Of a stretch of DNA of 34,803 bases, positions 1 through 34,803 are shown one piece after another. The notes beneath the pieces were generated by a model. That model saw only the letters and a program-made list of their open reading frames with translations, did no database searches and was not told where the DNA came from. The stretch comes from a phage. The translations under genes were made by a program, and so were the position numbers. The stretch lies in the NCBI GenBank assembly GCA_021149145.1, contig GCA_021149145.1_4322.1; one strand, 5' to 3'. Numbering within the stretch: position 1 is the first letter of the stretch; the number at the start of each line of letters is the position of its first letter.

Positions 1-184
1 CTTGCTTATCAGCCAGCAGGGTCGAAGCTGAGCTGGTAAATAGCAGGTAATCACCTTTTTTAATATCAGCAGTGCTGGACAAAGTTAAAACAGGAGTAAC
101 AGCATTGGAAATTGCAGTTACGTTAATAGTATTTCCCCTGGAGCCTTCTACGAAGACCCGAGTGCCATTACTAAGATGGGCCAT
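1..184 (-). CDS. Putative major tail protein, N-terminal fragment (continues beyond window start)
   Basis: ATG at 184 with AAGGA RBS; open to position 1 (MAHLSNGTRVFVEGSRGNTINVTAISNAVTPVLTLSS...); position directly after neck/tail-terminator genes. Function from synteny only. Confidence 0.4.
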   Translation of the reverse strand, partial: MAHLSNGTRVFVEGSRGNTINVTAISNAVTPVLTLSSTADIKKGDYLLFTSSASTLLADKQ

Positions 185-195
185 ATATTTTCCTT

Positions 196-594
196 TTAGT
201 CAAGACGAACATAGAAACGAACTGGAATAAACCAGCCAGATTTTGACTTCACTACTGGGTGAACCACGCCGCCCTCATAAATGTAGCCTGTGTCAAGCAT
301 TGTACCATCAGTCATGGATTCTGCCAATTGATTAGCAACCCTCCTTGCACTGTCGACACCATCACCTGGTGAGAAAAAGACGGATACCTGGACCATGCCA
401 ACATAGTACTTACACTTGCGACTCAGGCTGTAGGTTACGGTATCTGCCTCTGTGTAATCGTATTTCAGCCACATACCACCATTATTGGGAGGAGAGAAGG
501 CTACGTTTTCATAGGAAATTGGATACCTGACTGGAAACGTTTTAACCAAATCAGTCACAAACCTCCTTGCTGCTAAGGATAGCTCATACTGCAT
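196..594 (-). CDS. Putative tail terminator / tail-completion protein
   Basis: 132-aa ORF, tightly packed between neck-like gene and tail gene; function by position only. Confidence 0.35.
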   Translation of the reverse strand: MQYELSLAARRFVTDLVKTFPVRYPISYENVAFSPPNNGGMWLKYDYTEADTVTYSLSRKCKYYVGMVQVSVFFSPGDGVDSARRVANQLAESMTDGTMLDTGYIYEGGVVHPVVKSKSGWFIPVRFYVRLD

Positions 595-1040
595 TATCTT
601 TTACTCCTTGCTTCGGCAACTGCCTCTTCGAAGTATCTTCCTAACCTGGTATTCACAACGCCAAGGACACCTGCTGGAGCTTGTCGTGACGCTCCATACT
701 CAAGGTCAGAGGCGTAATCAAGCCTGTTAGTTATGTAGATAACCTTTGTCGCTGGTGAATTAGCCACAGCTCGAGCTTGCCTTGCCAGATACCTTTTTGT
801 ATCTCCACCTGTTTTGTCGTAATCATTCAGAGACTGAGCGGCTGGGGAGTTCGCTGTAATCTGCCAGTTAGCCTTAAACCTACCAGTATCAACAGGCGAT
901 AAATCAACGATGGCGTTAGCAGCCTTAATTACAGTGCCAGAAACAATATCAGAGAAGTTATCATCAGCTCTATCAATCCAATCAGCAATACTATTCGTAA
1001 ATGTAGCCAACCCACCAATATTTCTAGCCATAGGTAGCAA
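594..1040 (-). CDS. Putative neck / tail-completion protein (HK97 gp10-like, from memory)
   Basis: 148 aa; GRFKANW and YASDLEYGASRQAP segments resemble HK97 gp10-type neck proteins as I recall them; start abuts stop of next gene. Confidence 0.4.
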   Translation of the reverse strand: MLPMARNIGGLATFTNSIADWIDRADDNFSDIVSGTVIKAANAIVDLSPVDTGRFKANWQITANSPAAQSLNDYDKTGGDTKRYLARQARAVANSPATKVIYITNRLDYASDLEYGASRQAPAGVLGVVNTRLGRYFEEAVAEARSKR

Positions 1041-1395
1041 CCCTCCTTAGAATTGGTCTGTAAGCCACTATAGTTCCTGTTGGTTTGACTGGCCCCGGGT
1101 CGACTACAGTGTAAGTTTCATCGCCAACTATAATCCTGTAGCCCTGCAAGATTGGGACTTCAGAAGTGAAAATTCCACGCTTGTCACCAAACTGGATATA
1201 TTCGCCATCAATATCTCTGGTTTTAATCTCCCTCACCAGCCCCTTGATTAATACAGTGCCGCCAGCTACAGGAACCTCAACGCCGTCAACAATTTCGACA
1301 CCACCTTTACCAGTATTCATCGTGAATGTACCATCGCCATCACTAAAGATATTGATGCCCGTGCGCATTAATGATTCTACTTGGGAGTAATTCAT
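1024..1395 (-). CDS. Putative head-closure / head-tail joining protein
   Basis: Track ORF 1024..1407; likely start at MNYSQ (1395), adjacent to upstream stop; position in neck block. Confidence 0.4.
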   Translation of the reverse strand: MNYSQVESLMRTGINIFSDGDGTFTMNTGKGGVEIVDGVEVPVAGGTVLIKGLVREIKTRDIDGEYIQFGDKRGIFTSEVPILQGYRIIVGDETYTVVDPGPVKPTGTIVAYRPILRRVATYG

Positions 1396-1787
1396 TGGCA
1401 ACCGCACTCACGCCCAGCGGACGCAATCAAACCAAATCCGCCGCCTTTCTTGCGCAGGAGATTCCAGTAAAGTCGGCCCCACGGCGTAGCTGTCAATGAT
1501 GATTGAGTTTGCGAGGTGGATTCATAGCTGATAGAAAATTCACCGCTCAGGGAGTAACTTGCCACCTTCTTGCCATAATCATCCAGCGACTCATTCTGCT
1601 TAAGCGCGCCATCAAGAAAGGCAATGTGCAGAGTGTATAGCGACAGCGCTTTATAAGCATCATCACCAAACTTACTGGTGCAGATGTATAGCTTAGCTAA
1701 CTCAAGCCATACGTCCAGCGTTTCATCTGGAATATTCTTAAGAGCAGGAACCAGCGACTTCATAAAGGCTAATGCTTGTTCGTTCAT
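1392..1787 (-). CDS. Putative head-tail connector/adaptor (gp6-like)
   Basis: Track ORF 1392..1802; second ATG (MNEQALAFMK) has GGAGG RBS 5 nt upstream; position after capsid gene. Confidence 0.4.
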   Translation of the reverse strand: MNEQALAFMKSLVPALKNIPDETLDVWLELAKLYICTSKFGDDAYKALSLYTLHIAFLDGALKQNESLDDYGKKVASYSLSGEFSISYESTSQTQSSLTATPWGRLYWNLLRKKGGGFGLIASAGRECGCQ

Positions 1788-1828
1788 AAAACCTCCATAC
1801 AAAAACGGACGCCTAAGCGCCCATTTGG

Positions 1829-2074
1829 TTATTTATACTCCTGACCAGTCTGAGCTTCGTCAATGGTCTTCGGTTTTTTGCGCTTAGATTTTGATTTAAC
1901 CTCTGCGATAATCTCTTTGGTTGCCTTCGCGTCTCCATCAACCTGCAAGCGACCTTCTGCAATGAGGCTTTTAAGTCCAGCGTTGATTTCCTCAACCTCA
2001 ATGAATTCACCTGGCATGTAATTCACTCCACGAAAGGTAATCATGCACGCGCCAGTGTGTTCTAAACGAATCAT
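1829..2074 (-). CDS. Hypothetical protein (81 aa)
   Basis: AAGGAGAG RBS 8 nt upstream of ATG; Lys-rich C-terminus; sits between capsid terminator and connector gene. Confidence 0.5.
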   Translation of the reverse strand: MIRLEHTGACMITFRGVNYMPGEFIEVEEINAGLKSLIAEGRLQVDGDAKATKEIIAEVKSKSKRKKPKTIDEAQTGQEYK

Positions 2075-2138
2075 TTATTGCTCTCCTTTTATTAATTGAT
2101 GATTGATTATAACCCATCATATAATTTTGGTACAGGCG

Positions 2139-2161
2139 AAAAAAAGCCCTCCGTAGAGGGC
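2139..2161 (-). terminator. Rho-independent terminator after major capsid gene
   Basis: GCCCTC-CGTA-GAGGGC hairpin with A7 on plus strand (T-run on minus). Confidence 0.75.
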
Positions 2162-2167
2162 GATTTA

Positions 2168-3112
2168 TTAGGGGTAGGTAATGCCCTTCAGTACTGATAC
2201 AGTTAGCGGCCTATAGATGATCAAGCCCGTCGCTTTAGAGGTTACCGGGTACTTGAAATGCAAATCCTTCGGCTGGCCAGGTAGCACGTTCGTCACTTCC
2301 GGAATCTCAATACTCAGGTTGAGCGGATTTTTTTCAAATGCCAGTGCAGCTTTGTTATTAGCACCGTCGTAGTTATCCAGGCATTGCAGATAACGCAGAG
2401 TGATGCCGGAGTTATTGGTTGCAAACAACTGCGCGTAGCTGATAGAGGTGTTCGGCACCAGTTCTTGCATCAGGCGGCGAGCGGAAGCAGGCAGCAGGAT
2501 ATCAGTCGCGGTGTGAGCACCATTGGTAGCTGTTTCGATAGCATCGATAAGCGCTGTGATATCAGTCATAGCAGTAGCCGCGGAGCCCCAAACATCAGTA
2601 GCAACAACCTGGTTAACGTTCGGCGCATCGAATACGCTAGGAATGCCGTGCGGTGCAGAGCCAGACCATACCAGTTTATCGAGCAGGTTGTCATGAGCTT
2701 CAAAAGCCAAAGCCTGTTTACGAGCTGACAGTGACTGACCAGTTGCTGCGCCAGCTTTGATTTCGTCGGTGGAAATAAGGAACGCGTTACCAAAACGGAA
2801 AACTTTGCCTTGCTTCTCGGTCATGAACGCATCAACCAGCGGAAGGTCATCAGAGTAATCAGCGATAATCTGTGCGATTGCCGTTCCGTCAAACTCAGGG
2901 TACTCAAAATACTTTGCATGGGCCGGGATTTCGTTAGTTACTGGGAAGATATTAACTACGGAGTTTTCCGGATATTCTGCTTCGTACGCACGCGCCAGGT
3001 TGGCGGTCAACTGCTTGACGGTCCAGATACCAGCAGCATCAGCTTTATCTACACCCATTTGCTCAAGGTGAGCGGTGATTTTTGCTTGTTCTGCATCAAA
3101 TTTAATGGCCAT
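2168..3112 (-). CDS. Major capsid protein
   Basis: 314 aa; follows scaffold and decoration-like genes; followed by a rho-independent terminator, the usual arrangement for a highly expressed capsid gene. Assigned by synteny and size. Confidence 0.7.
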   Translation of the reverse strand: MAIKFDAEQAKITAHLEQMGVDKADAAGIWTVKQLTANLARAYEAEYPENSVVNIFPVTNEIPAHAKYFEYPEFDGTAIAQIIADYSDDLPLVDAFMTEKQGKVFRFGNAFLISTDEIKAGAATGQSLSARKQALAFEAHDNLLDKLVWSGSAPHGIPSVFDAPNVNQVVATDVWGSAATAMTDITALIDAIETATNGAHTATDILLPASARRLMQELVPNTSISYAQLFATNNSGITLRYLQCLDNYDGANNKAALAFEKNPLNLSIEIPEVTNVLPGQPKDLHFKYPVTSKATGLIIYRPLTVSVLKGITYP

Positions 3113-3211
3113 TCTTGTTTATTCCTTTTCGGTTAGGTATGTACGAGTCAATTATACACGAGTTTATGGCTGTTACAATAACATCATACATGAGGCTTAA
3201 ATCTGCCTGGC

Positions 3212-3233
3212 AAAATACACAAAAAAAACCTCC
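3212..3233 (-). terminator. Rho-independent terminator between decoration-like and capsid genes
   Basis: CCTCC-CGAA-GGAGG hairpin preceded on plus strand by A8. Confidence 0.7.
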
Positions 3234-3263
3234 CGAAGGAGGCTTGTTTAATTAATGATAATC

Positions 3264-3758
3264 TTACTTCTGCTTAACCTGAACTTCTACCAGAGGACCA
3301 TCAACGCCACCATCTTGAGCTGACATTGCGCCAACTGCGGTTGCTTTGGGAATGAATCCGCCAGCGAATGTCCAGCCAGTTGCCACGCCGCCAGCTGCGG
3401 CTGCAACAACTACGCCAGTTGAATTCACAAAAACGGCGTCACCGAAGCTTGGCGCTGCTTCAAGGTTAGTGCGCATCCAGATTCGGCCAGCGGTCATTAC
3501 GTTAACAGCCTCTTTCACTTTAGCGGTGCCACCTGGAGTCTCGTAATGAGAACGAACAACTACGCCACAAGCCGAGTTTGCAGTAATACCAGTTGCAACA
3601 ACGGTTTTGTGACCATCAGATAACAATTCTGGCGTAGATACTCTAACAGCTACACCAACAGGAATTTCAGTGGCACCGCCAACTACACACGCGCCATCGA
3701 TATTATACAGGGAGGTATCAGATACCATACCAGCCAGAGCTACAGAACGAATTGCCAT
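3264..3758 (-). CDS. Putative head decoration / auxiliary capsid protein
   Basis: 164 aa, Gly/Ala/Val/Thr-rich; between scaffold and capsid genes; own terminator downstream. Confidence 0.35.
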   Translation of the reverse strand: MAIRSVALAGMVSDTSLYNIDGACVVGGATEIPVGVAVRVSTPELLSDGHKTVVATGITANSACGVVVRSHYETPGGTAKVKEAVNVMTAGRIWMRTNLEAAPSFGDAVFVNSTGVVVAAAAGGVATGWTFAGGFIPKATAVGAMSAQDGGVDGPLVEVQVKQK

Positions 3759-3769
3759 TATCTATCTCC

Positions 3770-4891
3770 TTACTTTTTAATTTTTGCTAAACGAGCGCGC
3801 GGGTCTAATTTCTTAGGTGAGTCGGCAGCATCAGATTTGTCGGAAGCTGCGGTTGCCTTGCGAACTTCAGCCATTTTATCAGAATCTTTGGCAATGTCGA
3901 ACGCTGCATCGATGTATGCGTCGGACTTCTCGGAAACATCAAGGCCGGAAACTTCTTTAACGTATAATACCTTAATGCCTTTAGCATCCAGGCCATCAGT
4001 CTTAACACCAGCTTCAGTGGCTACAGTAACCAGAGCGGCAAGTGCTTCAGCGTCAGCTTTGGCAGCTTTGACTGCTTTCTCGATTTCAGCTGGCATTGCG
4101 TCTACTTTGGCTTTCAGTGCGTCACGCTCAGCTTCGATGGAATCAACCTTAGCTTTCTGTGCTTCAACAGCGGAGTTAATTTTGGAGATGTGGTCTGCAA
4201 CCTCTTTAGACACCTCAACTTCAACAGAGTCAATCTTAATCTTAACTGTCATTTTGTTTTCCTTAGTATTTAAATCAACGTTGTCAGTATACGGGTTTTC
4301 TTGCTGCCCGTCCATATTTAGCTTAGCAATTCCAGCCCTACCCCTGAAGACCATAGCTAAATGGTTTACCTTAATGTCTCTCTGGATTGCGTCGAACTCT
4401 TGCCAGTCAGGGGGTATATCCAAACCCTGCGTGTTGTCAGTCCTAAGAATGTACTTACCAGTTGCCGGGTCGCCCCAACCTGGAGTTTCATCAAGAACTG
4501 CCGAGTAACCTACAGATAATTCCTTAGCGTTACCTGAGCGAGCCTCGTCAATAGCCTCTTGAGAGTATACGACAATTGGCGCAATTACCGTACTTCCTAA
4601 AGCCTCAGCTTTACCAGTTACCGAGCCGACCACTACGTCTTTAGCGTTATCGGAGTTTACAAAGACGTGGTCAAGAGTCATTGGCTTACCCTGGTAACTG
4701 GCTAGCGACTCCTCTTTGAAGACTTCTTCTGCTGGCCTGAACTCTCGAACAGTCGAACCGTCCTCTGTGAAATAAACCTGCACACCAACCCTTGCTACTA
4801 CTGGCGTATCGACGAGAAAACCATTCTCGTCAATGGTGGCTTTGAATGTTGCTGTATCAAAGCGATTCTTATACACCCCAATTCTCCTCAC
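3770..4891 (-). CDS. Putative scaffolding protein (possible N-terminal protease-like domain)
   Basis: 373 aa; C-terminal third is Ala/Lys/Glu-rich and coiled-coil-like (KAKVDSIEAERDALKAKVDAMPAEIEKAVKAAKADAEALAAL); between minor head protein and capsid. Confidence 0.5.
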   Translation of the reverse strand: MRRIGVYKNRFDTATFKATIDENGFLVDTPVVARVGVQVYFTEDGSTVREFRPAEEVFKEESLASYQGKPMTLDHVFVNSDNAKDVVVGSVTGKAEALGSTVIAPIVVYSQEAIDEARSGNAKELSVGYSAVLDETPGWGDPATGKYILRTDNTQGLDIPPDWQEFDAIQRDIKVNHLAMVFRGRAGIAKLNMDGQQENPYTDNVDLNTKENKMTVKIKIDSVEVEVSKEVADHISKINSAVEAQKAKVDSIEAERDALKAKVDAMPAEIEKAVKAAKADAEALAALVTVATEAGVKTDGLDAKGIKVLYVKEVSGLDVSEKSDAYIDAAFDIAKDSDKMAEVRKATAASDKSDAADSPKKLDPRARLAKIKK

Positions 4892-4924
4892 TAAAATCCA
4901 TCGAATTCATCTTTCATCCTCATG

Positions 4925-5653
4925 TTATGACTCCCAATCCGGCACAGCCCAACAACGACAGCCGTATTCCTGACCAGGGAAGAGATCGTTACCGCCCAAC
5001 CTGAAGCTTAGGCCCTCTTTCTTGAAATGGGTCATTCGCTCCCTTTCATCAAGCATGCCGTGCCAAATGTAATGGGTAACACCAGCATCCTCTAGCCTCC
5101 TGCGCATGAACGTAGAGTTAATACTGGACGTGATGCCTGAGGCTATATTAGCAGTTCTCTTGCGGTAAATCTTGTACCTTTCGTTAATCTTAAGGTAGTC
5201 ACCACTCTGTATGATTGATGCAGACTGAATAAAGTCGTCCTTGATATTGTTGAGTAACTTTTCAACGGACTTATTTGATGTGTAAAGCCACTGGTTTAAA
5301 TCCGGCTGATACCAATCTTCATCTCCATTTATACCGTTAAGTCTCAAGTCCATAACTGACTGGACCGAGCCGCCACCGGTCTTGATTGCCAGCACAAGAA
5401 ACTGCGATGAATTATACCTGTATATTGACGCTCCAATTGCCGGAAGTGTAGCTACAACAGAAGCTATAAGCGCTGCTATGATTGCGTCGAGGTAATTATC
5501 TTCCTGCTCTAGCTCCTCGGCAGTGTCAATCTTAAGCCGCGTAGCTGATTCTTTCATTGCAGATATTAGCTCAGTTACCGCAACGCTAAGGTTGCGGTTT
5601 ACCTGATTCTCAATTGTCTGCGGGTACTTCCAGCGGGTCTTCACTGGTTTCAT
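4925..5653 (-). CDS. Minor head protein (Mu F / SPP1 gp7-like)
   Basis: 242 aa; directly downstream of portal; C-terminal GCRCW cysteine motif typical of Mu F-like head morphogenesis proteins. Confidence 0.6.
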   Translation of the reverse strand: MKPVKTRWKYPQTIENQVNRNLSVAVTELISAMKESATRLKIDTAEELEQEDNYLDAIIAALIASVVATLPAIGASIYRYNSSQFLVLAIKTGGGSVQSVMDLRLNGINGDEDWYQPDLNQWLYTSNKSVEKLLNNIKDDFIQSASIIQSGDYLKINERYKIYRKRTANIASGITSSINSTFMRRRLEDAGVTHYIWHGMLDERERMTHFKKEGLSFRLGGNDLFPGQEYGCRCWAVPDWES

Positions 5654-6887
5654 TGATTGTTACCTCTGTCTCAATTGAACCTTCACCAATCTTAACCTCA
5701 GGGGCTAATGCGCGCAAGGTATCTCGTGCTTCGTCTGCATCCATCACGCCGTTAGTGATAAGAGCAGTAATTGAATCAACGTTATTCTTCAGTGTTTCAG
5801 CGCGGTCTTTCTTCGATTCCTGAGCTAGAGGGTTAAACTCAACTGACCATTCTTGCTTGGTTGTGATGAACGGGATTAAGAACCCAAGAACTGGAAGTAG
5901 CTCTTCGTTACGCTTGCGGTCAACCAACTTATGGAATGTCTCTAGCGCTGTGTTTTGGCTAGATGATAACCCGCCAACGTTACGACCTTTGAGAATGACT
6001 TCATGGATACCACTCAGAGCAACAATTCTGTCGAACTTCTTATCGAGGAATCCATCAATCCCACCAATATCCGAGTTAAGAACGCTGTACTCTTCAGCTT
6101 CAGCGTCGATACCAATCGCGCGACCAACGCCAGAGTTATCATCAACCTGGGCAAGCCTCAACCTGGCCGCACCAAAACCTTCCGCGTCGTCACACAGTTC
6201 AGCAAGGCCTTTAGCCTTCCACACCGCCTGCTGCTTGCGGCGCAATAACTGAGTTGCCAGTTTCTCACACGTCTGATAATCCCTGATTGATTCAAGCAGG
6301 TCAGGAACCAGAACGCTAGCACCCCACCCGTCATTACCGCGACGCAATGAACTAGGAATCTTCTCGCCATCCATAATGTGAATTCGCGAGTAGTGCACAT
6401 CATAAAACATGGCGCCACCTTCTGGCGTGATGCGGTACGTTAATGGCTTACCGAATCGCACATTGCGAGGGTTTTCCTCCCTAGTCTGAACTCTTACCTG
6501 GCTACGCTCATAAACGCGAAGTGATTCAAGTTCCGCACCTTCACGTACCGGGCTAGTTAGCGCACGATTGTCCTTAACGATAGCCACAATTGCAGAGCCG
6601 CCAAATAACCTCGACCATGACCATGCGTCAGAGATTGACTCGTTAACCCTCAGGTAATCCCACCTGGACCAGAATTCACCTTCGTCATCAATACCATCGA
6701 TATGGAAACCTGCAGCGATTGCTGTCTCCGGTATGGTGTCGACGATGCGGCGTACAATTGAGTTTGATGCGTACAGTGAATCAGCGAAAGGAGGTGTAAG
6801 ATACGTGTTGCCAAAGTGCCCGTAAATCTCGCTACCATCACTGGGGCCACCAAGAAATTGCGTGGCGTATGAATCTGCTTTTACCAT
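5610..6887 (-). CDS. Portal protein
   Basis: 425 aa; canonical position between large terminase and Mu F-like gene. Confidence 0.7.
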   Translation of the reverse strand: MVKADSYATQFLGGPSDGSEIYGHFGNTYLTPPFADSLYASNSIVRRIVDTIPETAIAAGFHIDGIDDEGEFWSRWDYLRVNESISDAWSWSRLFGGSAIVAIVKDNRALTSPVREGAELESLRVYERSQVRVQTREENPRNVRFGKPLTYRITPEGGAMFYDVHYSRIHIMDGEKIPSSLRRGNDGWGASVLVPDLLESIRDYQTCEKLATQLLRRKQQAVWKAKGLAELCDDAEGFGAARLRLAQVDDNSGVGRAIGIDAEAEEYSVLNSDIGGIDGFLDKKFDRIVALSGIHEVILKGRNVGGLSSSQNTALETFHKLVDRKRNEELLPVLGFLIPFITTKQEWSVEFNPLAQESKKDRAETLKNNVDSITALITNGVMDADEARDTLRALAPEVKIGEGSIETEVTINETSEDPLEVPADN

Positions 6888-6902
6888 TTTATTTGCTCCA
6901 AT

Positions 6903-6923
6903 AAAAAAGCCCCATTTAGGGGC
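6903..6923 (-). terminator. Rho-independent terminator after the 117-aa moron
   Basis: GCCCC-ATTTA-GGGGC with A6 on plus strand. Confidence 0.7.
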
Positions 6924-6946
6924 TTAGTTTAGCATAGCTTTTATGG

Positions 6947-7300
6947 TTACTCGAATTTTACTTCGAACTCGATTGATGATGTTTTCACTCCATTAAGTGT
7001 TAACTGGCGAACCTCCCTTCTGACTTCATAAAATACCTCTTTAGTTACTATGTCTTTGTTGATGAAGTATTTAATCCCAGCCTTTTCAACTTTAAAATTA
7101 TCACCTTTAACGACAAAATCGGTAGGCTCTATAACTTCGAAATCATAAACACTAAGATTAATTACGCCCAAATAGCCTTTATCATCCTTAACTTTGACGT
7201 ATTCATTATTACTTCCAGGCGTTCTTGATAAGTCATAAATCTTACCAACGGTAAAATCAAAATAACCAGCTTTTTTATACCCTTTAAATACTGCTTTCAT
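6947..7300 (-). CDS. Hypothetical protein (117 aa), moron-like insert between terminase and portal
   Basis: Lys-rich, AT-rich codons unlike neighbours; own motif-type promoter (7330-7374), GAGAGGAG RBS and own terminator (6903-6923). Confidence 0.55.
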   Translation of the reverse strand: MKAVFKGYKKAGYFDFTVGKIYDLSRTPGSNNEYVKVKDDKGYLGVINLSVYDFEVIEPTDFVVKGDNFKVEKAGIKYFINKDIVTKEVFYEVRREVRQLTLNGVKTSSIEFEVKFE

Positions 7301-7329
7301 TTTTTACTCCTCTCGTTTGCGTGAAGTAA

Positions 7330-7374
7330 CTATAAGCCACCCTTGGCGGCGCGTCTTTAGCAAAACGTGCTATT
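7330..7374 (-). promoter_or_regulatory. Motif-type promoter for the moron ORF
   Basis: Minus strand AATAGCACGTTTTGCTAAA, 22-23 nt, TTATAG/TATAGT, leader ...CGCAAACGAGAGGAG; the element's TAG is the large terminase stop codon. Confidence 0.4.
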
Positions 7375-8989
7375 TGATGCCAGCGAGGCGCATCATCCTC
7401 GATTTAGGGTCTTCTGCAATGTTCAGTACCAGGTTGACAGCCATTGTCAAACAGTCTATCTGGTCATCGTGAACATGTGAATCATCTGCCGTGAATGCCG
7501 CAATCTCCGTTAGCAAGCCATTAAGCCAAGTAGCAGACTCCGGAAGGATTACGTTACCAGCTTTAATCTGCGGCAATGCACTCATTACGCGAGTCAGCTT
7601 ATCGTTATCCGGAACGTACGGCTCGATAGGCGTTCGCATAACCCTTCCGGCTGATTGAATCAGGCCAATACCAGAGGCTTTCTTCTCGATGATGATTTTA
7701 CGAAGGATGCCATCTATCTGATTGGATGCCCTAGCCATCTTCTCGAAATCCAATAACTCAGCCTCGAGCTCAGGAGCTTCAAATTTACCGCGCCGCTGGT
7801 CAAGAAGATAAATCTTCCCATCCTTATAACCCCATAGCTGCATGACGCTAAAGTCGCTGTAACTTTTGGTTGTCATCGCAGTATCAAGGACCATAAACCT
7901 GTAATCGTACTTAGCTGGCGGTCGCAGAGTGTCGCTAATGCGTTGAAGCCAGTCTACGTTAATCAGGTTGCCGCCAAGTGCTACTGGTTCTTGCTGATAC
8001 TGGCTAAGGAATGTATAGCTATCAGAATCCCACATTGCAACCAGGTCGTGAACAGACTCCTTGCCAGGGAAATAGCTATAGTACCTAACACCATCACGCT
8101 CAATATATTCGCTTGATAGAACGTCATCAATGAATTGCTGCTTAATCCAGTCAGGAAGCGTGTCGACGTAATCCTCAGTTACGAGCGCCGGTATCTTAAT
8201 CAAGTCGAAGCTAATACCCATACCGCCATTCATCATGAACCACGTACTATCGTTCACATGAAGGCGCTGTTGGATAGAGATAATCGGCGTCGCCTTTCCT
8301 TTTACGGAGCTCGCCCTACGAGAGCGTATTGTATTCTTTAGCATCATGTGATTGTTAGCGCGAAAAACAGCAGAAAGCATGTCGGCTGGTTTGTCAAAAT
8401 CATCTAACAGTACCGCACCACTATACGAATCGGTTATATATCCACCCCTCGCGCCTGTAATTTGGCCGCCAGTGGCTTTAGAGATTGACTCAAACCTGAC
8501 CTTGCCATAGTCATCCAGGACCTGTAGCTCATCATCCTTACACGTACCAAACTTACATGGGAACAACTCCTGGAACTCAACAGACTTAATTAAGTCGCGC
8601 ACACGCTTGGAGTTACGCTTAACCAGTGAGTCAGCATACGATATATTCAGGTTCCTTACCTTTCTCAACTTAACCATTGAGTAGGCTGGGAAGTGAATTG
8701 AGGCAATCTCTGTTTTTCCGCTACCAGGTGCTATGTTGATGATGGTATCTTTACGCTCACCCGCAATAATCTCATCAATGATTCTGCAAAGGTATTTATG
8801 ATGCCAGTTTGGGATGTACCGCTCTCCCTGAGTTATCTGGAACCACACTCGCAAGAATCCCTCGAAGCTATGAGTGGATATCGCCTTAACCGCCATCTTT
8901 TCTGCTGGCGTCATTTCCTCCCAAACTAAATTAGCCATAATTTCACCAATCCAACCATCACGCCAATTAAGAATCCAGTTGTGAAGCAT
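7370..8989 (-). CDS. Terminase large subunit
   Basis: 539 aa; Walker A-like NIAPGSGKTEI near N-terminus; C-terminal nuclease-like region (RFMVLDTAMTT...); follows small subunit. Confidence 0.85.
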   Translation of the reverse strand: MLHNWILNWRDGWIGEIMANLVWEEMTPAEKMAVKAISTHSFEGFLRVWFQITQGERYIPNWHHKYLCRIIDEIIAGERKDTIINIAPGSGKTEIASIHFPAYSMVKLRKVRNLNISYADSLVKRNSKRVRDLIKSVEFQELFPCKFGTCKDDELQVLDDYGKVRFESISKATGGQITGARGGYITDSYSGAVLLDDFDKPADMLSAVFRANNHMMLKNTIRSRRASSVKGKATPIISIQQRLHVNDSTWFMMNGGMGISFDLIKIPALVTEDYVDTLPDWIKQQFIDDVLSSEYIERDGVRYYSYFPGKESVHDLVAMWDSDSYTFLSQYQQEPVALGGNLINVDWLQRISDTLRPPAKYDYRFMVLDTAMTTKSYSDFSVMQLWGYKDGKIYLLDQRRGKFEAPELEAELLDFEKMARASNQIDGILRKIIIEKKASGIGLIQSAGRVMRTPIEPYVPDNDKLTRVMSALPQIKAGNVILPESATWLNGLLTEIAAFTADDSHVHDDQIDCLTMAVNLVLNIAEDPKSRMMRLAGIK

Positions 8990-9056
8990 GTAGCTGCTAT
9001 CATGTAATACGCCAATAATGCCTTAATCAATTATATCATACCAACCCGCCATGTTC

Positions 9057-9581
9057 TTACAGTTTGCTAATCACAGACTCCAGGGCTTCCTTCATCGTTT
9101 CGACGTCGTTAGCAGAAGAGTTATTGCTTATAGTGATCTCCTGCGGTTTGTCGATTCCAAGCTCCTTGGAAATCATGCCAGGGTTAACAATGCCAGATGC
9201 TGCAAGCTGGTATTTCTGCTCGCGAATCACGGAATCAATGAATGCAATCACCTCATCATAACCAGCCGACTTCCTCCATTTCTCGATGGCGCCATGGGTG
9301 ACACCGCAGTAAAGGCAGAATCCGGTTAGCGTGAAGACTCTTGGTTTGTGCACCAGGCTCTCTTTTACCACACCCTGGAAGCTGGCTGTCTCGATTGCAT
9401 TGATTGCCTGGTCCTCAGCCCATGAGAAGTATTTCACGGCGAATTCAAATAGCTGTTCGGGTGTCATGCTTCTGTTTTTGGCTAGCGTTGTAATGTCTGA
9501 GTACTTTTTATTGTACATGGCTTTAAAGTTGCCAGAGCGGACCTTTTCTTGCGCCTGACTGGTGAAGTTTTCGTCTTTCAT
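9057..9581 (-). CDS. Terminase small subunit
   Basis: 174 aa immediately upstream of large terminase; AAAGGAGG RBS; TGATATAAT extended -10 upstream. Confidence 0.65.
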   Translation of the reverse strand: MKDENFTSQAQEKVRSGNFKAMYNKKYSDITTLAKNRSMTPEQLFEFAVKYFSWAEDQAINAIETASFQGVVKESLVHKPRVFTLTGFCLYCGVTHGAIEKWRKSAGYDEVIAFIDSVIREQKYQLAASGIVNPGMISKELGIDKPQEITISNNSSANDVETMKEALESVISKL

Positions 9582-9608
9582 TTTGTTACCTCCTTTGTTT
9601 AGAGATGC

Positions 9609-9617
9609 ATTATATCA
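9609..9617 (-). promoter_or_regulatory. Extended -10 element (TGnTATAAT) upstream of terminase small subunit
   Basis: Minus-strand TGATATAAT ~25 nt upstream of the ATG, directly after a terminator hairpin. Confidence 0.4.
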
Positions 9618-9628
9618 TATAGCAAACG

Positions 9629-9651
9629 AAAAAAGCCCTCAAGAATAGGGC
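9629..9651 (-). terminator. Rho-independent terminator upstream of terminase promoter
   Basis: GCCCT-(7-nt loop)-AGGGC with A6 on plus strand. Confidence 0.55.
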
Positions 9652-9704
9652 GAAGTATCGAACAACAACGAGAGATATGAAACAAACAGAGAGTAGAACT
9701 TCTT

Positions 9705-9893
9705 TTACTTTCGCTCACGAACGTAAGCTACTAGGAATTTGTGGTAATCCGGGTCGGCACCGGACATTACCTTAACTTTCGCTACTGCTACCTCTGAGGA
9801 CTTAGCAGTAACCGACGCGATAAATTCTTGAGTGCAACTTTTGCAACTACGACCCATTAATCGGATTGAAAGCTTAACATCCCAGAGCTGCAT
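9705..9893 (-). CDS. Hypothetical protein (62 aa)
   Basis: ORF followed by terminator 9629-9651. Confidence 0.4.
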   Translation of the reverse strand: MQLWDVKLSIRLMGRSCKSCTQEFIASVTAKSSEVAVAKVKVMSGADPDYHKFLVAYVRERK

Positions 9894-10086
9894 TTTTTAT
9901 CTTCCCGCTCTGATTGCTATAGTTTTGAGTTTCTCTTTCAAGCTCGAGATAACCTTTAATATCCGCGCTAACTGAAACCCCGCCAATCACACCCTTTAAG
10001 CATTTATGTTCACGGTCAAGTGTTGCGTTGAATTTTTGGGAAGTGCCGCTTTCAATATCTTTTACGATGATTGTTACTTTTTTCAT
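9874..10086 (-). CDS. Hypothetical protein (70 aa)
   Basis: ORF starting MKKVTIIVKDIE; immediately downstream of the tRNA gene. Confidence 0.45.
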   Translation of the reverse strand: MKKVTIIVKDIESGTSQKFNATLDREHKCLKGVIGGVSVSADIKGYLELERETQNYSNQSGKIKNAALGC

Positions 10087-10117
10087 TTAATCCCCCAGGA
10101 TTATTGGTTTCTTAATT

Positions 10118-10193
10118 TGGTGTTCCGCACTGGACTCGAACCAGTAACTAAGACTTAGGAGGTCTTTGCGTTATCCTGTTACGCCAGCAGAAC
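10118..10193 (-). tRNA. tRNA-Arg (anticodon CCU)
   Basis: 76-nt cloverleaf folded by hand: acceptor GTTCTGC/GCGGAAC (one G-U), D-arm GCGT-AACAGGATA-ACGC, anticodon arm AAGAC-CUCCUAA-GTCTT, T-arm ACTGG-TTCGAGT-CCAGT, discriminator A, encoded CCA. Confidence 0.8.
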
Positions 10194-10381
10194 AAATCCT
10201 TGAGTAGCGATTGCGCTATTGAGGGATTGCTGGTTACGCTTCCAGCGTCGAGTTCCTCGACCGATTTCGCCATATACGCTGCTTAGTGAGTTATGGACTT
10301 TGTGTTGCACTCCGTGCGCCGTTGCCACTTGGTGGCCTCGTCTGTCTACAGTTGTTAATGTACCAGTCAGGGTTAGATGTG

Positions 10382-10579
10382 TCAACTTACTCTTTCGAAT
10401 TTCCCATAATTCTGGTCATACGGGTAGTCAATGCTCACCAATTCGCCATTATCGCTGTAGCAGAATGCGTGGCCAGTCTTCGATACCTTTTCGACCTGGT
10501 AATCGCATCCATCCATGAAGTCATCCGATGCCGCCTTTGTGCACTTGATAGCATCGCCTTTCTTAATAATCTTACTCAT
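10382..10579 (-). CDS. Hypothetical protein (65 aa)
   Basis: ORF; start overlaps stop of upstream gene. Confidence 0.45.
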   Translation of the reverse strand: MSKIIKKGDAIKCTKAASDDFMDGCDYQVEKVSKTGHAFCYSDNGELVSIDYPYDQNYGKFERVS

Positions 10580-10785
10580 TAAAACTCCTCAGTGATAAGC
10601 ATCTTGCCACAATATTTGCACTCGTAGAACGCACATGTTTCACCTATTGATACACTTGGTTTTGTTGACTCGTGGTATGCAGAGCTTATCGCCTTAATGT
10701 CAAAATCGTGAATGATTGATGTGAACACGTAAATGTAATGATGTTTGTGATTATTGTCGTTATCACTCATAAAGGCTATTCCCAT
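10579..10785 (-). CDS. Hypothetical protein (68 aa) with C-terminal CxxC
   Basis: ORF MGIAFMSD...; YECKYCGKM motif; 5' end lies inside a 29-bp direct repeat. Confidence 0.45.
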   Translation of the reverse strand: MGIAFMSDNDNNHKHHYIYVFTSIIHDFDIKAISSAYHESTKPSVSIGETCAFYECKYCGKMLITEEF

Positions 10786-10789
10786 TCTC
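10761..10789. repeat. 29-bp perfect direct repeat, copy 1 (TATCACTCATAAAGGCTATTCCCATTCTC)
   Basis: Identical to 10886-10914; on the minus strand it carries the ATG and first 8 codons (MGIAFMSD). Confidence 0.85.
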
Positions 10790-10793
10790 TAAC

Positions 10794-10910
10794 CTAATTC
10801 AATGTAAATATGAAGAAAATCATCCCAATTGCCGTAGCTATAGCCAATCCGATGGCGATCAGAGTTAGTACTAAATCAATGATAATATCACTCATAAAGG
10901 CTATTCCCAT
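10794..10910 (-). CDS. Possible small membrane protein (38 aa)
   Basis: Hand-translated: MGIAFMSDIIIDLVLTLIAIGLAIATAIGMIFFIFTLN; shares its first 8 codons with the downstream gene via the 29-bp repeat. Confidence 0.3.
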   Translation of the reverse strand: MGIAFMSDIIIDLVLTLIAIGLAIATAIGMIFFIFTLN

Positions 10911-10914
10911 TCTC
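10886..10914. repeat. 29-bp perfect direct repeat, copy 2
   Basis: Identical to 10761-10789; here it also encodes the C-terminus ...ENGNSLYE of the 78-aa ORF in another frame. Confidence 0.85.
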
Positions 10915-11124
10915 ATCATGACCCACACGCCCTCGACGATAGCCCGCTATCCACACAAACTTATCACGTGCGATTATCGTGGATACCGGCCCCCATATCT
11001 GAGTGATAAGCGCCGCAACAACCTTATCATCTTTCTTTTTTGCGCCCAATTTGCCGTATTCGTCATTCAGCTTGTCAGCCTGTCGCTTAACTGCGTTAAA
11101 GTATGCGTCGTCTAACCCGAACAT
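10888..11124 (-). CDS. Hypothetical protein (78 aa)
   Basis: ORF; motif-type promoter upstream (11154-11198). Confidence 0.45.
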   Translation of the reverse strand: MFGLDDAYFNAVKRQADKLNDEYGKLGAKKKDDKVVAALITQIWGPVSTIIARDKFVWIAGYRRGRVGHDENGNSLYE

Positions 11125-11153
11125 TTTCTAACCTCTCGCTGTTTGATATATAA

Positions 11154-11198
11154 ATTATATGGCATACATGCCTTTGGTGTTTAGCTATTCGTGCTGTT
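11154..11198 (-). promoter_or_regulatory. Motif-type promoter (19-bp upstream element + TATAAT)
   Basis: Minus strand ACAGCACGAATAGCTAAAC, 22 nt spacer, TATAAT, ~30 nt before the ATG at 11124. Confidence 0.45.
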
Positions 11199-11321
11199 TA
11201 TTTTATCTTCACGCTCCTTCCATAGATTCATCAGCTCGAAGTACATCATGGCAACCTCGCCAGTCTTAGCCTCATCCATCATCCGTTTAGCCCACTGGCT
11301 TGGTGTTTCGTAGTTATCCAT
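11181..11321 (-). CDS. Hypothetical small protein (46 aa)
   Basis: Hand-translated MDNYETPSQWAKRMMDEAK...KINSTNS; start overlaps upstream stop (TAATG); C-terminus encoded by the promoter element. Confidence 0.35.
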   Translation of the reverse strand: MDNYETPSQWAKRMMDEAKTGEVAMMYFELMNLWKEREDKINSTNS

Positions 11322-11482
11322 TAGTAAACAAGAGCCTCGTGGTTTGCTATGTAAATCTCCTCATCGTGCTTGTTTTTAATGAAGTACCCATTGCCATCTT
11401 CGCTAGGCTCTGCATAGAATACGTCGCCATGCTTTAAGCGCGCCATATAATCATCCTCACCAATATATACGATCTTAATCAT
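11321..11482 (-). CDS. Hypothetical small protein (53 aa)
   Basis: Hand-translated MIKIVYIGEDDYMARLKHGDVFY...; GAGGTGA RBS 6 nt upstream. Confidence 0.4.
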   Translation of the reverse strand: MIKIVYIGEDDYMARLKHGDVFYAEPSEDGNGYFIKNKHDEEIYIANHEALVY

Positions 11483-11500
11483 GCAATCACCTCACTTAAA

Positions 11501-11635
11501 TTATAGTTCGTTAGAATCGCTTTTAGCGTCATCTACGGCTGCTGAAATCATGTAAATAATTATGAAGCCCAATAACCAGAGTAACCATGGCAATGCTTCA
11601 ACCAGAACTTCATCCATCATTAACCCAGTATTCAT
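11501..11635 (-). CDS. Small membrane protein (about 44 aa)
   Basis: Track ORF 11501..11689; likely start MNTGLMMDEV with GAGGA RBS; one hydrophobic helix (ALPWLLWLLGFIIIYMISAAV). Confidence 0.4.
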   Translation of the reverse strand: MNTGLMMDEVLVEALPWLLWLLGFIIIYMISAAVDDAKSDSNEL

Positions 11636-11645
11636 TTCTCTATCC

Positions 11646-12068
11646 TCAGATTTTGTTAATTTGCTCAAACTTCTCAAACCAGAAAACAACTGGAGCCTCC
11701 ACTATGGAGATGAGGCCGAACCGCTCTGCCGTGCGAAAATTCATGCTGCTCTTACGCCCGCGAGCTACTTGAAGAGACACCTGTTCCCTGAACATTTCAA
11801 GGGAATAGCAATTTTTCATGAGGTTGCATGGAGCACATGCAGGGTAAAGGTTTTCCATTCGATCAGCTTGTGGTCGATTAAACTCACCTGTCGCCTTCAG
11901 CTTGAAAGTTCCTTTCTCCGCTGCCTTCATGCATACCTCAGATTTACGTAGCACCGGTTCAACATGGTCAGCATGCCAGCCTTTCTCAGGTAGTTCACAC
12001 CCACAATAAGCGCAGCGACCACCGAACTTGCCCTTCAACTCTTCCCTTTGAGATTTGCTTAATTTCAT
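11646..12068 (-). CDS. HNH endonuclease
   Basis: 140 aa with CAYCGC...HADHV...N...CAPCN, the classic C-x2-C / H-x-D-H / N / C-x2-C HNH arrangement. Confidence 0.8.
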   Translation of the reverse strand: MKLSKSQREELKGKFGGRCAYCGCELPEKGWHADHVEPVLRKSEVCMKAAEKGTFKLKATGEFNRPQADRMENLYPACAPCNLMKNCYSLEMFREQVSLQVARGRKSSMNFRTAERFGLISIVEAPVVFWFEKFEQINKI

Positions 12069-12078
12069 TTTATAAACC

Positions 12079-12258
12079 TTAAATTTTATTCAATTGATCA
12101 AGAATCTCGAAAGCCAGTTCTCGAGCTTGCTCTTCATTTAAGTGGATAGTATGAACCTTAGGTTCATCATGCAAACCGAAAGCCTGGGCGATGATAAATG
12201 TTGTGTAACCATCGAAGTTGTTAGCCTGGAGCTTAGGGTTACTTTGCTGGAATTTCAT
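12079..12258 (-). CDS. Hypothetical small protein (59 aa)
   Basis: Hand-translated MKFQQSNPKLQANNFDGYTTFIIAQAF...; start overlaps upstream stop (ATGA). Confidence 0.4.
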   Translation of the reverse strand: MKFQQSNPKLQANNFDGYTTFIIAQAFGLHDEPKVHTIHLNEEQARELAFEILDQLNKI

Positions 12259-12446
12259 TCTTCGACCACCTTGTACTCGCCTTCTTCAAAACTAACCATC
12301 TGTCCTATTGATACAAACTCAGTATCACGAATCGCTAGAGCTGATAAGCTACCGCACCTGTACCGACCGGTTACTTCTAATACGTCACCAACCTTAAACC
12401 CGCATTCTTCAAGTGTCAGAACGCCTTCTTCTGGTATGTAGTTCAC
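12255..12446 (-). CDS. Hypothetical small protein (63 aa, probable GTG start)
   Basis: Track ORF; first unit downstream of the motif-type promoter 12499-12543. Confidence 0.35.
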   Translation of the reverse strand: MNYIPEEGVLTLEECGFKVGDVLEVTGRYRCGSLSALAIRDTEFVSIGQMVSFEEGEYKVVEE

Positions 12447-12498
12447 GTCGATAATTTTAATTTTCGTCTCTATACTCCATCTCGTTGTTGGTGTGGTA

Positions 12499-12543
12499 AT
12501 TATGCCATCCTTGGCGTCATATCGTTAGGCAAAAAGTGCCATT
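12499..12543 (-). promoter_or_regulatory. Motif-type promoter (variant element + CATAAT)
   Basis: Minus strand AATGGCACTTTTTGCCTAA, 22 nt, CATAAT. Confidence 0.4.
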
Positions 12544-12618
12544 TCCCACTCAGTAGTAATTTAGCTTTCCGATATAAATCCATAGCCACCTCAACCTCAT
12601 CCTCACTGTACCGCGGAT

Positions 12619-12642
12619 GGTATGGTAGTAGACTACCATACC
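12619..12642. repeat. Perfect 11-bp inverted repeat with 2-bp spacer (GGTATGGTAGT-AG-ACTACCATACC)
   Basis: Read directly; lies immediately after the stop of the 173-aa gene; no T-run follows. Confidence 0.8.
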
Positions 12643-12643
12643 A

Positions 12644-13165
12644 CTATTTAGCCTCCTTAATCATTTCTTGGTATGCGTTAATCATTGATACTGCACCCTT
12701 AAGTTCATCACCTTCAAGACCAGCGACGCTTGGTGATAGTTTCAACAATCGAGCCTTGAACCTTTCAATGGTAGCCGCCTCCTTCTCTTGCTCTGCTTTG
12801 CTTCTTGAGCCGGATTTTACAGCGCCAGGAACCAGGCTAAGTGATGCGCAGTATGTCTCACTCTCGCCATCAAAGTCGGTAAAACTAAGTGAGAACCTTG
12901 AGCGCACGTCAGCCGCCTTAATCTCAGGCATTCGGCTTACGGTGTTTGAAACGTATGACGCTTTTAGTTTTGGCATGTGGTATTCACCACCAGGTAGAAC
13001 CTCCTGACCACTTAGCGATACGAACGTCTCACGACTCATGCCGAAGTATTGACGAGCAATCATGGTCACAGGGACTGTGCACACTTTGTCTTCTGACTTG
13101 AGCGCCTGACTCGCCATGTATCGAATGATTTCACCCAAACTTACTGCTTCTTTATGTTCTGACAT
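12644..13165 (-). CDS. Hypothetical protein (173 aa), first leftward gene from the AT-rich control region
   Basis: ORF with ATG at 13165; no motif recognised. Confidence 0.5.
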   Translation of the reverse strand: MSEHKEAVSLGEIIRYMASQALKSEDKVCTVPVTMIARQYFGMSRETFVSLSGQEVLPGGEYHMPKLKASYVSNTVSRMPEIKAADVRSRFSLSFTDFDGESETYCASLSLVPGAVKSGSRSKAEQEKEAATIERFKARLLKLSPSVAGLEGDELKGAVSMINAYQEMIKEAK

Positions 13166-13286
13166 ATTCGTTACTCCTGATTGGTTGCCCTTCGTTAAGA
13201 TGAAACCATGGTATCATGAATATACGCGTTATCAAGTGTTATGTTGTGTTTATATCTGCATTGGTTACGCTTTTTGACCTCTCAGC

Positions 13287-13300
13287 CCAGCTATAGCTGG
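13287..13300. repeat. 14-bp perfect palindrome CCAGCTATAGCTGG
   Basis: Read directly; the AGCTATAGCT core recurs at 33072-33081 in the paralogous control region. Confidence 0.8.
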
Positions 13301-13440
13301 TGTAATTACCCTGTGTAAGATTTTACGCGGATTCGCCGGGGGTATGCATATGTATCTATATAGATAAAATTAGTAGTTTTCATAGAAAAACTATCGACCC
13401 ATCCATACGACCAATCTACACCATATACATACATATATAC

Positions 13441-13526
13441 AATAATAATAATAATATAGTAAAAGGTTGATATATATAGATATTATTATGTAACCATTGC
13501 GTAATCTAGCGTGGTAGGCGTATATG
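13441..13526. repeat. AT-rich control element, copy A (paralog of 33236-33320)
   Basis: (AAT)5 + identical 29-mer AGTAAAAGGTTGATATATATAGATATTAT (13458-13486) + GCGTA-type repeats at ~10-bp spacing (13499, 13509, 13518). Confidence 0.75.
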
Positions 13527-13764
13527 ATTCTTCGGAAGCGCACCTCATATACACACCATAACTTCGATAACGTGTATATCCAAATTGGCTCAGCAAGAAT
13601 CAAAATCAACTTGTATGGTAGTTCATCCACCATTCATTCACCCCACATCAATCATTGCAAATCCCGCAACAATCAAAAACATCATTGCATTCGATGCAAT
13701 ATTGTTATATGTGCAATAGTAAGATTAATCATTGCAATATCTGCAACAATAAATAAATCCAACT

Positions 13765-13809
13765 AATAGCACTTTTTGCTAAAGACATTTAGGTATTGCG
13801 GAGTTATGG
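13765..13809 (+). promoter_or_regulatory. Motif-type element (weak -10) upstream of the plus-strand island
   Basis: AATAGCACTTTTTGCTAAA followed 22 nt later by TTATGG, a poor hexamer. Confidence 0.3.
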
Positions 13810-13837
13810 TTCACTCATCAACAACGAGGAGAGAGAT

Positions 13838-14023
13838 ATGAAACTTAAAGACGAAGCATTTGAGCAATTAAAGCAGGAATGTGCGCTGATTGGATTGAAC
13901 AGTGACTATACTGATATGGTTTTACGCGGACGCATCAATATCGACCTTGCTAAGCAATTCCAGTCAGATGATGAATATATGTGCTGCGATGGCCTCGGCT
14001 GCGACGAATGTTTACCATGGTAA
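13838..14023 (+). CDS. Hypothetical small protein (61 aa) with C-terminal Cys cluster
   Basis: Track ORF 13796 (TTG start); better start at ATG 13838 with AGGAGAGAGAT RBS; ends ...MCCDGLGCDECLPW. Confidence 0.5.
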   Translation: MKLKDEAFEQLKQECALIGLNSDYTDMVLRGRINIDLAKQFQSDDEYMCCDGLGCDECLPW

Positions 14024-14034
14024 GGAGCCGAATA

Positions 14035-14226
14035 ATGAAAGTTAAGTGCTTAAATAATCTTAATGATGGAACCTGGGAATTCAGTAGTTGAAAGCATTAC
14101 AGTTATGATGAAATTTATGGTTACGTAGTTGGTGATAACTTCAAGCCAGTTTACTGCTACATTGAAAATGGCCTTGTTATTGCCGCTGTTAAGCGTCGAT
14201 TGATTTTTGAAATTTTAGAGGATTAA
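14035..14226 (+). pseudogene. Small ORF interrupted by an in-frame TGA at 14089-14091
   Basis: AAGGAG RBS 7 nt upstream of ATG; 18 codons, TGA, then 44 more open codons in the same frame with no internal start codon. Confidence 0.35.
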
Positions 14227-14227
14227 C

Positions 14228-14431
14228 ATGAAACTTCTTTGCACTAACATAATTGAAGACTTTAACGACGCCTTCAATAAGGGCTCTGAATACAACGCTA
14301 CCGAGTTTAAAAATGATATGTGCCTTGTTACCGGCGAACGTCCACACAAGCATCACGACACGTTCCAGGCGCTTAAATGCCTTGATTACGTAATCATCCA
14401 CGGCATCGCAACTTTTAAGGTGATTGAATAA
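14228..14431 (+). CDS. Hypothetical protein (67 aa)
   Basis: GAGGATTAAC-ATG RBS; start directly after upstream stop. Confidence 0.5.
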   Translation: MKLLCTNIIEDFNDAFNKGSEYNATEFKNDMCLVTGERPHKHHDTFQALKCLDYVIIHGIATFKVIE

Positions 14432-14595
14432 TGCTTTTACCATCTGAGATAAACTATTTCGATCTGGAAATTATTAGTGCTTACAGCGGAAAGGGTTGGC
14501 CTTGCGGGGGCTGGTTTAACGAGGACCTGCTTGAGTCTCACGAGATTATGTTGAAGGCAATTGAGAAGGCCAGAAGAAATAGCACTAATTGCTAA
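14431..14595 (+). CDS. Hypothetical small protein (54 aa)
   Basis: Start overlaps upstream stop (TAATG); C-terminus ...RRNSTNC encoded by the promoter element. Confidence 0.4.
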   Translation: MLLPSEINYFDLEIISAYSGKGWPCGGWFNEDLLESHEIMLKAIEKARRNSTNC

Positions 14596-14622
14596 AACTC
14601 ACCGCCACGGATGGCGTATATT
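14578..14622 (+). promoter_or_regulatory. Motif-type promoter (element + TATATT)
   Basis: AATAGCACTAATTGCTAAA, 22 nt, TATATT, then conserved leader CCATCGAAACGAAAGAGAG before the ATG at 14655. Confidence 0.45.
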
Positions 14623-14654
14623 TACTCCATCGAAACGAAAGAGAGCAAGAGATC

Positions 14655-14816
14655 ATGTTCGACAACTTTTATGACGCGATGGAAGAGGCGGTTTTCAGGG
14701 CGTCGATAGATGGTAAGATTTACGGTTTAGTTCAGAAGTTTGATAAGATTGTTGTGCGTATTGTGCGCAAATCAGTACCAAACAAATTCATGTGGACAAC
14801 TAAGAGATTAAAATAA
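14655..14816 (+). CDS. Hypothetical small protein (53 aa)
   Basis: Track ORF 14589..14816; ATG at 14655 sits behind the conserved leader. Confidence 0.4.
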   Translation: MFDNFYDAMEEAVFRASIDGKIYGLVQKFDKIVVRIVRKSVPNKFMWTTKRLK

Positions 14817-15205
14817 TGACTACTACGATAACCAAAAATTTCATTAGCAACGACAACAAGCTATTTAAAGCTCGCGTTAAAAAGATTCACCAGTGGGTTA
14901 ACGGTGTCGCTGAGGAAGTTGAATTTGAGCAAATCAAAAAAGACGGCAAATGGATCAACCTGGAAGAACGTGGAAAATACATTAAAACCAAAACTCTTTA
15001 CTGCACAAAGGTTAACCATAAGTCTGGCGTTAAGAAAGACTTCAAAGAAGGTAAGCGATACCAGGTCAACATGCATAGCGGACTTTGTCAGTCAACTGGA
15101 TACATTTACGATGAAGATGGCAACGCCTGGCAGCTATATCGCAGCGAAGATGTTGGCTTTTATACGTTGTGTGAAACTTACCACTTTGAGGCTCAATACA
15201 AATGA
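14816..15205 (+). CDS. Hypothetical protein (129 aa)
   Basis: Lys-rich ORF; start overlaps upstream stop. Confidence 0.5.
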   Translation: MTTTITKNFISNDNKLFKARVKKIHQWVNGVAEEVEFEQIKKDGKWINLEERGKYIKTKTLYCTKVNHKSGVKKDFKEGKRYQVNMHSGLCQSTGYIYDEDGNAWQLYRSEDVGFYTLCETYHFEAQYK

Positions 15206-15372
15206 AATTATACATTGTAAGTGGTTGCACACACTATGATGGAAGCGAAGTGATTGCCGCTTTCGATGAAGAATTCAAAGCACAGGAGTTTAAATATAAC
15301 AAAGAAATATCTTCAGAAAATCACTTTGACTACTACAAGATAGATTGCATCTTACTAAATAGCACTAATTGA
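15202..15372 (+). CDS. Hypothetical small protein (56 aa)
   Basis: Hand-translated MKLYIVSGCTHYDGSEVIAAF...; ends ...LLNSTN via the promoter element. Confidence 0.4.
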   Translation: MKLYIVSGCTHYDGSEVIAAFDEEFKAQEFKYNKEISSENHFDYYKIDCILLNSTN

Positions 15373-15402
15373 TAATGCATTATAAGCGGCTATTGATATA
15401 AT
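15358..15402 (+). promoter_or_regulatory. Motif-type promoter (element + TATAAT) with inverted repeat bracketing the -10
   Basis: AATAGCACTAATTGATAAT, 22 nt, TATAAT; AGCGGC (15385-15390) and GCCGCT (15404-15409) flank the hexamer. Confidence 0.45.
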
Positions 15403-15431
15403 GGCCGCTCAGAACAACACGGAGAGAAGTA

Positions 15432-17015
15432 ATGTTTGATTTCAACGAAGATAAACTATCTGTTGAGCAGGTTATGGCAATCGCTGCCAATGACAACCTA
15501 CCACCGCTTCGCGTGGCTATTAATGCCAATGGCTATCGACAGTCTCAATCGTTCTGGAAAGCACCTGTCGAGATTGATACAGGTAATGATAAGTATCCAG
15601 TAATCTCACTCGGTAATGATATTGATGTTGTTGGTAAGCTATCGGCTAATATCGCTCGCTCGGTTCAGTTCCCTGAGTCGTCAGCTTACATGCACTTTCT
15701 TGGTTGTGTTTCTGCTGCAATGCTTGGGCGTTTTACTGTCGAGTATCATGGAACCCAACAGCCAACATCTTTGTACGTGGTAACAAGTCAGCCGCCTTCA
15801 ACTGGTAAATCAGCCATTAACTCGCTATCAATTGCGCCGATGATTGCTGAGACTGCGCGGTTGAATGAAGTACGTAAACGTGATCGAAAAAAGATTATGG
15901 CTAAACTGTCCGCTCTGGCTAAAGAGATGAAGCAGGAAAAATCACCTTCTGAAATGGCTTCACTTTTTGAGGAGAAGGAGGATTTAGAGGAGAAGCTCGA
16001 GAAGCTATGCGATATAGTATTCCCTGTCTCCGATACTACTCCGGAAGGTCTTGCGCGAATCAACAATCGCCAGGGTAGTTTTGCGGTAATCTCTGATGAG
16101 GCTACTAGCGTCAACTCACTGTTAGGCATGACTTACGGTGATGGCTCGAAGAAAACGAACAGCGAGCTCGTGCTGAAAGCATGGGATGCAGGTAATGTGT
16201 CAATTGCCCGTGCGAACGCAGAAAATAACATGAGCTTTGTGGCTATGGGATGCATCTCCGTAATTGCTCAGGATGAAACAATCAATGCCATTATGAATGC
16301 TGGTGCGCGTGGTATTGGTGTATCTGAGCGTTTCCTTCTGGTGCGTGAAAAATCATTTCTTGGCGACCGTGTATTTGTTGATGAAAATGGTGATTCAACC
16401 TATGAGGCTATTGATGGCGGCCTGAAAGCAGACTATTTCCGTCTTGTTCATGAGATTATGAATGAAGTTGAAGTGAAACTTACTGTAAGCGCGTCATCAA
16501 TGCGTTACCTTAACCGCGCTCGTCAAGAGATGGAGCCTCATCTTGGTGATGGTGGCAAGTATTCTCACACAATGTTGCGCGGTGCTCTTGGTAAGTTTGA
16601 TAAGCAAGCAATCCGCATCGCTTCTGTTCTGCACGTAATTCGTAACTGGTTCTCACCAGCCGGATCCAGCCCTCAAAAGTCAAGAGAGATTGAACTGGAT
16701 ACAATGCAGGAAGCGATTATGATTTTCAACGAACTAAGCAAGACTTATTTATCATCCGCTAGTGCTGCTGGTCATGCTGGTGACAATGCCGAGATGAACA
16801 AGCTGGTTGATATCCTGATTAAGCAGGGCAAGAATGGTAAAGGTGTTGTTGGTGTTCGCTCGTTGTATGAGGCTGCACGCAAGGTTAAACCTTTTGAAGG
16901 TCAGGCTGGAATTATGACTCGCATTAAGGACCACTTGATTCCTATGCTTGATGAGAAAAACTACACATGCCTGATTGGTGATAAAATTTACATTAATCCA
17001 CGATTGCTGGGGTAA
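15432..17015 (+). CDS. Hypothetical P-loop ATPase (Walker A and B), 527 aa
   Basis: GGAGAGAAG RBS; Walker A-like QPPSTGKSAIN and Walker B-like FAVISDEATS about 100 aa later; largest gene of the island. Family not assignable by eye. Confidence 0.55.
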   Translation: MFDFNEDKLSVEQVMAIAANDNLPPLRVAINANGYRQSQSFWKAPVEIDTGNDKYPVISLGNDIDVVGKLSANIARSVQFPESSAYMHFLGCVSAAMLGRFTVEYHGTQQPTSLYVVTSQPPSTGKSAINSLSIAPMIAETARLNEVRKRDRKKIMAKLSALAKEMKQEKSPSEMASLFEEKEDLEEKLEKLCDIVFPVSDTTPEGLARINNRQGSFAVISDEATSVNSLLGMTYGDGSKKTNSELVLKAWDAGNVSIARANAENNMSFVAMGCISVIAQDETINAIMNAGARGIGVSERFLLVREKSFLGDRVFVDENGDSTYEAIDGGLKADYFRLVHEIMNEVEVKLTVSASSMRYLNRARQEMEPHLGDGGKYSHTMLRGALGKFDKQAIRIASVLHVIRNWFSPAGSSPQKSREIELDTMQEAIMIFNELSKTYLSSASAAGHAGDNAEMNKLVDILIKQGKNGKGVVGVRSLYEAARKVKPFEGQAGIMTRIKDHLIPMLDEKNYTCLIGDKIYINPRLLG

Positions 17016-17018
17016 TTT

Positions 17019-17360
17019 ATGTACCTGCTCGACCTGTATAATTTCTGCGAAGGATACAAGAACTTCAACCGCCAGCACCTGGCAAGATTCATCTATAAGC
17101 ACAAGGATTGCGCAAGGATGGCCAAGGCTGCCGGGGTTGATGAAAGGTATTTTGCCTCAAGTTGCTCGAAGGAGTTTATAGCGAGAATGCTTACGGCTGG
17201 GTATCTTGATGGGGTTAATGGAGTGTACTGGTGTAAGGGTTCAATTAAGCGACCATTTCAGTTTGAATTCATGAGCCTTGAAGGTAGGTCCAGTGATTAC
17301 GTCAGTGAGATGATGAACATAGCCAACATGAGTGATGACGAATTGTTTGCACAAAAATAG
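17019..17360 (+). CDS. Hypothetical protein (113 aa)
   Basis: ORF starting 4 nt after the ATPase stop; followed by terminator. Confidence 0.45.
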   Translation: MYLLDLYNFCEGYKNFNRQHLARFIYKHKDCARMAKAAGVDERYFASSCSKEFIARMLTAGYLDGVNGVYWCKGSIKRPFQFEFMSLEGRSSDYVSEMMNIANMSDDELFAQK

Positions 17361-17380
17361 CCCCATTACGGGGCTTTTTT
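17359..17380. terminator. Bidirectional rho-independent terminator
   Basis: GCCCC-ATTAC-GGGGC hairpin with T6 downstream and A-run upstream; between convergent 113-aa gene and spanin gene. Confidence 0.7.
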
Positions 17381-17752
17381 GTTTTTCCTGAATATCATTA
17401 AGAGCAGAATGATGATGACGCAAAACATGATTCCACTCCCAATCCACGGGATTGCAGACGAATCATTGTTGGTGATTTCAATCTTCTCAGCCGTGATTGT
17501 TGATGCCTTGATTGAGTTATCAGAAGTCTTTTTACCGCTTGAACTATCAAGAGTGTCAACCTTAGAGTTCTTCACTTCAGCCTTTGCGCTGGAACTTGAA
17601 TCAACCTTATTAGTTAGCCCTACTCCAACCTTGTTATTCTCCGCACCTGCTTGAGCGCTAATCTCTGGCTTACTACCAATCAACCCGGCCAGCGCAGATG
17701 TTGCCGAGCAACCAGAAAGCAGAATTACCGCAGCAATTAATACAGCCTTCAT
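17366..17752 (-). CDS. Unimolecular spanin (lipoprotein with C-terminal transmembrane domain)
   Basis: Signal peptide with lipobox LLSGC, Ser/Lys-rich periplasmic region, C-terminal TMD IPWIGSGIMFCVIIILLLMIF; last gene of lysis cassette. Confidence 0.65.
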   Translation of the reverse strand: MKAVLIAAVILLSGCSATSALAGLIGSKPEISAQAGAENNKVGVGLTNKVDSSSSAKAEVKNSKVDTLDSSSGKKTSDNSIKASTITAEKIEITNNDSSAIPWIGSGIMFCVIIILLLMIFRKNKKAP

Positions 17753-18234
17753 TTACCCACCCCACTTAAGCATAATTTAATCTCCTCGTTGCGCCTGTTA
17801 ACGAGGCCTTTAACAACTTTTAGCTTGCCATTTACTCGAGCTTTATTCCAGGAGGCGAGAGCATTACAACCCTCTTCAATCTTGCCCTGATTAATCAGCT
17901 TAACAGCTGTTGACTTCCTCATTGCAGAACCGCCAACGTTGTAGCTAAAGCTGATTAACGCAGCCCTTGTTTCTGCAGCAATTGGATATGTAACTGCATC
18001 CTGCACATACTTGCCATGAATCTGAATGTGCTTCTCCAGTAAGTTCCTGCACTCCCTTGCACTGTACTTTTTACCCCACACTACATCAGGACCAGTGATA
18101 CCTGAACAAACCGTAGGAATGCCTGAAATGTCCATGTAAGGCCTGTATTCCACACCTTCTACTAGCTCAATAATCGGCGCTGCGATGTATATTGCCACAG
18201 CCGTCGCTGCACTAATTAACAACTTCCGCTTCAT
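17749..18234 (-). CDS. SAR endolysin (lysozyme-like)
   Basis: N-terminal signal-anchor-release-like hydrophobic segment (LLISAATAVAIYIAAPI) followed by E-x8-D-x5-T-type catalytic spacing (ELVEGVEYRPYMDISGIPTVCSGIT). Confidence 0.7.
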   Translation of the reverse strand: MKRKLLISAATAVAIYIAAPIIELVEGVEYRPYMDISGIPTVCSGITGPDVVWGKKYSARECRNLLEKHIQIHGKYVQDAVTYPIAAETRAALISFSYNVGGSAMRKSTAVKLINQGKIEEGCNALASWNKARVNGKLKVVKGLVNRRNEEIKLCLSGVGK

Positions 18235-18449
18235 TGCTTACTCCTGATATTGATAGCTGTCTTTAAATCACCCGACTCTAGAGCCTTCCTGATTGCCTGA
18301 CTGTCCTTAAACCTCCAATATGCTTCCCACAGCCAGAAAACAACAAAAGCCACAGTGCTGATTATTGCTATAGTCATTTGACCAGTTGCGGCACCAGTTA
18401 CAGCGGCCCCGCAGGTTGATGCCGTGGCGGCGTTAATTACTTCCCTCAT
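18231..18449 (-). CDS. Putative holin (pinholin-like)
   Basis: Track ORF 18231..18497; likely start MREVINAATAS with AAAGGTGA RBS; hydrophobic helices; ATGA overlap with endolysin start. Confidence 0.5.
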   Translation of the reverse strand: MREVINAATASTCGAAVTGAATGQMTIAIISTVAFVVFWLWEAYWRFKDSQAIRKALESGDLKTAINIRSKQ

Positions 18450-18525
18450 GTGATCACCTTTAAATCCTAATTTGTCAATACATAGTGCAAATATCATATA
18501 TTAGCACTTTCTGAATTGTAAGCAC

Positions 18526-18549
18526 AAAAAAAGGGAGCCAAAGGCCCCC
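18526..18549 (-). terminator. Rho-independent terminator
   Basis: Minus strand GGGGGCC-TTT-GGCTCCC followed by T7; between the 57-aa gene and the lysis cassette. Confidence 0.65.
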
Positions 18550-18576
18550 TGCTTGCAAATCTATGTTTTGTATATT

Positions 18577-18750
18577 CTATTCTGCGATAATAAATTCCAC
18601 CAAAGAGCCATCAATTGGCGCCAGGATGTGAGTCATATCGTCTCCGTAAATCTTGTAGTAACCATCTCCAAGCGACTCTCCGCTATAAGGTTGGCTCTCG
18701 GTAAAAGGCAGTGTCTTGGAGTTGTTTTTAACGCAGTATAATTTAGTCAT
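18577..18750 (-). CDS. Hypothetical small protein (57 aa)
   Basis: Hand-translated MTKLYCVKNNSKTLPFTESQPYSGESLGDGYYKIYGDDMTHILAPIDGSLVEFIIAE; GAGGG RBS; motif promoter upstream. Confidence 0.4.
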   Translation of the reverse strand: MTKLYCVKNNSKTLPFTESQPYSGESLGDGYYKIYGDDMTHILAPIDGSLVEFIIAE

Positions 18751-18781
18751 TTTCGAACCCTCTGTTGTTTTCGATGTTGTG

Positions 18782-18826
18782 ATTATGCCGCATCTCTACG
18801 GCGATTGTTTAGCAATTCGTGCTATT
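18782..18826 (-). promoter_or_regulatory. Motif-type promoter (element + CATAAT)
   Basis: Minus strand AATAGCACGAATTGCTAAA, 22 nt, CATAAT, leader ...CATCGAAAACAACAGAGGG; element overlaps the kinase stop codon. Confidence 0.45.
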
Positions 18827-19363
18827 GATCACATCAATTACTATTTCTGTGGTTCTTTTAATATCACCTTCAATAACATCAATATCAATCTCCCTGGCGC
18901 AGACACCACTAAGATACGACCTACTATCTCCTTCGAAAGTGTATCCATGTCGATGAAGTCTAATTAATGTAACTTCAACACCTTCATCAATTAGTGGCTT
19001 AATCTCACTCGCGAACCCACCATCAGAACAAATGTAGCATCCATCACCAAGTGATTGCGCGAGCCTTTTACCAAAAACATCATCGCCAAAAACTGGCTTC
19101 ATCACTGATTCGCTAATCCAAATCATAAATTCACGAACAGTCATTCCACCAAGAAATTCGTGTGGTGATTCTTTGTACCCTCGGTCATCGTAATTATTAA
19201 TAAATCCATCAAACTCATCGCTTGATAGTATTCCTTTTGCAACATTAAACATTGGTGACTTGAATGAAACCTTATCCTTGCAAATTCCAAGATTAACAAT
19301 GATATCTGCAACTGTATCTTTTCCAGCACCAGGGGGTGCATTAATGATGATTAACTTTTTCAT
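18809..19363 (-). CDS. P-loop nucleotide kinase (dNMP-kinase-like)
   Basis: Track ORF 18809..19411; probable start MKKLIIINAPPGAGKDTVADIIV, which resembles the T4 gp1 dNMP kinase N-terminus as I recall it; AT-rich codons. Confidence 0.5.
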   Translation of the reverse strand: MKKLIIINAPPGAGKDTVADIIVNLGICKDKVSFKSPMFNVAKGILSSDEFDGFINNYDDRGYKESPHEFLGGMTVREFMIWISESVMKPVFGDDVFGKRLAQSLGDGCYICSDGGFASEIKPLIDEGVEVTLIRLHRHGYTFEGDSRSYLSGVCAREIDIDVIEGDIKRTTEIVIDVINSTNC

Positions 19364-19364
19364 T

Positions 19365-19827
19365 TTATTCTCTGTGAGATTCGCAGTCTTTTGGTAATTC
19401 TTTATATTCACAAACTGACATTACAGTATATCCGCAATTCCTTAGGTGACTGATAACATTAGGATTATCCTCAAAGATTATCACACTTGCTTTGTCACCA
19501 TTACACAAATCATTTAGCCACATCTCTTTAATGATATAGTCATTTCTGTTATCCAATCTACTCCTCATATATATTCCATCATAATTAATATTATTATACT
19601 GAAGCCATTCAAGCGTCATACATTCGACTTCGTCACTTCTTGAAGTCATGATGTAAACTGGCGATAACTCAGCTAACGCATTCATCATGTATTATAGGTG
19701 AATCTCCAGAACAGGCTCTATTGTAATCACCCCAACTTGAAGTCAAGTGAAGGTCACTAGATGGTAAGAGGTAGCTTCTATGTTCATTGTTAGCAATAGT
19801 TCCATCAATATCAAACACGTAAATCAT
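19365..19827 (-). pseudogene. HAD-family phosphatase split by a 1-nt frameshift
   Basis: GAGGAG RBS then ATG at 19827; MIYVFDIDGTIAN (HAD motif I) runs 52 codons to a TGA at 19669-19671; motif II-like IMTSRS and ...VIIFEDNPNV continue in another frame (19365..19688). Confidence 0.5.
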
Positions 19828-19902
19828 TACAACTCCTCATCTCGTTATCGTTTATTCATTTTGCCTCAATCCTTTGAGGCTTTATTAACAAAAAAGTGCT
19901 AC

Positions 19903-21036
19903 TTAGAACATCTCAGGGCGACAAATAAATCGACCAACCTCACCAAAACGCTTATGGTAAACGATTACCGCTGCTTGACGCATTGAGCGCCATCCTCCAT
20001 TAGCTGAGTAGGCATCTGGCGCGCCAAGCTGACCATGAACTTCATCGATACCCAGGTTTGTTTCTGTAATTTTCTGACTATGCCAGTGGCCCGAGTGTGT
20101 ATAGACATATTTGCTGTTACCGAATAGTTTACGAAAGTCTGTAGCCATTACTGTAAGTCGAGTTTCAGCTTTTCGCATCTGGTGACCATGAGTATAACCA
20201 ATCAATGTTGAGCCGAAGCTTGTCATCAGCATTGCTGCTGGGCTTACGTCGACAGTAACTCGCTCCTCGTCTTCATAGAATGCCGCCAATGCTGCACGCA
20301 ACCAAACCATCCCAGCTTCGTCGTGATTTCCACTTATTACTTTAATATCAATGATTTGGTGCTTCTCAAGCATCCTTGAAACCGCACGACGCACTGAGCG
20401 GATTGCTACGTAAACCAATTTAGCATAGCGACTGTCGCTGTCTAAGATATGTCCTGATGCTGGTGTTTTAGCCTCTAGAGAGTCGTAATGCAGAAAATCA
20501 CCCCCCAAAACTAATGTCGCATTTCTTGATTTAGGAGCCTTATCTACAGCATAATCAAAGAAGCCATTCATTACCTTCTCTGCTGTTGCAGTGTCGTAGT
20601 TTTCACCGCACTCATGCTTATGAGCCATTGCGCCAATGTGAAGGTCGAAAACAGGATACATAGCCATAGTGTCATCGTCAAAATCAATGTCTGGGCACTC
20701 GCTGGCAATTGCCTTTGGTAAATCAGAACAGAAGGCTTCACGCGCTTGCTCAAGCAGAATCTCAAGGCGTTCATTATCAACGCTTGTCTTAACCCACCGG
20801 ATTTTCTCATTCCCTTCCGCATCAATCATGGTAGAAGTGCCTTTTACCATGTATCCATCTGGCACTAGCTTCTTGATACCTTCATTACCATGCCCAACAC
20901 CACTCTTGGCTAACTTGCTGCGACGAAGCTCAACGTTGCGAATGTTCATGCCGTACTTCTCTGCAATTGCCTTGTTAGTCAGGCCATTCTTCAATTCTTC
21001 AGTTAACTGTTCATTTGTAATCTTTGCTACTGCCAT
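19903..21036 (-). CDS. Metallophosphoesterase (calcineurin-like) with N-terminal HTH-like region
   Basis: GDFLHYD, GNHDE and HGH motifs typical of calcineurin-like phosphoesterases; N-terminal LTNKAIAEKYGMNIRNVELRR resembles an HTH. Confidence 0.65.
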   Translation of the reverse strand: MAVAKITNEQLTEELKNGLTNKAIAEKYGMNIRNVELRRSKLAKSGVGHGNEGIKKLVPDGYMVKGTSTMIDAEGNEKIRWVKTSVDNERLEILLEQAREAFCSDLPKAIASECPDIDFDDDTMAMYPVFDLHIGAMAHKHECGENYDTATAEKVMNGFFDYAVDKAPKSRNATLVLGGDFLHYDSLEAKTPASGHILDSDSRYAKLVYVAIRSVRRAVSRMLEKHQIIDIKVISGNHDEAGMVWLRAALAAFYEDEERVTVDVSPAAMLMTSFGSTLIGYTHGHQMRKAETRLTVMATDFRKLFGNSKYVYTHSGHWHSQKITETNLGIDEVHGQLGAPDAYSANGGWRSMRQAAVIVYHKRFGEVGRFICRPEMF

Positions 21037-21117
21037 TTTTAAGTCCTTAGTTCATCACGATAAAATATAAGATAGTAAAGCTAAACAGTGGCACTAATGC
21101 TACTGGGGCGGCGTACT

Positions 21118-21369
21118 TCATACAACCTCTTTCAGCCAGTAATCAATTAAATCAGCACTAATTGCTAATTTTTGGTCCAGGTCTGTCATGCACAGATTAC
21201 CGCACGCTGGAGAGTAGTAAATCTGTACCCATTTACCGTCCTTCGTCTTCGCGTTAACATCCACATAGTCAGGTGGAAACCAGTCATCAATAGGTATCGC
21301 TCTAAACTTCTTCCCACTATCACTATGCACTAAATTATAATGCTCAGGCTGAAAATCTAATCCCAACAT
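21118..21369 (-). CDS. Hypothetical protein (83 aa)
   Basis: ORF; last of a chain of six coupled small genes. Confidence 0.45.
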   Translation of the reverse strand: MLGLDFQPEHYNLVHSDSGKKFRAIPIDDWFPPDYVDVNAKTKDGKWVQIYYSPACGNLCMTDLDQKLAISADLIDYWLKEVV

Positions 21370-21371
21370 AA

Positions 21372-21614
21372 CTAAACCTTCGTTATCTTAAATTTGAATC
21401 CCTTCTCTTTCAGGAACTCATTCGTGTTTATCGTGACGCCAGGTTTAACCCTGACATACTTGCGCGGCCTTTCATCCATGTACGTAAACTTACCGTTGAA
21501 GATGACACTGATATCTTTTATATCGAAGTACTTAGATATCATCTTAATGTCGTCCTGAATGCCAGCATCTGCGCAGTGGGCCCAGACTGCGGCCCGTCCT
21601 GTTTCAACTATCAT
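21372..21614 (-). CDS. Hypothetical protein (80 aa)
   Basis: ORF; ATGA overlap with upstream stop. Confidence 0.45.
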   Translation of the reverse strand: MIVETGRAAVWAHCADAGIQDDIKMISKYFDIKDISVIFNGKFTYMDERPRKYVRVKPGVTINTNEFLKEKGFKFKITKV

Positions 21615-21736
21615 AAGCCGTATGCCATTTTCAGGTATTCTTTAGCACACATCCATGACCATTCTGATTTATTCTTAACAGCATCAATAGCGTAAACCTG
21701 TGCAATATCGAGCATCTCTTTATCTACAATTTTCAT
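21611..21736 (-). CDS. Hypothetical small protein (41 aa)
   Basis: Hand-translated MKIVDKEMLDIAQVYAIDAVKNKSEWSWMCAKEYLKMAYGL; GAGGT RBS; overlapping stop/start on both sides. Confidence 0.35.
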   Translation of the reverse strand: MKIVDKEMLDIAQVYAIDAVKNKSEWSWMCAKEYLKMAYGL

Positions 21737-21903
21737 CAGTTCAATACCTCACATTCAAAACTAAAAACAATCATATCGTCATAATCAGTTAAGTAGAAAG
21801 CTGTGCCATCAAAGCTCTTCTCAGCCTCAAGCACGGTTTTACCGCCATTGCTTTTAATCCAGTTCGATAATGCCATCGTTGGGTTTGTTATTACGATTTT
21901 CAT
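21736..21903 (-). CDS. Hypothetical small protein (55 aa)
   Basis: Hand-translated MKIVITNPTMALSNWIKSNGGKTVLEAEKSFDGTAFYLTDYDDMIVFSFECEVLN; TAATG overlap with upstream stop. Confidence 0.35.
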   Translation of the reverse strand: MKIVITNPTMALSNWIKSNGGKTVLEAEKSFDGTAFYLTDYDDMIVFSFECEVLN

Positions 21904-22124
21904 TATTCAAAATCCCCCTTGCAATCTTTCTTCATCTCTGCAATATCTGCAACCATGCGGTCGCGCCACGTCTCGATATCAGTTCGCAAGTAATCTTCTT
22001 CAAAACTGTAATCAAGGCACCGGGCCAAATCCCAAACATCACCTTTATATCCAGCCTTGTGTAATTCCTGGGCCGCCATCGCCTGAAAGAGTTCCCATTG
22101 CTTGTCAAAAGTTAAAATTGCCAT
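21903..22124 (-). CDS. Hypothetical protein (73 aa)
   Basis: ORF in the coupled small-gene chain. Confidence 0.45.
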   Translation of the reverse strand: MAILTFDKQWELFQAMAAQELHKAGYKGDVWDLARCLDYSFEEDYLRTDIETWRDRMVADIAEMKKDCKGDFE

Positions 22125-22129
22125 TACTC

Positions 22130-22324
22130 CTATACCTCATCAAATTTTTCGCCGAATTCGTTTTTAACAGTTTCCAGATCATGTTTGTAAGTTGGGCTAA
22201 CTTCGAATGCATATGTGCAGTCTTCAATGTCAACCAAAACATAACCATCTTCAGTTACTTGCATCTCGTAGATGTAGCCAGTCTTGCGTGATTCGTAGAA
22301 TTTACCAGTATAGATAGTAGCCAT
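22130..22324 (-). CDS. Hypothetical protein (64 aa)
   Basis: First gene after motif promoter 22363-22407; GAGAGAAAGAAA-ATG leader. Confidence 0.45.
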   Translation of the reverse strand: MATIYTGKFYESRKTGYIYEMQVTEDGYVLVDIEDCTYAFEVSPTYKHDLETVKNEFGEKFDEV

Positions 22325-22362
22325 TTTCTTTCTCTCTTTGTGTGTTTCGTTTCGATGAGTTG

Positions 22363-22407
22363 ATAATACACCAACTCACCAGTTCGTCTTTGGAAATTCG
22401 TGCTATT
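22363..22407 (-). promoter_or_regulatory. Motif-type promoter (element + TATTAT)
   Basis: Minus strand AATAGCACGAATTTCCAAA, 22 nt, TATTAT, leader ...CTCATCGAAACGAAACACAC; the element's TAG is the VRR-NUC stop codon. Confidence 0.45.
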
Positions 22408-22822
22408 TTCTTATCATCTCTGCGAATGCCGCAAGAAAACCCTCTCTTCCATAAGCCACCGCTGCGAAACCGCCTGATTCACTTACGCTTTTTAGGAATG
22501 ACTTTTGCTCATTGCTAACTGGGCTTGCTTGCGTTTTACCAGCCCTCTTTAACTCTATGGCGCCAAATGGATAACCGCCACGCAATGACTCAGGTATCAG
22601 AAATAAGCAGTCTGACACACCTTTGAGAAGCCCCTTGGCTTGGTCTTTTCTTGCTTGACCAATGCTCTTTTTATTTTCGTTAATCGTGTGCCAGTAAACA
22701 ATCTGCGGATAGTTGTATTTCACCCAATCAGAGCAGAAGATTTGTTCATCGTCTTCCTTTGGGCATGACTTCACCGGTCCGCCATAGAACTCGAGGTAAT
22801 CACCTTTGTCTGTGATTTTCAT
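22403..22822 (-). CDS. VRR-NUC domain nuclease
   Basis: 139 aa; ...DCLFLIPESLRGGYPFGAIELKRAGKTQASPVSNEQKSFL... matches the VRR-NUC pattern (D...E-x-K, GG, S..Q) as I recall it. Confidence 0.55.
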   Translation of the reverse strand: MKITDKGDYLEFYGGPVKSCPKEDDEQIFCSDWVKYNYPQIVYWHTINENKKSIGQARKDQAKGLLKGVSDCLFLIPESLRGGYPFGAIELKRAGKTQASPVSNEQKSFLKSVSESGGFAAVAYGREGFLAAFAEMIRK

Positions 22823-22823
22823 A

Positions 22824-24533
22824 TCAATCCTCCATCGTAAATGATTTGTTGGCGATAATATCTTGAGACTTCTGGTTTTTACGGTGTGTGATTCTCAATG
22901 GGGCACGGAATAGATGTGCATTTGTCATAATCATTCTAGCATTACGCAATCTGCCAATTCTGAATGCCTCATTCCTGTTATCGATGTGTGTTGAGCAGAA
23001 AGCCTTCCATTTAACAGAGCAAACGCGATGGTCTGATTCAGGGAAGAATGTTTCATAAGCTCGGAATCTGTCACCACTGTGAGCCATAACCTCATATGAA
23101 GCAATAATCCCTGACTGGTTCTTTGTTAACCCAATCTTGAAGTCATAAACTCGCAACCAGTCCCCCTTACGATACATTTTTCCTGATAACTTAGCATTCG
23201 GGTCTATGAGCATCTCACCACAGCATCTGCAATTCTTAGCTGCAATATCATTCTTCTCACCGCATCCTTTCTTGATGATAGCTTTGGTCTGTGGGTCCGC
23301 CATATCTTCACACAGTATAAACTGAAAGAAGTGCTCGCAACGCTTACCGTCAATTACATTATTACAACGCCGTGCGAACGGAGAGTTCTCATAAGAACAT
23401 GCCGGGCATACCCTAGGTTCATCACCTCCTTTCCTTGATGACTTAAACTTCTGGTCCTGAACTTCTTCTATAATTGGGTCAAAGTAAAGCTCTGCCATAT
23501 CGTCAAGCGTTCCGGCGAAATCGAGAACAACATGGTCTTCTTTTACCATCCCTGAATCCTTGTGTTTTTTCTTAAGAATTCGCATACCACGACCAAGCAA
23601 CTGAATGAGTAGAGTAATGCTACCAACCTTCCTCAGGATAATGCTTGTATCCCACGGGGGGCAGTTTACGCCAGTTGTGAGGCAACCAATCTGAAATATG
23701 AACTTATATTCTCCGTTGGCTGCCTTCTCAAGTATCTCTCTACGCTTCTTCTCACCAGTGGAGTTGGTAACTATCGCCCAAGTAACACCTTCTGGAAGTG
23801 CGGCTGCCGCCTCCTCGCAATGCCGTTTGCCAGCGCAAGTTACCAATGCAGCATTCCTTGTTTCCATAAACTTAGCAGCAAATCTCATTATCTTTTGTGT
23901 CATCGTTTGGTTTTCGTGAATCTTTGCAGCCATCGCATCCATTTCTTTCTTGCTGAAGTCCTTAACCCCATCACTTCCATCAGGAGTGAACTCACTAAGG
24001 TCGTAGCCCAAATCACCAACTTCACCGTAGACAGTAGGAACAACGAACCCCAAGTCAACAAGGTAGCTGGTTGGCACTTGCATTACAGTTTTGCGCCAGA
24101 ATCCACGGACATTTGGGTTACTAACTACAATGTGGTCGTTGTTACGGTACGGGCTACCAGTTAACCCAAAGATACGAAGTTCGCGACCGTACTTCTCCCT
24201 GCATCGACGCTTCATTTCGGTAATGATTAACGTGTATTGCGCGCGACCAGTGCCAAGAAGCCCGGTATTCACACCATCCTTAAAGACCATCTCACCATTC
24301 TTCGTGCTCATCTGCTCGAATGTTTCCTCATTCTCTTCAGCTTCTACGATATCCATATGGTCCACCATGTGGCAATTATGTGCCACGACCCCGTCAGCAA
24401 TGAAATTATGGTGCTCAGGCATCTCTATATCCCAAACAAGTTCCTTGCCAATTGGTGAGATGTCTTTAATTTTGCTTGATTTTGTATTCCACGCCATTTT
24501 CCATGTGCTTACTAATTCTCTTAAAAAACTCAT
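22824..24533 (-). CDS. Helicase, C-terminal part: 53-aa intein C-terminal segment (blocks F/G) fused to C-extein
   Basis: Starts with ATG right after an in-frame stop; ...ELVWDIEMPEHHNFIADGVVAHN|CHMVDHMD...; C-extein carries helicase motif VI-like QLLGRGMR and a C-terminal Cys cluster. Confidence 0.7.
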   Translation of the reverse strand: MSFLRELVSTWKMAWNTKSSKIKDISPIGKELVWDIEMPEHHNFIADGVVAHNCHMVDHMDIVEAEENEETFEQMSTKNGEMVFKDGVNTGLLGTGRAQYTLIITEMKRRCREKYGRELRIFGLTGSPYRNNDHIVVSNPNVRGFWRKTVMQVPTSYLVDLGFVVPTVYGEVGDLGYDLSEFTPDGSDGVKDFSKKEMDAMAAKIHENQTMTQKIMRFAAKFMETRNAALVTCAGKRHCEEAAAALPEGVTWAIVTNSTGEKKRREILEKAANGEYKFIFQIGCLTTGVNCPPWDTSIILRKVGSITLLIQLLGRGMRILKKKHKDSGMVKEDHVVLDFAGTLDDMAELYFDPIIEEVQDQKFKSSRKGGDEPRVCPACSYENSPFARRCNNVIDGKRCEHFFQFILCEDMADPQTKAIIKKGCGEKNDIAAKNCRCCGEMLIDPNAKLSGKMYRKGDWLRVYDFKIGLTKNQSGIIASYEVMAHSGDRFRAYETFFPESDHRVCSVKWKAFCSTHIDNRNEAFRIGRLRNARMIMTNAHLFRAPLRITHRKNQKSQDIIANKSFTMED

Positions 24534-25514
24534 CTTGTGCCGACCTCGTTGTTATTGATACTGAGTAAAGCTCTCTCTTTTTCTTGCCGCCAATATAGCT
24601 TCTAACCTTAACTCCGTCATTAGCAATAAATGCTATTAGCGCATCAACTACTGATTGAACTTCACTCCTGCTAAATGATTCGGTGTGGATTTCTACAACC
24701 CTCTTCCCTGAGCTTACAGTGCAATGACCATCATCACCAAAGTAAGCAGCCCAACCAACTGGATCAAGCTCTCTGCATATCTTTCCAATATCGTAACCAT
24801 CCTTAGAATTTCCGTACTTATCAGCATATGAATCCAGAACTTTCGTACATGATGTTGATACGCAAAACCAGTTGTCGCCAAATCCAGGGTTTTTCTTCTC
24901 CCTGTATCTAGGGTTTAGTTTTGCAAACCTTTCAACCTTGCTTAGTGCGTGCTCCTTATTTCCAATATTCCAAGATAGCCTATGCGTTCCTTTTTCTGTA
25001 TTTTTAATCAAGCAACCATCACCAGCCATTGCCGCAAGAATGTTTTGATGTAAAAAGTCATCAACCTCCATTGATGGGTTGACGGTTGAATTATGATGCC
25101 CCGTTCTGTAATCCAAATAGAAATCGAAAGGGTTCTTAAGAAGTACGCCTAACCCCTTGCTTGAATGCGGCATAACTTTTTCACCACAGCCACACTTGCA
25201 CGCAGGAGCTTTTTCGTAAATTTGTCCTGCGAGCCGTCTAGCGACAGATTCATCCCAATACGAAGTTTTCCCGCTCCTACCCAGCAGCCGTTCGAATAAA
25301 GTTTGTGTGTACTCGTGCATTTTATTTCCTCTCCGCTTTCTAATTTAATTGATGATACATGTCTTACACCATTAGTAAAAACTCTTTTTGGCTTATGATA
25401 GAAGTAATCACCAGTGCTTTCGTTTATGCATTTTATTTTATGATTGATAAGGTCTTCGCTATCAATCCTCATCATCCCTGAATCGGTGGTTATCATCGTG
25501 TCTCCAGTTAAGCA
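24375..25514 (-). mobile_element. Intein (1140 nt, 380 codons) in helicase motif II, with LAGLIDADG endonuclease encoded in a shifted frame
   Basis: Block A CLTGDTMITT directly after ...VIAIDE; block B KCTSTHKLY; blocks F/G VWDIEMPEHHNFIADGVVAHN then C; joined exteins read DE-CH. The two splicing domains share one frame; the endonuclease ORF is in another. Confidence 0.75.
24466..25320 (-). CDS. LAGLIDADG homing endonuclease (intein-internal or free-standing)
   Basis: 284-codon ORF with its own ATG, two LAGLIDADG-like motifs (ILAAMAGDGCL, AAYFGDDGHC); overlaps the flanking ORFs by 172 and 68 nt. Confidence 0.65.
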   Translation of the reverse strand: MHEYTQTLFERLLGRSGKTSYWDESVARRLAGQIYEKAPACKCGCGEKVMPHSSKGLGVLLKNPFDFYLDYRTGHHNSTVNPSMEVDDFLHQNILAAMAGDGCLIKNTEKGTHRLSWNIGNKEHALSKVERFAKLNPRYREKKNPGFGDNWFCVSTSCTKVLDSYADKYGNSKDGYDIGKICRELDPVGWAAYFGDDGHCTVSSGKRVVEIHTESFSRSEVQSVVDALIAFIANDGVKVRSYIGGKKKRELYSVSITTRSAQDEFFKRISKHMENGVEYKIKQN

Positions 25515-25958
25515 CTCATCTATCGCGATAACAGCAGGAGCATAGTCACCAAGCCCCTTAAACAAGCCGTTAGCAGCCGTTCCCTCACTAGCCACTATGG
25601 TTGGATAGTAAACTGATTTAACGTTAAGGCCAGCGCAATAGACGCTATTACGGATGCCGAAATTACGAAGTTCCTCTGCGTTCTGGCTGACAATCTCTGA
25701 CTGGCGAGATAGGACCATGTAAGGAAGGCCAAGCTGTTCCATTCGTTTCCCAATCATGGCGAGAATAATCGTCTTGCCAGCCGAAACCGATAGGTCTGCT
25801 ATGAATGGCGCTTCGTACTTGCCAATAGCCTTTCCGATTGCGTCAAATGTCACGCACTGGAATGGGTATGGTGTGATTTCTCCGAACTGATAATCATTTT
25901 GAATCTGCTTGATTTTATCTTGGTCAAAGTTTGCTACTAAGCGTTCTACTGGAAGCAT
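25149..25958 (-). CDS. Helicase, N-terminal part: N-extein (148 aa, Walker A SVSAGKT, Walker B IAIDE) fused to 121-aa intein N-terminal segment
   Basis: ORF ends at TAG after intein blocks A and B; same frame as the C-terminal helicase ORF. Confidence 0.7.
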   Translation of the reverse strand: MLPVERLVANFDQDKIKQIQNDYQFGEITPYPFQCVTFDAIGKAIGKYEAPFIADLSVSAGKTIILAMIGKRMEQLGLPYMVLSRQSEIVSQNAEELRNFGIRNSVYCAGLNVKSVYYPTIVASEGTAANGLFKGLGDYAPAVIAIDECLTGDTMITTDSGMMRIDSEDLINHKIKCINESTGDYFYHKPKRVFTNGVRHVSSIKLESGEEIKCTSTHKLYSNGCWVGAGKLRIGMNLSLDGSQDKFTKKLLRASVAVVKKLCRIQARG

Positions 25959-25999
25959 TTTAAATATCCTGATAGTTCTTTAGTTCGTTGCATTGATGT

Positions 26000-26043
26000 A
26001 TAATAACAGCCATAGAACCCATTGTTTAACAAAAAGTGCTATT
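26000..26043 (-). promoter_or_regulatory. Motif-type promoter (variant element + TATTAT) upstream of helicase
   Basis: Minus strand AATAGCACTTTTTGTTAAA, 21 nt, TATTAT, ~40 nt before the helicase ATG at 25958; divergent from the HTH gene. Confidence 0.4.
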
Positions 26044-26054
26044 GAGGTAATGAG

Positions 26055-26528
26055 ATGTGTAAAATTGACAAGCGAACTATTAACGGCAATAACGGGACCG
26101 TCCGCACGCAAGACAAGAAGCAACGCAAGCGACCTTCAGGCTACTACGTATTGAAAGATGAAGTAAAGGCTGGTCTACGCGCGCGTCTGGAAATGATTCT
26201 TGATTTCTACGGCACGAAAGCCAATATCGCCAAGCAGTTAAATGTATCTCACCAGACTGTAGAGCAATGGTTTAATCGCGGGATGATTTCGGCTCGAGGG
26301 GCTCAGAGAGCGCATAATGCGTACAAGCGAAATAAGGAAGGGTTCCGAGCTACATTCTGCCGACCAGACCTGCAATTCGACGGTAACGGAAAGCCGCTAA
26401 CACTTCGATGCAAGAAACGCCATATGCTTCGCGTAGTTACCGAGGCAGAACTAGCAATAAAACCACCCTGTCGACCGTGGCGCAAGAATAAGATTGCTAA
26501 CGAAGCAGCACGAAAAGCTAAAGGGTAA
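26055..26528 (+). CDS. Putative HTH DNA-binding protein (157 aa)
   Basis: Basic N-terminus; HTH-like segment TKANIAKQLNVSHQTVEQWFNRGMIS; first rightward gene from a divergent region. Confidence 0.45.
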   Translation: MCKIDKRTINGNNGTVRTQDKKQRKRPSGYYVLKDEVKAGLRARLEMILDFYGTKANIAKQLNVSHQTVEQWFNRGMISARGAQRAHNAYKRNKEGFRATFCRPDLQFDGNGKPLTLRCKKRHMLRVVTEAELAIKPPCRPWRKNKIANEAARKAKG

Positions 26529-26579
26529 GTGATTGGATGTGCCATAATAGGCACATCCTTTTTTATTGGAGAGAAGAAA

Positions 26580-27059
26580 ATGAACTGGCATGATTATTTT
26601 TACTATGTAGATGGCAAATTGCATTGGAAGATTAGCACTGCAAGACGTGTTAAGGTTGGCGATGAGTGCAACTCACTATCTACATCTGGCTATTACAAAG
26701 TGTCTGTTAATGGCTTTAGGACTTATGTACATAGAGTTGTGTGGGAGATGTTTAATGGATAACTTCAAAATGGCGACTACATTGATCATATAAACCATAA
26801 CAAATTAGATAACAGAATAGAAAACCTAAGAGTAACAACAAATCAAGGTAACTCAAGAAATTGCAAGCTTAGCGTTTTATCAACAACTGGTTATTGTGGA
26901 GTGGCAAAGCTAAATCACGGAAAATTTAAGGCTCACATCACGGTTGACGGCAAGCAGCTACACCTTGGTAACTTCGATACTCCAGAACGGGCGTATAAAG
27001 TAAGAATTGAAGCAGAGAGAAAATACAACTTTCACGAAAATAACGGGTTAAGCAAATGA
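26580..27059 (+). pseudogene. HNH-AP2-type homing endonuclease interrupted by an in-frame TAA (26760-26762)
   Basis: GGAGAGAAG RBS; MNWHDYFYYVDGKLHWK...HRVVWEMFNG, TAA, then same frame LQNGDYIDHINHNKLDNRIENLRVTTNQGNSRN (HNH) and an AP2-like tail; stop overlaps primase ATG (ATGA). Confidence 0.6.
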
Positions 27060-27979
27060 ATTACGATAAGAATGAAGTTATACCTAAGATGGCCGGATTG
27101 TGGAAATCATTTTATGTAAAGGAACTTGGTTGGAATGATAGACACATAAGTAAGAAGCACGGACCATGCCCATGCTGCTTTGGCACTGACAGATTCAGAT
27201 TTACCGACGAAATAGGCAGTGAAAAAGGAAATGGCGCGGCAGTTTGTTCGAAATGCGGAAGTGACTCCGGTATAGGATGGGTCATGAAGTGCACCGGATT
27301 GTCCTTCGCCGATTCAGTAAATTTGCTTGGTGACTGGCTGAACTTAACACCAATTGAGGTTATAGTTAAAGCAAACAAGCAAGCCTCGAGAACTAAGCGT
27401 TACAAAATGGGCGCTCAAGTCGACCATGAGAAAGTCCTGGAGGTTATGGAGAGAACTAAGAGAGTGGAATCGAGTCCACTCACGACATACGAGGGTATTT
27501 ATGACGCGTTTGGTTTTGATGTTGGTATAGCTAAAAATGGTTCAATGATTCACGCAATCCCTTGTTCGATGGTTTATGAAGATGGGCTTAGTGATGAGTT
27601 CTGTAACGTAATGTTTATCGATGAGGATTCAAATGTTAAGTTCCTTGCTGGTGATTACACTCGTGATTCTGTTTCCGTTATTGGTTCTAAGCAGGATGAT
27701 AGTTATACTTATGTTGTTGACAATTATATTGATGGCATGCGTGTTCACCTTGCTACTGGTGGGCGCGAAGTGTTTGTTGCTTTCTCCTGTTACAATATGG
27801 AGATGGTTATCCACCGCGACAAGTCAAGGAAGTTCAGAATTGCTTGCCGTGATTCTGATAGCGATATACTCGCCGTTGCTGACGATAGGGGTGTTGATGT
27901 TGTAGTTCCTAATGACGGTGAGTCATTTAAAACAGGCATACGAAAGAAAGTGTACAAAGCAAACGACTTGCTAAACTAG
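27056..27979 (+). CDS. DNA primase (zinc ribbon plus TOPRIM-like region)
   Basis: 307 aa; N-terminal Cys4 ribbon GPCPCCFGTDRFRF...AVCSKCG typical of primase zinc-binding domains; acidic DxD-like clusters later (CRDSDSDILAVADDRG). Confidence 0.55.
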   Translation: MNYDKNEVIPKMAGLWKSFYVKELGWNDRHISKKHGPCPCCFGTDRFRFTDEIGSEKGNGAAVCSKCGSDSGIGWVMKCTGLSFADSVNLLGDWLNLTPIEVIVKANKQASRTKRYKMGAQVDHEKVLEVMERTKRVESSPLTTYEGIYDAFGFDVGIAKNGSMIHAIPCSMVYEDGLSDEFCNVMFIDEDSNVKFLAGDYTRDSVSVIGSKQDDSYTYVVDNYIDGMRVHLATGGREVFVAFSCYNMEMVIHRDKSRKFRIACRDSDSDILAVADDRGVDVVVPNDGESFKTGIRKKVYKANDLLN

Positions 27980-28000
27980 CCTCCTTCGGGAGGTTTTTTA
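27978..28000 (+). terminator. Rho-independent terminator after primase
   Basis: CCTCC-TTCG-GGAGG hairpin followed by TTTTTTA. Confidence 0.75.
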
Positions 28001-28064
28001 TTGCCTGAAAGATGGTAGAATGAATTTTGGCAATTAGTGCTACTTTACAAATGGAGACTTTACA

Positions 28065-30518
28065 ATGGCAATTTATGACTTAGGAACAGCATCGCTAGCC
28101 TCAAATGGCGAGGTTACTGGCGTAGGTACTACATGGAAAGCACCTCTTACACTGATTCGTGTAGGTGCTACTATCATTTTCAAAACCAGCCCTCTGAAAA
28201 TTTACACCATCTCTGAAATCATCAGCGATACTCAGGTTAATGTTTATAATCCAAGTTCTGAAACTGTTCCCGCTGGTACTGGTTACGCAATTCTTGCTCA
28301 TGATGGAATTACTGTTCAGGGGTTGGCGCAGGATGTTGCGGAAACATTGCGTTACTACCAGTCAAAAGAGACTTCTATTGAAAGTCTACTGCAATTTATT
28401 GGTCAAGATACTTTTGATTGGCCTCGTCTTGAACAACTGGCAACTCAGTCAACTACCGGAGCTGCCGAGGCGCTTGCTAGTCAGATCTCTGCCGCTGAGA
28501 GTGCCTCTACAGCGGTAGGTGCTAGCAATAACGCACAAAATTCATATAACAGGACGGTTGCAGCAATAAATGCGGCTGGAAATACAGCGGCTGTTGCTTA
28601 CTTTGCTGATCACGGAATAGGTAGCACGACAACGCCATTTCTTACCTCTTTAGATTGGCAAACAATGCAATTTTGTTCCGGAGGTCGTTATCAGTGCACA
28701 CTTAGGGATATGTTAAACACCCCAAAAGAAATTAGTTCAATGTTTCCGGTTTCAACAACTCCTATTTGTATTGATGTTATTGCAACTAGGGGTGTTAATT
28801 CGGCTAGTGTATTAAGGTTATCTCCGTCTACTGGGTCAAACTCAAATTTTAGGATTGCAGATGTCACAATTTCTGGTGCGACTGGATCTAGGGTTTTTTA
28901 TGTAAGGGAAGCACTAAGCTTGCCTGGCGGTGATGCTGCAACTGGTGGAGCAAGCGCGTCAAGGGTTAGGGGGTTGCTTGATGTTTACTCAAAGGGTGAG
29001 GTGTTATCAATTTTAAATACAGATTCAAAAAAAAGCACATCAAGCTATGGCGGCTCAATATCTTCAGCAATAGAAACCGCTGGCGATGGCGGGTCGGTAG
29101 TTATAGGCCCGGGAACTTATGAGAGTAATAACTACTCCTTTGCTGGCAGGAACATATCAGGCTCTGGATATAATACCGTAATAAGTGTTAAACCTTTTGA
29201 AACCGGACTCACATCAACGCTATCGGTTCCGCACTGGAGGCAAAAGCATTTATCGGATTTGCAGTTTACAGGTACTGCAATACAAGGTAATAACGGCTTT
29301 CAATTCCCGGATGACCCTTATGCTGGAAGGGTTGTATTGGATAGGCTTTACTTCAATGACCTGGATGTTGGTATAAGGAAAAATGCTGGCAACATTGGAA
29401 ATACCTACAGAAACGTAAGTGTTAGAAATGCGAATTACGGGTATAGAGCAAAAGCTCATGACAAAATGCATATAGGATCGGACACTTTATACGGATACCA
29501 CTCAGATACAATCTCTCAATATTCAGTAATGCTAGATGCGACAAGCACAAGTAGCGCAACGAACCATGGCGCTGGAGGAATTGGTGGGTGGTGGATTAGG
29601 GATTCAATAATGGAGGACTCTGCTGGCGGCGGTATAAGGTTAAAGAATAAACCTGGAGATTGCCCAACATCACCTTGCGGATTGTCTAACGTATGGTTTG
29701 AAGCGATAGCAACTGGGGGAGCAGTTAACGTAGGTGAGGGAGCTGAACTCCCAAGGGTTTTGAAGCTCATCGATACGTCCGTTTTCTTTGCTGAGCATTC
29801 TTATATTAATAACATTGAGTTATCAAATTCAAACCTTGTAACTTATGGGTGCAGGTTTGATAACGCTGATGGGCGCCAAAGTTTCTCTCTTGATTCGAAC
29901 AGTATTATTTTTGCTAAGGATGCATACCTGAATGGATCTTCAACATCAAACGTTATAGTTGAGTCGCTGGTATCACAGACAGCCAAGATAACGGGTACAT
30001 CTGACTTATCTGTTAGAGGATATGTTACTAAAGGTCGAGTTTTTAATCCAGATTCCGGAACTGTTTTAGTCAGGAGGCCTTTTGGTACTGGTGGGAGCAA
30101 CTTTGGTGGAACAGCGTCGGCAAGTGAAGGTCCTGATACAAGGGGTATACACTCGCTATCATCTGGATACTACGAATTGCTTGGTGCGGCTCAGTACGAA
30201 TTGATAAATGGTGCCTTTAATATAACCGCTGGCAAATGGTATGTTTGGGGTATCTCTGCAAACAGAATTCAAGGTGGTGCTGATGGTGTTATCCGTATTT
30301 TTGGTAGAGCATCTTTAGGGCAGGTATTCACTGAGGGCGGTAAGTGGGTTCACACATTTGGAGTTGCTCAGGCTTCAGTCTCTGGCACTGCAAACCTGCA
30401 TATCAACCTTAATGGGCTACCTGGTATGGCATTAAGTCTTGCTGATTACTTCGTTGTAGAGTTCGATAACCAAAGAGACGCTTTAATATTTGCCAACTCA
30501 AGGATGGCGCTTCAATAA
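28065..30518 (+). CDS. Tailspike / tail fibre protein with probable beta-helix (depolymerase-like) domain
   Basis: 817 aa, GGAGA RBS; Gly/Ser/Thr/Asn-rich repetitive central region of the kind seen in right-handed beta-helix tailspikes; flanked by terminators. Confidence 0.55.
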   Translation: MAIYDLGTASLASNGEVTGVGTTWKAPLTLIRVGATIIFKTSPLKIYTISEIISDTQVNVYNPSSETVPAGTGYAILAHDGITVQGLAQDVAETLRYYQSKETSIESLLQFIGQDTFDWPRLEQLATQSTTGAAEALASQISAAESASTAVGASNNAQNSYNRTVAAINAAGNTAAVAYFADHGIGSTTTPFLTSLDWQTMQFCSGGRYQCTLRDMLNTPKEISSMFPVSTTPICIDVIATRGVNSASVLRLSPSTGSNSNFRIADVTISGATGSRVFYVREALSLPGGDAATGGASASRVRGLLDVYSKGEVLSILNTDSKKSTSSYGGSISSAIETAGDGGSVVIGPGTYESNNYSFAGRNISGSGYNTVISVKPFETGLTSTLSVPHWRQKHLSDLQFTGTAIQGNNGFQFPDDPYAGRVVLDRLYFNDLDVGIRKNAGNIGNTYRNVSVRNANYGYRAKAHDKMHIGSDTLYGYHSDTISQYSVMLDATSTSSATNHGAGGIGGWWIRDSIMEDSAGGGIRLKNKPGDCPTSPCGLSNVWFEAIATGGAVNVGEGAELPRVLKLIDTSVFFAEHSYINNIELSNSNLVTYGCRFDNADGRQSFSLDSNSIIFAKDAYLNGSSTSNVIVESLVSQTAKITGTSDLSVRGYVTKGRVFNPDSGTVLVRRPFGTGGSNFGGTASASEGPDTRGIHSLSSGYYELLGAAQYELINGAFNITAGKWYVWGISANRIQGGADGVIRIFGRASLGQVFTEGGKWVHTFGVAQASVSGTANLHINLNGLPGMALSLADYFVVEFDNQRDALIFANSRMALQ

Positions 30519-30548
30519 AAAAAGCCCCGAAAGGGGCTTTATCTTTTA
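30517..30548. terminator. Bidirectional rho-independent terminator between convergent tailspike and SSB genes
   Basis: A7-GCCCC-GAAA-GGGGC-TTTATCTTTT. Confidence 0.8.
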
Positions 30549-30977
<429 letters not shown>

Positions 30978-31017
30978 TTTATTTCTCTCTTAATGCTGTG
31001 GCCGAAGCCCCGTTAAA

Positions 31018-31668
31018 TTAGAATGTATCGATTTCTTGAGATTGTACTTCAACTTTTTCTTCTTGAGCGGGCTTTTGTGCAACCTGCTTAGGTTTTGCTG
31101 GGTTAAAGCCGCTAGCTGCATTGGCCTGAATCTCTGCCTTGCGCTCGATAATGTGAGGCTCAAGCACTAACCAGCCGGCTGAATCAAGTGACTGCTTCGC
31201 CTCTTTGTAAACATTACGGAGGTCATCAAGAGTACTGCACTTAGCCAAGTCTTTCTTGAATGAGTTGATGCTTTTAACTGCTAACTGACCATCATCATCT
31301 GCCTGGCTTAAACCTAACGCCGCTGTGATTGCGTAACGGCGAGCGTATGTAAGTGATGACCCATAACCTTGAGCATCTTGCTTACTGATTGGGACTATGG
31401 TCAGGAAACTAACCCACTCTCCAGATTCTGCATGGTAAACTGTTGTTTCAACCTTAATACGAGTGCTTACATCATCATCAATCATCGACTGAAACATCAC
31501 CAGTCCGCTATCAGCCAAGCCTGGCTCTACAGCTGCTAAAACATCATCTAAAGTAGCGTACTTGTTCTTGAGGTGCGAGTTCTGCTTTGACTTTTCAGCC
31601 TTTGCAAACTTTGATTTAGCCTCGAATAACGCCTTCAATACTTGCTTGTTTTGCTCAGAAGTTTTCAT
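31018..31668 (-). CDS. Single-strand annealing protein (Erf-like)
   Basis: Track ORF 31018..31710; likely start MKTSEQ with GGGGA RBS; GSSLTYARRYAITAALGL segment resembles the ERF family; sits beside exonuclease and SSB. Confidence 0.55.
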   Translation of the reverse strand: MKTSEQNKQVLKALFEAKSKFAKAEKSKQNSHLKNKYATLDDVLAAVEPGLADSGLVMFQSMIDDDVSTRIKVETTVYHAESGEWVSFLTIVPISKQDAQGYGSSLTYARRYAITAALGLSQADDDGQLAVKSINSFKKDLAKCSTLDDLRNVYKEAKQSLDSAGWLVLEPHIIERKAEIQANAASGFNPAKPKQVAQKPAQEEKVEVQSQEIDTF

Positions 31669-31698
31669 TCCCCATCTCTCTTTCGTTTCGATGGGGTA

Positions 31699-31743
31699 AT
31701 GATACCCCACCTGTTAATTTTGTCTTTAGCAATTAGTGCTATT
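31699..31743 (-). promoter_or_regulatory. Motif-type promoter (element + TATCAT)
   Basis: Minus strand AATAGCACTAATTGCTAAA, 22 nt, TATCAT, leader ...CCCATCGAAACGAAAGAGAG; the element's TAG is the exonuclease stop codon. Confidence 0.45.
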
Positions 31744-32710
31744 TTAGAAGTTCTTGATACTGCTTACTTACCCACTCAGGAATCATCAAATCTTGCTCTG
31801 TAATTCCATTACTGTATCCAGGCCACTCATCAAGTTCCTTGCACTGCTTGTAAACAGCCAGAGCCTCTAAATATTGTAAGCGCCCAATGCGAAGCTGCTC
31901 ATCTGTAAGTGTGTAGCACATAGGTAAGTAGGGCTCTGTTTTCTCCTGAGCCAGAAGTCGAACCACAACCTTACGCTTTTCGTTGAATGCTTTAACAAAC
32001 AAATCGCGCTGAAGTGCCATCTTACACAGGTAACCATGGTCATAAGCTGACTTACCAAATCCTCTAGGGCTTGCGTCTGCTGTTGTTTTATAGTCAGTAA
32101 TGTAAACCACTCCATTAACAACATCCACGTGGTCAAGCCGAACCTTAACGCCGCAGCCGAGAATCTCACCAAAGATTGACAGCTCTTTCTGTGCTATTGG
32201 TGAATTAATTACCGCATCGTAAGCCGGAATATTGGTCAGAACTTCTCGCATTGCGATTACCTTGTCGTAATCTTTAGCACTAACCAGCTCCTTGCCACTA
32301 ATTAACGCCTCAGCGCTCTCCTGCTGCTCAATTAACCATTTAACCGGCCAATCCTCGCCAGACTTATACATCATCTCCACAAGCTCGTTATAACCCTTCC
32401 CTGACGTGCCGGAAACGCCAACTTTTTTAAGCGCTGCCGATAAAGCTGTTTTGCTAGTAATCAATCCTTCCACTTCGTCAAAGTCAGTAGCTCGCATGTA
32501 AGTGGAATCGAACACTTCACGTTCTAGCATCATCGTATGTCCCAAAGTGCCAAACTTTAGTGCTGCACTTGAGTTGCTGCGCTGCTTAAATTTCCATTTT
32601 GCTGGAGAAGTAGCAAGAATCTCAGCCAGCGAAGAGCCAGAGATATGGTCTTTCTCTTCGTGATAGGATTCATTTGTTAGCTCGTCGTTCGTATAAACTT
32701 TAAATGTCAT
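31739..32710 (-). CDS. PD-(D/E)XK-type exonuclease (recombination)
   Basis: 323 aa; RLDHVD ... ITDYKT gives a D ... (D/E)xK arrangement; upstream of Erf-like gene. Confidence 0.55.
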   Translation of the reverse strand: MTFKVYTNDELTNESYHEEKDHISGSSLAEILATSPAKWKFKQRSNSSAALKFGTLGHTMMLEREVFDSTYMRATDFDEVEGLITSKTALSAALKKVGVSGTSGKGYNELVEMMYKSGEDWPVKWLIEQQESAEALISGKELVSAKDYDKVIAMREVLTNIPAYDAVINSPIAQKELSIFGEILGCGVKVRLDHVDVVNGVVYITDYKTTADASPRGFGKSAYDHGYLCKMALQRDLFVKAFNEKRKVVVRLLAQEKTEPYLPMCYTLTDEQLRIGRLQYLEALAVYKQCKELDEWPGYSNGITEQDLMIPEWVSKQYQELLK

Positions 32711-32713
32711 GGC

Positions 32714-32908
32714 TCAATCCTTAATTTTAACAATCTTAACAGCTTTCAAATCTTCCTCAGTGAAATATCCGGTCAGAATAGATTTTGCCTCTTTCTTGCT
32801 ATCGAATCGGTCCGCTTCAGATTTGTGAACTGTATATCCAGCGGGGCCACCAAAGTAGCAATCGCCGAACAGTGCGTTGTTTTTCTCTTTAATAATGAAG
32901 TATGGCAT
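32714..32908 (-). CDS. Hypothetical protein (64 aa), first leftward gene from the second control region
   Basis: GAGAGATAGAGAA-ATG leader; ORF. Confidence 0.45.
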   Translation of the reverse strand: MPYFIIKEKNNALFGDCYFGGPAGYTVHKSEADRFDSKKEAKSILTGYFTEEDLKAVKIVKIKD

Positions 32909-33071
32909 TTCTCTATCTCTCTATTGTTGCGTGCTTTCGATTAGTTAATGATGCCGTACGCACAACGCATAGTCCAATTGGTATCACCTATTAATTAATC
33001 AAGTATACGCGTATAATTTTGTAACTACGTGTAGACATTGGCATGAGTTACGTTTTTAGCCACTTAAGCCA

Positions 33072-33081
33072 AGCTATAGCT
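33072..33081. repeat. Palindrome AGCTATAGCT (paralog of 13287-13300)
   Basis: Read directly. Confidence 0.7.
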
Positions 33082-33235
33082 CAATGTAAATAGTGAGTAT
33101 ACCGTGTATACCGATTTTAGCGGAGGGTGCATAGGTATAGGTGCTGCGCAATACTGTATAAAATCACATGGTATAAAAATTATAAGCGGAACACTCAAGA
33201 ACAGTAGTTACATGATATACAAGATATACATATAT

Positions 33236-33320
33236 AATAATAATAATAAGAGTAAAAGGTTGATATATATAGATATTATAATGTAACTATGGCGTAAACT
33301 GGCGTAACTGGGCGTATACG
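33236..33320. repeat. AT-rich control element, copy B, with three GGCGTA repeats at exact 10-bp spacing
   Basis: (AAT)4-5 + identical 29-mer (33251-33279) + GGCGTAAACT / GGCGTAACTG / GGCGTATACG at 33291, 33301, 33311. Confidence 0.75.
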
Positions 33321-33373
33321 ATTTCCAGCGGATGCATATGGTATACATGGAGTTACATTGGTTACGCGTAAAC

Positions 33374-33417
33374 AATAGCACGAATAGCTAAAACTAATAC
33401 GCAAAACCCTGTATAGT
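33374..33417 (+). promoter_or_regulatory. Motif-type promoter (element + TATAGT)
   Basis: AATAGCACGAATAGCTAAA, 21 nt, TATAGT, leader ...AAACGAGAGAGG before the ATG at 33450. Confidence 0.45.
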
Positions 33418-33449
33418 TGGTCACACAAAAAACGAGAGAGGATTTCAAA

Positions 33450-34139
33450 ATGGTTATTTGGTCTTTATTTGATGGTTCAGGGCTGGCTGTGAAAGATTGG
33501 GCTGAGGCTTGTCACGAGTGCTACTGTTTCAACTTTGATGAGTCTGACCACGGTAGTTACGGGGATTTAAATGCAAAATTTGAACATGAGAACATCACCT
33601 ACGTTAATGCCTGGATAGATGGCAACTTCGACTTTGATGTGAAGCCTGATATCATTTTAGCGTTCCCGCCGTGTACGGATTTAGCCGTGAGCGGGTCAAG
33701 GCACTTTGAGCGAAAGCGACTGGTTAACCATAACTTCCAGATTGAAGCTGCGGAAACATGTAAAGTTGCTTTTAACTTGGCTAATAAGTACGAAGTCCCA
33801 TACATGATTGAGAATCCAATCAGCGTACTGTCATCACTCTGGAGAAAGCCTAATAAGACTTTCCACCCATATGAATACGGAGGCTATTTGCCGGAAGATG
33901 ATTTACACCCGTTTTTTAGCGACCTAATAAAGCCAAAAGACGCATATCCCAAGAAGACATGCATTTGGTATGGCAATGGGTTTAAATGGCCAGAGGCGAT
34001 TCCTGTGGACGTTAACGATGGATTCTCTGACCAATACAAGAAGCTTGGTGGGAAGAGTAAGAAGACAAAGGTAATTCGCAGTCTAACTCCTCGCGGTTTT
34101 GCAAAAGCAGTCTTCATAGCAAATAGCACGAATAGATAA
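33450..34139 (+). CDS. SAM-dependent DNA methyltransferase-like protein (about 229 aa; specificity uncertain)
   Basis: Track ORF 33417 (TTG); better ATG at 33450 with GAGAGAGG RBS; FDGSG (FxGxG-like), FPPC and ENP segments; size matches the small T1 Dam class as I recall it; ends ...ANSTNR via the promoter element. Confidence 0.5.
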   Translation: MVIWSLFDGSGLAVKDWAEACHECYCFNFDESDHGSYGDLNAKFEHENITYVNAWIDGNFDFDVKPDIILAFPPCTDLAVSGSRHFERKRLVNHNFQIEAAETCKVAFNLANKYEVPYMIENPISVLSSLWRKPNKTFHPYEYGGYLPEDDLHPFFSDLIKPKDAYPKKTCIWYGNGFKWPEAIPVDVNDGFSDQYKKLGGKSKKTKVIRSLTPRGFAKAVFIANSTNR

Positions 34140-34166
34140 AGACAAATCCCAAGGATGAGATATCAT
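34122..34166 (+). promoter_or_regulatory. Motif-type promoter (element + TATCAT)
   Basis: AATAGCACGAATAGATAAA, 22 nt, TATCAT, leader ...CCATTGAAACGAAACACAC, AAGGAA RBS, ATG at 34208. Confidence 0.45.
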
Positions 34167-34177
34167 TACTCCATTGA

Positions 34178-34437
<260 letters not shown>

Positions 34438-34438
<1 letters not shown>

Positions 34439-34803
34439 TGGCTCAGGGTATCTATATAGACCTTAATGACGGAAGGAATCCAATGACAATTACCTCAGGG
34501 ATGAGGGCGTTAAGCTTCGCTGGAAACTTTAACGTTAATAGTCGTGGCTTTAGTAAGACATTCTCAATTCAGGGAAATGAAGGTGCATCACGTTTTTTAA
34601 TTCCTAATAATGGTGCCTTCAGCTTCAGGCTTGACAGGGGTGTTGAGCTTTATTATATAAGTGGATTTTCATCAACACCTACATCTGGGACAATCTCAAT
34701 AGGTTCAGTGAATGGATATTCTAACAGGATCACGTCATTTTCAGGGACTGTTATTGAGGTCTTGGGGGCATCAAGCGGCCATGGCATATACGTTGCTGAT
34801 AGT
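34438..34803 (+). CDS. Hypothetical protein, N-terminal 122 codons (continues beyond window end)
   Basis: ATG overlaps lipoprotein stop (TAATG); open to the window end; Gly/Ser-rich. Confidence 0.45.

Follow-up and report, generated by a model that had tools for sequence, protein, structure and literature searches.

The 117-codon ORF between the genes for the terminase large subunit (TerL) and the portal protein in this phage DNA (the window, 34,803 nucleotides) is probably a dispensable, horizontally exchanged accessory-gene cassette, seated where a Braunvirinae coliphage has an insertion hot spot, after the TerL stop codon and before a resident terminator. Relatives were found to carry the gene (ORF117), to lack it or to have swapped it, and ORF117 can thus be viewed as an ordinary phage 'extra gene', or moron-like cassette. 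Within the cassette, a direct-repeat unit of the T1 type, which has a -10-like box, precedes a leader, a strong ribosome-binding site (RBS) and ORF117. The original prediction of a self-contained moron was upheld as to an accessory insert of deviant composition, with swapped alleles and transfer to another genome, but not as to full autonomy, as the terminator is resident and the gene is old in two subfamilies. The source phage is a T1-like coliphage (Drexlerviridae, subfamily Braunvirinae) that is ~95% identical to phage ES. The features of the junction are listed in Table 1; all elements of the cassette lie on the minus strand, a point not given in the original prediction.

Table 1. Features of the TerL-portal junction, in the order of transcription (window coordinates).
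Feature	Position	Strand	Description or basis
TerL gene, flank upstream of ORF117	7370-8989	-	Pfam Terminase_6C; phrog_38, E=2e-107
T1-like 21-nt direct-repeat copy, AATAGCAC-N3-TTGCTAAA	7356-7374	-	zero mismatches to the window consensus
GC-rich hairpin, GCCGCCAAGGGTGGC	7336-7350	-	in the spacer between repeat and -10-like box
-10-like hexamer, TATAGT	7329-7334	-	TAnnnT at a set distance from the repeat
Shine-Dalgarno sequence, AGGAG	7307-7311	-	read from sequence; six bases 5' of the ORF117 ATG
ORF117	6947-7300	-	117 aa, 13.5-kDa soluble protein, ATG start; ORF listing
Intrinsic terminator, AAGCCCC-TAAAT-GGGGCTT + T6	6897-6925	-	terminator scan, RNA fold
Portal gene, flank downstream of ORF117	5610-6887	-	Pfam Phage_portal_3, E=6e-66; phrog_146

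ORF117 was found to be as Lys-rich and AT-rich as originally described. Lysine accounts for 16 residues (13.7%), compared to 4.2-9.9% in TerL, portal, MuF, protease and TerS, and the pI is 8.6. The GC content of 0.328 (0.46-0.49 in neighbouring genes) was the minimum among the 41 window ORFs of at least 100 aa (mean 0.447, sd 0.035). GC3 was low as well, at 0.297 vs 0.43-0.58 in the neighbouring genes, and the bias is thus not due solely to amino-acid composition. Homologues were likewise low in GC, at 0.33-0.44 vs 0.45-0.51 in their own flanks. The strong RBS that had been proposed was confirmed; its region reads GAGAGGAG and is kept in most homologous loci.

Protein family, predicted fold and possible role

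By profile comparison, ORF117 was assigned to the rtp22/phrog_14592 family (E=4.1e-28), with residues 1-117 of 117 aligned to positions 2-116 of 116 in the profile. A tblastn search with ORF117 returned 36 phage records, all with at least 80% query cover. The family is tiny: a profile search of 1.84 billion representatives yielded 31 clusters, which were small phage proteins except for two weak repeat-domain matches (a 995-aa galectin-repeat protein and a 388-aa protein) that were judged spurious or uninformative as relatives. No match to ORF117 was found in Pfam, NCBIfam or PADLOC (the latter covering defence systems, not anti-defence proteins), and a profile search of PDB sequences gave only noise at E>0.1; across these four resources there was no significant match to known defence or counter-defence families. 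AF2 modelling gave a pLDDT of 82 for the whole protein and of 95.7 for the C-terminal domain alone. The fold is confidently predicted to comprise an N-terminal SH3-like barrel, five-stranded in the model and superimposable on SH3 domains, and a small C-terminal beta-beta-alpha-beta domain. No N-terminal hydrophobic stretch was apparent from the sequence. Thus, the homology search and structure prediction originally suggested as checks provided a family and a fold and no functional homologue.

We tentatively propose that the ORF117 product is a small cytoplasmic binding protein for host takeover or counter-defence and not a part of the virion. The variable barrel would bind a partner from the host or the phage; self-association would be the task of the invariant C-terminal domain, which may be described as half-ferredoxin-like. 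A role in counter-defence or host takeover is suggested by evolutionary pattern and by analogy. Gp54 of Bas11 (PDB 9AXB; PMC11578894) exemplifies the small SH3-like, non-essential proteins of phages that are among the known systems closest to ORF117.

The databases label the protein differently: the category given for phrog_14592 is 'head and packaging / virion structural protein', and rtp22, JK_35 and others bear a like name in RefSeq. An accessory role in the virion or its assembly, in which ORF117 would bind the capsid, portal or terminase while DNA is packaged or afterwards and be useful but not essential, nevertheless appears unlikely. Besides the label, position would favour such a role. 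In phage lambda, the gpW gene is located between gene A (terminase large subunit) and gene B (portal), a location to which the ORF117 slot is analogous, and the TerL-portal slot with its fixed spacer of 69-72 nt was found in every ORF117-bearing Drexlerviridae genome examined. The invariant N- and C-terminal strands could also form a conserved docking surface for a conserved partner. By contrast, the literature on JK06-like phages, Rogue1, MSK, SH6, SU57 and KanT1 yielded no experimental support for the label. In JK06-like phages, virion proteomics identified seven proteins, among them the portal (ORF04) and one of 13.5 kDa (ORF12/13), none of which came from the ORF117 slot, and a protein of this slot was not reported in the studies of Rogue1, MSK and SH6. 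Furthermore, relatives with TerL and portal proteins 82-92% identical to those of the window assemble without ORF117, and a separate cement/decoration gene (PF22758) is already present in these head modules. The unit upstream of ORF117 is of the type used by replication and recombination genes, and one homologue, preceded by a consensus sigma-70 promoter, lies among early-type small ORFs beside the DNA polymerase gene of an unrelated myovirus; both are detailed below.

Junction states, allele exchange and transfer

The view of ORF117 as an extra gene in a normally tight junction was supported by comparison with relatives. The gap between TerL and portal is only 48-54 nt in TR2, DTL, JeanPiccard, vv12210I and T1, where ORF117 is missing. 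In TR2-like phages, as in DTL, JeanPiccard, T1 and Veterinaerplatzvirus vv12210I, the junction is otherwise conserved; SH6, like T1, is devoid of a homologue. Occupied loci consist of the 5' spacer, the ORF and a 3' spacer, which measures 56-59 nt in most. Presence and absence were both observed within the genus Veterinaerplatzvirus. ORF117 shares its slot, a 69-72 nt leader and the protein ends MKAVFKGY... and ...IKFEVKFE with the rtp22/JK_35/phiEB49 gp57 family, members of which are recorded as hypothetical or 'virion structural' proteins and occupy the TerL-portal junction in two subfamilies, Braunvirinae and Rogunavirinae.

Alleles of the gene fell into two classes plus recombinants. The window allele, with those of ES and AN_ECEAS, is among the most AT-rich of the rtp22 family and is 31-58% identical to the other named members. 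Over this range of amino-acid identity the reading frame is kept; at the nucleotide level, the 5' unit, the last ~10 codons and the 3' spacer are conserved and the gene body is not. Phage IMM-001 provides the clearest case, with TerL and portal proteins 96% and 94% identical to those of the window but an ORF117 allele of only 34% identity, set between a 5' spacer and an ORF 3' end that match at 83% and 93% of nucleotides. The conserved ends of the cassette may serve as homology arms for replacement. By this comparison, which had been proposed as a check, the gene was seen to be absent, present or swapped among relatives, with homologues that deviate in composition as well.

Rates of substitution also differ between the gene and its flanks. 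The dN/dS of ORF117 was 0.35-0.58 vs 0.03-0.09 for TerL and portal, 5-10 times that of its neighbours, and its dS of 0.4-0.5 was lower than the 1.6-1.8 of TerL in the same phage pairs. These values suggest a history decoupled from that of the flanks and a relaxed or diversifying constraint. Frameshifts in the phiEB49 and ACG-M12 homologues were not taken as signs of pseudogenisation or decay. Both fall within an A-run, the remainder of the ORF being intact in another frame, and an error in sequencing the homopolymer would explain them equally well.

A homologue was also found outside the Drexlerviridae. The P0009 protein, 40% identical to ORF117, is encoded on an rV5-like (Vequintavirinae-like) myovirus contig among small ORFs clustered beside the DNA polymerase gene, with no portal gene after it. 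A perfect TTGACA-N17-TATAAT promoter lies upstream of this homologue and a repeat unit of the T1 type downstream, and nucleotide matches of the segment were to Drexlerviridae only. These sequences support the entry of an ORF117-type gene, on one occasion or more, into the genome of an unrelated myovirus.

The direction of change at the junction can be read in more than one way. At empty sites, AAATAGC is joined directly to CGTGATAAACTA, whereas occupied sites read AAATAGC...AAAAGC joined to TATGATAAACTA; the AAATAGC that begins the repeat thus remains at empty sites. This microhomology is compatible with either gain or loss. The same slot in two subfamilies indicates that ORF117 is old there, and the absences may all be deletions. 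Independent acquisition, as originally predicted, and an origin ancestral to Braunvirinae and Rogunavirinae followed by repeated loss or swapping would account equally for the junctions compared.

In another reading, ORF117 would be an ordinary resident gene of the late packaging operon, inherited vertically, transcribed solely by read-through from TerS-TerL and deleted in a few lineages. The repeat would then have no promoter function, and weak constraint on a protein rich in Lys, Asn, Ile and Tyr would account for the low GC. We regard this as quite improbable. The constant position and flanks in two subfamilies and the resemblance of empty sites to microhomology deletions are in its favour, as are the failure to find a canonical sigma-70 promoter and a literature that leaves the function of the repeat open (PMC11447400). 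It is countered by the low GC3, by the radically different IMM-001 allele between nearly identical flanks, by a dS several-fold below that of TerL and by the transfer to a Vequintavirinae-like genome. The repeat, moreover, stands at a fixed distance from a -10-like box and mostly from the start codon, and it stays with the ORF past HNH insertions.

The upstream repeat and the downstream terminator

The original prediction of a promoter-type motif whose TAG doubles as the terminase stop codon was correct as to the motif, which reads AATAGCACGTTTTGCTAAA and contributes the last codon of TerL (7370-7372). The copy (AATAGCACGTTTTGCTAAAG) lies 74 nt ahead of the ORF117 ATG on the same strand and fits the definition of the T1-like direct repeat. 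In phage TLS, direct repeats with the consensus aaATAGCACnnnTTGnTAAAA lie ~76 nt upstream of start codons, and their role was left open between stoperator, enhancer site and UP-like element (PMC11447400). The window repeats share with the 21-nt repeats of TLS the consensus, the orientation, the ~76 nt distance and the A/T/G spacer subtypes. With up to 3 mismatches allowed, 15 copies were detected in the window (0.55 expected by chance), all 15 oriented as the gene downstream. For the 12 copies with a detected downstream ORF, the distance to the start codon was 73-104 nt (73-86 nt in 11). Helicases, Erf, Dam methyltransferase and small ORFs are encoded after these copies.

The repeat is closely associated with ORF117 and its homologues. 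It was kept upstream of the homologue in 12/12 loci examined and, where HNH genes are inserted, these sit between TerL and the repeat, which stays attached to the ORF117 homologue. The ORF117 copy is the sole one within the head/packaging module of the window. In the structural module of phage ES, three copies were found, preceding an HNH gene, the ORF117 homologue and a small ORF. In the packaging/head part of the structural module of both phages (window and ES), the repeat precedes only inserted accessory genes.

A TAnnnT hexamer was observed 39-41 nt after the repeat start in 11/15 copies and CATAAT at about equal distance in 2 more, such that a -10-like box lies at a fixed distance in 13/15. 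A canonical sigma-70 promoter was not detected upstream of ORF117 by a simple sigma-70 scan. TTGCTA and TATAGT are 22-23 nt apart, which is not sigma-70-like, and their pairing as -35 and -10 elements was rejected because the spacing is too wide. The label of 'promoter' thus rests on the repeat motif plus the -10-like TATAGT, and the repeat is best termed a candidate promoter from which ORF117 may be expressed independently. The unit could be an activator-type promoter, in which the palindrome TAGCA-N5-TGCTA would be centred near -42 and combined with a -10 box in the absence of a usable -35. Since this unit also stands before the genes for helicase, Erf and Dam and before small early genes, ORF117 would be co-timed with them; it would be transcribed with these (early/middle) DNA-metabolism genes, with additional read-through from TerS-TerL. 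Compared to the TLS study (PMC11447400), the present analysis adds the -10-like box at +39-41 nt in the window repeats and an association of the repeats with replication/recombination genes and, in the structural module, with inserted accessory genes.

The GC-rich hairpin between repeat and -10-like box has 6 pairs and a weak T tail by a terminator-like scan, and it is contained in the minimum-free-energy fold of the 69-nt spacer. A stem of GCCA-NGGA-TGGC type is retained in relatives despite base changes. The hairpin was rejected as a TerL terminator, being weak and free of a T-run.

Downstream of ORF117, the stem-loop AAGCCCCTAAATGGGGCTT is followed by TTTTTT (together 6907-6925), with the T-run reaching ~6897; a 7-bp hairpin formed in the folded RNA, and the portal RBS follows directly. 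A near-identical hairpin, T-run and portal RBS come directly after TerL at the empty junctions of TR2, DTL, JeanPiccard and vv12210I, and an analogous terminator is annotated at the TerL-portal junction of T1. When an 80-nt query spanning the ORF117 3' end and the terminator was used in blastn, 98 records were returned. In 38 of these the match extends over at least 80% of the query and takes in the ORF 3' end, and the remaining ~60 match mainly the terminator part alone. Because the same hairpin, T-run and portal RBS occupy empty sites, the sequence comparison indicates that the terminator is resident at the TerL-portal junction and was not acquired with ORF117. The claim that the gene has its own terminator was thus correct in that a good intrinsic terminator follows it, at which the ORF117 transcript would end, but not in that the element belongs to the gene.

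It is very unlikely that the repeat/-10 unit mainly serves the neighbours, re-initiating or boosting portal and head transcription past a leaky terminator with ORF117 as a passenger or translated leader. In favour of this, the interval from terminator to portal RBS (TTTTTTATTGGAG...ATG) is too short to hold a promoter, which makes the portal gene reliant on read-through, and the T1 late region has been described, after earlier work, as 'transcriptons' bounded by terminators (PMC11447400). Against it, empty-site phages express the portal without the unit, ORF117 is intact and foldable with dN/dS below 1 over very divergent alleles, and a homologue is kept in a genome with no portal gene after it.

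A moron-like cassette and its use

The moron concept of Juhala and Hendrix was framed for the extra genes of lambdoid phages. ORF117, viewed as an exchangeable accessory cassette, resembles these in being an AT-rich, dispensable and horizontally exchanged extra gene between genes that are adjacent in relatives, with a regulatory unit ahead and an intrinsic terminator after. Unlike lambdoid morons, it shares its terminator with the ancestral junction, its upstream element is a phage-specific repeat and candidate promoter instead of a sigma-70 promoter, and the gene is long established at its slot in two subfamilies. The phage is virulent, so neither prophage-stage expression nor lysogenic conversion would apply.

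A further-reaching proposal, which we consider somewhat unlikely, is that the TerL-portal junction of Braunvirinae and Rogunavirinae is a recombination hot spot for a hypervariable counter-defence or host-takeover factor that is exchanged as a cassette. Such a factor would combine a constant C-terminal oligomerisation domain and end strands with a fast-evolving SH3-like recognition domain, be expressed from an early direct-repeat promoter inside a late operon, and travel between unrelated phage families as a portable repeat-plus-gene module, as the rV5-like contig suggests.

By itself, ORF117 is just another small phage gene, and published T1-like genomes already contain it, though unremarked. 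The locus nevertheless offers a clean natural experiment, since near-isogenic phages with the cassette, without it or with very different alleles are available in collections (Bas01 and Bas03 vs Bas02; Veterinaerplatzvirus isolates; IMM-001 vs ES). As such phages already exist, a phenotype, for instance in sensitivity to defence systems, could be sought cheaply. The locus is also a handle on the 21-nt repeat of T1-like phages: with the repeat at a fixed distance to a -10-like box, the hypothesis that it is a promoter or activator site is directly testable.

Position and composition of ORF117

The source of the window is a T1-like coliphage belonging to subfamily Braunvirinae of the Drexlerviridae. 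Over window positions 5600-9000, identity is ~95% with Escherichia phages ES and AN_ECEAS, 88% with IMM-001 and ~81% with TR2-like Christensenviruses. On the minus strand the gene order is TerS, TerL, ORF117, portal, MuF-like protein and protease. ORF117, a member of the rtp22 / phrog_14592 family, was found to be Lys-rich (13.7% of its 117 codons compared to 4-10% in neighbours), with a GC content of 0.328 compared to 0.46-0.49 in neighbours (GC3, 0.297 compared to 0.43-0.58), the lowest among the 41 window ORFs that reach 100 aa. Reduced GC characterises the family as a whole (homologues, 0.33-0.44; flanks, 0.45-0.51) and is strongest in the allele of the window, ES, phiEB49 and ACG-M12. The upstream spacer opens with AATAGCACGTTTTGCTAAA, in which TAG is the TerL stop codon. 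An AGGAG is positioned six bases 5' of the ATG, and the ORF is followed by a good intrinsic terminator (AAGCCCC-TAAAT-GGGGCTT plus T6) and then immediately by the portal RBS. Thus, the Lys- and AT-rich ORF, the strong RBS and all other elements listed in the original prediction were recovered, the sole correction being that everything lies on the minus strand.

Coordinates of the features discussed (window positions unless a locus record, L, is named)
Feature	Coordinates	Strand	Remark
TerS	9057-9581	-	
TerL	7370-8989	-	Terminase_6C, phrog_38
ORF117	6947-7300	-	ORF listing
Portal	5610-6887	-	Phage_portal_3
Repeat copies, minus	7356-7374, 11180-11198, 12525-12543, 18808-18826, 22389-22407, 24619-24637, 26025-26043, 28026-28044, 31725-31743	-	≤3 mismatches
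Repeat copies, plus	13765-13783, 14578-14596, 15358-15376, 21151-21169, 33374-33392, 34122-34140	+	≤3 mismatches
GC-rich hairpins	7336-7350(-), ~14600-14617(+), ~12505-12520(-), ~18785-18805(-), ~19860-19882(-), ~11160-11178(-)		in repeat-to--10 spacers
TerL extension	8936-8989	-	upstream of relatives' aligned start
Hairpin/promoter overlap	9614-9651	-	upstream of TerS
Low-GC ORF	19365-19688	-	GC 0.336
Low-GC ORF	18809-19363	-	GC 0.377
AT-rich segment, two copies	13246-13512 and 33029-33305		direct
Primase	27056-27979		
Tail fibre gene	28065-30518		817 aa
ORF with poly-glutamine tract	30549-30977	-	142 aa; tract 30565-30656
HNH, RobRod40	L004 3087-3563		TerL-portal junction
HNH, AugustePiccard (Bas01)	L013 2019-2414		TerL-portal junction
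HNH, ES	L014 875-1351		TerS-TerL junction; repeat copy at 803
phiEB49 homologue	L010 2501-2890		frameshift
ACG-M12 homologue	L011 2501-2890		frameshift
P0009 region	L019 3940-4465		Logan contig ERR10744916_873; also L020

Other features of the window were also recorded. Two more low-GC ORFs, which could likewise be foreign accessory genes, adjoin repeat copies at 19885-19903 and 18808-18826. TerL as called is 539 aa and starts 17-20 codons upstream of the aligned start of its relatives (about 520-523 aa); translation probably begins at the internal Met near MANLVWEEM. A sigma-70-like promoter (TTGAGG-17-TATGAT) lies upstream of TerS, overlapped by a terminator-like hairpin (GCCCTATTCTTGAGGGC plus T-run), and the packaging/head transcription unit may begin here. 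The poly-glutamine tract is seen as plus-strand TGC/TGT triplets (CAG/CAA on the coding strand).

Occupied and empty junctions in related phages

Comparison of the TerL-portal junction, predicted to be normally tight and here to hold an extra gene, bore this out by revealing occupied, occupied plus HNH, and empty states. ORF117 homologues were found at the junction of ES, AN_ECEAS, IMM-001 (unannotated, GTG start), Rtp (rtp22), CEB_EC3a, PCEc3, ACG-M12, phiEB49 (gp57), Sd1, Jk06 (JK_35), IME253 and metagenomic contigs carrying the homologues P0003, P0010 and P0011. In these loci the ORF is separated from TerL by 69-72 nt and from portal by a further spacer, 56-59 nt long in most of those measured. 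In RobRod40 and AugustePiccard (Bas01) an HNH homing endonuclease gene is also present, between TerL and the repeat motif, such that the motif stays with the ORF. Empty sites, with TerL and portal 48-49 nt apart, were detected in TR1/2/3, CY1, Rao1, DTL, JeanPiccard (Bas02), BEK6 and Veterinaerplatzvirus vv12210I isolates (44,219-bp); the T1 junction is also empty (54 nt) and holds an annotated terminator. Since Veterinaerplatzvirus T145P1 has an ORF117 homologue and vv12210I does not, both states exist within one genus. An 80-nt probe spanning the last ORF117 codons and the terminator matched 98 phage records, 38 of which align over 80% or more of its length and thus include the ORF end; in the remaining ~60 (43 of them near-identical isolates) the match is largely confined to the terminator. 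The junctions between packaging genes are hot spots for insertion. Phage ES has a further HNH gene between TerS and TerL, with a repeat copy ahead of it. HNH genes are absent from both the TerL-portal and the TerS-TerL junction of the window.

Empty sites read ...GGAATTAAATAGC|CGTGATAAACTAGCCCCTACATGGGGCTTTTTTATTGGAG...ATG, and their GATAAACTA-hairpin-T-run-RBS recurs 3' of the ORF in occupied sites. Thus, the terminator that had been assigned to ORF117 is instead the resident TerL-portal terminator, and the ORF117 unit is not fully self-contained. The upstream repeat unit (direct repeat plus -10-like box) is kept in all 12 of the aligned occupied loci and is missing from empty sites except for AAATAG(C) overlapping the TerL end. 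Conserved with the ORF, absent when the site is empty and retained despite HNH insertion, this unit belongs to the gene. The cassette thus occupies the segment from the TerL stop codon to the resident terminator. The empty-site joint falls between AAATAGC and AAAAGC(TA)TGATAAACTA, microhomology that is compatible with precise deletion and precise insertion alike.

The direct-repeat unit

The motif AATAGCAC-N3-TTGCTAAA was detected in 15 copies at up to 3 mismatches in the window, compared to 0.55 expected. It is the 21-nt direct repeat ('aaATAGCACnnnTTGnTAAAA') reported in phage TLS at about 76 bases 5' of start codons and present also in T1, Rtp and Rogue1 (PMC11447400). The TLS authors left open the choice between a stoperator, an enhancer-binding site and an UP-like element (PMC11447400). 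All 15 copies are oriented as their downstream gene, with the proviso that no co-oriented downstream ORF was detected for those at 21151 and 28026. The motif is 73-104 nt 5' of the start codon where a downstream ORF was detected (73-86 nt in 11 of 12), and a -10-like TAnnnT lies 39-41 nt after the motif start in 11 of the 15 copies, with CATAAT there in two more (13 in total). A CA-rich leader (…CATCGAAACGAAAGAGAG…) follows the -10-like box. The copies at 21151 and 28026 are also devoid of this box, and the latter is arranged back-to-back with a hairpin/T-run terminator, in the interval separating the primase and tail fibre genes. Many units have a short GC-rich hairpin just 5' of the -10-like box, often GCCA-NGGA-TGGC, with the stem retained in relatives despite base changes; it could be a DNA/RNA structure or a second protein-binding site. 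An AT-rich segment of ~260 nt with TATA/ATAATAATAA runs is duplicated 19.8 kb apart (72-91% identity; repeat families D8, D12, D17), each copy upstream of a repeat-motif copy (13765 and 33374), and could be a regulatory or origin-like region.

Of the motif-type promoter originally ascribed to ORF117, the repeat with its TerL-stop TAG does stay with the gene; however, a simple promoter scan upstream of ORF117 found no promoter, and the TTGCTA-to--10 spacing of 22-23 nt is too long for a sigma-70 -35/-10 pair. The motif includes an inverted repeat (TAGCA-N5-TGCTA) that would be centred near -42 from the start site deduced via the -10 box, a geometry that suggests an activator site in an activator-dependent promoter and not a -35 box. 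An ORF117 promoter is plausible as a reading of this known repeat; gene and motif are both already in databases and literature. The motif copies precede genes for helicases (two, plus a fragment), an Erf-like annealing protein and a DNA methyltransferase, as well as several small ORFs; no copy other than that of ORF117 lies in the packaging/head module of the window. In the complete ES genome, the three structural-module copies lie ahead of the ORF117 homologue, an 82-aa ORF and an HNH endonuclease gene, which look like inserted accessory genes.

Allele replacement and possible role of ORF117

Between IMM-001 and the window, TerL and portal were found to be 96% and 94% identical in amino acids compared to 34% for ORF117, with nucleotide identities of 83% in the 5' spacer and 93% across the final codons and 3' spacer. 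The alleles fall into two classes (MKAVFKGYKK... and ...SKAVYLGN..GFTVG...) that have the IKFEVKFE end in common, and also include variants with a long linker and at least one recombinant between the classes (P0009). The dN/dS of ORF117 was 0.35-0.58 compared to 0.03-0.09 for TerL and portal. Synonymous divergence of ORF117 for the same phage pairs was 0.4-0.5, several-fold below the 1.6-1.8 of TerL; thus, the histories of ORF117 and its left neighbour are decoupled. These patterns are those of a genuine coding gene under selection that undergoes replacement as a cassette, probably via homologous recombination in the conserved ends. The phiEB49 and ACG-M12 homologues have a frameshift in an A-run, with the remainder (including ...SSIKFEVKFE*) intact in another frame, reflecting either a homopolymer sequencing error or recent inactivation.

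P0009 (122 aa, 40% identical to ORF117, shared end motifs) was found away from any TerL-portal junction, on contigs from two sequencing runs with flanks matching Vequintavirinae (rV5/FFH2-like, about 137-kb myoviruses). It lies within a run of small ORFs adjoining DNA polymerase, with a perfect TTGACA-N17-TATAAT promoter on its 5' side and, 3', a T1-type repeat unit (ACAGCACTTTTTGCTAAAG...TATATTTACTTCACACAAACAAGAGGAG) that extends into the opening codons (ATGAAAGCA) of the following gene (85 aa). By blastn, the 541-nt P0009 segment matched only Drexlerviridae (71-85% identity), with alignments confined to the repeat unit and the gene's C-terminal half. No ORF117 homologue was found in published Vequintavirinae genomes. 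A T1-like cassette has apparently been passed from one phage family to another, with assembly chimerism as a less likely alternative. Taken at face value, transfer outside the T1-like context shows a portable gene and disfavours any function bound to the capsid or portal of T1-type phages.

ORF117 had no match in Pfam, NCBIfam, PADLOC or PDB sequences, and its family is small, with 12 clusters at 90% identity; at 50% identity, a search of 1.84 billion representatives gave 31 clusters. An AlphaFold model (13-sequence alignment, pLDDT 82) predicted an SH3-like barrel of five strands (residues 1-57), a hypervariable and disordered linker (residues 60-72) and a beta-beta-alpha-beta domain (residues 76-117; pLDDT 95.7 modelled alone). 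Invariant positions are in the first strand (MKAVFKGY), FTxGK, DD, YDFE, IN and the last strand (I-FE-KF). Neither an N-terminal hydrophobic stretch (signal peptide or membrane segment) nor a catalytic signature was found in ORF117. The model suggests a barrel binding module joined to a small domain of an often self-pairing kind. PHROG and RefSeq label the family 'virion structural protein' (in AN_ECEAS, 'putative minor outer capsid protein'), a label for which no experimental source was found in the literature examined. Virion proteomics of four JK06-like phages identified seven proteins, including portal (ORF04) and a 13.5-kDa ORF12/13 protein, none from the ORF117 slot; studies of Rogue1, MSK and SH6 (which, like T1, is without the gene) did not report a protein of this slot, and these head modules already have a separate cement/decoration gene. 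The label may reflect just the gene position, and a virion structural role is kept as an unlikely rival reading.

Taken together, ORF117 is an accessory, compositionally foreign and exchangeable gene with its own regulatory unit, a moron in the structural sense. What was predicted as self-contained, independently acquired cargo holds for its accessory nature, deviant GC, cassette exchange and a junction that is tight in relatives, but not for the resident terminator nor for a recent private gain, as ORF117 is an old, polymorphic resident of two subfamilies. If the repeat unit is a promoter, ORF117 would be co-regulated with DNA-metabolism genes and not with its structural neighbours. Based on putative early/middle-gene regulation, dispensability, elevated dN/dS, cassette exchange and apparent transfer to the early-gene block of another family, we tentatively suggest that ORF117 could be an intracellular partner-binding protein in host takeover or counter-defence.

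Follow-up and report, generated by a model that had tools for sequence, protein, structure and literature searches.

The middle and late promoters of phage Mu, served by Mor and C, have an activator site reaching from about −51 to −33; their −10 is good and a −35 is missing. The Mor and C sites are dyads bound by phage-encoded dimers. The stoperators of mycobacteriophage L5 are asymmetric repressor sites found across transcribed regions of a temperate phage and not tied to a −10, and the T4-type PeSL ('promoter early stem-loop') elements are ordinary sigma-70 early promoters that include a −35. On the host side, the antibiotic-, oxidative- and bile-stress activators Rob, MarA, SoxS and RamA recognise the marbox, classically written as the 20-mer AYnGCACnnWnnRYYAAAYn and also published as the non-palindromic consensus 5'-GCAnnWWnTGnnAAA-3'. 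Class II promoters carry a forward marbox overlapping the −35, its centre at micF being placed at −41.5 or about −41. Rob, which is constitutive, abundant and of the highest affinity in the family, has been described as keeping sigma region 4 off the −35 by occlusion.

A 21-nt direct repeat, aaATAGCACnnnTTGnTAAAA, has already been published for phages TLS, T1, Rtp and Rogue1 (PMC11447400). Its function was listed as an open question in 2024, with a stoperator, an enhancer or an UP element under consideration, and only three canonical sigma-70 promoters were found by the TLS authors (PMC11447400).

In this study we examined a window of 34,803 nucleotides from a T1-like coliphage (Drexlerviridae), in which a first-pass annotation had noticed a conserved 19-bp element upstream of −10-like hexamers. 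The TLS repeat is the same element by its consensus, its intergenic place, its agreement with the direction of transcription and its position about 76 nt before start codons, and it was described without a link to the marbox and without a fixed distance to a −10 (PMC11447400). No paper linking the phage repeat to the marbox was found in the literature. The repeat itself is already published; its marbox identity and class II geometry were missed by the first-pass annotation. We propose, with a probability of about 0.68, that the cassettes formed by this element and its −10 are sigma-70 promoters of the class II MarA/SoxS/Rob (marbox) type, and that most promoters of this phage probably run on a host activator instead of one of its own. 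The observed basis of this proposal comprises the sequence match, the orientation, the spacing, the absence of a −35, the enrichment, the conservation in the family and the absence of an AraC-like phage protein.

Results

Occurrence of the element in the window and in related phages

Searching the window for AATAGCACNNNNTGCTAAA with up to three mismatches returned 17 matches, against 1.8 expected (maximum of 6 in 100 dinucleotide shuffles). All 12 sites of the first-pass annotation are present with their positions and strands; the window also holds two further canonical copies absent from its list (marked as extra below) and three non-canonical copies. The canonical cassettes are as follows.

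7329–7374, minus strand: element (putative marbox) 7356–7374 (AATAGCACGTTTTGCTAAA); spacer hairpin, flagged terminator-like; −10 TATAGT 7329–7334; ahead of ORF 6947–7300 and the portal and head genes; TAG of the element ends the large terminase gene
11154–11198, minus strand: element 11180–11198; −10 TATAAT 11154–11159; upstream of ORF 10888–11124
12499–12543, minus strand: weaker element 12525–12543 (AATGGCACTTTTTGCCTAA); −10 CATAAT 12499–12504
13765–13810, plus strand: element 13765–13783; −10 TATGGT 13805–13810; 21-nt gap
14578–14622, plus strand: element 14578–14596; spacer hairpin CGCCACGGATGGCG; −10 TATATT 14617–14622; leader CCATCGAAACGAAAGAGAG
15358–15402, plus strand: element 15358–15376; inverted repeat GCGGC..GCCGC around −10 TATAAT 15397–15402; putative promoter of the DUF3987 ATPase gene 15432–17015
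18782–18826, minus strand: element 18808–18826; spacer hairpin; −10 CATAAT 18782–18787; TAA of the element ends ORF 18809–19411
22363–22407, minus strand: element 22389–22407; inverted repeat TGAGTTG..CAACTCA around −10 TATTAT 22363–22368; TAG of the element ends the VRR-NUC gene
24592–24637, minus strand (extra): element 24619–24637 (AATAGCATTTATTGCTAAT); −10 TATATT 24592–24597; within an intein/LAGLIDADG remnant, ahead of the C-terminal helicase ORF starting at 24533
26000–26043, minus strand: element 26025–26043; −10 TATTAT 26000–26005; 19-nt gap; candidate promoter of the helicase gene; bases 26000–26005 are TATAAT on the plus strand, toward the HTH gene
26504–26548, plus strand (extra): element 26504–26522 (17.5 bits); −10 CATAAT 26543–26548, in the loop of the terminator hairpin 26535–26558 that ends the HTH gene; then a Shine-Dalgarno sequence and ATG
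31699–31743, minus strand: element 31725–31743; palindrome GGGGTA-TCAT-TACCCC over −10 TATCAT 31699–31704; putative promoter of the Erf-like recombinase gene; TAG of the element ends the exonuclease gene
33374–33417, plus strand: element 33374–33392; −10 TATAGT 33412–33417; 19-nt gap; upstream of ORF 33417–34139
34122–34166, plus strand: element 34122–34140; −10 TATCAT 34161–34166; upstream of ORF 34208–34438

The non-canonical copies are the following.

28026–28044, minus strand: 24.5 bits; flanked by the primase and tail-fibre genes, opposite to both; no −10 at 20 nt, running into a terminator hairpin; same place kept in T1, Rtp and AN_ECEAS
19885–19903, minus strand: 14.6 bits, degenerate; ahead of the polynucleotide kinase/phosphatase gene; one extra T relative to AN_ECEAS, with a wider gap between the GCAC and AAA half-sites
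21151–21169, plus strand: 20.7 bits; inside and antisense to ORF 21118–21369; probably non-functional, since both a −10 and a gene downstream are lacking

A matrix derived from the 12 sites of the first-pass annotation was applied, at a threshold of at least 16 bits, to the window and six relatives (AN_ECEAS, T1, Rtp, TLS, Klebsiella TSK1 and Pantoea AAS23); it found 129 sites against 1.4 in shuffles. The same element is present in nine related genomes at about 15–26 copies per genome. Two points here count against the marbox reading: recombination may have spread the cassettes, so that the phage sites are not independent samples, and several conserved copies, backward or without a −10, fit neither class I nor class II.

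Promoter anatomy and gene boundaries

The last A of the 19-mer is separated from the first base of the −10 by 20 nt in 94 of the 129 sites, by 19 nt in eight and by 21 nt in ten. The spacing of 21–22 nt originally given has to be revised to 20 nt (19–21), the annotated spans of 44–45 nt themselves corresponding to 19 + 19/20 + 6. The −10 hexamers are near consensus (TATAGT, TATTAT, CATAAT, TATAAT and similar), and a subclass of sites has TGn ahead of them. At 17-bp spacing the sites match TTGACA at 1.55 of 6 positions on average, and the window shows no enrichment of canonical −35/−10 promoters (43 against 44.3 expected), in agreement with the earlier observation that a TTGACA-like −35 is missing. 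Having a good −10 but lacking a −35, these promoters should need an activator, which supports the activator dependence already suggested.

Downstream of the hexamer, the consensus tacc.CATcgAAA bears out the conserved leader described before; CAT begins 5 nt past the hexamer in 49 of the 110 canonical sites, which places its A at the usual +1. Of the 129 sites, 114 are followed in the same orientation by a Shine-Dalgarno sequence, a start codon and an ORF, against 26 in the opposite one, so that the element does follow the orientation of the genes, as had been claimed, and the start codon lies a median of 58 nt past it.

The proposal that the element supplies the stop codon of the upstream gene also held: at 89 of the 129 sites, an open frame of 45 codons or more that lies upstream ends in or at the element; TAG occupies positions 3–5 in 46 sites and TAA positions 16–18 in 16. 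Most spacers form a hairpin, which lies around or ahead of the −10. Homology-block ends fall within cassettes in 20 of 66 cases, against 6.1 expected, consistent with the idea that the element marks cassette boundaries.

Correspondence with the host marbox

Exact matches to GCAnnWWnTGnnAAA account for 91 of the 129 phage sites, 35 more differ by one mismatch, and each phage genome holds 12–20 exact matches compared with about 0.5 in shuffles. Even the degenerate positions agree, 10–11 being A/T only (W) and 15 being C/T (Y). When compared with the classical 20-mer, 15 sites show no mismatch and 82 a single one, mostly at position 20, where the expected Y is mostly A in the phages, a difference that counts against the marbox reading.

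A matrix built from phage sites only was used as a cross-check on E. coli. At marRAB its top match was the marbox itself (17.1 bits, backward; next best 6.1), at micF it was the class II site (forward, 20 nt from TAGAAT, centre about −41), and at fumC and zwf it was the known marboxes, both forward; inaA gave no match with this matrix, which counts against the marbox reading. The prevailing phage gap of 20 nt is thus the gap at micF and implies an element centre near −41.5 if transcription starts about 7 nt past the −10. The phage sites therefore display, at the level of sequence, the asymmetric consensus, the forward orientation and the −10 without a recognisable −35 of class II marbox promoters; in those of Salmonella, too, a −35 cannot be recognised, the matches averaging 1.9 (1.55 in the phage sites).

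Alternative readers and functions of the element

A phage-encoded activator, whether the HTH protein put forward by the first-pass annotation or another phage protein of the Mor/C kind, is an unlikely reader. The former, a Cro-like protein of the T1 gp23/Rtp52 family (26055–26528, plus strand), might bind TAGCA-N5-TGCTA as a dimer; its gene is found in 825 phage records, essentially all from T1-like phages, lies beside one copy of the element and possesses a TATAAT of its own, and the element contains a partial dyad. The same promoters also occur in records labelled Vibrio phage Vc1 and Pseudomonas phage Motto, which favours a reader carried by the phage; relatives labelled Campylobacter and P. 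syringae exist as well, and a MarA/Rob-type host factor becomes less likely if these host labels are correct. However, the recognition helix differs widely among the HTH homologues (VSHQTVEQW, VTRQAVEEW, VCCVRLTNAY) while the element is identical in their phages, and the structure model holds a single Cro-like HTH domain in place of a two-HTH fold, which leaves this protein without support as the factor. Nor does the element have the form of a dimer operator or of a dyad site of the Mor/C type, being oriented and asymmetric: G5 is invariant in 110 of 110 canonical sites, whereas position 15, the dyad mate of G5, has C in 70 sites and T in 31, and A-rich flanks lie on the same strand at both ends. 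The phage sites match the host marbox at each of its specified positions, all of which a phage protein would have to reproduce by convergence. A phmmer search with MarA and Rob against all six-frame ORFs of seven phage genomes revealed no AraC-type protein (best E-value 0.75), and the two phage DNA-binding candidates have a predicted Cro-like and a predicted winged-helix fold.

It seems improbable that no activator is involved and that RNA polymerase relies on a strong −10, the element acting as an UP-like or −35-substitute contact for alpha-CTD or sigma. The near-consensus hexamers, the TGn subclass and the 3' end of the element (TAAACA), which sometimes scores as a weak −35 at 17–18 bp, would fit such promoters, and an UP element was raised by the TLS authors (PMC11447400). 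UP elements, however, are A/T tracts between −38 and −59 with no conserved G/C, whereas the core of this element is an invariant GCAC plus TG (G5, C6, A7 and G14 being invariant or nearly so); the low number of matches at the −35 position also argues against a substitute −35, and the exact fit to a known activator site in class II position would be left unexplained. Very improbable, in our view, is a mainly negative or non-transcriptional role, whether as a block of the stoperator kind, as an insulator or as a joint at which gene cassettes are reshuffled by recombination. The excess of homology-block ends at cassettes, the presence of backward copies that lack a −10 next to late genes and terminators, and the mention of stoperators by the TLS authors (PMC11447400) speak for it, but 73% of copies stand at a fixed 20 nt from a −10, with leader, Shine-Dalgarno sequence and start codon beyond it, which is the anatomy of a promoter. 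This fixed distance and the virulent gene set of annotated relatives led us to reject an L5-type stoperator; the phage is virulent, with no repressor or integrase module seen. Intergenic breakpoints are expected in any case, and a role in recombination can coexist with promoter function.

Discussion

According to the class II marbox reading, half-sites A (GCAC) and B (TAAA) of the 19-mer, 7 bp apart, would be read by a monomeric two-HTH activator of the AraC family, with the element centred near −41.5 and covering the place of the absent −35. The protein bound would be Rob in unstressed cells, as the only family member present there, and MarA, SoxS, or RamA in Klebsiella, under stress; it would bend the DNA, contact alpha-CTD and sigma region 4 in lieu of a −35 and recruit RNA polymerase. 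The first transcribed base would be the conserved A in CCATCG, some 7 nt past the −10, giving a leader of about 25–30 nt with its Shine-Dalgarno sequence. The 20-bp spacer, presumably free of promoter constraints, could be used for the hairpin ahead of or around the −10, which probably ends or stabilises the upstream transcript, and each cassette would in consequence be terminator, promoter and gene boundary. The binding protein, the activation, the start sites and the role of the hairpin are the parts that we infer. Against a host activator count the low levels of MarA and SoxS in ordinary broth, where most Rob is reported to be sequestered, and the good growth of T1-like phages in such broth.

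More tentatively, at somewhat less than even odds, the virulent Drexlerviridae as a family may encode no activator of their own for most promoters, with about 20 near-consensus class II marboxes per genome wired to the host stress activators Rob, MarA, SoxS and RamA, and with cassettes doubling as terminators and module-exchange joints. If so, phage expression would rely on the host mar/sox/rob regulon and vary with its state: the phage would do poorly in a rob mutant or a triple mutant, and expression would be better in multidrug-resistant overproducers of MarA, RamA or SoxS and in cells exposed to bile, salicylate or redox drugs.

Among the known systems, the Mor and C promoters of Mu share with the phage cassettes the upstream site, the good −10 and the absence of a −35, but the site is asymmetric here and no matching phage protein was found. 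The T4-type PeSL is similar in placing a promoter and a stem-loop at gene-module boundaries, with mosaic junctions at the cassettes, whereas in the present cassettes a putative marbox replaces the −35. Class II MarA/SoxS/Rob/RamA promoters such as micF and fumC share the A site GCAC and the B site (C/T)AAA; unlike these degenerate and scattered host sites, the putative phage marboxes are near-consensus, number 15–26 per 45–50 kb and serve most transcription units, and they belong to a virulent phage, carry a hairpin in the spacer and overlap the stop codons of upstream genes.

Occurrence and placement of the repeated element

By megablast, the window belongs to a T1-like siphophage (Drexlerviridae, Braunvirinae), the closest record being Escherichia phage AN_ECEAS (94% identical across 68% of the first 25 kb), followed by Rtp-like and T1-like phages. 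A T1-like gene set fits the Pfam matches, which include a primase zinc ribbon, a DUF3987 ATPase, VRR-NUC and a helicase interrupted by intein/LAGLIDADG remnants. The helicase gene, which is split likewise in AN_ECEAS, is arranged as follows:

22824-25958, minus strand: T1 gp22-type helicase gene, in three overlapping ORFs
25149-25958, minus strand: N-terminal part of the helicase, with intein N-splicing motif
24466-25320, minus strand: LAGLIDADG endonuclease ORF within the split helicase
22824-24533, minus strand: C-terminal part of the helicase, with intein C-splicing motif and Helicase_C, and its own marbox promoter at 24592-24637

The 19-mer AATAGCACNNNNTGCTAAA occurs 17 times in the window with at most three mismatches, against 1.8 occurrences expected. 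All 12 sites listed in the first-pass annotation exist, and a matrix derived from them was used to scan the window, AN_ECEAS, T1, Rtp, TLS, Klebsiella phage TSK1 and Pantoea phage AAS23 at a threshold of at least 16 bits. The search across relatives proposed in that annotation recovered the same element in every related phage genome scanned, with 129 sites over the seven genomes against 1.4 in shuffled sequences; two further records, Vibrio phage Vc1 and Pseudomonas phage Motto by their labels, contained 15 and 22 sites, respectively. Of these sites, 110 were classed as canonical. The window holds these copies beyond the 12:

24592-24637, minus strand: canonical copy
26504-26548, plus strand: canonical copy
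starting at 28026, 21151 and 19885: three non-canonical copies

The gap between the last A of the element and the best -10 hexamer (TATAGT, TATTAT, CATAAT, TATATT, TATAAT and similar) was 20 nt in 94 of the 129 sites, 19 nt in 8 and 21 nt in 10, so that the spacing of 21-22 nt given previously was a miscount, its spans of 44-45 nt being composed of 19+19/20+6. The earlier claims that orientation follows that of the genes and that the element supplies upstream stop codons fared better. A Shine-Dalgarno sequence, a start codon and an ORF were found downstream in the same orientation at 114 of the 129 sites and in the opposite orientation at only 26, the median distance from element to start codon being 58 nt; the upstream open frame ended in or at the element in 89 of 129 cases, its stop codon being TAG (positions 3-5) or TAA (positions 16-18), which reflects tight packing. 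A CAT is conserved past the hexamer, its first base lying 5 nt beyond it in 49 of the 110 canonical sites, which places the A at the usual +1. An extended -10, considered as a general feature of these promoters, proved to be confined to a subclass and was dropped. When viral contigs were scanned for the element together with its -10, all but one of the matches listed lay on contigs 41-52 kb long, as expected of a T1-like genome, and the scan is therefore uninformative on other phage families.

Correspondence between the element and the marbox

In its sequence the element agrees with the marbox, an asymmetric site to which the Escherichia coli activators MarA, SoxS and Rob bind. Following the Grainger laboratory definition, the marbox is the non-palindromic 5'-GCAnnWWnTGnnAAA-3', which was matched exactly by 91 of the 129 phage sites and with one mismatch by 35 more, each phage genome containing 12-20 exact matches against approximately 0.5 by chance. 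The 110 canonical sites all have G5, C6 and A7. Only A or T occurs at positions 10-11, and position 15 has C in 70 sites and T in 31; the phage sites thus vary where the marbox is degenerate, and with the bases allowed there. As a cross-check, the phage-only matrix was run over E. coli K-12 regulatory regions, where its top match was the marRAB marbox GATGCCACGTTTTGCTAAA (17.1 bits, runner-up 6.1, backward). The same matrix found the micF site GACAGCACTGAATGTCAAA in forward orientation, 20 nt from TAGAAT and centred at about -41 from the annotated micF start, and forward sites upstream of fumC and of zwf were among its top matches; it gave no site in the region fetched for inaA.

The site of Lrp, YAGHAWATTWTDCTR, was considered as an alternative identity of the element. 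The two have the outer TAGCA/TGCTA in common, but the conserved C8 and the central bases misfit, and an Lrp site would leave both the orientation and the fixed -41.5 position without a reason; this identification was consequently rejected.

Promoter geometry and the protein reading the element

According to the published rule, class II promoters carry the marbox in forward orientation, overlapping the -35 region, its centre at micF lying at -41.5, or at about -41 for RamA. Such promoters lack a recognisable -35 (mean 1.9 matches), and in the cryo-EM complex Rob blocks sigma region 4 from the -35 while touching alpha-CTD. In the phage promoters a sigma-70 -10 follows the element after 20 nt, as at micF, and TTGACA is matched at 1.55 positions on average. 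The window shows no enrichment of canonical -35/-10 promoters (43 vs 44.3 expected). Taking motif and geometry together, we infer that the cassettes are probably class II marbox promoters served by an activator of the host MarA/SoxS/Rob family (we put this at about 0.68).

The first-pass annotation had proposed dependence on an activator, which appears right in outline, and had named the HTH protein encoded at 26055-26528 as a candidate, which fared poorly. This protein belongs to the T1 gp23/Rtp52 family, present in 825 phage records, and its AF2 model (pLDDT 87.6) shows one Cro-like HTH domain, extended at the C-terminus, for which the best PDB matches are the Cro proteins of Xfaso 1, N15 and P22; a MarA-like fold was accordingly discarded. 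Homologues of this protein, among them those from Vc1 and Motto, differ widely in the recognition helix, while the DNA element in these phages is identical. A 113-aa protein (17019-17360; T1 gp10/TLS gp70) was also rejected, being a winged helix with weak BlaI/MarR/GntR-type matches and no two-HTH fold. With MarA, Rob and the Rob N-domain as queries, phmmer --max recovered no AraC/MarA-like phage protein from the ORFs of 40 aa or more in all six frames of the seven genomes (best E-value 0.75), and no HTH_18/AraC match came from Pfam scans of 20 window proteins. Since the phages have no detectable AraC-type protein of their own and the other DNA-binding candidates are Cro-like or winged-helix, the most economical assumption is that a host activator reads the element. 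Rob has the highest affinity in its family and is both abundant and constitutive, yet largely aggregated under standard growth conditions.

The main arguments against a host activator are the non-enteric host labels of some relatives and the fact that T1 grows well in plain broth. Vc1 and Motto, labelled Vibrio and Pseudomonas, are T1-like, have about 45% G+C and carry the same motif and marbox promoters; T1-like records with Campylobacter and Pseudomonas syringae labels have been deposited too. Either these labels are wrong, the records being T1-like contaminants, or the promoters work without Rob/MarA. Because the labels are doubtful and the motif is the same in both, Vc1 and Motto were set aside as a means of separating a host from a phage factor. 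If the host reading is false, a phage factor's exact mimicry of a host site itself needs explaining.

Further observations concern individual promoters and the Cro-like protein. The major capsid gene (2168-3112, minus strand) is preceded by a strong terminator and, downstream of that, by a separate promoter of canonical appearance, TTGTAA-N16-TATAAT (3151-3178 and 3221-3245), with no marbox, so at least some late genes appear marbox-independent. The six base pairs at 26000-26005 read TATTAT on the minus strand, as the -10 of the helicase marbox promoter, and on the plus strand TATAAT, a perfect hexamer directed towards the Cro-like HTH gene; within 25990-26055 the marbox would fall in the 5' leader of the HTH gene, a layout also present in T1; the two divergent promoters should be mutually exclusive. 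The best-conserved parts of the Cro-like protein lie outside the HTH (alignment residues 1-45 and 96-119) and comprise a basic, low-confidence N-terminal segment with the conserved DKRTxNGNNGTxRxxDKKxRKRPxGYYVLKDEV and a C-terminal motif, FCRPDLxFDxNGKP..C, with two near-invariant cysteines.

Spacer hairpins

For each of the 110 canonical promoters a stretch of 37-39 nt was folded, beginning where the element ends and reaching 12 nt beyond the -10; the minimum free energy averaged -9.8 kcal/mol and the z-score relative to shuffles -2.5. The hairpin brackets the -10 in 73 promoters and lies wholly in the spacer in 21. Because the stems differ between promoters (GGGGTA/TACCCC, AAGGCCA/TGGCCTT, TGAGTTG/CAACTCA, GCGGC/GCCGC), it is the structure that is kept. 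Where the hairpin precedes the -10, the T-rich hexamer would act as the U tract. Terminators annotated in the T1 record coincide with these spacers (38973-39001, 39998-40024 and 41980-42007, adjoining sites at 38952, 39975 and 41955), and spacers at 7336-7350, 14603-14616 and 26535-26558 of the window were flagged in a terminator scan. A spacer that is neutral for the promoter may thus have been reused to end or protect the upstream transcript.

Atypical copies, mosaic boundaries and possible cassette decay

In several places a conserved copy of the marbox points backward and lacks a -10 at 20 nt; these copies adjoin terminators immediately ahead of late genes, namely those for tail fibre, major capsid and tail assembly chaperone, and match neither class I nor class II marbox positions:

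28026-28044 of the window, minus strand: backward copy
34901-34919, 15069-15087 and 18833-18851 of T1: backward copies
15025-15043 of TLS: backward copy
5952-5970 of a further relative (L006): backward copy
5713-5731 of Vc1: backward copy

Beyond the copy that precedes the capsid gene, T1 and TLS both have a hairpin with a -10-like loop. A forward marbox at 8361-8379 of T1 lies just 16 nt before the annotated terS start, too close to accommodate a -10 and a leader; either the start is misannotated or the site has a different function.

The suggestion that the element may mark cassette boundaries gained support from comparison of the window with AN_ECEAS, Rtp, T1 and TLS, in which 20 of 66 homology-block ends fell within cassettes (+/-40 nt) against 6.1 expected, some exactly at element edges (15357/15358, 33392, 34122/34123, 18826, 31744), junctions in intergenic DNA being expected anyway. 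The polynucleotide kinase/phosphatase gene (19360-19903, minus strand) has an 11-nt deletion relative to AN_ECEAS that shifts the frame (ORFs 19669-19827 and 19365-19688), and the marbox upstream of it contains an additional T between the half-sites, which represents either a decaying cassette or an assembly error. The gene following the 12525 promoter (12467, minus strand) starts with ATGAAAATTAAAATT in AN_ECEAS and reads ACGAAAATTAAAATT in the window, where the start codon is either lost or non-canonical.

Relation to known systems

A 2024 re-annotation of TLS described a 21-nt direct repeat, aaATAGCACnnnTTGnTAAAA, in 21 copies, 18 of them intergenic, which are oriented with transcription and lie about 76 nt ahead of start codons; it is likewise present in T1, Rtp and Rogue1 (PMC11447400). 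The repeat as such is therefore not new. Just three sigma-70-like intergenic promoters were identified in TLS, and its authors proposed that the repeats are stoperators, enhancer sites or UP elements, their function being a stated open question on T1-like phages (PMC11447400). We found no paper tying the marbox to a phage, or Drexlerviridae to Rob/MarA/SoxS, in a search whose coverage left out most subscription journals, so that prior notice is possible.

A host activator, if confirmed, would explain how T1-like phages, which have hardly any canonical promoters and encode neither a polymerase nor a sigma factor, are transcribed, and would constitute an unusual case of a virulent phage family reliant on a stress activator of its host. 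Phage growth would then be linked to the regulators driving multidrug resistance, with relevance to T1-like phage therapy of E. coli and Klebsiella and to its combination with antibiotics or bile exposure. The cassettes are best explained as an addition to a known promoter class, which offers a testable answer to the question openly stated for the TLS repeat.

Follow-up and report, generated by a model that had tools for sequence, protein, structure and literature searches.

The window, by which we mean the whole 34,803-nt stretch of phage DNA analysed here, is by its sequence that of a Drexlerviridae, Braunvirinae (T1-like) coliphage, and the GenBank records closest to the region under study are AN_ECEAS and ES (97% identity). 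The minus strand carries all genes around the tRNA and the leader described below, listed here from 5′ to 3′:

ending at 10382, minus strand: small ORFs upstream of the leader, including a 65-aa ORF
10381-10194, minus strand: gap between the upstream ORF and the tRNA
10118..10193, minus strand: tRNA-Arg(CCU) with encoded CCA (ARAGORN, Rfam tRNA model)
9705..10086, minus strand: two small ORFs after the tRNA, of 70 aa (phrog_16862) and 62 aa (phrog_2919), in the leader's transcription unit
9635..9651, minus strand: intrinsic terminator closing the unit, GCCCUAUUCUUGAGGGC and then U6
9581-9057, minus strand: TerS, the next gene after the terminator, followed by TerL

The 62-aa ORF (phrog_2919) is the family-conserved gene that follows the leader. 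Terminators equivalent to 9635..9651 were found in all lineages examined, one of them already annotated in T1, and TerS is served by an extended -10 promoter of its own, located between the terminator and TerS and also conserved in all lineages examined. Pfam returned no match for seven neighbouring small ORFs, their PHROG matches were all of unknown function, and neither resource identified a regulator among the neighbouring ORFs.

The initial annotation had proposed a tRNA-Arg(CCU) cloverleaf with an encoded CCA, which was borne out by an ARAGORN call and by a score of 58.9 bits against the Rfam tRNA model RF00005 (gathering score 29, E 8e-12). ARAGORN, the kind of tRNA scan suggested along with that proposal, reported this one tRNA only in the window (10118-10193, minus strand) and placed its anticodon cct at position 35; the 7-nt anticodon loop is CUCCUAA, and the encoded CCA reads TGG on the plus strand (10118-10120). 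The idea that AGG usage is relevant to the tRNA also gained ground, since AGG makes up 23% of the Arg codons in the window ORFs, or 11.4 per 1000 codons, with AGA at 8.1 per 1000. In E. coli, AGG and AGA each account for roughly 1-3 per 1000 codons. On these frequencies it is plausible that tRNA-Arg(CCU) would provide decoding capacity for the AGG-rich genes of the phage.

The tRNA is homologous to other Drexlerviridae tRNA-Arg(CCU/UCU) genes, with 97% identity to those of the Rogue1 group, and the CCU and UCU versions are themselves homologous (85% mean column identity). In tRNA-bearing relatives a tRNA-Arg with anticodon CCU or UCU lies upstream of TerS at the matching position, and a blastn search of the tRNA against 5,426 complete E. 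coli genomes gave no match. One arginyl-tRNA has been reported in Rogue1-like and Rtp-like T1-type coliphages, which belong to Rogunavirinae and Braunvirinae (PMC4070988, PMC8421802), and the tRNA itself is thus nothing new. In Rtp the tRNA is present but unannotated in its record.

Upstream of the leader, a promoter scan identified the following elements, which together form a near-consensus sigma-70 promoter (10385-10357, minus strand) that is predicted to be strong:

10380..10385, minus strand: -35 hexamer TTGACA (10/12 matches, with TG)
10370-10363, minus strand: spacer motif CTGACTGG, including the extended -10 TG (10365-10364)
10362-10357, minus strand: -10 hexamer TACATT (TGgTACATT), after a 17-nt spacer

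The 65-aa ORF upstream has its TGA stop codon (10384-10382) within the -35 box, and the intergenic DNA is therefore fully used. The equivalent promoter was called independently in vojen and VAC111, and a TTGAC/TTGCA -35 is conserved in all family members compared. Most subfamilies also carry CTGAnYGG just before the -10, a motif that in the Rtp type is shifted ~7 nt upstream. The promoter had not been noticed in the initial annotation. A re-annotation of TLS predicted only three sigma-70-like promoters, none of which is the leader promoter (PMC11447400).

As inferred from the position of the -10 hexamer, transcription would start at ~10349-10350, giving a leader of ~157 nt with the following predicted anatomy:

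10337..10350, minus strand: single-stranded 5′ end UGUAGACAGACGAG, family consensus CGUAGACAnAAGAG (near-invariant columns, unpaired in folds)
10324..10336, minus strand: hairpin H1 (GCCAC-CAA-GUGGC), then a conserved AAC (MFE, covariation)
10307..10319, minus strand: hairpin H2 (GCGC-ACGGA-GUGC, with one G.U pair; MFE, covariation)
10269..10298, minus strand: hairpin H3, specific to Braunvirinae (MFE, RNAalifold)
10247..10261, minus strand: hairpin PK (GUCGAG-GAA-CUCGAC; MFE)
10229..10246, minus strand: hairpin PL (GCUGG-AAGCGUAA-CCAGC), the family-wide last hairpin, with loop end C(C/G)GUAA
10195..10228, minus strand: hairpin PX, in two parts, between PL and the tRNA (MFE; shared with AN_ECEAS, IMM-001 and TR3)

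All six hairpins are visible in the single-sequence MFE structure. The 5′ segment has invariant or nearly invariant columns across subfamilies and is unpaired in both the MFE and the consensus folds. PK is the tight hairpin that the initial annotation had marked at 10245-10262; it proved real, with its stem at 10261-10247 on the minus strand. The gap had also been called GC-rich, which it is moderately (0.49-0.54 vs 0.35-0.45 in the flanks). PX ends 1 nt before the RNase P site and the tRNA. In ACG-M12/IME542 its inner stem is different (CUAG/CUAG) and its outer stem varies. Relatives also have a hairpin in the place of PK, immediately next to PL, on other stems (GGCUG/CAGCC, GGUCG/CGACC, GAGG/CCUC). 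A search of the window's own leader for a hairpin followed by a U-run, as in a terminator, found none. The fold energy of the single sequence is unexceptional (z -1.6), and the case for the structure comes from comparison with relatives and not from single-sequence energy.

In Braunvirinae relatives the tRNA is preceded by a gap of 190-460 nt that has no annotation, and blastn revealed a ~90-nt block shared among them at the promoter-proximal end of this gap, comprising H1, H2 and H3. RNAalifold on 13 Braunvirinae sequences recovered all three hairpins, with compensatory changes at 4/5 pairs of H1 and at 2 pairs of H3. A covariance model of this Braunvirinae core (R1) scored 96.5 bits at 10268-10357 and gave weaker matches in the syntenic gaps of phages without a tRNA. 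These tRNA-less gaps show one order of elements, namely TTGAC(A/G), CTGAnYGG, the -10 box, CGUAGACAnAAGAG, H1, AAC, H2 and a last hairpin with loop end CCGUAA.

Searches of IMG/VR with single anchors recovered little: TerS protein led to only 3 loci, the exact 17-mer of H2 matched in only 9 contigs, and matches to a 15-mer around +1 were mostly due to chance. A scan with a degenerate pattern gave at least 120 stretches, and the matches listed, pooled with the earlier leaders and filtered for a -35 box, yielded 76 distinct 5′ modules (5′ segment, H1, AAC and H2). MAFFT mis-registers hairpins of unequal loop length, and pairs were therefore counted on in-register subsets or on model-based alignments. 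In a plain, structure-agnostic MAFFT alignment of 19 non-Braunvirinae sequences, 97.7% of the cells of H1 and H2 were paired, compared with 67% after shuffling and 20-54% in slid controls; compensatory changes occurred at 7/9 pairs, and the covariation score was 0.82 vs 0.25, a value reached by 0/500 shuffles.

A second model (R2), built from this 19-sequence alignment and thus without any Braunvirinae sequence, was run with filters off and identified 10303-10350 (minus strand) as the only significant match in the 34.8-kb window. It gave one match per locus in 67/70 loci and also matched phages that had not contributed to it (HCF1, ESP2949-1, L021, T1 and LF82-11). Across 57 distinct sequences, 98.1% of the cells were paired and 8/9 pairs were compensatory, in an alignment that was fitted to the model and is biased to structure; the 19-sequence alignment and the 10-sequence alignment used for PL are unfitted but small. 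Taken by hairpin, H1 has compensatory changes at 4/4 modelled pairs family-wide (97% of cells paired), and H2 at 4/5 pairs in the 57 distinct sequences (98.8% of cells paired). The stems of H2 vary and its loop is semi-conserved (ACGGA, GCGGA, GCGAUA, GCGGUU). Among the matches listed, 50/76 distinct leaders contain PL, which has 17 different stems among them; when 10 ungapped sequences were compared, 100% of its cells were paired, 3/5 pairs were compensatory, and its covariation score of 0.61 vs 0.14 was reached by 0/500 shuffles.

The promoter, the 5′ module and PL occur once per genome and at the same position across Drexlerviridae, T1 included. Together they appear to form an old RNA element of the whole family. 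The same 5′ segment was also found in an unrelated 84-kb contig (L023), fused directly to an RBS and a start codon.

Conservation of this kind could in principle reflect a function of the DNA, such as a pac site, an origin or an operator, with hairpins that are incidental or form in DNA. Conservation as DNA is indeed seen in the spacer motif CTGAnYGG and around +1, the genomes are circularly permuted and in GenBank many of their records begin near the region, and the other strand pairs nearly as well (98.1% sense vs 96.6% antisense). Against this, the stems covary and the loops stay constant, the sign of a folded, loop-recognised RNA and not of a duplex binding site, and G.U cells outnumber A.C cells by 9 to 2, an excess that modestly favours the transcribed strand. 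In TLS, moreover, the restriction-mapped pac end lies ~8 kb from TerS in the numbering of the record, and the leader just upstream of gp26, ~0.65 kb from TerS; pac is therefore not at the leader. We consider a DNA-level function very unlikely. The strand asymmetry being modest, the assignment of the leader to the minus strand depends mainly on the promoter and on gene orientation, and on this comparative footing we infer that the leader functions as RNA.

The leaders of the family are 56 to 361 nt long overall. Between the 5′ module and PL the sequence is hypervariable, ranging from nothing to ~270 nt of interchangeable hairpins, and the 3′ end differs by lineage:

Webervirus, leader ~66 nt: H1, then a GC hairpin often with a U-run, then the RBS
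Hanrivervirus, Warwickvirus and Henu7-like phages, leader 106-129 nt: long PL hairpin, U4-8, RBS
Tunavirus (including T1), Tlsvirus and Nouzillyvirus, leader 117-154 nt: PL, then AACCAUUCAGGAG (RBS)
Braunvirinae and Rogunavirinae, leader 145-361 nt: PL, sometimes an extra hairpin, then the tRNA

The U-tract of Webervirus is not always kept and is degraded in many genomes. Where tRNA genes are present, they occupy one fixed point and comprise Arg(CCU), Arg(UCU), Trp(CCA)+Arg(CCU) or Ser(GCU); the leader element also occurs in genomes without a tRNA. Two leaders (L020 and L071) are near-identical, with 2 differences in the first ~75 nt, and after PL one has a tRNA-Arg(UCU) (L020) and the other no tRNA (L071). 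The occurrence of the leader with or without a tRNA, in this pair above all, points to the tRNA as an insertion into a pre-existing leader. The tRNA was accordingly added in particular lineages, and of the two it is the leader that is older and conserved.

The initial annotation had considered a degenerate tRNA as one source of the ~190 nt, and one or more decayed tRNA genes would not be out of place where two relatives have a second tRNA or tRNA-like call in the same intergenic region (Trp+Arg in L033, Arg plus a tRNA-like call in L044). Those extra tRNAs, however, come after PL and leave the hairpins in place, and the same hairpins are found in phages without any tRNA. ARAGORN made no call for a second tRNA in the window gap, with the same result in 10 relatives, and ARAGORN and the Rfam tRNA model remained blank in the gap even at permissive thresholds; the loop of PL, at 8-10 nt, is not the 7 nt of a tRNA. 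The proposal is abandoned as highly improbable. Nor did other known RNA families appear: 10194-10381 had no match in Rfam 15 (4227 covariance models, E<=10), and on the gaps of 10 relatives the same library found only the tRNA (E<=1).

A small protein is, if anything, less credible still. Short CDSs do appear within the leader in two records, that of IMM-001 with one on each strand and that of Rogue1 with one of 40 aa (Rogue1_0013), but most records have nothing annotated here. The only sense-strand ORF in the gap runs into the tRNA, and ORFs that overlap the gap keep neither length nor frame nor strand from one close relative to the next, in agreement with the initial finding of no convincing ORF. 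Leader lengths differ by numbers that are not multiples of three, and substitutions are compensatory in stems and not placed at third codon positions.

The window locus is thus probably the front end of one self-contained minus-strand unit made up of a promoter, a family-wide structured leader and a tRNA cargo. A host-type sigma-70 promoter would start transcription near 10350 and produce a leader of ~157 nt with six hairpins, in a transcript whose order would be 5′ segment, H1, H2, H3, PK, PL, PX, tRNA-Arg(CCU), two tiny ORFs and terminator. The tRNA cargo would sit between PL and the RBS of the first ORF. RNase P presumably cuts the 5′ end of the tRNA, with trimming of its 3′ end, and the same cut would release a separate leader RNA of ~157 nt. 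The initial annotation had also named a small RNA or a processing leader as options. It had the direction right and understated the finding, since a promoter is present and the leader covaries family-wide, independently of the tRNA.

As to what the leader does, the reading we favour, at slightly less than even credence, is a cis-acting function, in which the 5′ segment and the loops of H2 and PL would be recognised co-transcriptionally by RNA polymerase or a protein and would set termination or expression of the small operon. A constant 5′ segment, a constant AAC and H2 and PL loops held on varying stems are what is expected of hairpins that present their loops, and not of passive structure. 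In Webervirus, Hanrivervirus, Warwickvirus and Henu7-like phages the leader has a terminator-like end right before the first ORF, and these ends fit attenuation-type control; the window lineage has no U-tract terminator, and the attenuation reading therefore depends on the other lineages. Where a tRNA follows, RNase P cleavage would cut the leader off from its mRNA; that the leader has nonetheless been kept and even enlarged argues for an action during transcription or as a free RNA and against a translational operator. With a promoter of its own before TerS, read-through from the leader unit is not needed for the late genes. Processive antitermination for terminase expression, considered as a candidate, is weakened by that conserved extended -10 promoter.

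A free RNA could also act in trans, as a small RNA released from the leader with the 5′ single strand as its seed on host or phage mRNAs. Its 3′ end would come from intrinsic termination in Webervirus and some Tempevirinae, from RNase P at the tRNA in Braunvirinae and Rogunavirinae, and from RNase E at a conserved AUUCA after PL in Tunavirus and Tlsvirus. The short versions have the classic enterobacterial layout of a 5′ single strand, a hairpin and a GC-rich hairpin plus U-run, sequence conservation is highest in the 5′ segment, and the leader is conserved, even expanded, where RNase P would separate it from the mRNA. Seed complementarity in the 34.8-kb window, however, is not above chance (2 matches vs 5.6 expected). 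Tunavirus, Tlsvirus and Nouzillyvirus have no obvious 3′ end determinant, the U-run is degraded in many Webervirus genomes, and the fusion of the 5′ segment to an RBS and start codon in L023 suggests an origin as an ordinary short 5′ UTR. We regard a trans-acting role as the main rival, possible but doubtful.

Untranslated leaders need protection from Rho. The leader might accordingly be no more than a promoter with a structured protective spacer that shields the transcript from Rho and RNases and presents the tRNA for processing. The patchwork of hairpins in mid-leader, which are interchangeable and number from none to many in leaders of 56 to 361 nt, would suit such a spacer. A passive role, however, would not require the specific motifs (5′ segment, AAC, loop of H2, CCGUAA in the loop of PL, AUUCA) that persist across subfamilies with TerS proteins only ~45-55% identical, and the element is retained in lineages without a tRNA and with very short leaders. 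A mere spacer is therefore unlikely in our view, and we leave a similarly small share to something else.

On a broader and more speculative view, offered tentatively, the leader would represent a new class of phage regulatory RNA, present in single copy under its own promoter, that serves as an infection switch in T1-like phages and whose 3′ boundary is a tRNA-capture slot. RNA polymerase, a phage protein or a target mRNA would recognise the 5′ segment and loops, and tRNA genes would have been repeatedly captured and exchanged at the 3′ boundary of the leader.

Several more specific candidates were considered. A riboswitch is disfavoured by the lack of a single conserved fold linking the parts and by the hypervariable stretch from the 5′ module to PL. 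By eye, the RfaH ops element is not a match, as CGTAGAC is only loosely like GGCGGTAGnnTG and the variants CGTAAAC, CGTTTAC and CGTGAAC lack GGTAG; the 5′ segment does not serve as the -35 of a second promoter, there being no -10 at the right distance; and kissing-loop complementarity between H2 and PL (ACGG/CCGU), which holds in some lineages, fails in the window, Rogue1 and SECphi27. Also by eye, ACUCAUUCAAA after PL agrees with rrn boxA at ~7-8/13 positions in Braunvirinae and Rogunavirinae, and the sequences after PL in Tunavirus and Tlsvirus (AACAAUUCA, AACCAUUCA) do not match it.

Among known systems, tRNAs are co-transcribed with mRNA or stable RNA in the E. coli tyrU-tufB operon and in the T4 tRNA cluster with the stable RNAs C and D. 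The likeness lies in a tRNA within a longer transcript that also carries protein genes or structured RNA, with release by RNase P/RNase E; the phage leader differs in being older and more widespread than its tRNA, which is optional, and there is no sequence relation. The lambda PR′ late leader comprises 6S RNA, qut and tR′, and Stx phages have tRNA genes just downstream of PR′. Shared with PR′ are the strong, constitutive-type promoter, the short structured leader, the terminator in some lineages and the location of tRNA genes there, but no Q-like protein was found among the neighbouring ORFs, the window leader has no terminator, and the unit serves two tiny ORFs and not a whole late operon. 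The Webervirus and Hanrivervirus leaders resemble Hfq-type sRNAs in their single-stranded 5′ end, internal hairpin(s) and GC hairpin with U-run; the window leader, in contrast, lacks a U-tail, would obtain its 3′ end via RNase P and is followed by an ORF on the transcript.

The put RNA of HK022, an RNA-only antiterminator, is ~70 nt long and consists of two long stem-loops, the first of which forms a triplex (PMC9378689). It shares with the leader a nascent two-hairpin RNA directly after a strong promoter with terminators downstream, in a phage transcribed solely by host RNA polymerase (PMC9378689). The 5′ module is likewise promoter-proximal and on the sense strand, from ~+1 to ~+45. Unlike put, H1 and H2 are hairpins of 4-5 bp within ~50 nt without evident sequence similarity to it, and long-range read-through is not needed when TerS has its own promoter.

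The leader RNA is unannotated in all GenBank records inspected, and in the literature on T1-like phages we found no transcript map or non-coding RNA and no paper describing the leader. Comparison thus gives strong support to an RNA element, hitherto without annotation, that is common to the T1-like family as a whole. What is understood of transcription in T1, which belongs to the original set of Delbrück phages, still comes largely from sequence. The promoter and the covarying leader offer a candidate regulatory element open to testing, found as a single copy in each of well over a hundred sequenced Drexlerviridae genomes, including those of T1, TLS, Rtp, Rogue1 and the Klebsiella weberviruses employed in phage therapy. 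The leader would also explain tRNA placement, with different tRNAs at a single fixed point behind a leader predicted to be highly expressed, and this tRNA slot suggests a natural, insulated site for payload insertion in the engineering of T1-like phages. The comparison further exposed errors of annotation, namely spurious CDSs within the leader and the tRNA missed in Rtp.

TerS is the next gene after the transcription unit of the leader. A strong intrinsic terminator lies 5′ of TerS in all Drexlerviridae lineages examined (the window and the relatives' loci L003-L009 and L071-L078), and between it and the gene, about 35 nt from the start codon, all of these lineages carry a predicted extended −10 promoter (TGgTATAAT). 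In the record of T1, the terminator upstream of TerS is annotated and the promoter is not. The two elements in the window are as follows:

9651-9635, minus strand: intrinsic terminator before TerS
9617-9609, minus strand: TGATATAAT, predicted extended −10 promoter of TerS

Comparison of the tRNA genes revealed that tRNA-Arg forms a single homologous family possessing both anticodons, CCU and UCU. Phage Rtp (L005, NC_007603), which is said to be without tRNA-Arg (PMC8421802), encodes a tRNA-Arg(UCU) at 968-1044 that was called by both ARAGORN and Rfam and is absent from the annotation of the record. The cargo at one point of the leader varies among the relatives' loci L033, L044, L196 (phage LF82-11) and L020 versus L071, the variants being:

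tRNA-Trp(CCA) plus tRNA-Arg(CCU)
tRNA-Arg and another tRNA-like hit, labelled 'Val aac' by ARAGORN
tRNA-Ser(GCU)
no tRNA

As to AGG usage, the strongest bias in the window is displayed by the 816-aa ORF at 28065-30518 (plus strand), where 22 of the 36 Arg codons are AGG. Directly 3′ of the tRNA, a small hairpin (AAUCC-UGGG-GGAUU, window ~10086-10104, minus strand) overlaps the 70-aa ORF's ribosome-binding site, and this post-tRNA sequence is conserved in Rtp, JulesPiccard and locus L017.

Short CDSs are annotated within the leader of two relatives, two on opposite strands in IMM-001 (1537-1768) and one, Rogue1_0013, in Rogue1 (1294-1416). None of them is conserved in close relatives, and they are probably over-calls.

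On an 84-kb IMG/VR contig (L023), whose size is not that of a Drexlerviridae genome, the −10 and start region of the leader recurs as TAGTATTAATCACGTAGACAAAACGAGGAG at ~5118-5149 (minus strand), joined straight to a ribosome-binding site and ATG without the hairpins. The conserved 5′ segment of the leader may have arisen from a short 5′ UTR of the ordinary kind that contained a Shine-Dalgarno sequence. A 53-kb contig (L084) harbors a divergent leader member at ~2189-2290 (plus strand), in which CGUUGGCAAACGAG is followed by an AU-rich hairpin, GGCAUCC-GUAA-GGGUGCC and UUUU, the CCGUAA motif here being a GNRA-type tetraloop atop a terminator-like stem.

Within the spacer of the leader promoter, CTGAnYGG (window 10363-10370, minus strand) adjoins the −10 element on its 5′ side and is kept across subfamilies while the remaining spacer is variable; in the Rtp-type promoters it is moved ~7 nt upstream, as though the −10 region were duplicated.

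Follow-up and report, generated by a model that had tools for sequence, protein, structure and literature searches.

A duplicated gene-end translation-initiation region between two small genes of a Drexlerviridae coliphage, probably produced by illegitimate recombination

The DNA analyzed here, a 34.8-kb stretch that we call the window, comes from a Drexlerviridae/Braunvirinae (Rtp-like) coliphage. Over positions 10300-11400, the GenBank records closest to it are phages ES and AN_ECEAS, which match in two pieces with 92.7% identity and 89% coverage. The genes around the repeat described below lie on the minus strand and include, in the direction of transcription, a gene for a conserved 78-aa protein, a gene for a hydrophobic micropeptide that we call TM33, a gene for a small protein with cysteine pairs (CxxC), and a 65-aa gene (Table 1). 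A Pfam search of the proteins in this region gave no matches, PHROG matches were only to families without an assigned function, a profile search against the PDB returned nothing meaningful (E=0.17), and a single-sequence AlphaFold model had a pLDDT of 55. A dispersed motif with 13 copies has one of them (11181-11199) directly next to the promoter candidate that precedes the 78-aa gene.

Table 1. Features of the repeat region and other features of the window referred to in the text
Feature	Position	Strand	Basis or remark
Sigma-70-like promoter candidate TAAACA-18-TATAAT, upstream of the 78-aa gene	11154..11183	-	consensus match; putative function
78-aa gene, phrog_303	10888..11124	-	ORF; phrog_303 match E=6e-24
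R copy 2 (original): codons E72-E79 and TGA stop of the 78-aa gene	10886..10914	-	
Copy 2 signals	SD-like GGGA 10905-10908; ATG1 10908-10910; ATG2 10893-10895	-	
TM33, 33-aa hydrophobic micropeptide MSDIIIDLVLTLIAIGLAIATAIGMIFFIFTLN read from ATG2, between the R copies	10794..10895	-	
Linker GTTA, 4 nt, from TM33 stop (TAG, 10794-10796) to copy 1	10790..10793	-	proposed illegitimate joint
R copy 1 (ectopic): last 27 nt of a 78-aa gene, non-coding for that protein	10761..10789	-	
Copy 1 signals for the CxxC gene	SD-like GGGA 10780-10783; ATG1 10783-10785; ATG2 10768-10770	-	
CxxC gene, small cysteine-pair protein, 63 aa from ATG2	10579..10770	-	68 aa from ATG1 (10579-10785)
65-aa gene, phrog_4927, after CxxC in minus-strand order		-	
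tRNA-Arg(CCT)	10118-10193		
Terminase small subunit	9057-9581		
HNH endonuclease gene, 423 nt / 140 aa, ~730 bp upstream of the repeat	11646-12068		
LAGLIDADG-like ORF	24466-25320		

A 29-nt sequence, R (TATCACTCATAAAGGCTATTCCCATTCTC on the plus strand), occurs exactly twice in the window, with 125 bp from start to start, as the first-pass annotation had noticed. A search of both strands of the window that allowed up to 3 mismatches found no third copy. The 29-mer was absent from 100 dinucleotide-preserving shuffles, and by hand arithmetic about 2e-9 exact 29-mer pairs are expected in 34.8 kb. The same two-copy layout is present in four independent assemblies (L019, L020, L043, and L044). Together with the shuffles, this excludes chance and assembly artefact, the latter considered in the first-pass annotation, as the origin of the pair. 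Read on the minus strand, each copy is GAGAATGGGAATAGCCTTTATGAGTGATA and contains two in-frame ATGs, ATG1 in the context GAGA-ATG-GGA and ATG2 in the context TTT-ATG-AGT, which together give the reading MGIAFMSD. The open reading frames that the first-pass annotation placed behind this ATG1 are present, namely the 68-aa CxxC frame at copy 1 and a 38-aa hydrophobic frame at copy 2; the latter has 44 aa from an upstream GTG, as given in the list of open reading frames, and 33 aa from ATG2. No promoter or terminator was found in or adjoining either copy, the nearest promoter-like match being at 11183-11154, and no inverted repeats flank R. The predicted structure of R has a minimum free energy of -1.3 kcal/mol (z=0.43), the 91-nt contexts of the two copies gave z=0.94 and z=0.28, and the only Rfam match was to the tRNA-Arg.

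Copy 2 has a clear identity. It encodes ENGNSLYE*, the C-terminus of the 78-aa protein, which the first-pass annotation had recognized; what it missed is that this gene end is the source of R. The 78-aa protein is the product of an early gene of T1/Rtp-like phages; 603 phage records in GenBank encode a homologue, and its C-terminus GRVGHDENGNS-YE is invariant across 12 aligned homologues. In every relative that was fetched, the gene ends in ...GHDENGNSLYE*, written GAG AAT GGG AAT AGC CTT TAT GAG TGA/TAA. All of the 36 relatives examined have the R block at the end of the 78-aa gene, and in each of them the next open reading frame starts at the embedded ATG2, which in copy 2 lies in TAT-GAG-TGA and overlaps the 78-aa stop by 8 nt (a -8 geometry; ATGAGTGA). 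The R motif is present in one copy apiece in 84 GenBank records. Copy 2 is thus the conserved end of the 78-aa gene and the start of its downstream neighbor, and it is the original of the two copies.

The neighbor that starts at this site varies. Seven mutually dissimilar families of small open reading frames begin at ATG2 of the 78-aa gene in different phages: TM33; CxxC, including a 61-aa relative in IME253; a 21-22-aa MSELTIWFIAG peptide; peptides of 29, 30, and 35 aa; and an open reading frame of 78-87 aa. Their N-termini follow the pattern M-(S/N)-(D/E/K/N) because the overlap of stop and start forces it, which explains part of the "MSD" that TM33 and CxxC share.

The end of the 78-aa gene is under synonymous constraint. 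Among 26 unique, phylogenetically related homologues, synonymous codon diversity was 0.086 in the last 8 codons, the lowest of any 8-codon window, compared to 0.39 in the rest of the gene. Codons for invariant residues were frozen at four of six positions in the last 8 codons and at two of 29 elsewhere (Fisher p=0.004). For example, N73 and N75 are always AAT, though AAC dominates at N10 and N20, and GGG is the sole codon at G74. At 9 nt before ATG2, R has UGGGA, a putative Shine-Dalgarno (SD) element whose pairing with the anti-SD, at -4.2 kcal/mol, is weak compared to the -8.7 kcal/mol of GAGGAG in front of the next gene. Distant homologues have a clearer SD at the equivalent position, 7 nt ahead of the ATG in both cases: GGAGAG for Sf12 and GGGGAG for phiJLA23. 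ATGARTRA was considered as a genome-wide start motif, or as microhomology for precise gene deletions, and was not enriched (7 found, 7.4 expected); at gene starts, it is common only to three consecutive starts within 10572-10895. We conclude from these sequence comparisons that R, at the end of the 78-aa gene, is most plausibly an embedded, overlapping translation-initiation region with ATG2 as the ancestral start. It would serve whichever small gene comes after the 78-aa gene, and at copy 2 the translation of TM33 may be coupled to termination of the 78-aa gene.

The first-pass annotation took MGIAFMSD as an N-terminus common to both small proteins, which is probably an over-extension, since we infer that TM33 and CxxC start at ATG2 (MSD...). 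Homologues with their own SD start at the position equivalent to ATG2, with MNDIIIDL.. for TM33 and MNENDNN.. for CxxC, and these homologues (in ES and L022) lack MGIAF. In Sf12, ACT GGA replaces AAT GGG so that ATG1 is missing, yet ATG2 and a homologous downstream micropeptide are kept. If both genes instead started at ATG1, MGIAFMSD would be functional in each and R would be conserved as protein-coding sequence in both. ATG1 and ATG2 are in frame, gene callers picked ATG1 for four of the proteins (P0001, P0002, P0006, and P0008), and the invariable AAT at N73 preserves ATG1; use of ATG1, with MGI(A/V)F as a conserved extension of the N-terminus, would account for the frozen codons as well. 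Copy 1 has its ATG2 23 nt and its ATG1 only 8 nt behind the TM33 stop, the latter spacing being within reinitiation range, and AGGU stands 6 nt upstream of ATG1, so ATG1 is possibly used for CxxC at this copy. In addition to the homologues and Sf12, the native context speaks against the use of ATG1 in both genes, since it has no SD at a usable distance from ATG1, as does an AGC/AGT polymorphism at S76, which turns A into V in the MGIAFMSD frame. A start at ATG1 in both genes therefore seems unlikely.

The history of copy 1 can be traced through relatives, which we recovered by a search with the CxxC protein followed by retrieval of the matching contigs. The alignment with related phages proposed in the first-pass annotation places TM33 between the R copies in one of four natural arrangements, and the other three have a single copy. 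In type A (L021; P0004), the 78-aa gene directly overlaps CxxC (MSDNYNN...). In type B (L022 and L023), the 78-aa gene overlaps TM33 (MSDVIIDL...), which is followed by a 30-nt spacer with its own GGAG and by CxxC (MNENDNN...). In type D, represented by phage ES, the 78-aa gene overlaps a 29-aa open reading frame, followed by TM33 (MNDIIIDL..., SD GGTGG) and CxxC (MNENDNN, SD AGGAG). Type C, found in the window and in L019, L020, L043, and L044, has the order 78aa-R-TM33-TAG-GTTA-R-CxxC. The TM33 homologues of ES and L022/L023 also have 33 aa from the position equivalent to ATG2, and two CxxC homologues (P0003 and P0007) begin with MNENDNN behind their own SD. TM33 is rare: among GenBank phages, BLAST found it only in ES and AN_ECEAS, unannotated in both.

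The type-C contigs come from four different sequencing projects and are metagenome assemblies. L019 (44.7 kb) is 94% identical to the window over 3.4 kb, L020 is 98.7% identical, and the five type-C sequences differ by 1.3-6%. The joint is the same in all of them, with an identical GTTA linker in five of five and a perfect pair of R copies. Outside type C, a second copy of R was found in none of the 84 GenBank records and none of the 33 other fetched loci. Copy 1 therefore repeats, at an ectopic site, the 3' end of a 78-aa gene and is confined to type C, and arrangements of the parental types exist in nature.

Copy 1 starts exactly at E72, the first synonymously frozen codon. The segment of type C from the TM33 stop to ATG2 takes in the 5' part of copy 1 and cannot be aligned to the native spacer between TM33 and CxxC, so copy 1 is a replacement of that spacer. 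Gradual or homeologous conversion of the native spacer into R was rejected, as 77% of shuffles for ES and 97% for L022 aligned as well or better. An 18-nt likeness between the 5' and 3' ends of TM33 was attributed to chance, since the 3' end aligns codon for codon with ES and L022. The first ~33 nt of the type-C CxxC gene have type-A character states (AATAATCACAAACATC, compared to AATAACCACAAGCATC in ES), which points to a type-A parent. In L019, CxxC switches to an ES-like sequence after this type-A start, apparently through a later homologous exchange. A left parent with the exact TM33 variant of the window was not found: a protein search gave one match only, a DNA pattern search for left-parent or TM33 contexts gave none in viral_contigs or genome_contigs, and a pattern search for further type A or C junctions was also without matches.

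We consider it likely that R, the end of the 78-aa gene with its initiation region, was duplicated by one illegitimate crossover that kept CxxC's own initiation region. In our reading, one non-homologous crossover would have joined two relatives that infected the same cell, or two replicating genomes. The first parent, similar to type B, would have had a 78-aa gene overlapping TM33 and would have broken 4 nt after the TM33 stop. The second parent, similar to type A, would have had a 78-aa gene overlapping CxxC and would have broken 27 nt before the end of that 78-aa gene. Their junction would yield 78aa-R-TM33-GTTA-R-CxxC, with R duplicated, in one step. A coding fragment of another gene would stand in front of CxxC because CxxC kept its native ribosome-binding region, and the duplicated piece may match the frozen block because recombinants that kept the CxxC initiation region were viable or fit. 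With 23 nt between the TM33 stop and ATG2, copy 1 would initiate translation of CxxC on its own. Genes in the window for an exonuclease VIII-like protein, an Erf-like annealing protein, and a single-stranded DNA-binding protein (SSB) make recombination between co-infecting relatives plausible. The direction of the event could equally be read in either way, with types A and B giving rise to type C or type C giving rise to type A by deletion between the R copies. The "recent duplication or recombination" of the first-pass annotation thus holds in so far as the copy of the 78-aa gene end was brought in by recombination, and is not supported as to "recent," given the divergence among the five type-C sequences.

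Other explanations of the repeat would give R a role of its own. R could be a dedicated recombination linker or cassette site, similar to the promoter-early stem-loop (PeSL) elements of T4-type phages or to the attC sites of integrons, through which RecE/Erf would move TM33 in a unit of 125 bp, and R would then be kept for the gene mobility that it brings. A single gene lies exactly between the direct repeats, the product predicted for a deletion between the R copies of type C, 78aa-R-CxxC, exists as type A (L021), the recombination proteins named above are encoded in the window, seven dissimilar genes have docked at the hot spot formed by the end of the 78-aa gene, and PeSL-mediated shuffling provides a precedent (PMC2839356). 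Nevertheless, a second R is restricted to type C among all the records and loci searched, TM33 occurs in ES and L022/L023 without flanking repeats, R has no promoter, terminator, or structure, and type C has been stably inherited across its five diverged sequences. Coding and translation initiation already explain the conservation of R, and we judge a dedicated cassette site to be quite unlikely. It is very unlikely that R is a binding site for a trans-acting regulator, whether a repressor protein or a small RNA, that was duplicated to co-regulate TM33 and CxxC. The synonymous constraint on the R block would fit such a site, as would the perfect R copies of the five type-C sequences, with no variable sites in 58 nt of R compared to five in the 96 nt between the copies. 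This difference is not significant (P ~0.09 by hand arithmetic), no candidate regulator was found, R has no structure and no Rfam match except for the tRNA, and types B and D have CxxC behind an unrelated SD region, which indicates that regulation of this kind is not required. The shared regulatory site proposed in the first-pass annotation is partly borne out, in that both copies provide the same translation-initiation region, and we found no evidence of a dedicated regulator.

A further proposal of that annotation was a target related to homing endonucleases. A short insert flanked by direct repeats, in a window that has an HNH gene and a LAGLIDADG-like open reading frame, might be a target-site duplication or the recognition or repair scar of a mobile element. 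The 96-nt insert, however, encodes only TM33, with no enzyme or transposase and no terminal inverted repeats, 29 bp far exceeds usual target duplications, and TM33 is found elsewhere without flanking repeats. The repeat shows no link with the HNH gene, which lies ~730 bp from it. A coding sequence of the same size (423 nt) occupies the corresponding position in phage ES, which has a single R, so the presence of the HNH gene does not track the repeat, and the 140-aa gene is absent at this position from types A and B. An origin of this kind is extremely improbable.

A more general role for the gene end can also be imagined. The last 27 nt of the 78-aa gene might be a general "docking adaptor" of Drexlerviridae, a frozen ribosome-binding and start module that captures interchangeable micro-genes in single-nucleotide register and is also carried along with genes. 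Direct copies of R would then mark mini-gene cassettes and mobilize them via phage RecE/Erf. If true, the adaptor would be an analogue of PeSLs or integron cassettes at the level of translation. We have little confidence in this generalization. With a single illegitimate crossover as the likely origin, the R duplication is ordinary phage mosaicism that has doubled what resembles a coupled initiation site, and it reveals no system of a new kind. Type C does not occur in the collection of GenBank phages that was searched, so this specific case is undescribed there, while the kind of event is well known.

The locus is nonetheless a compact and traceable case of lytic phages shuffling very small genes, in which the parental-type gene orders and the recombinant are all still circulating. 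The joint suggests that the native ribosome-binding region of a gene was retained by selection despite being a piece of another gene. Among the by-products of the analysis, the pattern of a docking slot and the micropeptide genes that lack annotation are the most useful. For annotation, genes downstream in this slot would be started at the embedded ATG2, and the end of the phrog_303 gene can be treated as a conserved overlapping initiation site. Several membrane micropeptide genes of 21-35 aa at the slot are unannotated in GenBank records, for example in Sf12 and ES.

Morons, genes that typically bring their own promoter and terminator, offer one comparison. As in moron or ORFan slots, seven dissimilar small open reading frames occupy one fixed position downstream of a conserved gene across relatives. 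The incoming genes here differ from morons in that they take over the ribosome-binding site and start codon already in place, exact to a single nucleotide. Copy 2 also resembles translationally coupled gene pairs, in which termination at an overlapping stop and start is followed by reinitiation (Huber et al. 2019, PMC6728339; PMC10666635; reviewed in PMC12548453). Published data agree with the geometry of copy 2: an overlap of 8 nt belongs to the three most frequent arrangements of coupled genes, 15 nt from the end of the upstream gene are enough for coupling, and coupling is largely lost across gaps of ~20 nt or more (PMC10666635). The likeness extends to the 8-nt overlap of copy 2, its SD-like element within the upstream coding region, and the synonymous constraint. 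Copy 1 departs from such pairs in having no overlap, and with the overlap lost, coupling is probably weak, and the same sequence must act there as an independent initiation site.

PeSL cassettes of T4-type phages are similar to R in that they are short repeated expression signals between small non-essential genes of a variable region, where recombination between copies would delete or insert single open reading frames (Arbiol et al. 2010, PMC2839356; Comeau et al. 2014, PMC4122927). PeSLs are transcription signals, consisting of a promoter and a terminator hairpin, and have many dispersed copies, whereas R is a translation signal inside a coding sequence, lacks both hairpin and promoter, and has one extra copy only. 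When R was compared to PeSLs for a sigma-70-like promoter, a stem-loop terminator, and many dispersed copies, none of the three was found. The likeness is one of analogy.

Another parallel is the mosaicism of phage genomes, which in the model of Hendrix and Hatfull arises by illegitimate recombination at gene boundaries. Phage genome mosaicism is discussed in PMC3233612 and PMC3029335. As at mosaic joints, a non-homologous join just outside coding sequences would have created a new gene order, the survivors keep their genes together with the expression signals, and relatives hold other genes in the same slot. Unlike a typical mosaic joint, the one described here would have fallen within the 3' end of a gene contributed by the second parent, duplicating a 27-nt coding fragment that would now serve only as a ribosome-binding region, and the parental-type arrangements can still be observed. 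Types A, B, and D carry the flanks of the joint in simpler contexts, and the joint falls 4 nt after the TM33 stop, as expected of a mosaic joint.

At the site where small genes dock on the 78-aa (phrog_303) gene, a further difference in gene order was observed among the relatives. TR1-like phages have a 78-87-aa ORF (MNKIKSLMFK...) that docks on the 78-aa gene with no gene in between. In L021, a locus in which the 78-aa gene overlaps the cysteine-pair gene CxxC directly, the homologue of this ORF (MSKIKSLMLK...) comes after CxxC, displaced downstream by one gene. This difference in order is a second case in which a whole gene was gained or lost and the joint coincides exactly with the start codons. 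Gene content is also variable upstream of the 78-aa gene, because at the position matching the HNH endonuclease gene of the window a 140-aa gene is present in L019, a contig that shares the window's gene order, and a CDS of the same size (423 nt) is present in phage ES, but there is no 140-aa gene at this position in L021 or in L022, in which the 78-aa gene overlaps the micropeptide gene TM33.

In relatives, the phrog_303 gene has at its end an 8-nt overlap with ORFs that encode micropeptides of 21-35 aa. These micropeptides consist of a single hydrophobic helix, for example MSELTIWFIAGLIAWGYFLIA, and their ORFs are kept across Drexlerviridae subfamilies. Several GenBank records lack annotation of them, including that of Sf12 and, for TM33 and a 29-aa ORF, that of ES. 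In L020 (an ENA ERZ1505396 contig with 1.6x coverage), a 1-nt deletion in TM33 at ~270-300 (TTCTTCAATTTAC versus TTCTTCATATTTAC) shortens the peptide to 31 aa; this deletion is probably a low-coverage sequencing error and not a real variant.

Locations of features in the window and in related loci
Feature	Location	Strand	Remark
ORF MNKIKSLMFK.../MSKIKSLMLK...	L021 3192-3428; L010/L011/L013 (TR1, CY1, Rao1) 1730-1993		
Micropeptide ORFs	L040 (Shigella phage Sf12) just after 840; L001 (phage ES) 1230-1480		Also Rtp, RobRod40, others
HNH endonuclease gene, 140 aa	11646-12068	-	phrog_2118, E=1.8e-54
284-aa ORF	24466-25320	-	Weak LAGLIDADG homing-endonuclease PHROG match, E=3.5e-8
AT-rich ~84-nt block	13429-13512 and 33224-33305		Repeat families D5 and D10
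TGCTGT/TGCTGC run	30565-30656		Repeat family D1
19-nt motif	7357, 11181, 13764, 14577, 15357, 18809, 21150, 22390, 24620, 28027, 31726, 33373, 34121	both	

In the replication module, a 284-aa LAGLIDADG-like ORF overlaps two other ORFs, that of the helicase (22824-24533) in its 5' part and one at 25149-25958, and may therefore be a homing endonuclease or an intein-like insertion. Other repeats also occur in the window. An AT-rich block (ATACATATATACAATAATAATAATAA ... AGTAAAAGGTTGATATATATAGATATTAT...) is found twice, 19.8 kb apart, with ~90% identity. Inside the SSB ORF (30549-30977, minus strand), a run of TGCTGT/TGCTGC units corresponds to a Gln-rich, repetitive part of the single-strand DNA-binding protein, close to its C-terminus.

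A 19-nt motif, TTAGCAATT(A/C)GTGCTATTT, is present in 13 copies (0.04 expected) and contains the inverted repeat TAGCA-N5-TGCTA. Most copies, read in the reverse orientation, show AAATAGCACTAATTGCTAA, ~20 nt, a TATnAT-like -10 and then TACyCCATCGAAACGAAA; the copy at 28027 departs from this orientation. One copy adjoins the promoter-like site before the 78-aa gene. The motif appears to be a family of promoters or operators specific to the phage.

Follow-up and report, generated by a model that had tools for sequence, protein, structure and literature searches.

Twin AT-rich repeat modules as candidate replication origins in an Rtp-like phage of the T1 family

Introduction

The question raised by this locus is what function could be served by two similar AT-rich intergenic regions lying about 20 kb apart in one phage genome. 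The window analysed here, i.e., the whole stretch of 34,803 nucleotides, is that of an Rtp-like phage of the Drexlerviridae (T1-like). A first-pass annotation had read the two regions, both situated where transcription diverges, as paralogous control regions that could be either replication origins or duplicated bidirectional early-promoter hubs. The origin of T1-like phages has been stated as not found (PMC7718038, PMC11447400), and nothing comparable to the twin modules described below was found in the literature searched; that literature also yielded no marker-frequency, 2D-gel, or plasmid-amplification data bearing on initiation in these phages.

Results

The proposal of two paralogous control regions (A and B) was borne out; every element listed for them is present where it had been placed, and the similarity is significant for the core and the left flank (Table 1). 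The stretches 13246-13525 and 33029-33320 share one identical 29-mer (AGTAAAAGGTTGATATATATAGATATTAT; 13458-13486 and 33251-33279), within a repeat that reaches 55 nt at 91% identity (repeat family D7), and their left flanks are collinear. Local alignment of copies A and B gave z = 19.6 for the core (against dinucleotide shuffles) and z = 6.3 for the left flank, exceeding all 300 shuffles; for the 50-75 nt to the right of the repeats the similarity was not significant (z = -0.2, dinucleotide shuffles). The 29-mer has no other match in the window even with 3 mismatches allowed (0 expected), and the shared 10-bp palindrome occurs only at its two sites (0.01 expected). The blocks said to be shared on the leftward side were also found in both regions, TGGTATCA at 13209-13216 and 32979-32986, and TACGCGT at 13223 on the A side and at 33006 and 33363 on the B side. 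The (AAT)5 run claimed for both regions holds for copy A; copy B has (AAT)4 (33236-33247) plus AA, ending at 33249. GCGTA-type repeats at about 10-bp spacing are present in both copies, the exact values being 10 and 9 in A and 10 and 10 in B (starts at 33292, 33302, and 33312).

Table 1. Positions of the features discussed in the text, in window coordinates.
Feature	Positions	Strand	Details
Leftward sigma-70 promoter, region A	13208..13235	-	TTGATA, 16 nt, TGA-TACCAT; drives DUF7174 (rtp1-like) early operon
Shared module, copy A	13246..13525	.	paralogous to 33029-33320
10-bp palindrome, copy A	13289..13298	.	AGCTATAGCT
AT-rich core, copy A	13423..13488	.	candidate DNA-unwinding element; with (AAT)5 13441-13455 and 29-mer
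IHF core consensus match, copy A	13460..13472	-	TATCAACCTTTTA, matching WATCAANNNNTTR; AT tract on 5' side
Phased repeat array, copy A	13488..13522	+	ATGTAAC, then GCGTA 13499, GCGTG 13509, GCGTA 13518
Copy-A-specific module	13600..13760	.	probable pac region; outside shared module
Rightward '21-nt repeat' promoter, region A	13764..13810	+	AATAGCACTTTTTGCTAAAGAC; -10-like TATGGT 13805-13810; gene from 13838
Candidate replication helicase/initiator	15432..17015	+	527-aa DUF3987 protein; MCM-like AAA+, C-terminal winged helix ~450-527
Leftward promoter, region B	32948..32977	-	T(T)GGACT, 17 nt, CATCAT; read from sequence
Palindrome, left edge of module B	33006..33013	.	TACGCGTA; half-site GCGTA = repeat unit
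Shared module, copy B	33029..33372	.	complete, more strongly conserved version
10-bp palindrome, copy B	33072..33081	.	AGCTATAGCT
AT-rich core and brackets, copy B	33206..33288	.	candidate DNA-unwinding element 33215-33281
IHF core consensus match, copy B	33253..33265	-	TATCAACCTTTTA
Three direct repeats, copy B	33291..33319	+	GGCGTAA, GGCGTAA, GGCGTAT; exactly 10-bp spacing
Right-edge block, module B	33341..33371	.	GTATACATGGAGTTACATTGGTTACGCGTAA; AGTTACAT again, plus palindrome TTACGCGTAA (33362-33371)
Rightward '21-nt repeat' promoter, region B	33373..33417	+	AATAGCACGAATAGCTAAAAC; -10-like TATAGT 33412-33417; DNA methyltransferase gene from 33450

A BLAST search with the 111-nt core returned only 15 records, which was attributed to the low-complexity filter, and whole genomes were compared instead (10 relatives, i.e., six Braunvirinae, T1, TLS, and two Klebsiella Weberviruses). 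A search for related loci with the RecE protein as query found none. Exactly two modules per genome, at the same two loci, were present in every whole genome examined, and therefore the pair is not a generic AT-rich repeat scattered through related genomes, a possibility that the first-pass annotation had itself raised. A generic repeat or mobile element was likewise rejected because comparison with 5,426 genomes of E. coli and with 72,556 plasmids gave no match to module B. The A/B pair within a genome was less alike than orthologous copies across phages; the duplication is therefore old and both copies have been kept, and for the same reason gene conversion was rejected as the source of the similarity between A and B.

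Judged from sequence conservation, the module DNA is under strong purifying selection. Module B showed identities of 0.77-0.88 between phages with flanking genes at 0.38-0.50 at four-fold degenerate sites, and its right-edge block was nearly invariant among B copies (0.85-0.93 over 33321-33392, with one exception of 0.61). In copy A, the core (13421-13525) was 0.77-0.85 identical to that of other Braunvirinae and 13246-13420 only 0.39-0.70; among distant relatives copy A was conserved only in this core. The palindrome AGCTATAGCT was kept in copy A of ES and Rtp, read AGATATAGCT in Msk, and had diverged in copy A of Veterinaerplatzvirus; most B copies kept it, and some had AGCCATAGCT.

The 60-mers at 13429-13488 in copy A (-55.7 kcal/mol) and 33222-33281 in copy B (-56.5 kcal/mol) were the least and second least stable of the window (mean -80.4, sd 4.9). 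The two cores were the two least stable 60-mers in the 10 related whole genomes as well, with z of 4.5-6.0 across whole genomes compared with about 3.5 for the next-best segment. On the T1 map the cores fall at ~0.2 kb and ~30.0 kb.

The cores are flanked by lineage-specific repeats of 5-8 bp. In the present lineage the motif is short and degenerate (GCGTA / GTAAC / GTATAC), and region B contains GCGTA 9 times (1.0 expected), GTATA 17 times (1.2 expected), and GTATAC 5 times (0.1 expected); module B has 14 GCGTA/GTAAC/GTATAC motifs per 300 bp (mean 1.3, sd 1.7). The core of copy B is also bracketed by a perfect 8-bp inverted repeat, AGTTACAT (33206-33213) and ATGTAACT (33281-33288). CGT(A) was kept at all three repeat positions of copy A in 14 of 14 aligned copies, Rogunavirus AKS96 has the same GCGTA triplet at spacings of 10 and 9-10 bp, and T1 carries the repeat triplet twice (GGCGTAATTTGGCGTAATTT). 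The flanking motif is TGTAAC/GTTACA in T1 (9 against 0.29 expected), GTGAAC in TLS (5 against 0.33 expected), and GTAAGAT in the Weberviruses, where 13 of its 16 genomic copies lie inside the two modules. Being both lineage-specific and enriched, these motifs behave as expected of binding sites co-evolving with a cognate protein.

The IHF core consensus had three matches in the 34.8-kb window, and two of these are in the two AT-rich cores. The match was kept in 21 of 23 Braunvirinae copies, with variation mostly at N positions; it was absent from the cores of T1, TLS, and Rogunavirus, as was the exact AT-core sequence, which is confined to Braunvirinae. Neither DnaA boxes nor a GATC cluster was found at the modules; at initiator-dependent origins, such host sites and those of IHF are frequent but not required. 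The cumulative GC skew was lowest at copy A in T1, TLS, Rtp, and cp45 and showed no change at copy B; it is uninformative here because the copy-A minimum coincides with the main switch of gene orientation.

The recognisable promoters sit on the outer edges of both regions. The leftward promoter of region A scored 11.6 bits in the position weight matrix (PWM) scan, the only score of at least 7.5 bits in this region, and corresponds to the TLS promoter P01 in an equivalent place. That of region B scored below 7.5 bits; it drives recE-erf-ssb together with a small ORF (32714-32908), corresponds to P51 of TLS and to TTGACT-17-TATAAT in T1 (T1 annotation 30319-30346), and includes GTCCAATTGG, which was invariant in 7 of 7 aligned B copies. 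The rightward promoters belong to the 21-nt repeat family described for TLS, T1, and Rtp (PMC11447400). Inside the modules, no sigma-70 score of at least 7.5 bits was obtained within 13246-13525 or 33029-33372, so strong promoters within the module were rejected, and matches in a consensus scan were at or below shuffle expectation. Software used by other annotators has predicted promoters within the AT core. In TLS only three sigma-70 promoters are intergenic, of which P01 and P51 lie outside the modules and point away from them. Copy B lies between co-directional genes both in TLS (tail fibre J and recE) and in the Weberviruses (primase and recE), and no such module is present at the third early promoter, that of the regulator-primase operon. 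No transcription-start or early-promoter data for T1-like phages were found in the literature searched.

Copy A was found to be composite, a point overlooked in the earlier reading; the stretch 13600-13760 has no counterpart in B. It contains ATTGCA/TGCAAT six times, including an inverted repeat ATTGCAT-TCG-ATGCAAT at 13684-13700 (ATTGCA 6 against 0.7 expected; 0 in B), and was 0.80-0.91 identical across Braunvirinae. The MSK terminus determined with PhageTerm (36,862; PMC8421802) maps to window ~13618 and coordinate 1 of Rtp to 13706. Based on motif content and mapped termini, this stretch is probably pac, the packaging initiation region.

Three proteins are candidate readers of the repeats. 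The DUF3987 gene lies 1.6 kb right of copy A, and its product (PF13148, E 9e-41; phrog_2373 'DNA helicase') gave an AlphaFold model with pLDDT 88.9, for which the best 50 Foldseek matches listed in the PDB were all MCM subunits (best E 1e-5); family background for such MCM-like helicases is available (PMC4889955, PMC11724360). Variation between lineages is greatest in its last ~90 residues. The others are a 113-aa protein encoded beside the helicase (17019-17360) and a conserved Cro/CI-like HTH protein of 157 aa (26055-26528), which is made from the third early promoter and co-transcribed with the primase (27056-27979). The recognition helices of both HTH candidates differed in the cross-lineage comparison, which tied none of the proteins to the repeats. 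Short ORFs overlapping the modules (13391-13633, 13524-13766, 33104-33286, and others) were rejected as coding sequence, as they are not frame-conserved and their alignments contain non-triplet indels. The Rtp46 annotation over the left half of module B was unsupported in the window.

Discussion

Judged from sequence, the twin modules are the strongest candidates at hand for replication origins in the T1 family. We consider it about an even chance (a probability of roughly 0.5) that each region holds one ancient cis-acting module acting as a replication origin, or as one of a pair of cooperating origin elements. The arrangement that had been taken as the classic origin layout is real and conserved across the family: an AT-rich segment of strikingly low duplex stability (the two lowest-ranking 60-mers of the window and of 10 relatives), with phased short recognition repeats beside the candidate unwinding element (GGCGTAA three times at 10 bp here, variants in other lineages). 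Origin function itself is suggested by these sequence features. The earlier alternative of duplicated bidirectional early-promoter hubs is not supported for the shared sequence, which has no strong internal sigma-70 promoter and has its promoters at the edges. Since copy B of TLS and the Weberviruses is also not divergently transcribed, the hub reading fits poorly and an origin-like reading would fit better.

Each copy of the module has three components: an AT-rich core of ~65 bp, by far the easiest-melting DNA of the genome; within it, in the present lineage, a canonical putative IHF site; and GCGTA(A)/GTAAC/GTATAC arrays on both sides, among them three direct repeats to the right at intervals of one helical turn and inverted copies that bracket the core. 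A sequence-specific phage protein, possibly the winged-helix tail of the DUF3987 protein, its 113-aa neighbour, or the Cro/CI-like HTH protein, would occupy the repeats on one helix face. The core would then be bent by IHF, and negative supercoiling generated by the outward-firing edge promoters could aid its opening. A hexameric helicase would be loaded, after which the phage primase would begin synthesis. Copy B, upstream of recE-erf-ssb, would represent the complete and more constrained form, and copy A would retain only the core and repeats. Binding of a protein, opening of the core, loading of the helicase, and the origin activity itself are inferred here. T1 concatemers are formed by recombination, according to older work, and recombination-driven replication could lessen the need for a defined origin.

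A rather unlikely alternative, which would give the module no replication role, is that it forms the upstream control region of two early sigma-70 promoters, the counterparts of P01 and P51 in TLS; a phage or host protein would occupy the repeats, and IHF bending would turn the operons on or, later, off. Both copies do lie directly upstream (~190-300 bp) of leftward early promoters in every lineage, and some phage early promoters, e.g., lambda pL and Mu Pe, have upstream elements that act with the help of IHF. The duplication would be accounted for equally by a regulatory or operator role, repeats that differ between lineages could just as well be the operators of a regulator co-evolving with them, and the third early promoter supplies a conserved Cro/CI-like HTH protein. 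However, 190-300 bp between the core and the -35 elements is far for UP or IHF effects, and at least 10 sites across 300 bp, surrounding the genome's least stable DNA, would make an atypical operator. Moreover, repression has no evident use for DNA that melts so readily, and the module is missing at the third early promoter itself.

It is very unlikely that the shared module is a packaging element, in which the small terminase subunit (9057-9581) would bind the phased repeats and cut close by, with A forming part of pac and B a second or auxiliary terminase site. Many pac and cos sites carry phased repeats and sites for IHF, and the published termini lie 90-250 bp from copy A. The TLS pac was restriction-mapped ~215 bp from the TLS AT core (PMC11447400), and the Rtp paper, as cited in the MSK paper (PMC8421802), connected pac with ATATA repeats of T1. 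However, the published termini (~13618-13706) map into the A-specific module and not the shared core, and that module is wholly missing from B (ATTGCA 6 versus 0). Restriction of TLS DNA gave a single series of submolar pac fragments (PMC11447400), and the stronger conservation of copy B would be hard to explain for a site that is not cut.

Small non-coding RNA genes or start sites, e.g., for a primer or regulatory RNA from a weak promoter at the core's left edge, with the conservation reflecting the sequence or structure of the RNA, are highly improbable: weak rightward promoter-like matches run into the core (ATGATA-18-AATAAT at 33212-33241, and TATACA-17-AATAAT), with software-predicted promoters of ETEP102 at an equivalent spot, but these matches are at chance level and differ in spacing between the copies, no terminator was found, and an RNA gene was rejected since Rfam was empty both at the gathering threshold and at E = 1 and the RNAalifold signal was alike on both strands (z -4.4 and -4.6), arising from DNA-level inverted repeats. 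The T7 and T4 origins act through a promoter and AT-tract primer transcripts, and a non-coding RNA cast in this way merges with the origin model.

If the modules are origins, known systems offer partial parallels. In Bacillus phage SPP1, two origins, oriL and oriR, are bound by the replisome organiser G38P. As in the present phage, two distant related cis elements, consisting of repeat boxes and an adjacent AT-rich region, occur there in a virulent pac-type siphovirus. However, no G38P-like initiator and no sequence or protein homology to the SPP1 system was found in the present phage, oriL is part of the initiator gene whereas the present modules are both intergenic, and origin activity and protein binding, putative for these modules, have been shown for SPP1. 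The satellite phage P4 needs both ori and crr in cis, bound by the C-terminal winged-helix domain of the primase-helicase alpha. It shares with our phage two separated repeat-bearing sites, and one candidate reader here is likewise a helicase winged helix; the TLS variant GTGAAC/GTTCAC is similar to the type I iteron of P4, TGTTCACC, which is a lead only. The alpha protein joins a superfamily 3 helicase and a primase in one fusion, unlike the MCM-like DUF3987 protein with its separate primase gene, and crr is without the AT-rich unwinding core that both present modules have.

Iteron origins (those of lambda and of plasmids, e.g., pSC101 and R6K) similarly combine an AT-rich region, an IHF site (putative here), helix-phased direct repeats, and inverted copies at the edges. 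Their units are 17-22 bp, compared with 5-8 bp here, and the present sites have no DnaA box and no overlapping or adjoining O/Rep-type initiator gene. The primary origin of T7 and oriF/oriG of T4, both virulent coliphages, resemble the modules in being centred on an AT-rich tract and in lying between genes amid several promoters, where flanking transcription could aid opening. Unlike them, those origins need a strong promoter into the AT tract, none of which is detectable here, and lack flanking repeat arrays.

In archaeal oriC, ORB or mini-ORB boxes are inverted around an AT-rich unwinding element and load MCM. In the same manner, inverted boxes bracket the AT core of copy B, there are several putative origins per genome, and the helicase has an MCM fold and a C-terminal winged helix. 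A more specific form of the origin reading, which we regard as doubtful, is that T1-family phages replicate from two paralogous archaeal-style origins whose lineage boxes (GCGTAAC, TGTAAC, GTGAAC, and GTAAGAT) are read by the variable winged helix of DUF3987. The inverted short boxes would bracket the unwinding element, an MCM-like DUF3987 hexamer would be loaded there, and helicase and initiator would be one protein, with no separate Orc- or DnaA-type initiator needed. The differences are that the boxes are far shorter than ORB, that the host is bacterial, presumably with the host Pol III as polymerase, and that the window yielded no Orc1/Cdc6-like initiator.

T1 belongs to the seven classical T phages, and Drexlerviridae are among the commonest coliphages, known as contaminants of laboratories and fermentations and as candidates for therapy. 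In the region conventionally taken as the genome end, a probable pac module can now be separated from an origin-like module, which bears on annotation, engineering, and the choice of linearisation point. The modules may further be linked to the MCM-like helicase of a bacterial virus. The origin question for the T1 family is narrowed to two short and precisely bounded DNA targets per genome, which are conserved in phages of E. coli through to those of Klebsiella.

Paralogy and Conservation of the Two Regions

BLAST comparison of intergenic regions A and B with phage genomes identified the phage as an Rtp-like member of the Drexlerviridae, i.e., a T1-like coliphage, and the nearest records, those of Escherichia phages ES and AN_ECEAS, matched region A at 95% and region B at 88%. 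The elements listed in the first-pass annotation as common to both regions were each present where described. The shared 29-mer has no further match in the window even with up to three mismatches (0 expected by chance), and the palindrome AGCTATAGCT is likewise limited to two positions (0.01 expected). An (AAT)5 run, attributed to both copies of the shared module, was found in copy A, whereas copy B has (AAT)4 plus AA; for the GCGTA-type repeats, described as about 10 bp apart, the two spacings are both 10 bp in B but 10 bp and 9 bp in A. The repeat between A and B extends beyond the 29-mer to 55 nt at 91%. Against dinucleotide shuffles, the alignment of the two cores (the AT-rich segments) reached z = 19.6 and that of the left flanks z = 6.3, exceeding 300 of 300 shuffles; by the same test, A and B of this genome were not similar over the 50-75 nt that follow the repeats on the right.

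In all six whole genomes compared (ES, Rtp, Msk, A110b, vB_EcoS-12397V, and T145P1), the core occurs exactly twice and at the same two loci. Variants such as ACTAAATGG in Rtp and Msk are common to the A copies of different phages but missing from their own B copies; the duplication is therefore older than these phages, and upkeep of the A/B similarity by gene conversion is ruled out. A pair of modules at these two loci, diverged in sequence, was also found in T1 (Tunavirinae), in TLS (Tempevirinae), and in two Weberviruses of Klebsiella. Module B as query matched 133 phage records, essentially all T1-like; searches of 5,426 complete E. coli genomes and of 72,556 plasmids gave no match. With exactly two copies per genome at fixed loci, the similarity is thus not that of a generic AT-rich repeat, the outcome named in the first-pass annotation as one that would refute the proposal, and the observation of paired regions is confirmed and widened to the whole phage family.

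When the window is compared with the Rtp group, four-fold degenerate sites of the recE, DUF3987, and primase genes are 0.38-0.62 identical, i.e., near saturation. In the same comparison, identity was 0.77-0.88 over ~360 bp of module B, 0.77-0.85 in the copy A core, and 0.80-0.83 in an A-specific block (13600-13790), and went down to 0.39 in the left part of module A (13246-13420). This contrast indicates that B is complete and strongly constrained, while A retains the core and repeats. The rtp46 gene as annotated (Rtp record AM156909, 28260-28658) crosses the equivalent of the left half of module B. The window equivalent of this extension (32909-33115) has stop codons and the ORF, of 64 aa, covers just 32714-32908; the Rtp gene has probably been annotated too far, into non-coding DNA that is conserved.

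Features of regions A and B and of their surroundings in the window
Feature	Position	Strand	Remarks
Region A	13166-13837		Flanked by leftward early operon and rightward operon, the latter leading to the DUF3987 gene
Region B	32909-33449		Leftward operon (small ORF, then recE, erf, ssb) on one side, rightward DNA methyltransferase gene on the other
Shared module, copy A	13246-13525		Core 13423-13488; 29-mer 13458; AGCTATAGCT 13289
Shared module, copy B	33029-33372		Core 33215-33281; 29-mer 33251; AGCTATAGCT 33072
GGCGTAA/T, three copies	Right of copy B core		Spacing exactly 10 bp
Palindrome TACGCGTA	33006		One edge of copy B; two inverted half-sites
Palindrome TTACGCGTAA	33362		Other edge of copy B; two inverted half-sites
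Perfect inverted repeat AGTTACAT / ATGTAACT	33206 / 33281		Brackets copy B AT core
Inverted repeat ATTGCAT-TCG-ATGCAAT	13684-13700		Inside A-specific block
Sigma-70 promoter TTGATA-16-TGATACCAT	13235-13208	-	11.6 bits; only strong match in either region
Weaker promoter T(T)GGACT-17-CATCAT	32977-32948	-	Region B
21-nt repeat, nine copies	7373(-), 13766(+), 14579(+), 15359(+), 18825(-), 26042(-), 31742(-), 33375(+), 34123(+)
DUF7174 gene, rtp1 homologue	12644-13165	-	First gene of region A's leftward operon
DUF3987 protein	15432-17015	+	527 aa
Cro/CI-like HTH protein	26055-26528		Candidate repeat binder; co-transcribed with primase
113-aa protein			Candidate repeat binder; encoded after DUF3987 helicase gene
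tRNA-Arg, anticodon CCU	10118-10193	-	Also reported in other T1-like phages
Exact 29-nt direct repeat TATCACTCATAAAGGCTATTCCCATTCTC	10761-10789, 10886-10914		Copies separated by 125 nt, in a group of small leftward ORFs; may mark gene starts that were duplicated
TGC/TGT triplet run	30565-30656		Coding strand CAG/CAA-type; start of leftward ssb-like ORF 30549-30977

Architecture of the Modules

Region B is rich in short repeats, with 9 copies of GCGTA (1.0 expected), 17 of GTATA (1.2 expected), and 5 of GTATAC (0.1 expected); in one 300-bp stretch of it there are 14 GCGTA/GTAAC/GTATAC motifs, the genome mean being 1.3. A GCGTA triplet with 10-bp spacing is also present in Rogunavirus AKS96, and T1 has GGCGTAATTTGGCGTAATTT. 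The main flanking motif varies by lineage, being TGTAAC/GTTACA in T1 (9 vs 0.29 expected), GTGAAC in TLS (5 vs 0.33 expected), and GTAAGAT in Webervirus cp45, whose 49-kb genome has 16 copies, 13 of them inside the two modules. Arrays that differ by lineage in this way are typical of sites co-evolving with a cognate binding protein. In Webervirus (Klebsiella phage cp45, 14905-15417), module B is immediately preceded by the regulator-primase operon, on the recE strand; this origin-like module, just 3' of the primase gene, carries 10 of the 16 GTAAGAT motifs.

Duplex stability was calculated from nearest-neighbour stacking energies in 60-bp segments. The two least stable segments of the window are the two cores (-55.7 and -56.5 kcal/mol), the mean being -80.4 kcal/mol (sd 4.9) and the third-lowest stability -63.9. 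In each whole genome analysed, the cores again ranked as the two least stable segments, with z = 4.5-6.0 against about 3.5 for the next segment, an instability that looks like that of a DNA-unwinding element. Two of the three matches to the IHF consensus WATCAANNNNTTR in the window are the cores, and the consensus is kept in 21 of 23 distinct Braunvirinae copies, with variants mostly at N positions; it was not found in the T1, TLS, and Rogunavirus cores and is thus a lineage feature. Neither DnaA boxes nor GATC sites were found in regions A and B. Over the whole window, GATC occurs 24 times in 34.8 kb vs about 136 expected for random sequence, which is consistent with restriction avoidance.

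Judging from these sequence features, the regions may be a pair of origin-like modules, each with an unwinding element and phased lineage-specific repeats and, in the Braunvirinae lineage, IHF. The probability of this reading is put at roughly one half.

Promoters, Packaging, and Alternative Explanations

It had also been proposed that the regions are bidirectional early-promoter hubs. The leftward promoter of region B is near-consensus in its T1 and TLS counterparts (TTGACT-17-TATAAT, annotated 30319-30346, in T1; P51 in TLS). In TLS, only P01, P51, and P57 were reported as intergenic sigma-70 promoters genome-wide (PMC11447400), and P01 and P51 are the equivalents of the two outward-facing leftward promoters of regions A and B. 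On the rightward side, the genes next to each region are served by a unit of the known 21-nt repeat, at about 13764-13766 (A) and 33373-33375 (B). Since these promoters are at the outer edges, the shared module lies between promoters and not on them, and a sigma-70 PWM scan gave no hit of at least 7.5 bits inside it. Moreover, the genes on either side of copy B are codirectional in TLS (tail-fibre gene and recE, transcribed rightward) and in Webervirus (primase gene and recE, on a common strand). Divergent transcription is not a conserved trait of the module, and these results argue against the hub proposal.

If the module were instead the upstream control region of the two early promoters, its duplication and its lineage-specific repeats would be accounted for, but its extreme ease of melting, the 190-300 bp that separate it from the early promoters, and a third early promoter without the module would be left unexplained. 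An RNA gene is a further rival, but there was no Rfam match and the folding signal, equal on both strands, comes from DNA-level inverted repeats. A terminase site is contradicted by terminus mapping and by the better conservation of copy B than of copy A.

The block 13600-13760 is missing from B, contains six ATTGCA/TGCAAT motifs (0.7 expected), and is among the best conserved non-coding blocks across the Braunvirinae. The packaging terminus of phage MSK, at 36,862 by PhageTerm (PMC8421802), corresponds to window position ~13618 and coordinate 1 of the Rtp record to 13706, while coordinate 1 of T1 is inside its equivalent TTGCA block; the counterpart of region A is the customary opening point of the T1, Rtp, and TLS records. 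The TLS pac was restriction-mapped to ~215 bp from the TLS AT core (PMC11447400). This block is the probable pac region. The copy A region is composite, comprising the shared module and the separate A-specific block; a pac in the latter accounts for the packaging role formerly discussed for the neighbourhood and speaks against a pac function for the shared module.

Earlier work had described the "21-nt repeat" aaATAGCACnnnTTGnTAAAg in TLS, T1, and Rtp, without known function (PMC11447400). In all nine window copies, the distance from the A of ATAGCAC to the start of a -10-like hexamer (TATAAT, TATAGT, TATCAT, CATAAT, and similar) is exactly 38 nt, and the repeat would span about -57 to -36 of promoters without a -35 consensus. 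Its inverted half-sites, TAGCA-N5-TGCTA, suggest an activator-dependent promoter class, for which the early HTH protein (26055-26528) is a possible activator.

Replication Proteins and the Candidate Origins

The protein encoded at 15432-17015 matched DUF3987 (E 9e-41). Its AlphaFold model (29-sequence alignment) had a pLDDT of 88.9 and a predicted C-terminal helix-strand-helix-helix-strand-strand winged helix, and the best 50 listed Foldseek matches in the PDB were all MCM subunits (lowest E 1e-5). DUF3987 proteins were reported to be replicative helicases of phages, MCM-like and of superfamily 6, that end in a winged helix (PMC4889955), and helicase activity was demonstrated for a PriCT-DUF3987 protein (PMC11724360); the predicted structure agrees with both. 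Between lineages, conservation is lowest over the last ~90 residues. That this helicase itself reads the repeats would be more novel than the paired-origin reading, and is less likely.

In a second helicase gene, of SF2 (22824-25958, minus strand), an intein interrupts the DECH box (N part ending ...AIDE/CLTGDT, C part starting ...VVAHN/CHMV), and a LAGLIDADG endonuclease ORF (24466-25320) in another frame overlaps the two halves. The layout is that of either a split intein ("fractured gene") or an intein with a frameshift; the Rtp counterpart is uninterrupted (664 aa).

According to PMC7718038 and PMC11447400, no origin had been found for T1-like phages, and the literature searched gave no account of these modules. 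GC skew is confounded by gene orientation. On the features described here, paired origin-like modules, one of them abutting the probable pac, are the most economical reading, with about an even chance of being correct.

What the first reader, a model, noticed from the sequence alone, without database searches (positions are those of the whole stretch)
13838..17360. Plus-strand island with a 527-aa Walker A/B ATPase of unrecognised family
A block of nine rightward genes sits between the AT-rich control region and a strong bidirectional terminator, opposite in orientation to both flanks. Most genes are 50-130 aa with coupled stop/start overlaps, typical of early host-takeover or accessory cargo. 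The largest has Walker A-like PSTGKS and Walker B-like VISDE motifs but no pattern I can assign to a known helicase, primase or terminase family. Its own promoter (15358-15402) has an inverted repeat AGCGGC...GCCGCT bracketing the -10, suggesting separate regulation. This is the best place in the window to look for an uncharacterised counter-defence or replication-initiation function.
Basis: partly seen in the sequence, partly recalled or inferred. Interest (0 to 1): 0.6.

Follow-up and report, generated by a model that had tools for sequence, protein, structure and literature searches.

The report
T1-type phage MCM-like replicative helicase
The "unrecognised" 527-aa ATPase is the well-conserved DUF3987 (MCM-like) DNA helicase that all T1-like phages carry, so it is ordinary; the more interesting point is that its promoter belongs to a genome-wide set that looks like host MarA/SoxS/Rob-dependent promoters.

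Summary
The sequence features are real: nine rightward ORFs (one broken by an in-frame TGA), Walker A/B motifs, a TATAAT flanked by an inverted repeat, and a bidirectional terminator. The interpretation mostly fails.

- **Identity.** The window is a T1-like coliphage (Drexlerviridae). The 527-aa protein hits Pfam DUF3987 (E 9e-41) and PHROG 2373 "DNA helicase" (E 6e-255). It is the homologue of T1 gp09 and Rtp67.
- **Conservation.** The gene is full length in about 900 phage records and is better conserved than the portal protein.
- **Neighbours.** It always lies between a conserved 129-aa gene and a Drexlerviridae-specific 113-aa winged-helix gene, ahead of the lysis cassette. Only the small upstream genes vary.

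The promoter is not private. It is one of about 12 copies of the known T1-family 21-nt repeat. I find that this repeat fits the MarA/SoxS/Rob marbox consensus and sits at a fixed class II distance from a -10 hexamer. That reading is untested.

The parts
13166..13837 (.). AT-rich divergent intergenic region between the leftward DUF7174 gene and the rightward block. It holds ATCATTGCA repeats and TGCAAT palindromes at 13647-13756 and an (AAT)5 run at 13441-13456.
   Evidence: GC 0.385; repeats. In phage Rtp the conventional genome end lies about 470 bp upstream of the first gene of this block.
13765..13810 (+). Promoter P1: the 21-nt T1-family repeat, with a perfect marbox-like 15-mer GCACTTTTTGCTAAA at 13769-13783, and a weak -10 TATGGT at 13805-13810.
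13838..14023 (+). 61-aa Cys-rich small gene (phrog_9053). Variable: found in 12 of 83 related loci.
14035..14226 (+). 63-codon small gene interrupted by an in-frame TGA at 14089-14091. Probable pseudogene; it is intact in phage TR2.
14228..14431 (+). 67-aa small gene (phrog_4448). Variable.
14431..14595 (+). 54-aa small gene (phrog_4548). Variable. Its 3' end carries the repeat of promoter P2.
14578..14622 (+). Promoter P2: repeat with a perfect marbox-like 15-mer at 14582-14596, hairpin CGCCA-CGGA-TGGCG at 14603-14616 in the gap, and -10 TATATT at 14617-14622.
14655..14816 (+). 53-aa small gene (phrog_5407). Variable.
14816..15205 (+). 129-aa conserved gene of unknown function (phrog_2684; Rtp69 is annotated as similar to T1 gp07). 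Present in 82 of 83 related loci upstream of the helicase.
15202..15372 (+). 56-aa small gene (Pfam DUF7336, E 1.3e-7). Variable: found in 1 of 83 loci. Its 3' end carries the repeat of promoter P3.
15358..15409 (+). Promoter P3 of the helicase: repeat AATAGCACTAATTGATAAT (marbox-like 15-mer at 15362-15376, 2 mismatches), repeat arms at 15385-15390 and 15404-15409, and an extended -10 TGaTATAAT at 15394-15402.
15432..17015 (+). 527-aa DUF3987 / MCM-like AAA+ helicase (homologue of T1 gp09 and Rtp67). N-terminal helical region is aa 1-97. The AAA+ core is aa 98-445, with a long helical-hairpin insertion at aa 126-191. The C-terminal winged helix is aa 451-527.
15789..15812 (+). Walker A, QPPSTGKS (aa 120-127). 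Invariant apart from T124.
16086..16100 (+). Walker B, VISDE (aa 219-223). I220, S221 and E223 are invariant.
16323..16337 (+). SERFL (aa 298-302). E299 and R300 are invariant. It resembles the MCM SRF arginine-finger motif; this assignment is inferred.
   Evidence: the position just before strand 301-305 in the model, and my own knowledge of MCM motifs
17019..17360 (+). 113-aa winged-helix protein with a conserved acidic tail SD[DE]ELF (phrog_2794; Rtp66 is annotated as similar to T1 gp10). Always immediately downstream of the helicase. The family is restricted to T1-like phages.
17359..17375 (.). Bidirectional intrinsic terminator, AGCCCC-loop-GGGGCT with T runs on both strands, between the helicase operon and the convergent lysis cassette.

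Best explanation
The region is the conserved gp07-gp09-gp10 replication module of a T1-like (Drexlerviridae) coliphage, preceded by a variable set of small early genes.

The 527-aa protein is the family's DUF3987 helicase. It has an AAA+ ATPase of the MCM-like branch with a C-terminal winged helix.

The following mechanism is inferred, not shown:
- It assembles into a ring and uses ATP to unwind phage DNA.
- It works with the phage's T7-gp4-type zinc-ribbon primase (27056-27979) and the host DNA polymerase, since no polymerase family turned up among the window ORFs scanned and T1-like phages are reported to lack one (PMC11447400).
- The small lineage-specific winged-helix protein encoded 3 nt downstream is its likely DNA-targeting or loading partner.

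The block is read from three promoters of one family-wide type, P1, P2 and P3. Each has the 21-nt T1-family repeat placed 20-21 nt before a -10 hexamer and no -35 hexamer. Transcription ends at the bidirectional terminator at 17359-17375.
For: **Family.**
- Pfam DUF3987, E 9e-41 over aa 81-433, 141 bits against a cut-off of 27.
- PHROG 2373 "DNA helicase", E 6e-255, end to end.
- Rtp67 is annotated as a DNA helicase similar to T1 gp09.

**Fold.**
- AlphaFold model with pLDDT 88.7 and pTM 0.87.
- Foldseek returns almost only MCM subunits; the two exceptions, both weak, are ORC/Cdc6 AAA+ initiators.

**Motifs.** Walker A, Walker B and an SERF motif are invariant in 35 homologues.

**Conservation.**
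- 923 phage records carry the gene, 903 of them full length.
- Identity to other subfamilies is 65-72%, against 49-57% for the portal.
- Gene order is conserved in 81-83 of 83 loci, while the small genes occur in only 1-17 loci.

**Literature.**
- DUF3987 is described as an SF6, MCM-related family of predicted phage replicative helicases with a C-terminal wHTH (PMC4889955).
- A PriCT-DUF3987 protein unwinds DNA 5'->3' in a Walker A/B-dependent way (PMC11724360).

**Partner gene.** It has a winged-helix model with pLDDT 89.8 and is co-conserved in 835 records.

**Promoters.**
Against: - No helicase, ATPase or oligomer assay exists for any T1-family member that I could find.
- There is no sequence relative in the PDB.
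- Unlike most DUF3987 proteins described in PMC4889955, the primase is neither fused nor adjacent. It lies about 10 kb away.
- The phage has a second helicase, SF2 type, next to the primase region. A TLS paper treats that one as "the" helicase (PMC11447400).
- The N-terminal OB/zinc domain of true MCMs is absent.
- The partner role of the 113-aa protein rests only on adjacency, co-conservation and fold.
Confidence: 0.8

Rival explanations
1. The block is an accessory or host-takeover island, and the ATPase is an uncharacterised counter-defence or other non-core function.
For: - The small genes at 13838-14816 and 15202-15372 are short and coupled. They occur in only 1-17 of 83 relatives.
- One of them is already broken by a stop codon.
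- None has a known function.
Against: - The ATPase and both of its conserved neighbours are in 82-83 of 83 loci, in a fixed order.
- The ATPase is more conserved than the portal.
- It belongs to a known helicase family.
- There are no PADLOC hits.
Confidence: 0.04
2. The DUF3987 protein is a real DNA motor but not the fork helicase. It would act in origin melting and initiation, in recombination-dependent restart, or in concatemer processing. The SF2 helicase or host DnaB would drive the fork.
For: - A second, SF2 helicase with an adjacent VRR-NUC nuclease and Erf/RecE-type recombination genes is present.
- The primase is not adjacent to the DUF3987 gene.
- The C-terminal winged helix and the winged-helix partner would suit an origin-binding initiator.
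Against: - SF2 helicases with VRR-NUC neighbours are typically fork-remodelling or repair enzymes. This is my own knowledge.
- DUF3987 stands in the place of DnaB, MCM or RepA in many primase fusions (PMC5862659, PMC4889955).
- One member is a processive-type 5'->3' helicase that binds its primase (PMC11724360).
Confidence: 0.13
3. The inverted repeat around the helicase -10 is a protein operator that gives the helicase operon its own on/off control.
For: - The arms flank the -10 symmetrically.
- A palindrome at this position is kept in nearly all relatives.
- The phage encodes small HTH and winged-helix proteins.
Against: - The arm sequences differ completely between lineages while pairing is kept, for example AGCGGC/GCCGCT, GCGGTC/GACCGC, GGTGCG/CGCACC, TGGTTGGCC/GGCCAACCA and TTGTTGCCG/CGGCAACAA.
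- Mismatches are G.T wobbles in the + sense. The + strand fold is the more stable one in 20 of 24 variants.
- Both points fit a nucleic-acid hairpin better than a protein site.
- Similar GC hairpins sit in or across the same gap at about 7 of 11 repeat-type promoters in the window, so the feature is generic.
Confidence: 0.12

Closest known systems
DUF3987 (PF13148) helicases of phages and mobile elements, including AgaPH (PriCT-DUF3987) and T1 gp09 / Rtp67 / E. coli YfjI-type proteins
   Same: - Full-length Pfam match.
[quoted passage not shown]
- C-terminal winged helix, as described for the family in PMC4889955.
- The same gene sits in the same place in every T1-like phage examined.
   Different: - There is no PriCT or primase domain, and no adjacent primase gene.
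- A helical-hairpin insertion of about 65 aa follows the P-loop.
- Activity, polarity and oligomeric state are untested in this lineage.
MCM helicases (archaeal MCM, eukaryotic Mcm2-7, MCM8/9)
   Same: - A beta-hairpin lies before the sensor-1 strand.
- An SxRF motif sits where MCM has its SRF arginine finger.
- There is a C-terminal winged helix.
   Different: - Sequence identity is only 10-17%.
- No Pfam MCM hit.
- The N-terminal OB-fold/zinc domain is missing; the N-terminus is helical.
- The one assayed DUF3987 protein runs 5'->3' (PMC11724360), opposite to MCM. MCM polarity is my own knowledge.
Cch (SCCmec, DUF927) and the SaPI5 primase-helicase
   Different: They are much weaker structural matches than MCM and belong to different Pfam families.
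The 21-nt direct repeat aaATAGCACnnnTTGnTAAAA of TLS, T1 and Rtp (PMC11447400)
   Same: The helicase promoter and about 11 other sites in the window carry it, always pointing in the direction of transcription.
   Different: That paper left its role open (stoperator, enhancer site or UP element). Here it is shown to lie at a fixed 20-21 nt from a -10 hexamer.
Class II mar/sox/rob promoters of E. coli (marbox overlapping the -35, for example micF)
   Same: - The repeat fits the marbox 15-mer GCAHWWWWTGYYAAA quoted in PMC6900184. There are 5 perfect sites and 10 within one mismatch in 34.8 kb, against 1.3 expected.
- Orientation is forward.
- The box centre is about -40/-41, like the micF site at about -41 (PMC8811837).
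   Different: - No binding or activation data exist.
- The helicase's own copy has 2 mismatches.
- A GC hairpin fills or spans the box-to-(-10) gap. I do not know of this in host mar/sox/rob promoters.

Membership tests
Pfam DUF3987 (PF13148) | Score above the curated gathering threshold over most of the model | tested here: met
   140.7 bits against a cut-off of 27; model positions 3-352 of 364. All listed homologues carry PF13148.
PHROG 2373 (phage "DNA helicase"; T1 gp09 group) | End-to-end profile match and conserved genomic position | tested here: met
   E 5.8e-255 over aa 3-527. The same position between the gp07-like and gp10-like genes is seen in 82-83 of 83 loci.
AAA+ / P-loop ATPase | Conserved Walker A GK[ST] and Walker B hhhhDE | tested here: met
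   G125, K126, S127 and I220, S221, E223 are invariant in 35 sequences.
MCM-like branch of AAA+ (SF6) | Core fold closest to MCM, with a pre-sensor-1 beta-hairpin | tested here: met
   [not shown]
MCM-like branch of AAA+ (SF6) | Arginine finger and sensor 2 acting across subunits | tested here: inconclusive
   Invariant E299-R300-F301 and R383/K388 are at plausible positions. No residue-level superposition or oligomer model was made.
MCM family proper (PF00493 with the N-terminal domain) | N-terminal OB-fold/zinc-binding domain and a sequence-level MCM signature | tested here: not met
   There is no Pfam MCM hit. The N-terminal 97 residues are helical. Identity to MCMs is 10-17%.
DUF3987 replicative helicases as described in PMC4889955 | [quoted passage not shown] | tested here: met
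   [not shown]
DUF3987 replicative helicases as described in PMC4889955 | Fusion to, or immediate adjacency with, an AEP or DnaG-type primase | tested here: not met
   The only primase-like gene is at 27056-27979 (phrog_510, Zn_Ribbon_Prim), about 10 kb away.
Helicase (any) | ATP-dependent strand separation, polarity and a ring oligomer | not testable with these tools
   The only analogy is AgaPH (PMC11724360).
Class II mar/sox/rob-type promoter | Marbox consensus, forward orientation, overlapping the -35 position | tested here: met
   - Ten sites within one mismatch against 1.26 +/- 1.12 expected.
- All copies are co-oriented with local genes.
- 241 of 320 distinct contexts have a -10-like hexamer 20-21 nt downstream, against a flat control.
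- The helicase's own box has 2 mismatches.
Class II mar/sox/rob-type promoter | Binding and activation by MarA, SoxS or Rob | not testable with these tools
   No paper in the library held MarA, SoxS, Rob and "phage T1" together, and a marbox + bacteriophage search gave nothing relevant by title.

The most novel reading that the evidence does not exclude
T1-like phages may run most of their transcription, including the helicase operon, from activator-dependent promoters that copy the host marbox. On this reading the 21-nt family repeat is a class II MarA/SoxS/Rob (in Klebsiella, RamA) site that replaces the -35 hexamer. Phage gene expression would then be wired to the host's stress and efflux regulators, or to a phage-made mimic of them. 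A conserved, covarying GC hairpin placed in or across the box-to-(-10) gap would add a second, still unexplained layer. It might be an RNA 3'-end or processing element for read-through transcripts, or a DNA structure that helps melt the -10.
Probability: 0.4. Interest if true: 0.7.

Novelty: already known. Interest (0 to 1): 0.25.

Why it matters
As flagged, the finding matters little. The protein is a routinely annotated core replication helicase of a very well sampled phage family.

Three things remain useful:
- DUF3987 helicases still have no solved structure. The T1-family version is a compact, primase-free member that could serve for structural and mechanistic work, including the question of why an MCM-like motor would run 5'->3'.
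- The invariant 113-aa winged-helix partner and the 129-aa upstream gene are unstudied, family-specific candidates for origin targeting or helicase loading in phages that borrow the host polymerase.
- If the marbox reading of the family repeat holds, it would explain why sigma-70 promoters are so scarce in these genomes (PMC11447400). It would also link infection by a major group of therapeutic phage candidates to the host antibiotic-stress regulon.

Tried and rejected
- **PDB sequence searches.** Single-sequence and profile searches gave only noise, E >= 0.09.
- **NCBIfam.** No meaningful match; the only hit was a 15-bit noise match for the 129-aa protein.
- **PADLOC.** No meaningful match; the only hit was a 14-bit noise match for the 129-aa protein.
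- **Sigma-70 scan.** It missed all three island promoters because they lack a -35 at 16-18 bp. It found fewer sites than the shuffles did.
- **TTGNTA as a -35 hexamer.** I first read the TTGNTA inside the repeat this way. I rejected it because the spacing to the -10 is a rigid 22-23 bp.
- **An alternative -10.** A TAAGAT/TAGTAT box 17 bp after TAGCAC occurs only at some helicase promoters. It is absent from the other copies.
- **The repeat as a dimer site.** I considered a palindromic TAGCA-N5-TGCTA site. The asymmetric marbox consensus fits more of the conserved positions.
- **RNAalifold.** On the MAFFT alignment of helicase leaders it returned no structure, because the stems are out of register. 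Per-sequence folding with flank shuffles was used instead.
- **Literature.** A search for the repeat sequence returned only irrelevant primer hits. A search for T1 gene 1 and gene 2 genetics found nothing usable.
- **The 113-aa protein as a MarA-like factor.** This is rejected. It is a single winged helix.


Full report
**Where the window comes from.** A megablast of 13500-17800 finds 115 phage records, almost all T1-like coliphages of the family Drexlerviridae. The closest are Escherichia phages ES and AN_ECEAS (about 92% identity) and TR1-TR3 (about 87%). The rest of the window matches that identification:
- large terminase, portal and a tail fibre;
- a holin-lysozyme-spanin cassette;
- Erf and RecE-type recombination genes;
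- a zinc-ribbon primase and an SF2 helicase.

**Checking the observation.** The nine rightward ORFs, their stop/start couplings, the low-GC region to their left, the sign change of GC skew and the convergent terminator at 17359-17375 are all present. The ORFs are real genes, since each has a PHROG family or homologues in relatives. One correction applies. The second ORF (14035-14226) has an in-frame TGA at 14089-14091 where phage TR2 reads GGA, so it is probably a decaying gene. The Walker A (QPPSTGKS, aa 120-127) and Walker B (VISDE, aa 219-223) motifs are correct, and their key residues are invariant in 35 homologues. The repeat arms AGCGGC (15385-15390) and GCCGCT (15404-15409) do flank TATAAT (15397-15402), which is preceded by an extended-(-10) TG.

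**What the 527-aa protein is.**
- It is not an unrecognised family. It matches Pfam DUF3987 at 141 bits against a cut-off of 27 and PHROG 2373 "DNA helicase" end to end at E 6e-255.
- In phage Rtp the homologue is rtp67, annotated as a DNA helicase similar to T1 gp09.
- tblastn finds it in 923 phage records, 903 of them full length.
- The PDB holds no sequence relative, so I modelled it from a 35-sequence alignment. The model has pLDDT 88.7 and pTM 0.87.
- The last 75 residues match ORC, Cdc6 and kleisin winged helices. Foldseek returns almost only MCM subunits.
- This reproduces what Kazlauskas and colleagues inferred from profiles. They describe DUF3987 as an SF6, MCM-related family of phage helicases with a C-terminal wHTH, predicted to be replicative (PMC4889955; also PMC5862659).
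- A PriCT-DUF3987 protein has since been shown to be a Walker A/B-dependent 5'->3' helicase that binds its primase (PMC11724360).

**How it differs from a true MCM and from typical DUF3987 proteins.**
- The N-terminus is helical rather than an OB/zinc domain.
- A helical hairpin of about 65 residues follows the P-loop.
- No primase is fused or adjacent.

**Core gene or island?** I fetched 80 related viral contigs and 3 GenBank regions and mapped every island protein onto them.
- The helicase is in 83 of 83 loci.
- The 113-aa gene immediately downstream is in 82.
- The 129-aa gene upstream is in 82.
- The convergent spanin and lysozyme are in 81.
- The order is always the same.
- The other six small genes occur in only 1-17 loci, all close relatives.

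The helicase is 65-72% identical between subfamilies, whereas the portal protein is only 49-57% identical. The region is therefore a conserved replication module with a variable leader of small early genes.

**The two conserved neighbours.**
- *The 129-aa protein.* It has no informative match anywhere.
- Nothing in the block gives a meaningful defence-system match.

**The promoter.** The helicase promoter has no -35 hexamer at 16-18 bp. Upstream of its -10 lies AATAGCACTAATTGATAAT. This is a copy of the 21-nt direct repeat aaATAGCACnnnTTGnTAAAA, already reported in TLS (21 copies), T1 and Rtp, whose role was left open (PMC11447400).

The window has about 12 copies, each pointing the way the local genes are transcribed. 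Three of them lie in the island, at 13765, 14578 and 15358. The block is therefore three transcription units of one common type, and the helicase has no private control element.

Two observations go beyond the TLS paper.
- *Fixed spacing.* Over the window and 83 loci there are 320 distinct contexts. In 241 of them a hexamer matching TATAAT at 5 or more of 6 positions lies exactly 20-21 nt after the conserved 15-mer (215 at 20 nt). The upstream control is flat. The repeat is thus a promoter element centred near -40/-41.
- *Marbox fit.* The 15-mer fits the MarA/SoxS/Rob marbox GCAHWWWWTGYYAAA quoted in PMC6900184. There are five perfect sites and ten within one mismatch in 34.8 kb, against 1.26 +/- 1.12 in shuffles. 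The older 19-mer consensus, which I recalled from memory, gives the same enrichment.

Forward orientation and overlap of the -35 position define class II mar/sox/rob promoters (PMC6900184). The micF class II site is centred at about -41 (PMC8811837). Neither literature search for such a link turned up a relevant paper. This is a sequence-level inference only.

**The inverted repeat.** The repeat is real and conserved, but not as a sequence.
- In 24 distinct helicase leaders the -10 positions T, A and final T are invariant.
- The flanking arms change completely between lineages yet stay complementary.
- The fold energy is -8.6 to -17.8 kcal/mol (-13 or lower in 23 of 24), against about -4 +/- 2 for flank-shuffled controls.
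- Mismatches are G.T wobbles in the + sense. The + strand fold is the more stable one in 20 of 24 variants. These variants are related sequences, so the counts are not independent events.
- Comparable GC hairpins sit in or across the same gap at about 7 of 11 repeat-type promoters in the window.

This pattern favours a nucleic-acid hairpin over a protein operator. A transcript started at the helicase promoter would begin near 15409, which excludes the hairpin. As RNA, the hairpin could therefore exist only in read-through transcripts from upstream. Its function remains unexplained.

**Verdict.** The open points are the untested biochemistry of this primase-free DUF3987 lineage, its two family-specific neighbours, and the marbox-like, hairpin-bearing promoter architecture.

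Noticed in passing
window, + strand: 13765, 14578, 15358, 21155, 33375; - strand: 7374, 12539, 18826, 19903, 22407, 24637, 26043, 28044, 31743: The known T1-family 21-nt repeat fits the MarA/SoxS/Rob marbox consensus. It sits at a rigid 20-21 nt before a -10-like hexamer, which puts the box centre at about -40/-41, the class II position. Almost no sigma-70 -35 hexamers accompany it.
   Followed up: partly
window 14603-14616, 15385-15409, and - strand sites downstream of the repeats at 31743, 22407, 19903, 18826 and 7374: GC-rich hairpins lie inside or across the gap between the repeat and the -10. At the helicase promoter the stem covaries between phage lineages, with G.T wobbles only in the transcribed sense. 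Their function is unexplained.
   Followed up: partly
window, just downstream of the -10 at several repeat-type promoters, e.g. 14628-14650 (+) and after the repeats at 31743, 22407 and 18826 (-): A shared leader sequence, CATCGAAACGAAAGAGAG-like, follows the -10 in several promoters. It looks like a conserved 5' UTR and ribosome-binding region.
   Followed up: no
window 14035-14226 (+): This small gene is interrupted by an in-frame TGA at 14089-14091, where phage TR2 has GGA. The gene is absent from the closest relative, phage ES. It is likely an accessory gene in decay, or a sequencing error.
   Followed up: partly
window 22824-25958 (-): The SF2 helicase gene appears to carry an intein with a LAGLIDADG endonuclease. 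Intein_splicing hits occur at both junctions and LAGLIDADG_2 in the middle. The region is split into three overlapping ORFs in different frames (25149-25958, 24466-25320, 22824-24533). This suggests a frameshifted or degenerate intein, or sequencing errors.
   Followed up: partly
window 13647-13756: ATCATTGCA occurs three times, with several TGCAAT/ATTGCA palindromes and a 33-nt imperfect direct repeat, in the AT-rich region just upstream of the first island promoter. These are candidate operator, origin or pac-associated sites.
   Followed up: no
window 22403-22822 (-): A VRR-NUC nuclease gene lies directly downstream of the SF2 helicase. This suggests a fork-processing or recombination module separate from the DUF3987 helicase.
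   Followed up: no
GenBank records MG065638, MG065657, MG065680, MG065687 and others: Twenty-one records labelled Campylobacter phages with host C. jejuni encode a helicase about 70% identical to this one and the same 113-aa partner. They look like ordinary T1-like enterobacterial phages, so the host labels may be wrong.
   Followed up: no

Follow-up and report, generated by a model that had tools for sequence, protein, structure and literature searches.

An in-frame opal codon in a small early gene of a T1-like coliphage: probably a recent nonsense mutation rather than recoding

The DNA analysed here, called the window below, is a stretch of 34,803 nucleotides that megablast assigns to the Braunvirinae (Drexlerviridae, T1-like coliphages). 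Its closest GenBank genomes are those of Escherichia phages AN_ECEAS and ES, with approximately 93% identity, and the best matches at the locus described in this study are found in TR1/TR2/TR3, Rao1, CY1, and phiA2-1, with approximately 86-87% identity. The locus is situated in a rightward, tightly packed run of small genes (13838-14023, 14035-14226, 14228-14431, 14431-14595, and onward), which is preceded by a divergent intergenic region of 672 nt and continues up to a DUF3987 primase-like gene at 15432. The disrupted ORF is the second gene of this run. The intergenic region itself contains a 33-nt direct repeat (13647-13679 and 13724-13756, 79% identical), the copies of which flank a near-palindrome, AACATCATTGCAT-tcg-ATGCAATATTGTT (13678-13706), and a motif, ATTGCA, recurs there. 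The repeat, the near-palindrome, and the motif, all upstream of the operon, are candidate operator or early-promoter control sites. The features on which the following argument depends are these:

14022-14027, plus strand: Shine-Dalgarno sequence AAGGAG, read directly and the same in the closest intact relative (L004) and in the second TGA-bearing contig (L006/L008), both introduced below
14035-14226, plus strand: the whole disrupted ORF, 192 nt, whose orthologues in Braunvirinae phages (TR1/TR2/TR3, Rao1, CY1, phiA2-1, SU57) encode a hypothetical early protein of 63 aa
14035-14088, plus strand: the N-terminal 18 codons, MKVKCLNNLNDGTWEFSS, the sole portion translated without read-through
14089-14091, plus strand: opal codon TGA in place of the invariant Gly19 codon, which is GGA in the closest relative; the next base is A (UGA-A context)
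14092-14223, plus strand: the 44 codons of the ancestral C-terminal part, KHYSYDEIYGYVVGDNFKPVYCYIENGLVIAAVKRRLIFEILED, open and collinear with the orthologues
14218-14222, plus strand: GAGGA Shine-Dalgarno sequence of the next gene, read directly, located within the 3'-terminal part of the disrupted ORF
14228-14431, plus strand: the gene that follows (phrog_4448, 67 aa), whose N-terminus weakly resembles that of the disrupted gene and has a Gly in register with Gly19
10118-10193, minus strand: tRNA-Arg(CCT), the sole tRNA in the 34.8-kb window, abutting a mosaic block described below

All the coordinates given by the first-pass annotation were verified: the AAGGAG is separated by a 7-nt spacer from the ATG at 14035-14037, 18 codons precede the TGA, and the 44-codon frame that follows is closed by a TAA at 14224-14226, with a single base left between it and the next gene. 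The accompanying statement that the downstream part has no start codon of its own holds for ATG and GTG but not for TTG, because the frame contains one at 14200-14202 (codon 56). This is the sole canonical start 3' of the TGA, and it would give only 8 residues. Internal re-initiation was rejected for these reasons, and the logic by which the downstream 44 codons had been considered translatable only by read-through is correct. Frameshifting or bypass around the TGA was also rejected, since the conserved parts on both sides share one reading frame and correspond collinearly to the orthologues; the +1 frame ends at 14128.

On sequence statistics alone, 44 open codons after a stop are only mildly unusual: stop-to-stop intervals of at least 44 codons make up 7.6% of all such intervals in the six frames of the window. 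The complete arrangement, in which a Shine-Dalgarno sequence and ATG are followed by a short ORF, a stop, and an open frame of at least 40 codons without internal ATG or GTG, has this locus as its sole case in the window. What takes the pattern beyond chance is that the two halves, taken as one protein, can be aligned over their full length with intact proteins of 63-66 aa from related phages.

An intact CDS is annotated at the same place in TR2 and phiA2-1, and a tblastn search of GenBank phages returned seven records, among them an SU57 copy with 48% identity. When the conceptual full-length product was compared with 5.8 billion proteins, only three clusters were found, all of 63-64 aa and all with Gly19. 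Glycine occupies codon 19 in every one of the nine intact orthologues, which are 63-66 aa long, and it is encoded by GGA in six (L004, TR1, TR2, TR3, Rao1, and CY1), by GGG in two (L005 and phiA2-1), and by GGC in one (SU57). The first-pass annotation had named an ordinary sense codon in the orthologues, together with reads that confirm the TGA and a lack of read-through product, as the outcome that speaks against recoding, and the orthologues do carry such a codon. Among the intact copies dN/dS is 0.15-0.25, with the N- and C-terminal parts alike, and the ancestral gene was therefore a real protein-coding gene under purifying selection. Neither a Pfam nor a PHROG family matched the product of the disrupted gene, and its AlphaFold model (pLDDT 46) was unusable. 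A profile search of 1.84 billion representatives gave one true small homologue (P0004, SU57-like) together with multi-stretch matches to long repeat proteins (P0005-P0007). The sole long match inspected, P0006 (414 aa), is a eukaryotic Sushi/SCR-repeat protein matched in six stretches, and the long proteins were rejected as homologues, the hits being probably additive weak matches to an all-beta, Cys-containing repeat. No further copy of either allele was found in IMG/VR, JGI metagenomes, GTDB genomes, or E. coli complete genomes.

The closest intact copy lies on an ENA metagenome contig (ERZ27230487 k141_222313; L004) that is 94-96% identical to the window over approximately 15 kb. Within the 192 nt of the gene, the two differ at only two positions, one in codon 19 (TGA in the window, GGA in L004) and one in codon 52 (GTT versus TTT). 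Because the closest intact copy, so little different, has GGA, the TGA is a derived state reached by a single G-to-T transversion. A single-base difference from the closest relative is also what a sequencing or assembly error would produce, with G as the true base at 14089. This explanation is contradicted by a second assembly from another run, Logan contig DRR314303_319 (L006/L008; 8282 nt), which was found via the exact downstream protein of the window. It has the identical TGA in its DNA, with no gene called at that position, even though 113 substitutions and 10 gap openings separate it from the window over 8.3 kb (98.3% identity). The differences lie on both sides of the disrupted gene, the nearest at 13937 and 14472. 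Several proteins of the window are missing from the collection that holds DRR314303_319, so the two are separate sequences. An identical TGA in an independent, non-identical assembly means, therefore, that the allele is real and inherited in a small lineage, and an error at 14089 is highly improbable.

That lineage is shallow, as the TGA allele was found in the window and L008 only and is absent from L004. The differences between the two carriers are unevenly distributed: a mosaic block at 10184-10934, next to the tRNA gene, accounts for 104 of the 147 alignment columns that differ, and the remainder of the 8.3 kb is approximately 0.6% different. The disrupted 192 nt show no differences between the window and L008, but this says nothing on selection acting on the downstream part, because identity runs of 500-860 nt are common between the two sequences.

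The gene can be lost altogether. In phage ES, the downstream gene begins immediately after the stop codon of the upstream gene and the Shine-Dalgarno sequence (ATGAAGCTAATTTGCACGAAC, encoding MKLICTN...), with the orthologue of the disrupted gene absent, and the junction, read within 1700-1740 of the ES sequence (L003), coincides exactly with the start codon. The match of AN_ECEAS to the locus shows the two-piece, 73% pattern seen for ES, and it likewise has no copy. Because the gene is cleanly missing from these two viable isolates, it is dispensable. As to how it came and went, the disrupted gene and the next gene have similar N-termini (MKVKCLNN... and MKLLCTN...; BLASTP E = 0.001 over 26 aa), and the similar 5' ends, taken with the clean junction, suggest either a tandem duplication or a deletion by recombination between paralogous 5' ends.

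The nonsense change might have been selected as a knock-out because the protein is harmful in the host of this lineage, either as the trigger of a defence system or through toxicity. The allele is common to two diverged genomes, the gene has been gained and lost repeatedly among close relatives, and it is a small early accessory gene outside Pfam and PHROG families, all of which would suit such a role. Neutral loss of a dispensable gene, however, explains the same data, and we regard a selected knock-out as quite unlikely.

The first-pass annotation had offered read-through or recoding on one hand and a nonsense-mutated pseudogene on the other. Decoding of the TGA by dedicated machinery, namely, selenocysteine insertion, reassignment of the code 4 or 25 type (to Trp or Gly), or a phage opal suppressor tRNA, has in its favor the coincidence that the orthologues have Gly, which is the meaning of TGA in code 25. 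TGA is, however, an ordinary terminator in the window, where 14 of the 47 ORFs that reach 100 aa terminate with this codon, and the TGA-ended genes for the portal (5610-6887), lysozyme (17749-18234), and a 129-aa protein (14816-15205) have lengths equal to those of their L004 orthologues. When 36 L004 proteins were compared with the window by tblastn, an internal TGA appeared in the disrupted gene only. The related phages, moreover, infect E. coli, which uses the standard code, and a TGA-reassigned genetic code was rejected on stop-codon usage and orthologue comparison. A stop appeared in the alignment of one other gene, the small one at 22127-22324 (minus strand), which simply finishes two codons before its L004 orthologue (...FDEV* versus ...FDEVSE*), a trivial C-terminal difference in length. 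Selenocysteine was rejected as well: the 81 nt from 14080 (14080-14160) fold no better than shuffled sequences (z = -0.75), an Rfam scan of 13200-14800 gave no match, there is thus no SECIS-like hairpin, and the orthologues have Gly, not Cys. No suppressor tRNA with a UCA anticodon was found in the 34.8-kb window, with approximately 11 kb of the genome lying outside it, and this candidate was rejected because tRNA-Arg(CCT) is the only tRNA there. Taken together, dedicated decoding has a practically negligible probability.

A subtler form of read-through requires no special machinery. In K-12 reporters, basal read-through of UGA is approximately 2% at 37 °C and 4% at 25 °C, with Trp-tRNA(Trp) competing with RF2 (PMC10570021), and a UGA followed by A is especially prone to read-through (PMC5289835, citing Engelberg-Kulka 1981); read-through in a coliphage was described long ago (Weiner and Weber 1973, cited in PMC5289835). 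It can thus be imagined that the TGA has been kept as a selected leaky stop, at which approximately 2-4% read-through by Trp-tRNA(Trp) provides, as for the Q-beta A1 protein, a small but useful amount of the full-length Gly19Trp product. The UGA-A context, which is leaky in E. coli, would agree with this idea, as would the intact downstream frame and the occurrence of the allele in two non-identical genomes. Programmed read-through would nevertheless be expected to leave a conserved stop and a site-specific stimulator, and the stop is found in two closely related sequences versus nine orthologues without it. The codon after site 19 is AAG or AAT in every orthologue, so the A at position +4 is simply the first base of an ancestral Lys or Asn codon and not an adaptation, and the downstream RNA is devoid of a stimulatory structure. 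The TGA also takes the place of an invariant Gly in the interior of the protein and does not stand at a domain boundary, the gene is dispensable, and the locus offers no post-mutation substitutions by which selection could be tested. A selected leaky stop is, in our judgment, very unlikely. That the TGA allele is adaptive in one way or the other, as a knock-out of a toxic or defence-sensed protein or as a leaky opal tuning its dose to approximately 2-4%, is unlikely; the presence of the allele in two diverged natural genomes is compatible with such an advantage but does not demonstrate it.

The explanation we favor with good confidence is a recent single-base nonsense mutation in a non-essential early gene, which has in effect made the gene a pseudogene of very recent origin or, in the best case, a strong hypomorph. 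The change is an ordinary opal nonsense mutation and not programmed recoding. Of the two alternatives raised by the first-pass annotation, recoding thus found no support in stop conservation, a stimulatory structure, a SECIS element, code reassignment, or a suppressor tRNA within the window, and the pseudogene is supported by Gly in nine of nine orthologues, a stop reached in one G-to-T step within a shallow lineage, and absence of the gene from close relatives. In the lineage of the window genome, a single G-to-T transversion turned the GGA codon of the invariant Gly19 into an opal TGA. Ribosomes would still start at the strong Shine-Dalgarno sequence and ATG, and RF2 would terminate translation at codon 19 to release an 18-residue peptide. 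The next gene is likely to be little affected, as its own GAGGA sequence should make it independent of translational coupling. Misreading of UGA by Trp-tRNA(Trp), favored before A, would probably yield a small amount of full-length Gly19Trp protein, perhaps a few percent, as unselected leakage, and a change from an invariant Gly to Trp would probably not leave the protein unaffected. The loss would be tolerated because the gene is accessory. The absence of further decay in the downstream 44 codons and the sharing of the allele by two genomes approximately 0.6-1.7% diverged leave room for some residual function.

Two other genes of the same genome deserve mention here. A gene for a HAD/PNKP-like phosphatase (19368-19827, minus strand) bears a second inactivating lesion, an 11-nt frameshifting deletion between 19690 and 19689. 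It is intact, encoding 157 aa, in L004 and in phage ES; the 11 nt lost are TCCAATGATAA in L004 and are also present, with a single substitution, in ES. What remains in the window is an N-terminal 46 aa with a DxDGT motif, followed by a stop, and a C-terminal 107 aa as a separate ORF (19365-19688). This lesion fits a genome that tolerates the loss of accessory functions. The second case is at 10797-11124 (minus strand). L004 has there one protein of 110 aa with a hydrophobic segment towards its C-terminus, and the window and L008, owing to a 2-nt (GT) length difference, have proteins of 78 aa and 32 aa with an overlapping stop/start, TATGAGTGA. The split is the same in L008 despite substitutions at its junction, so the split arrangement is inherited, and the combination of 78 aa and 32 aa may be the functional form.

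The appropriate annotation of 14035-14226 is that of a conserved hypothetical Braunvirinae early gene disrupted by a nonsense mutation, not that of a recoding event. The locus illustrates cleanly, in a natural lytic phage, how a pseudogene looks soon after its origin, and both the ancestral state and a sister genome are identifiable. If the knock-out were adaptive, for example as an escape from a defence system, it would point to a function for an uncharacterised gene family; otherwise, it matters little.

Comparison with known systems places the locus as follows. Reassignment of stop codons (tables 4 and 25, and recoded phages) likewise gives an in-frame TGA where relatives have Gly, but here TGA is the normal terminator of many genes in the window, the phage belongs to a group infecting E. 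coli, and the window contains no suppressor tRNA. Bacterial selenocysteine recoding, which depends on a UGA and a downstream SECIS hairpin, shares with this locus an in-frame UGA within an ORF, and it differs in the two respects already described, the hairpin and the amino acid of the orthologues. In the Q-beta coat/A1 system, the leaky opal codon, which Trp-tRNA(Trp) reads in E. coli, is conserved and closes a complete coat gene, and the extension is essential. The likeness is confined to that of a coliphage UGA misreadable by the host tRNA(Trp) at a few percent, and the same mechanism would account for any full-length product here; in contrast, the present stop falls within one small domain, at a position where Gly is invariant, is missing from the other orthologues, and interrupts a dispensable gene. 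The locus agrees best with classical opal and amber nonsense mutants and with young accessory pseudogenes of phages, in which a one-base change from sense to stop occurs in an otherwise intact, conserved ORF. As in the classical mutants, the orthologues keep the sense codon and the gene is non-essential, and nothing substantive differs, except that the allele described here is carried not by a laboratory mutant but by two natural, non-identical genomes.
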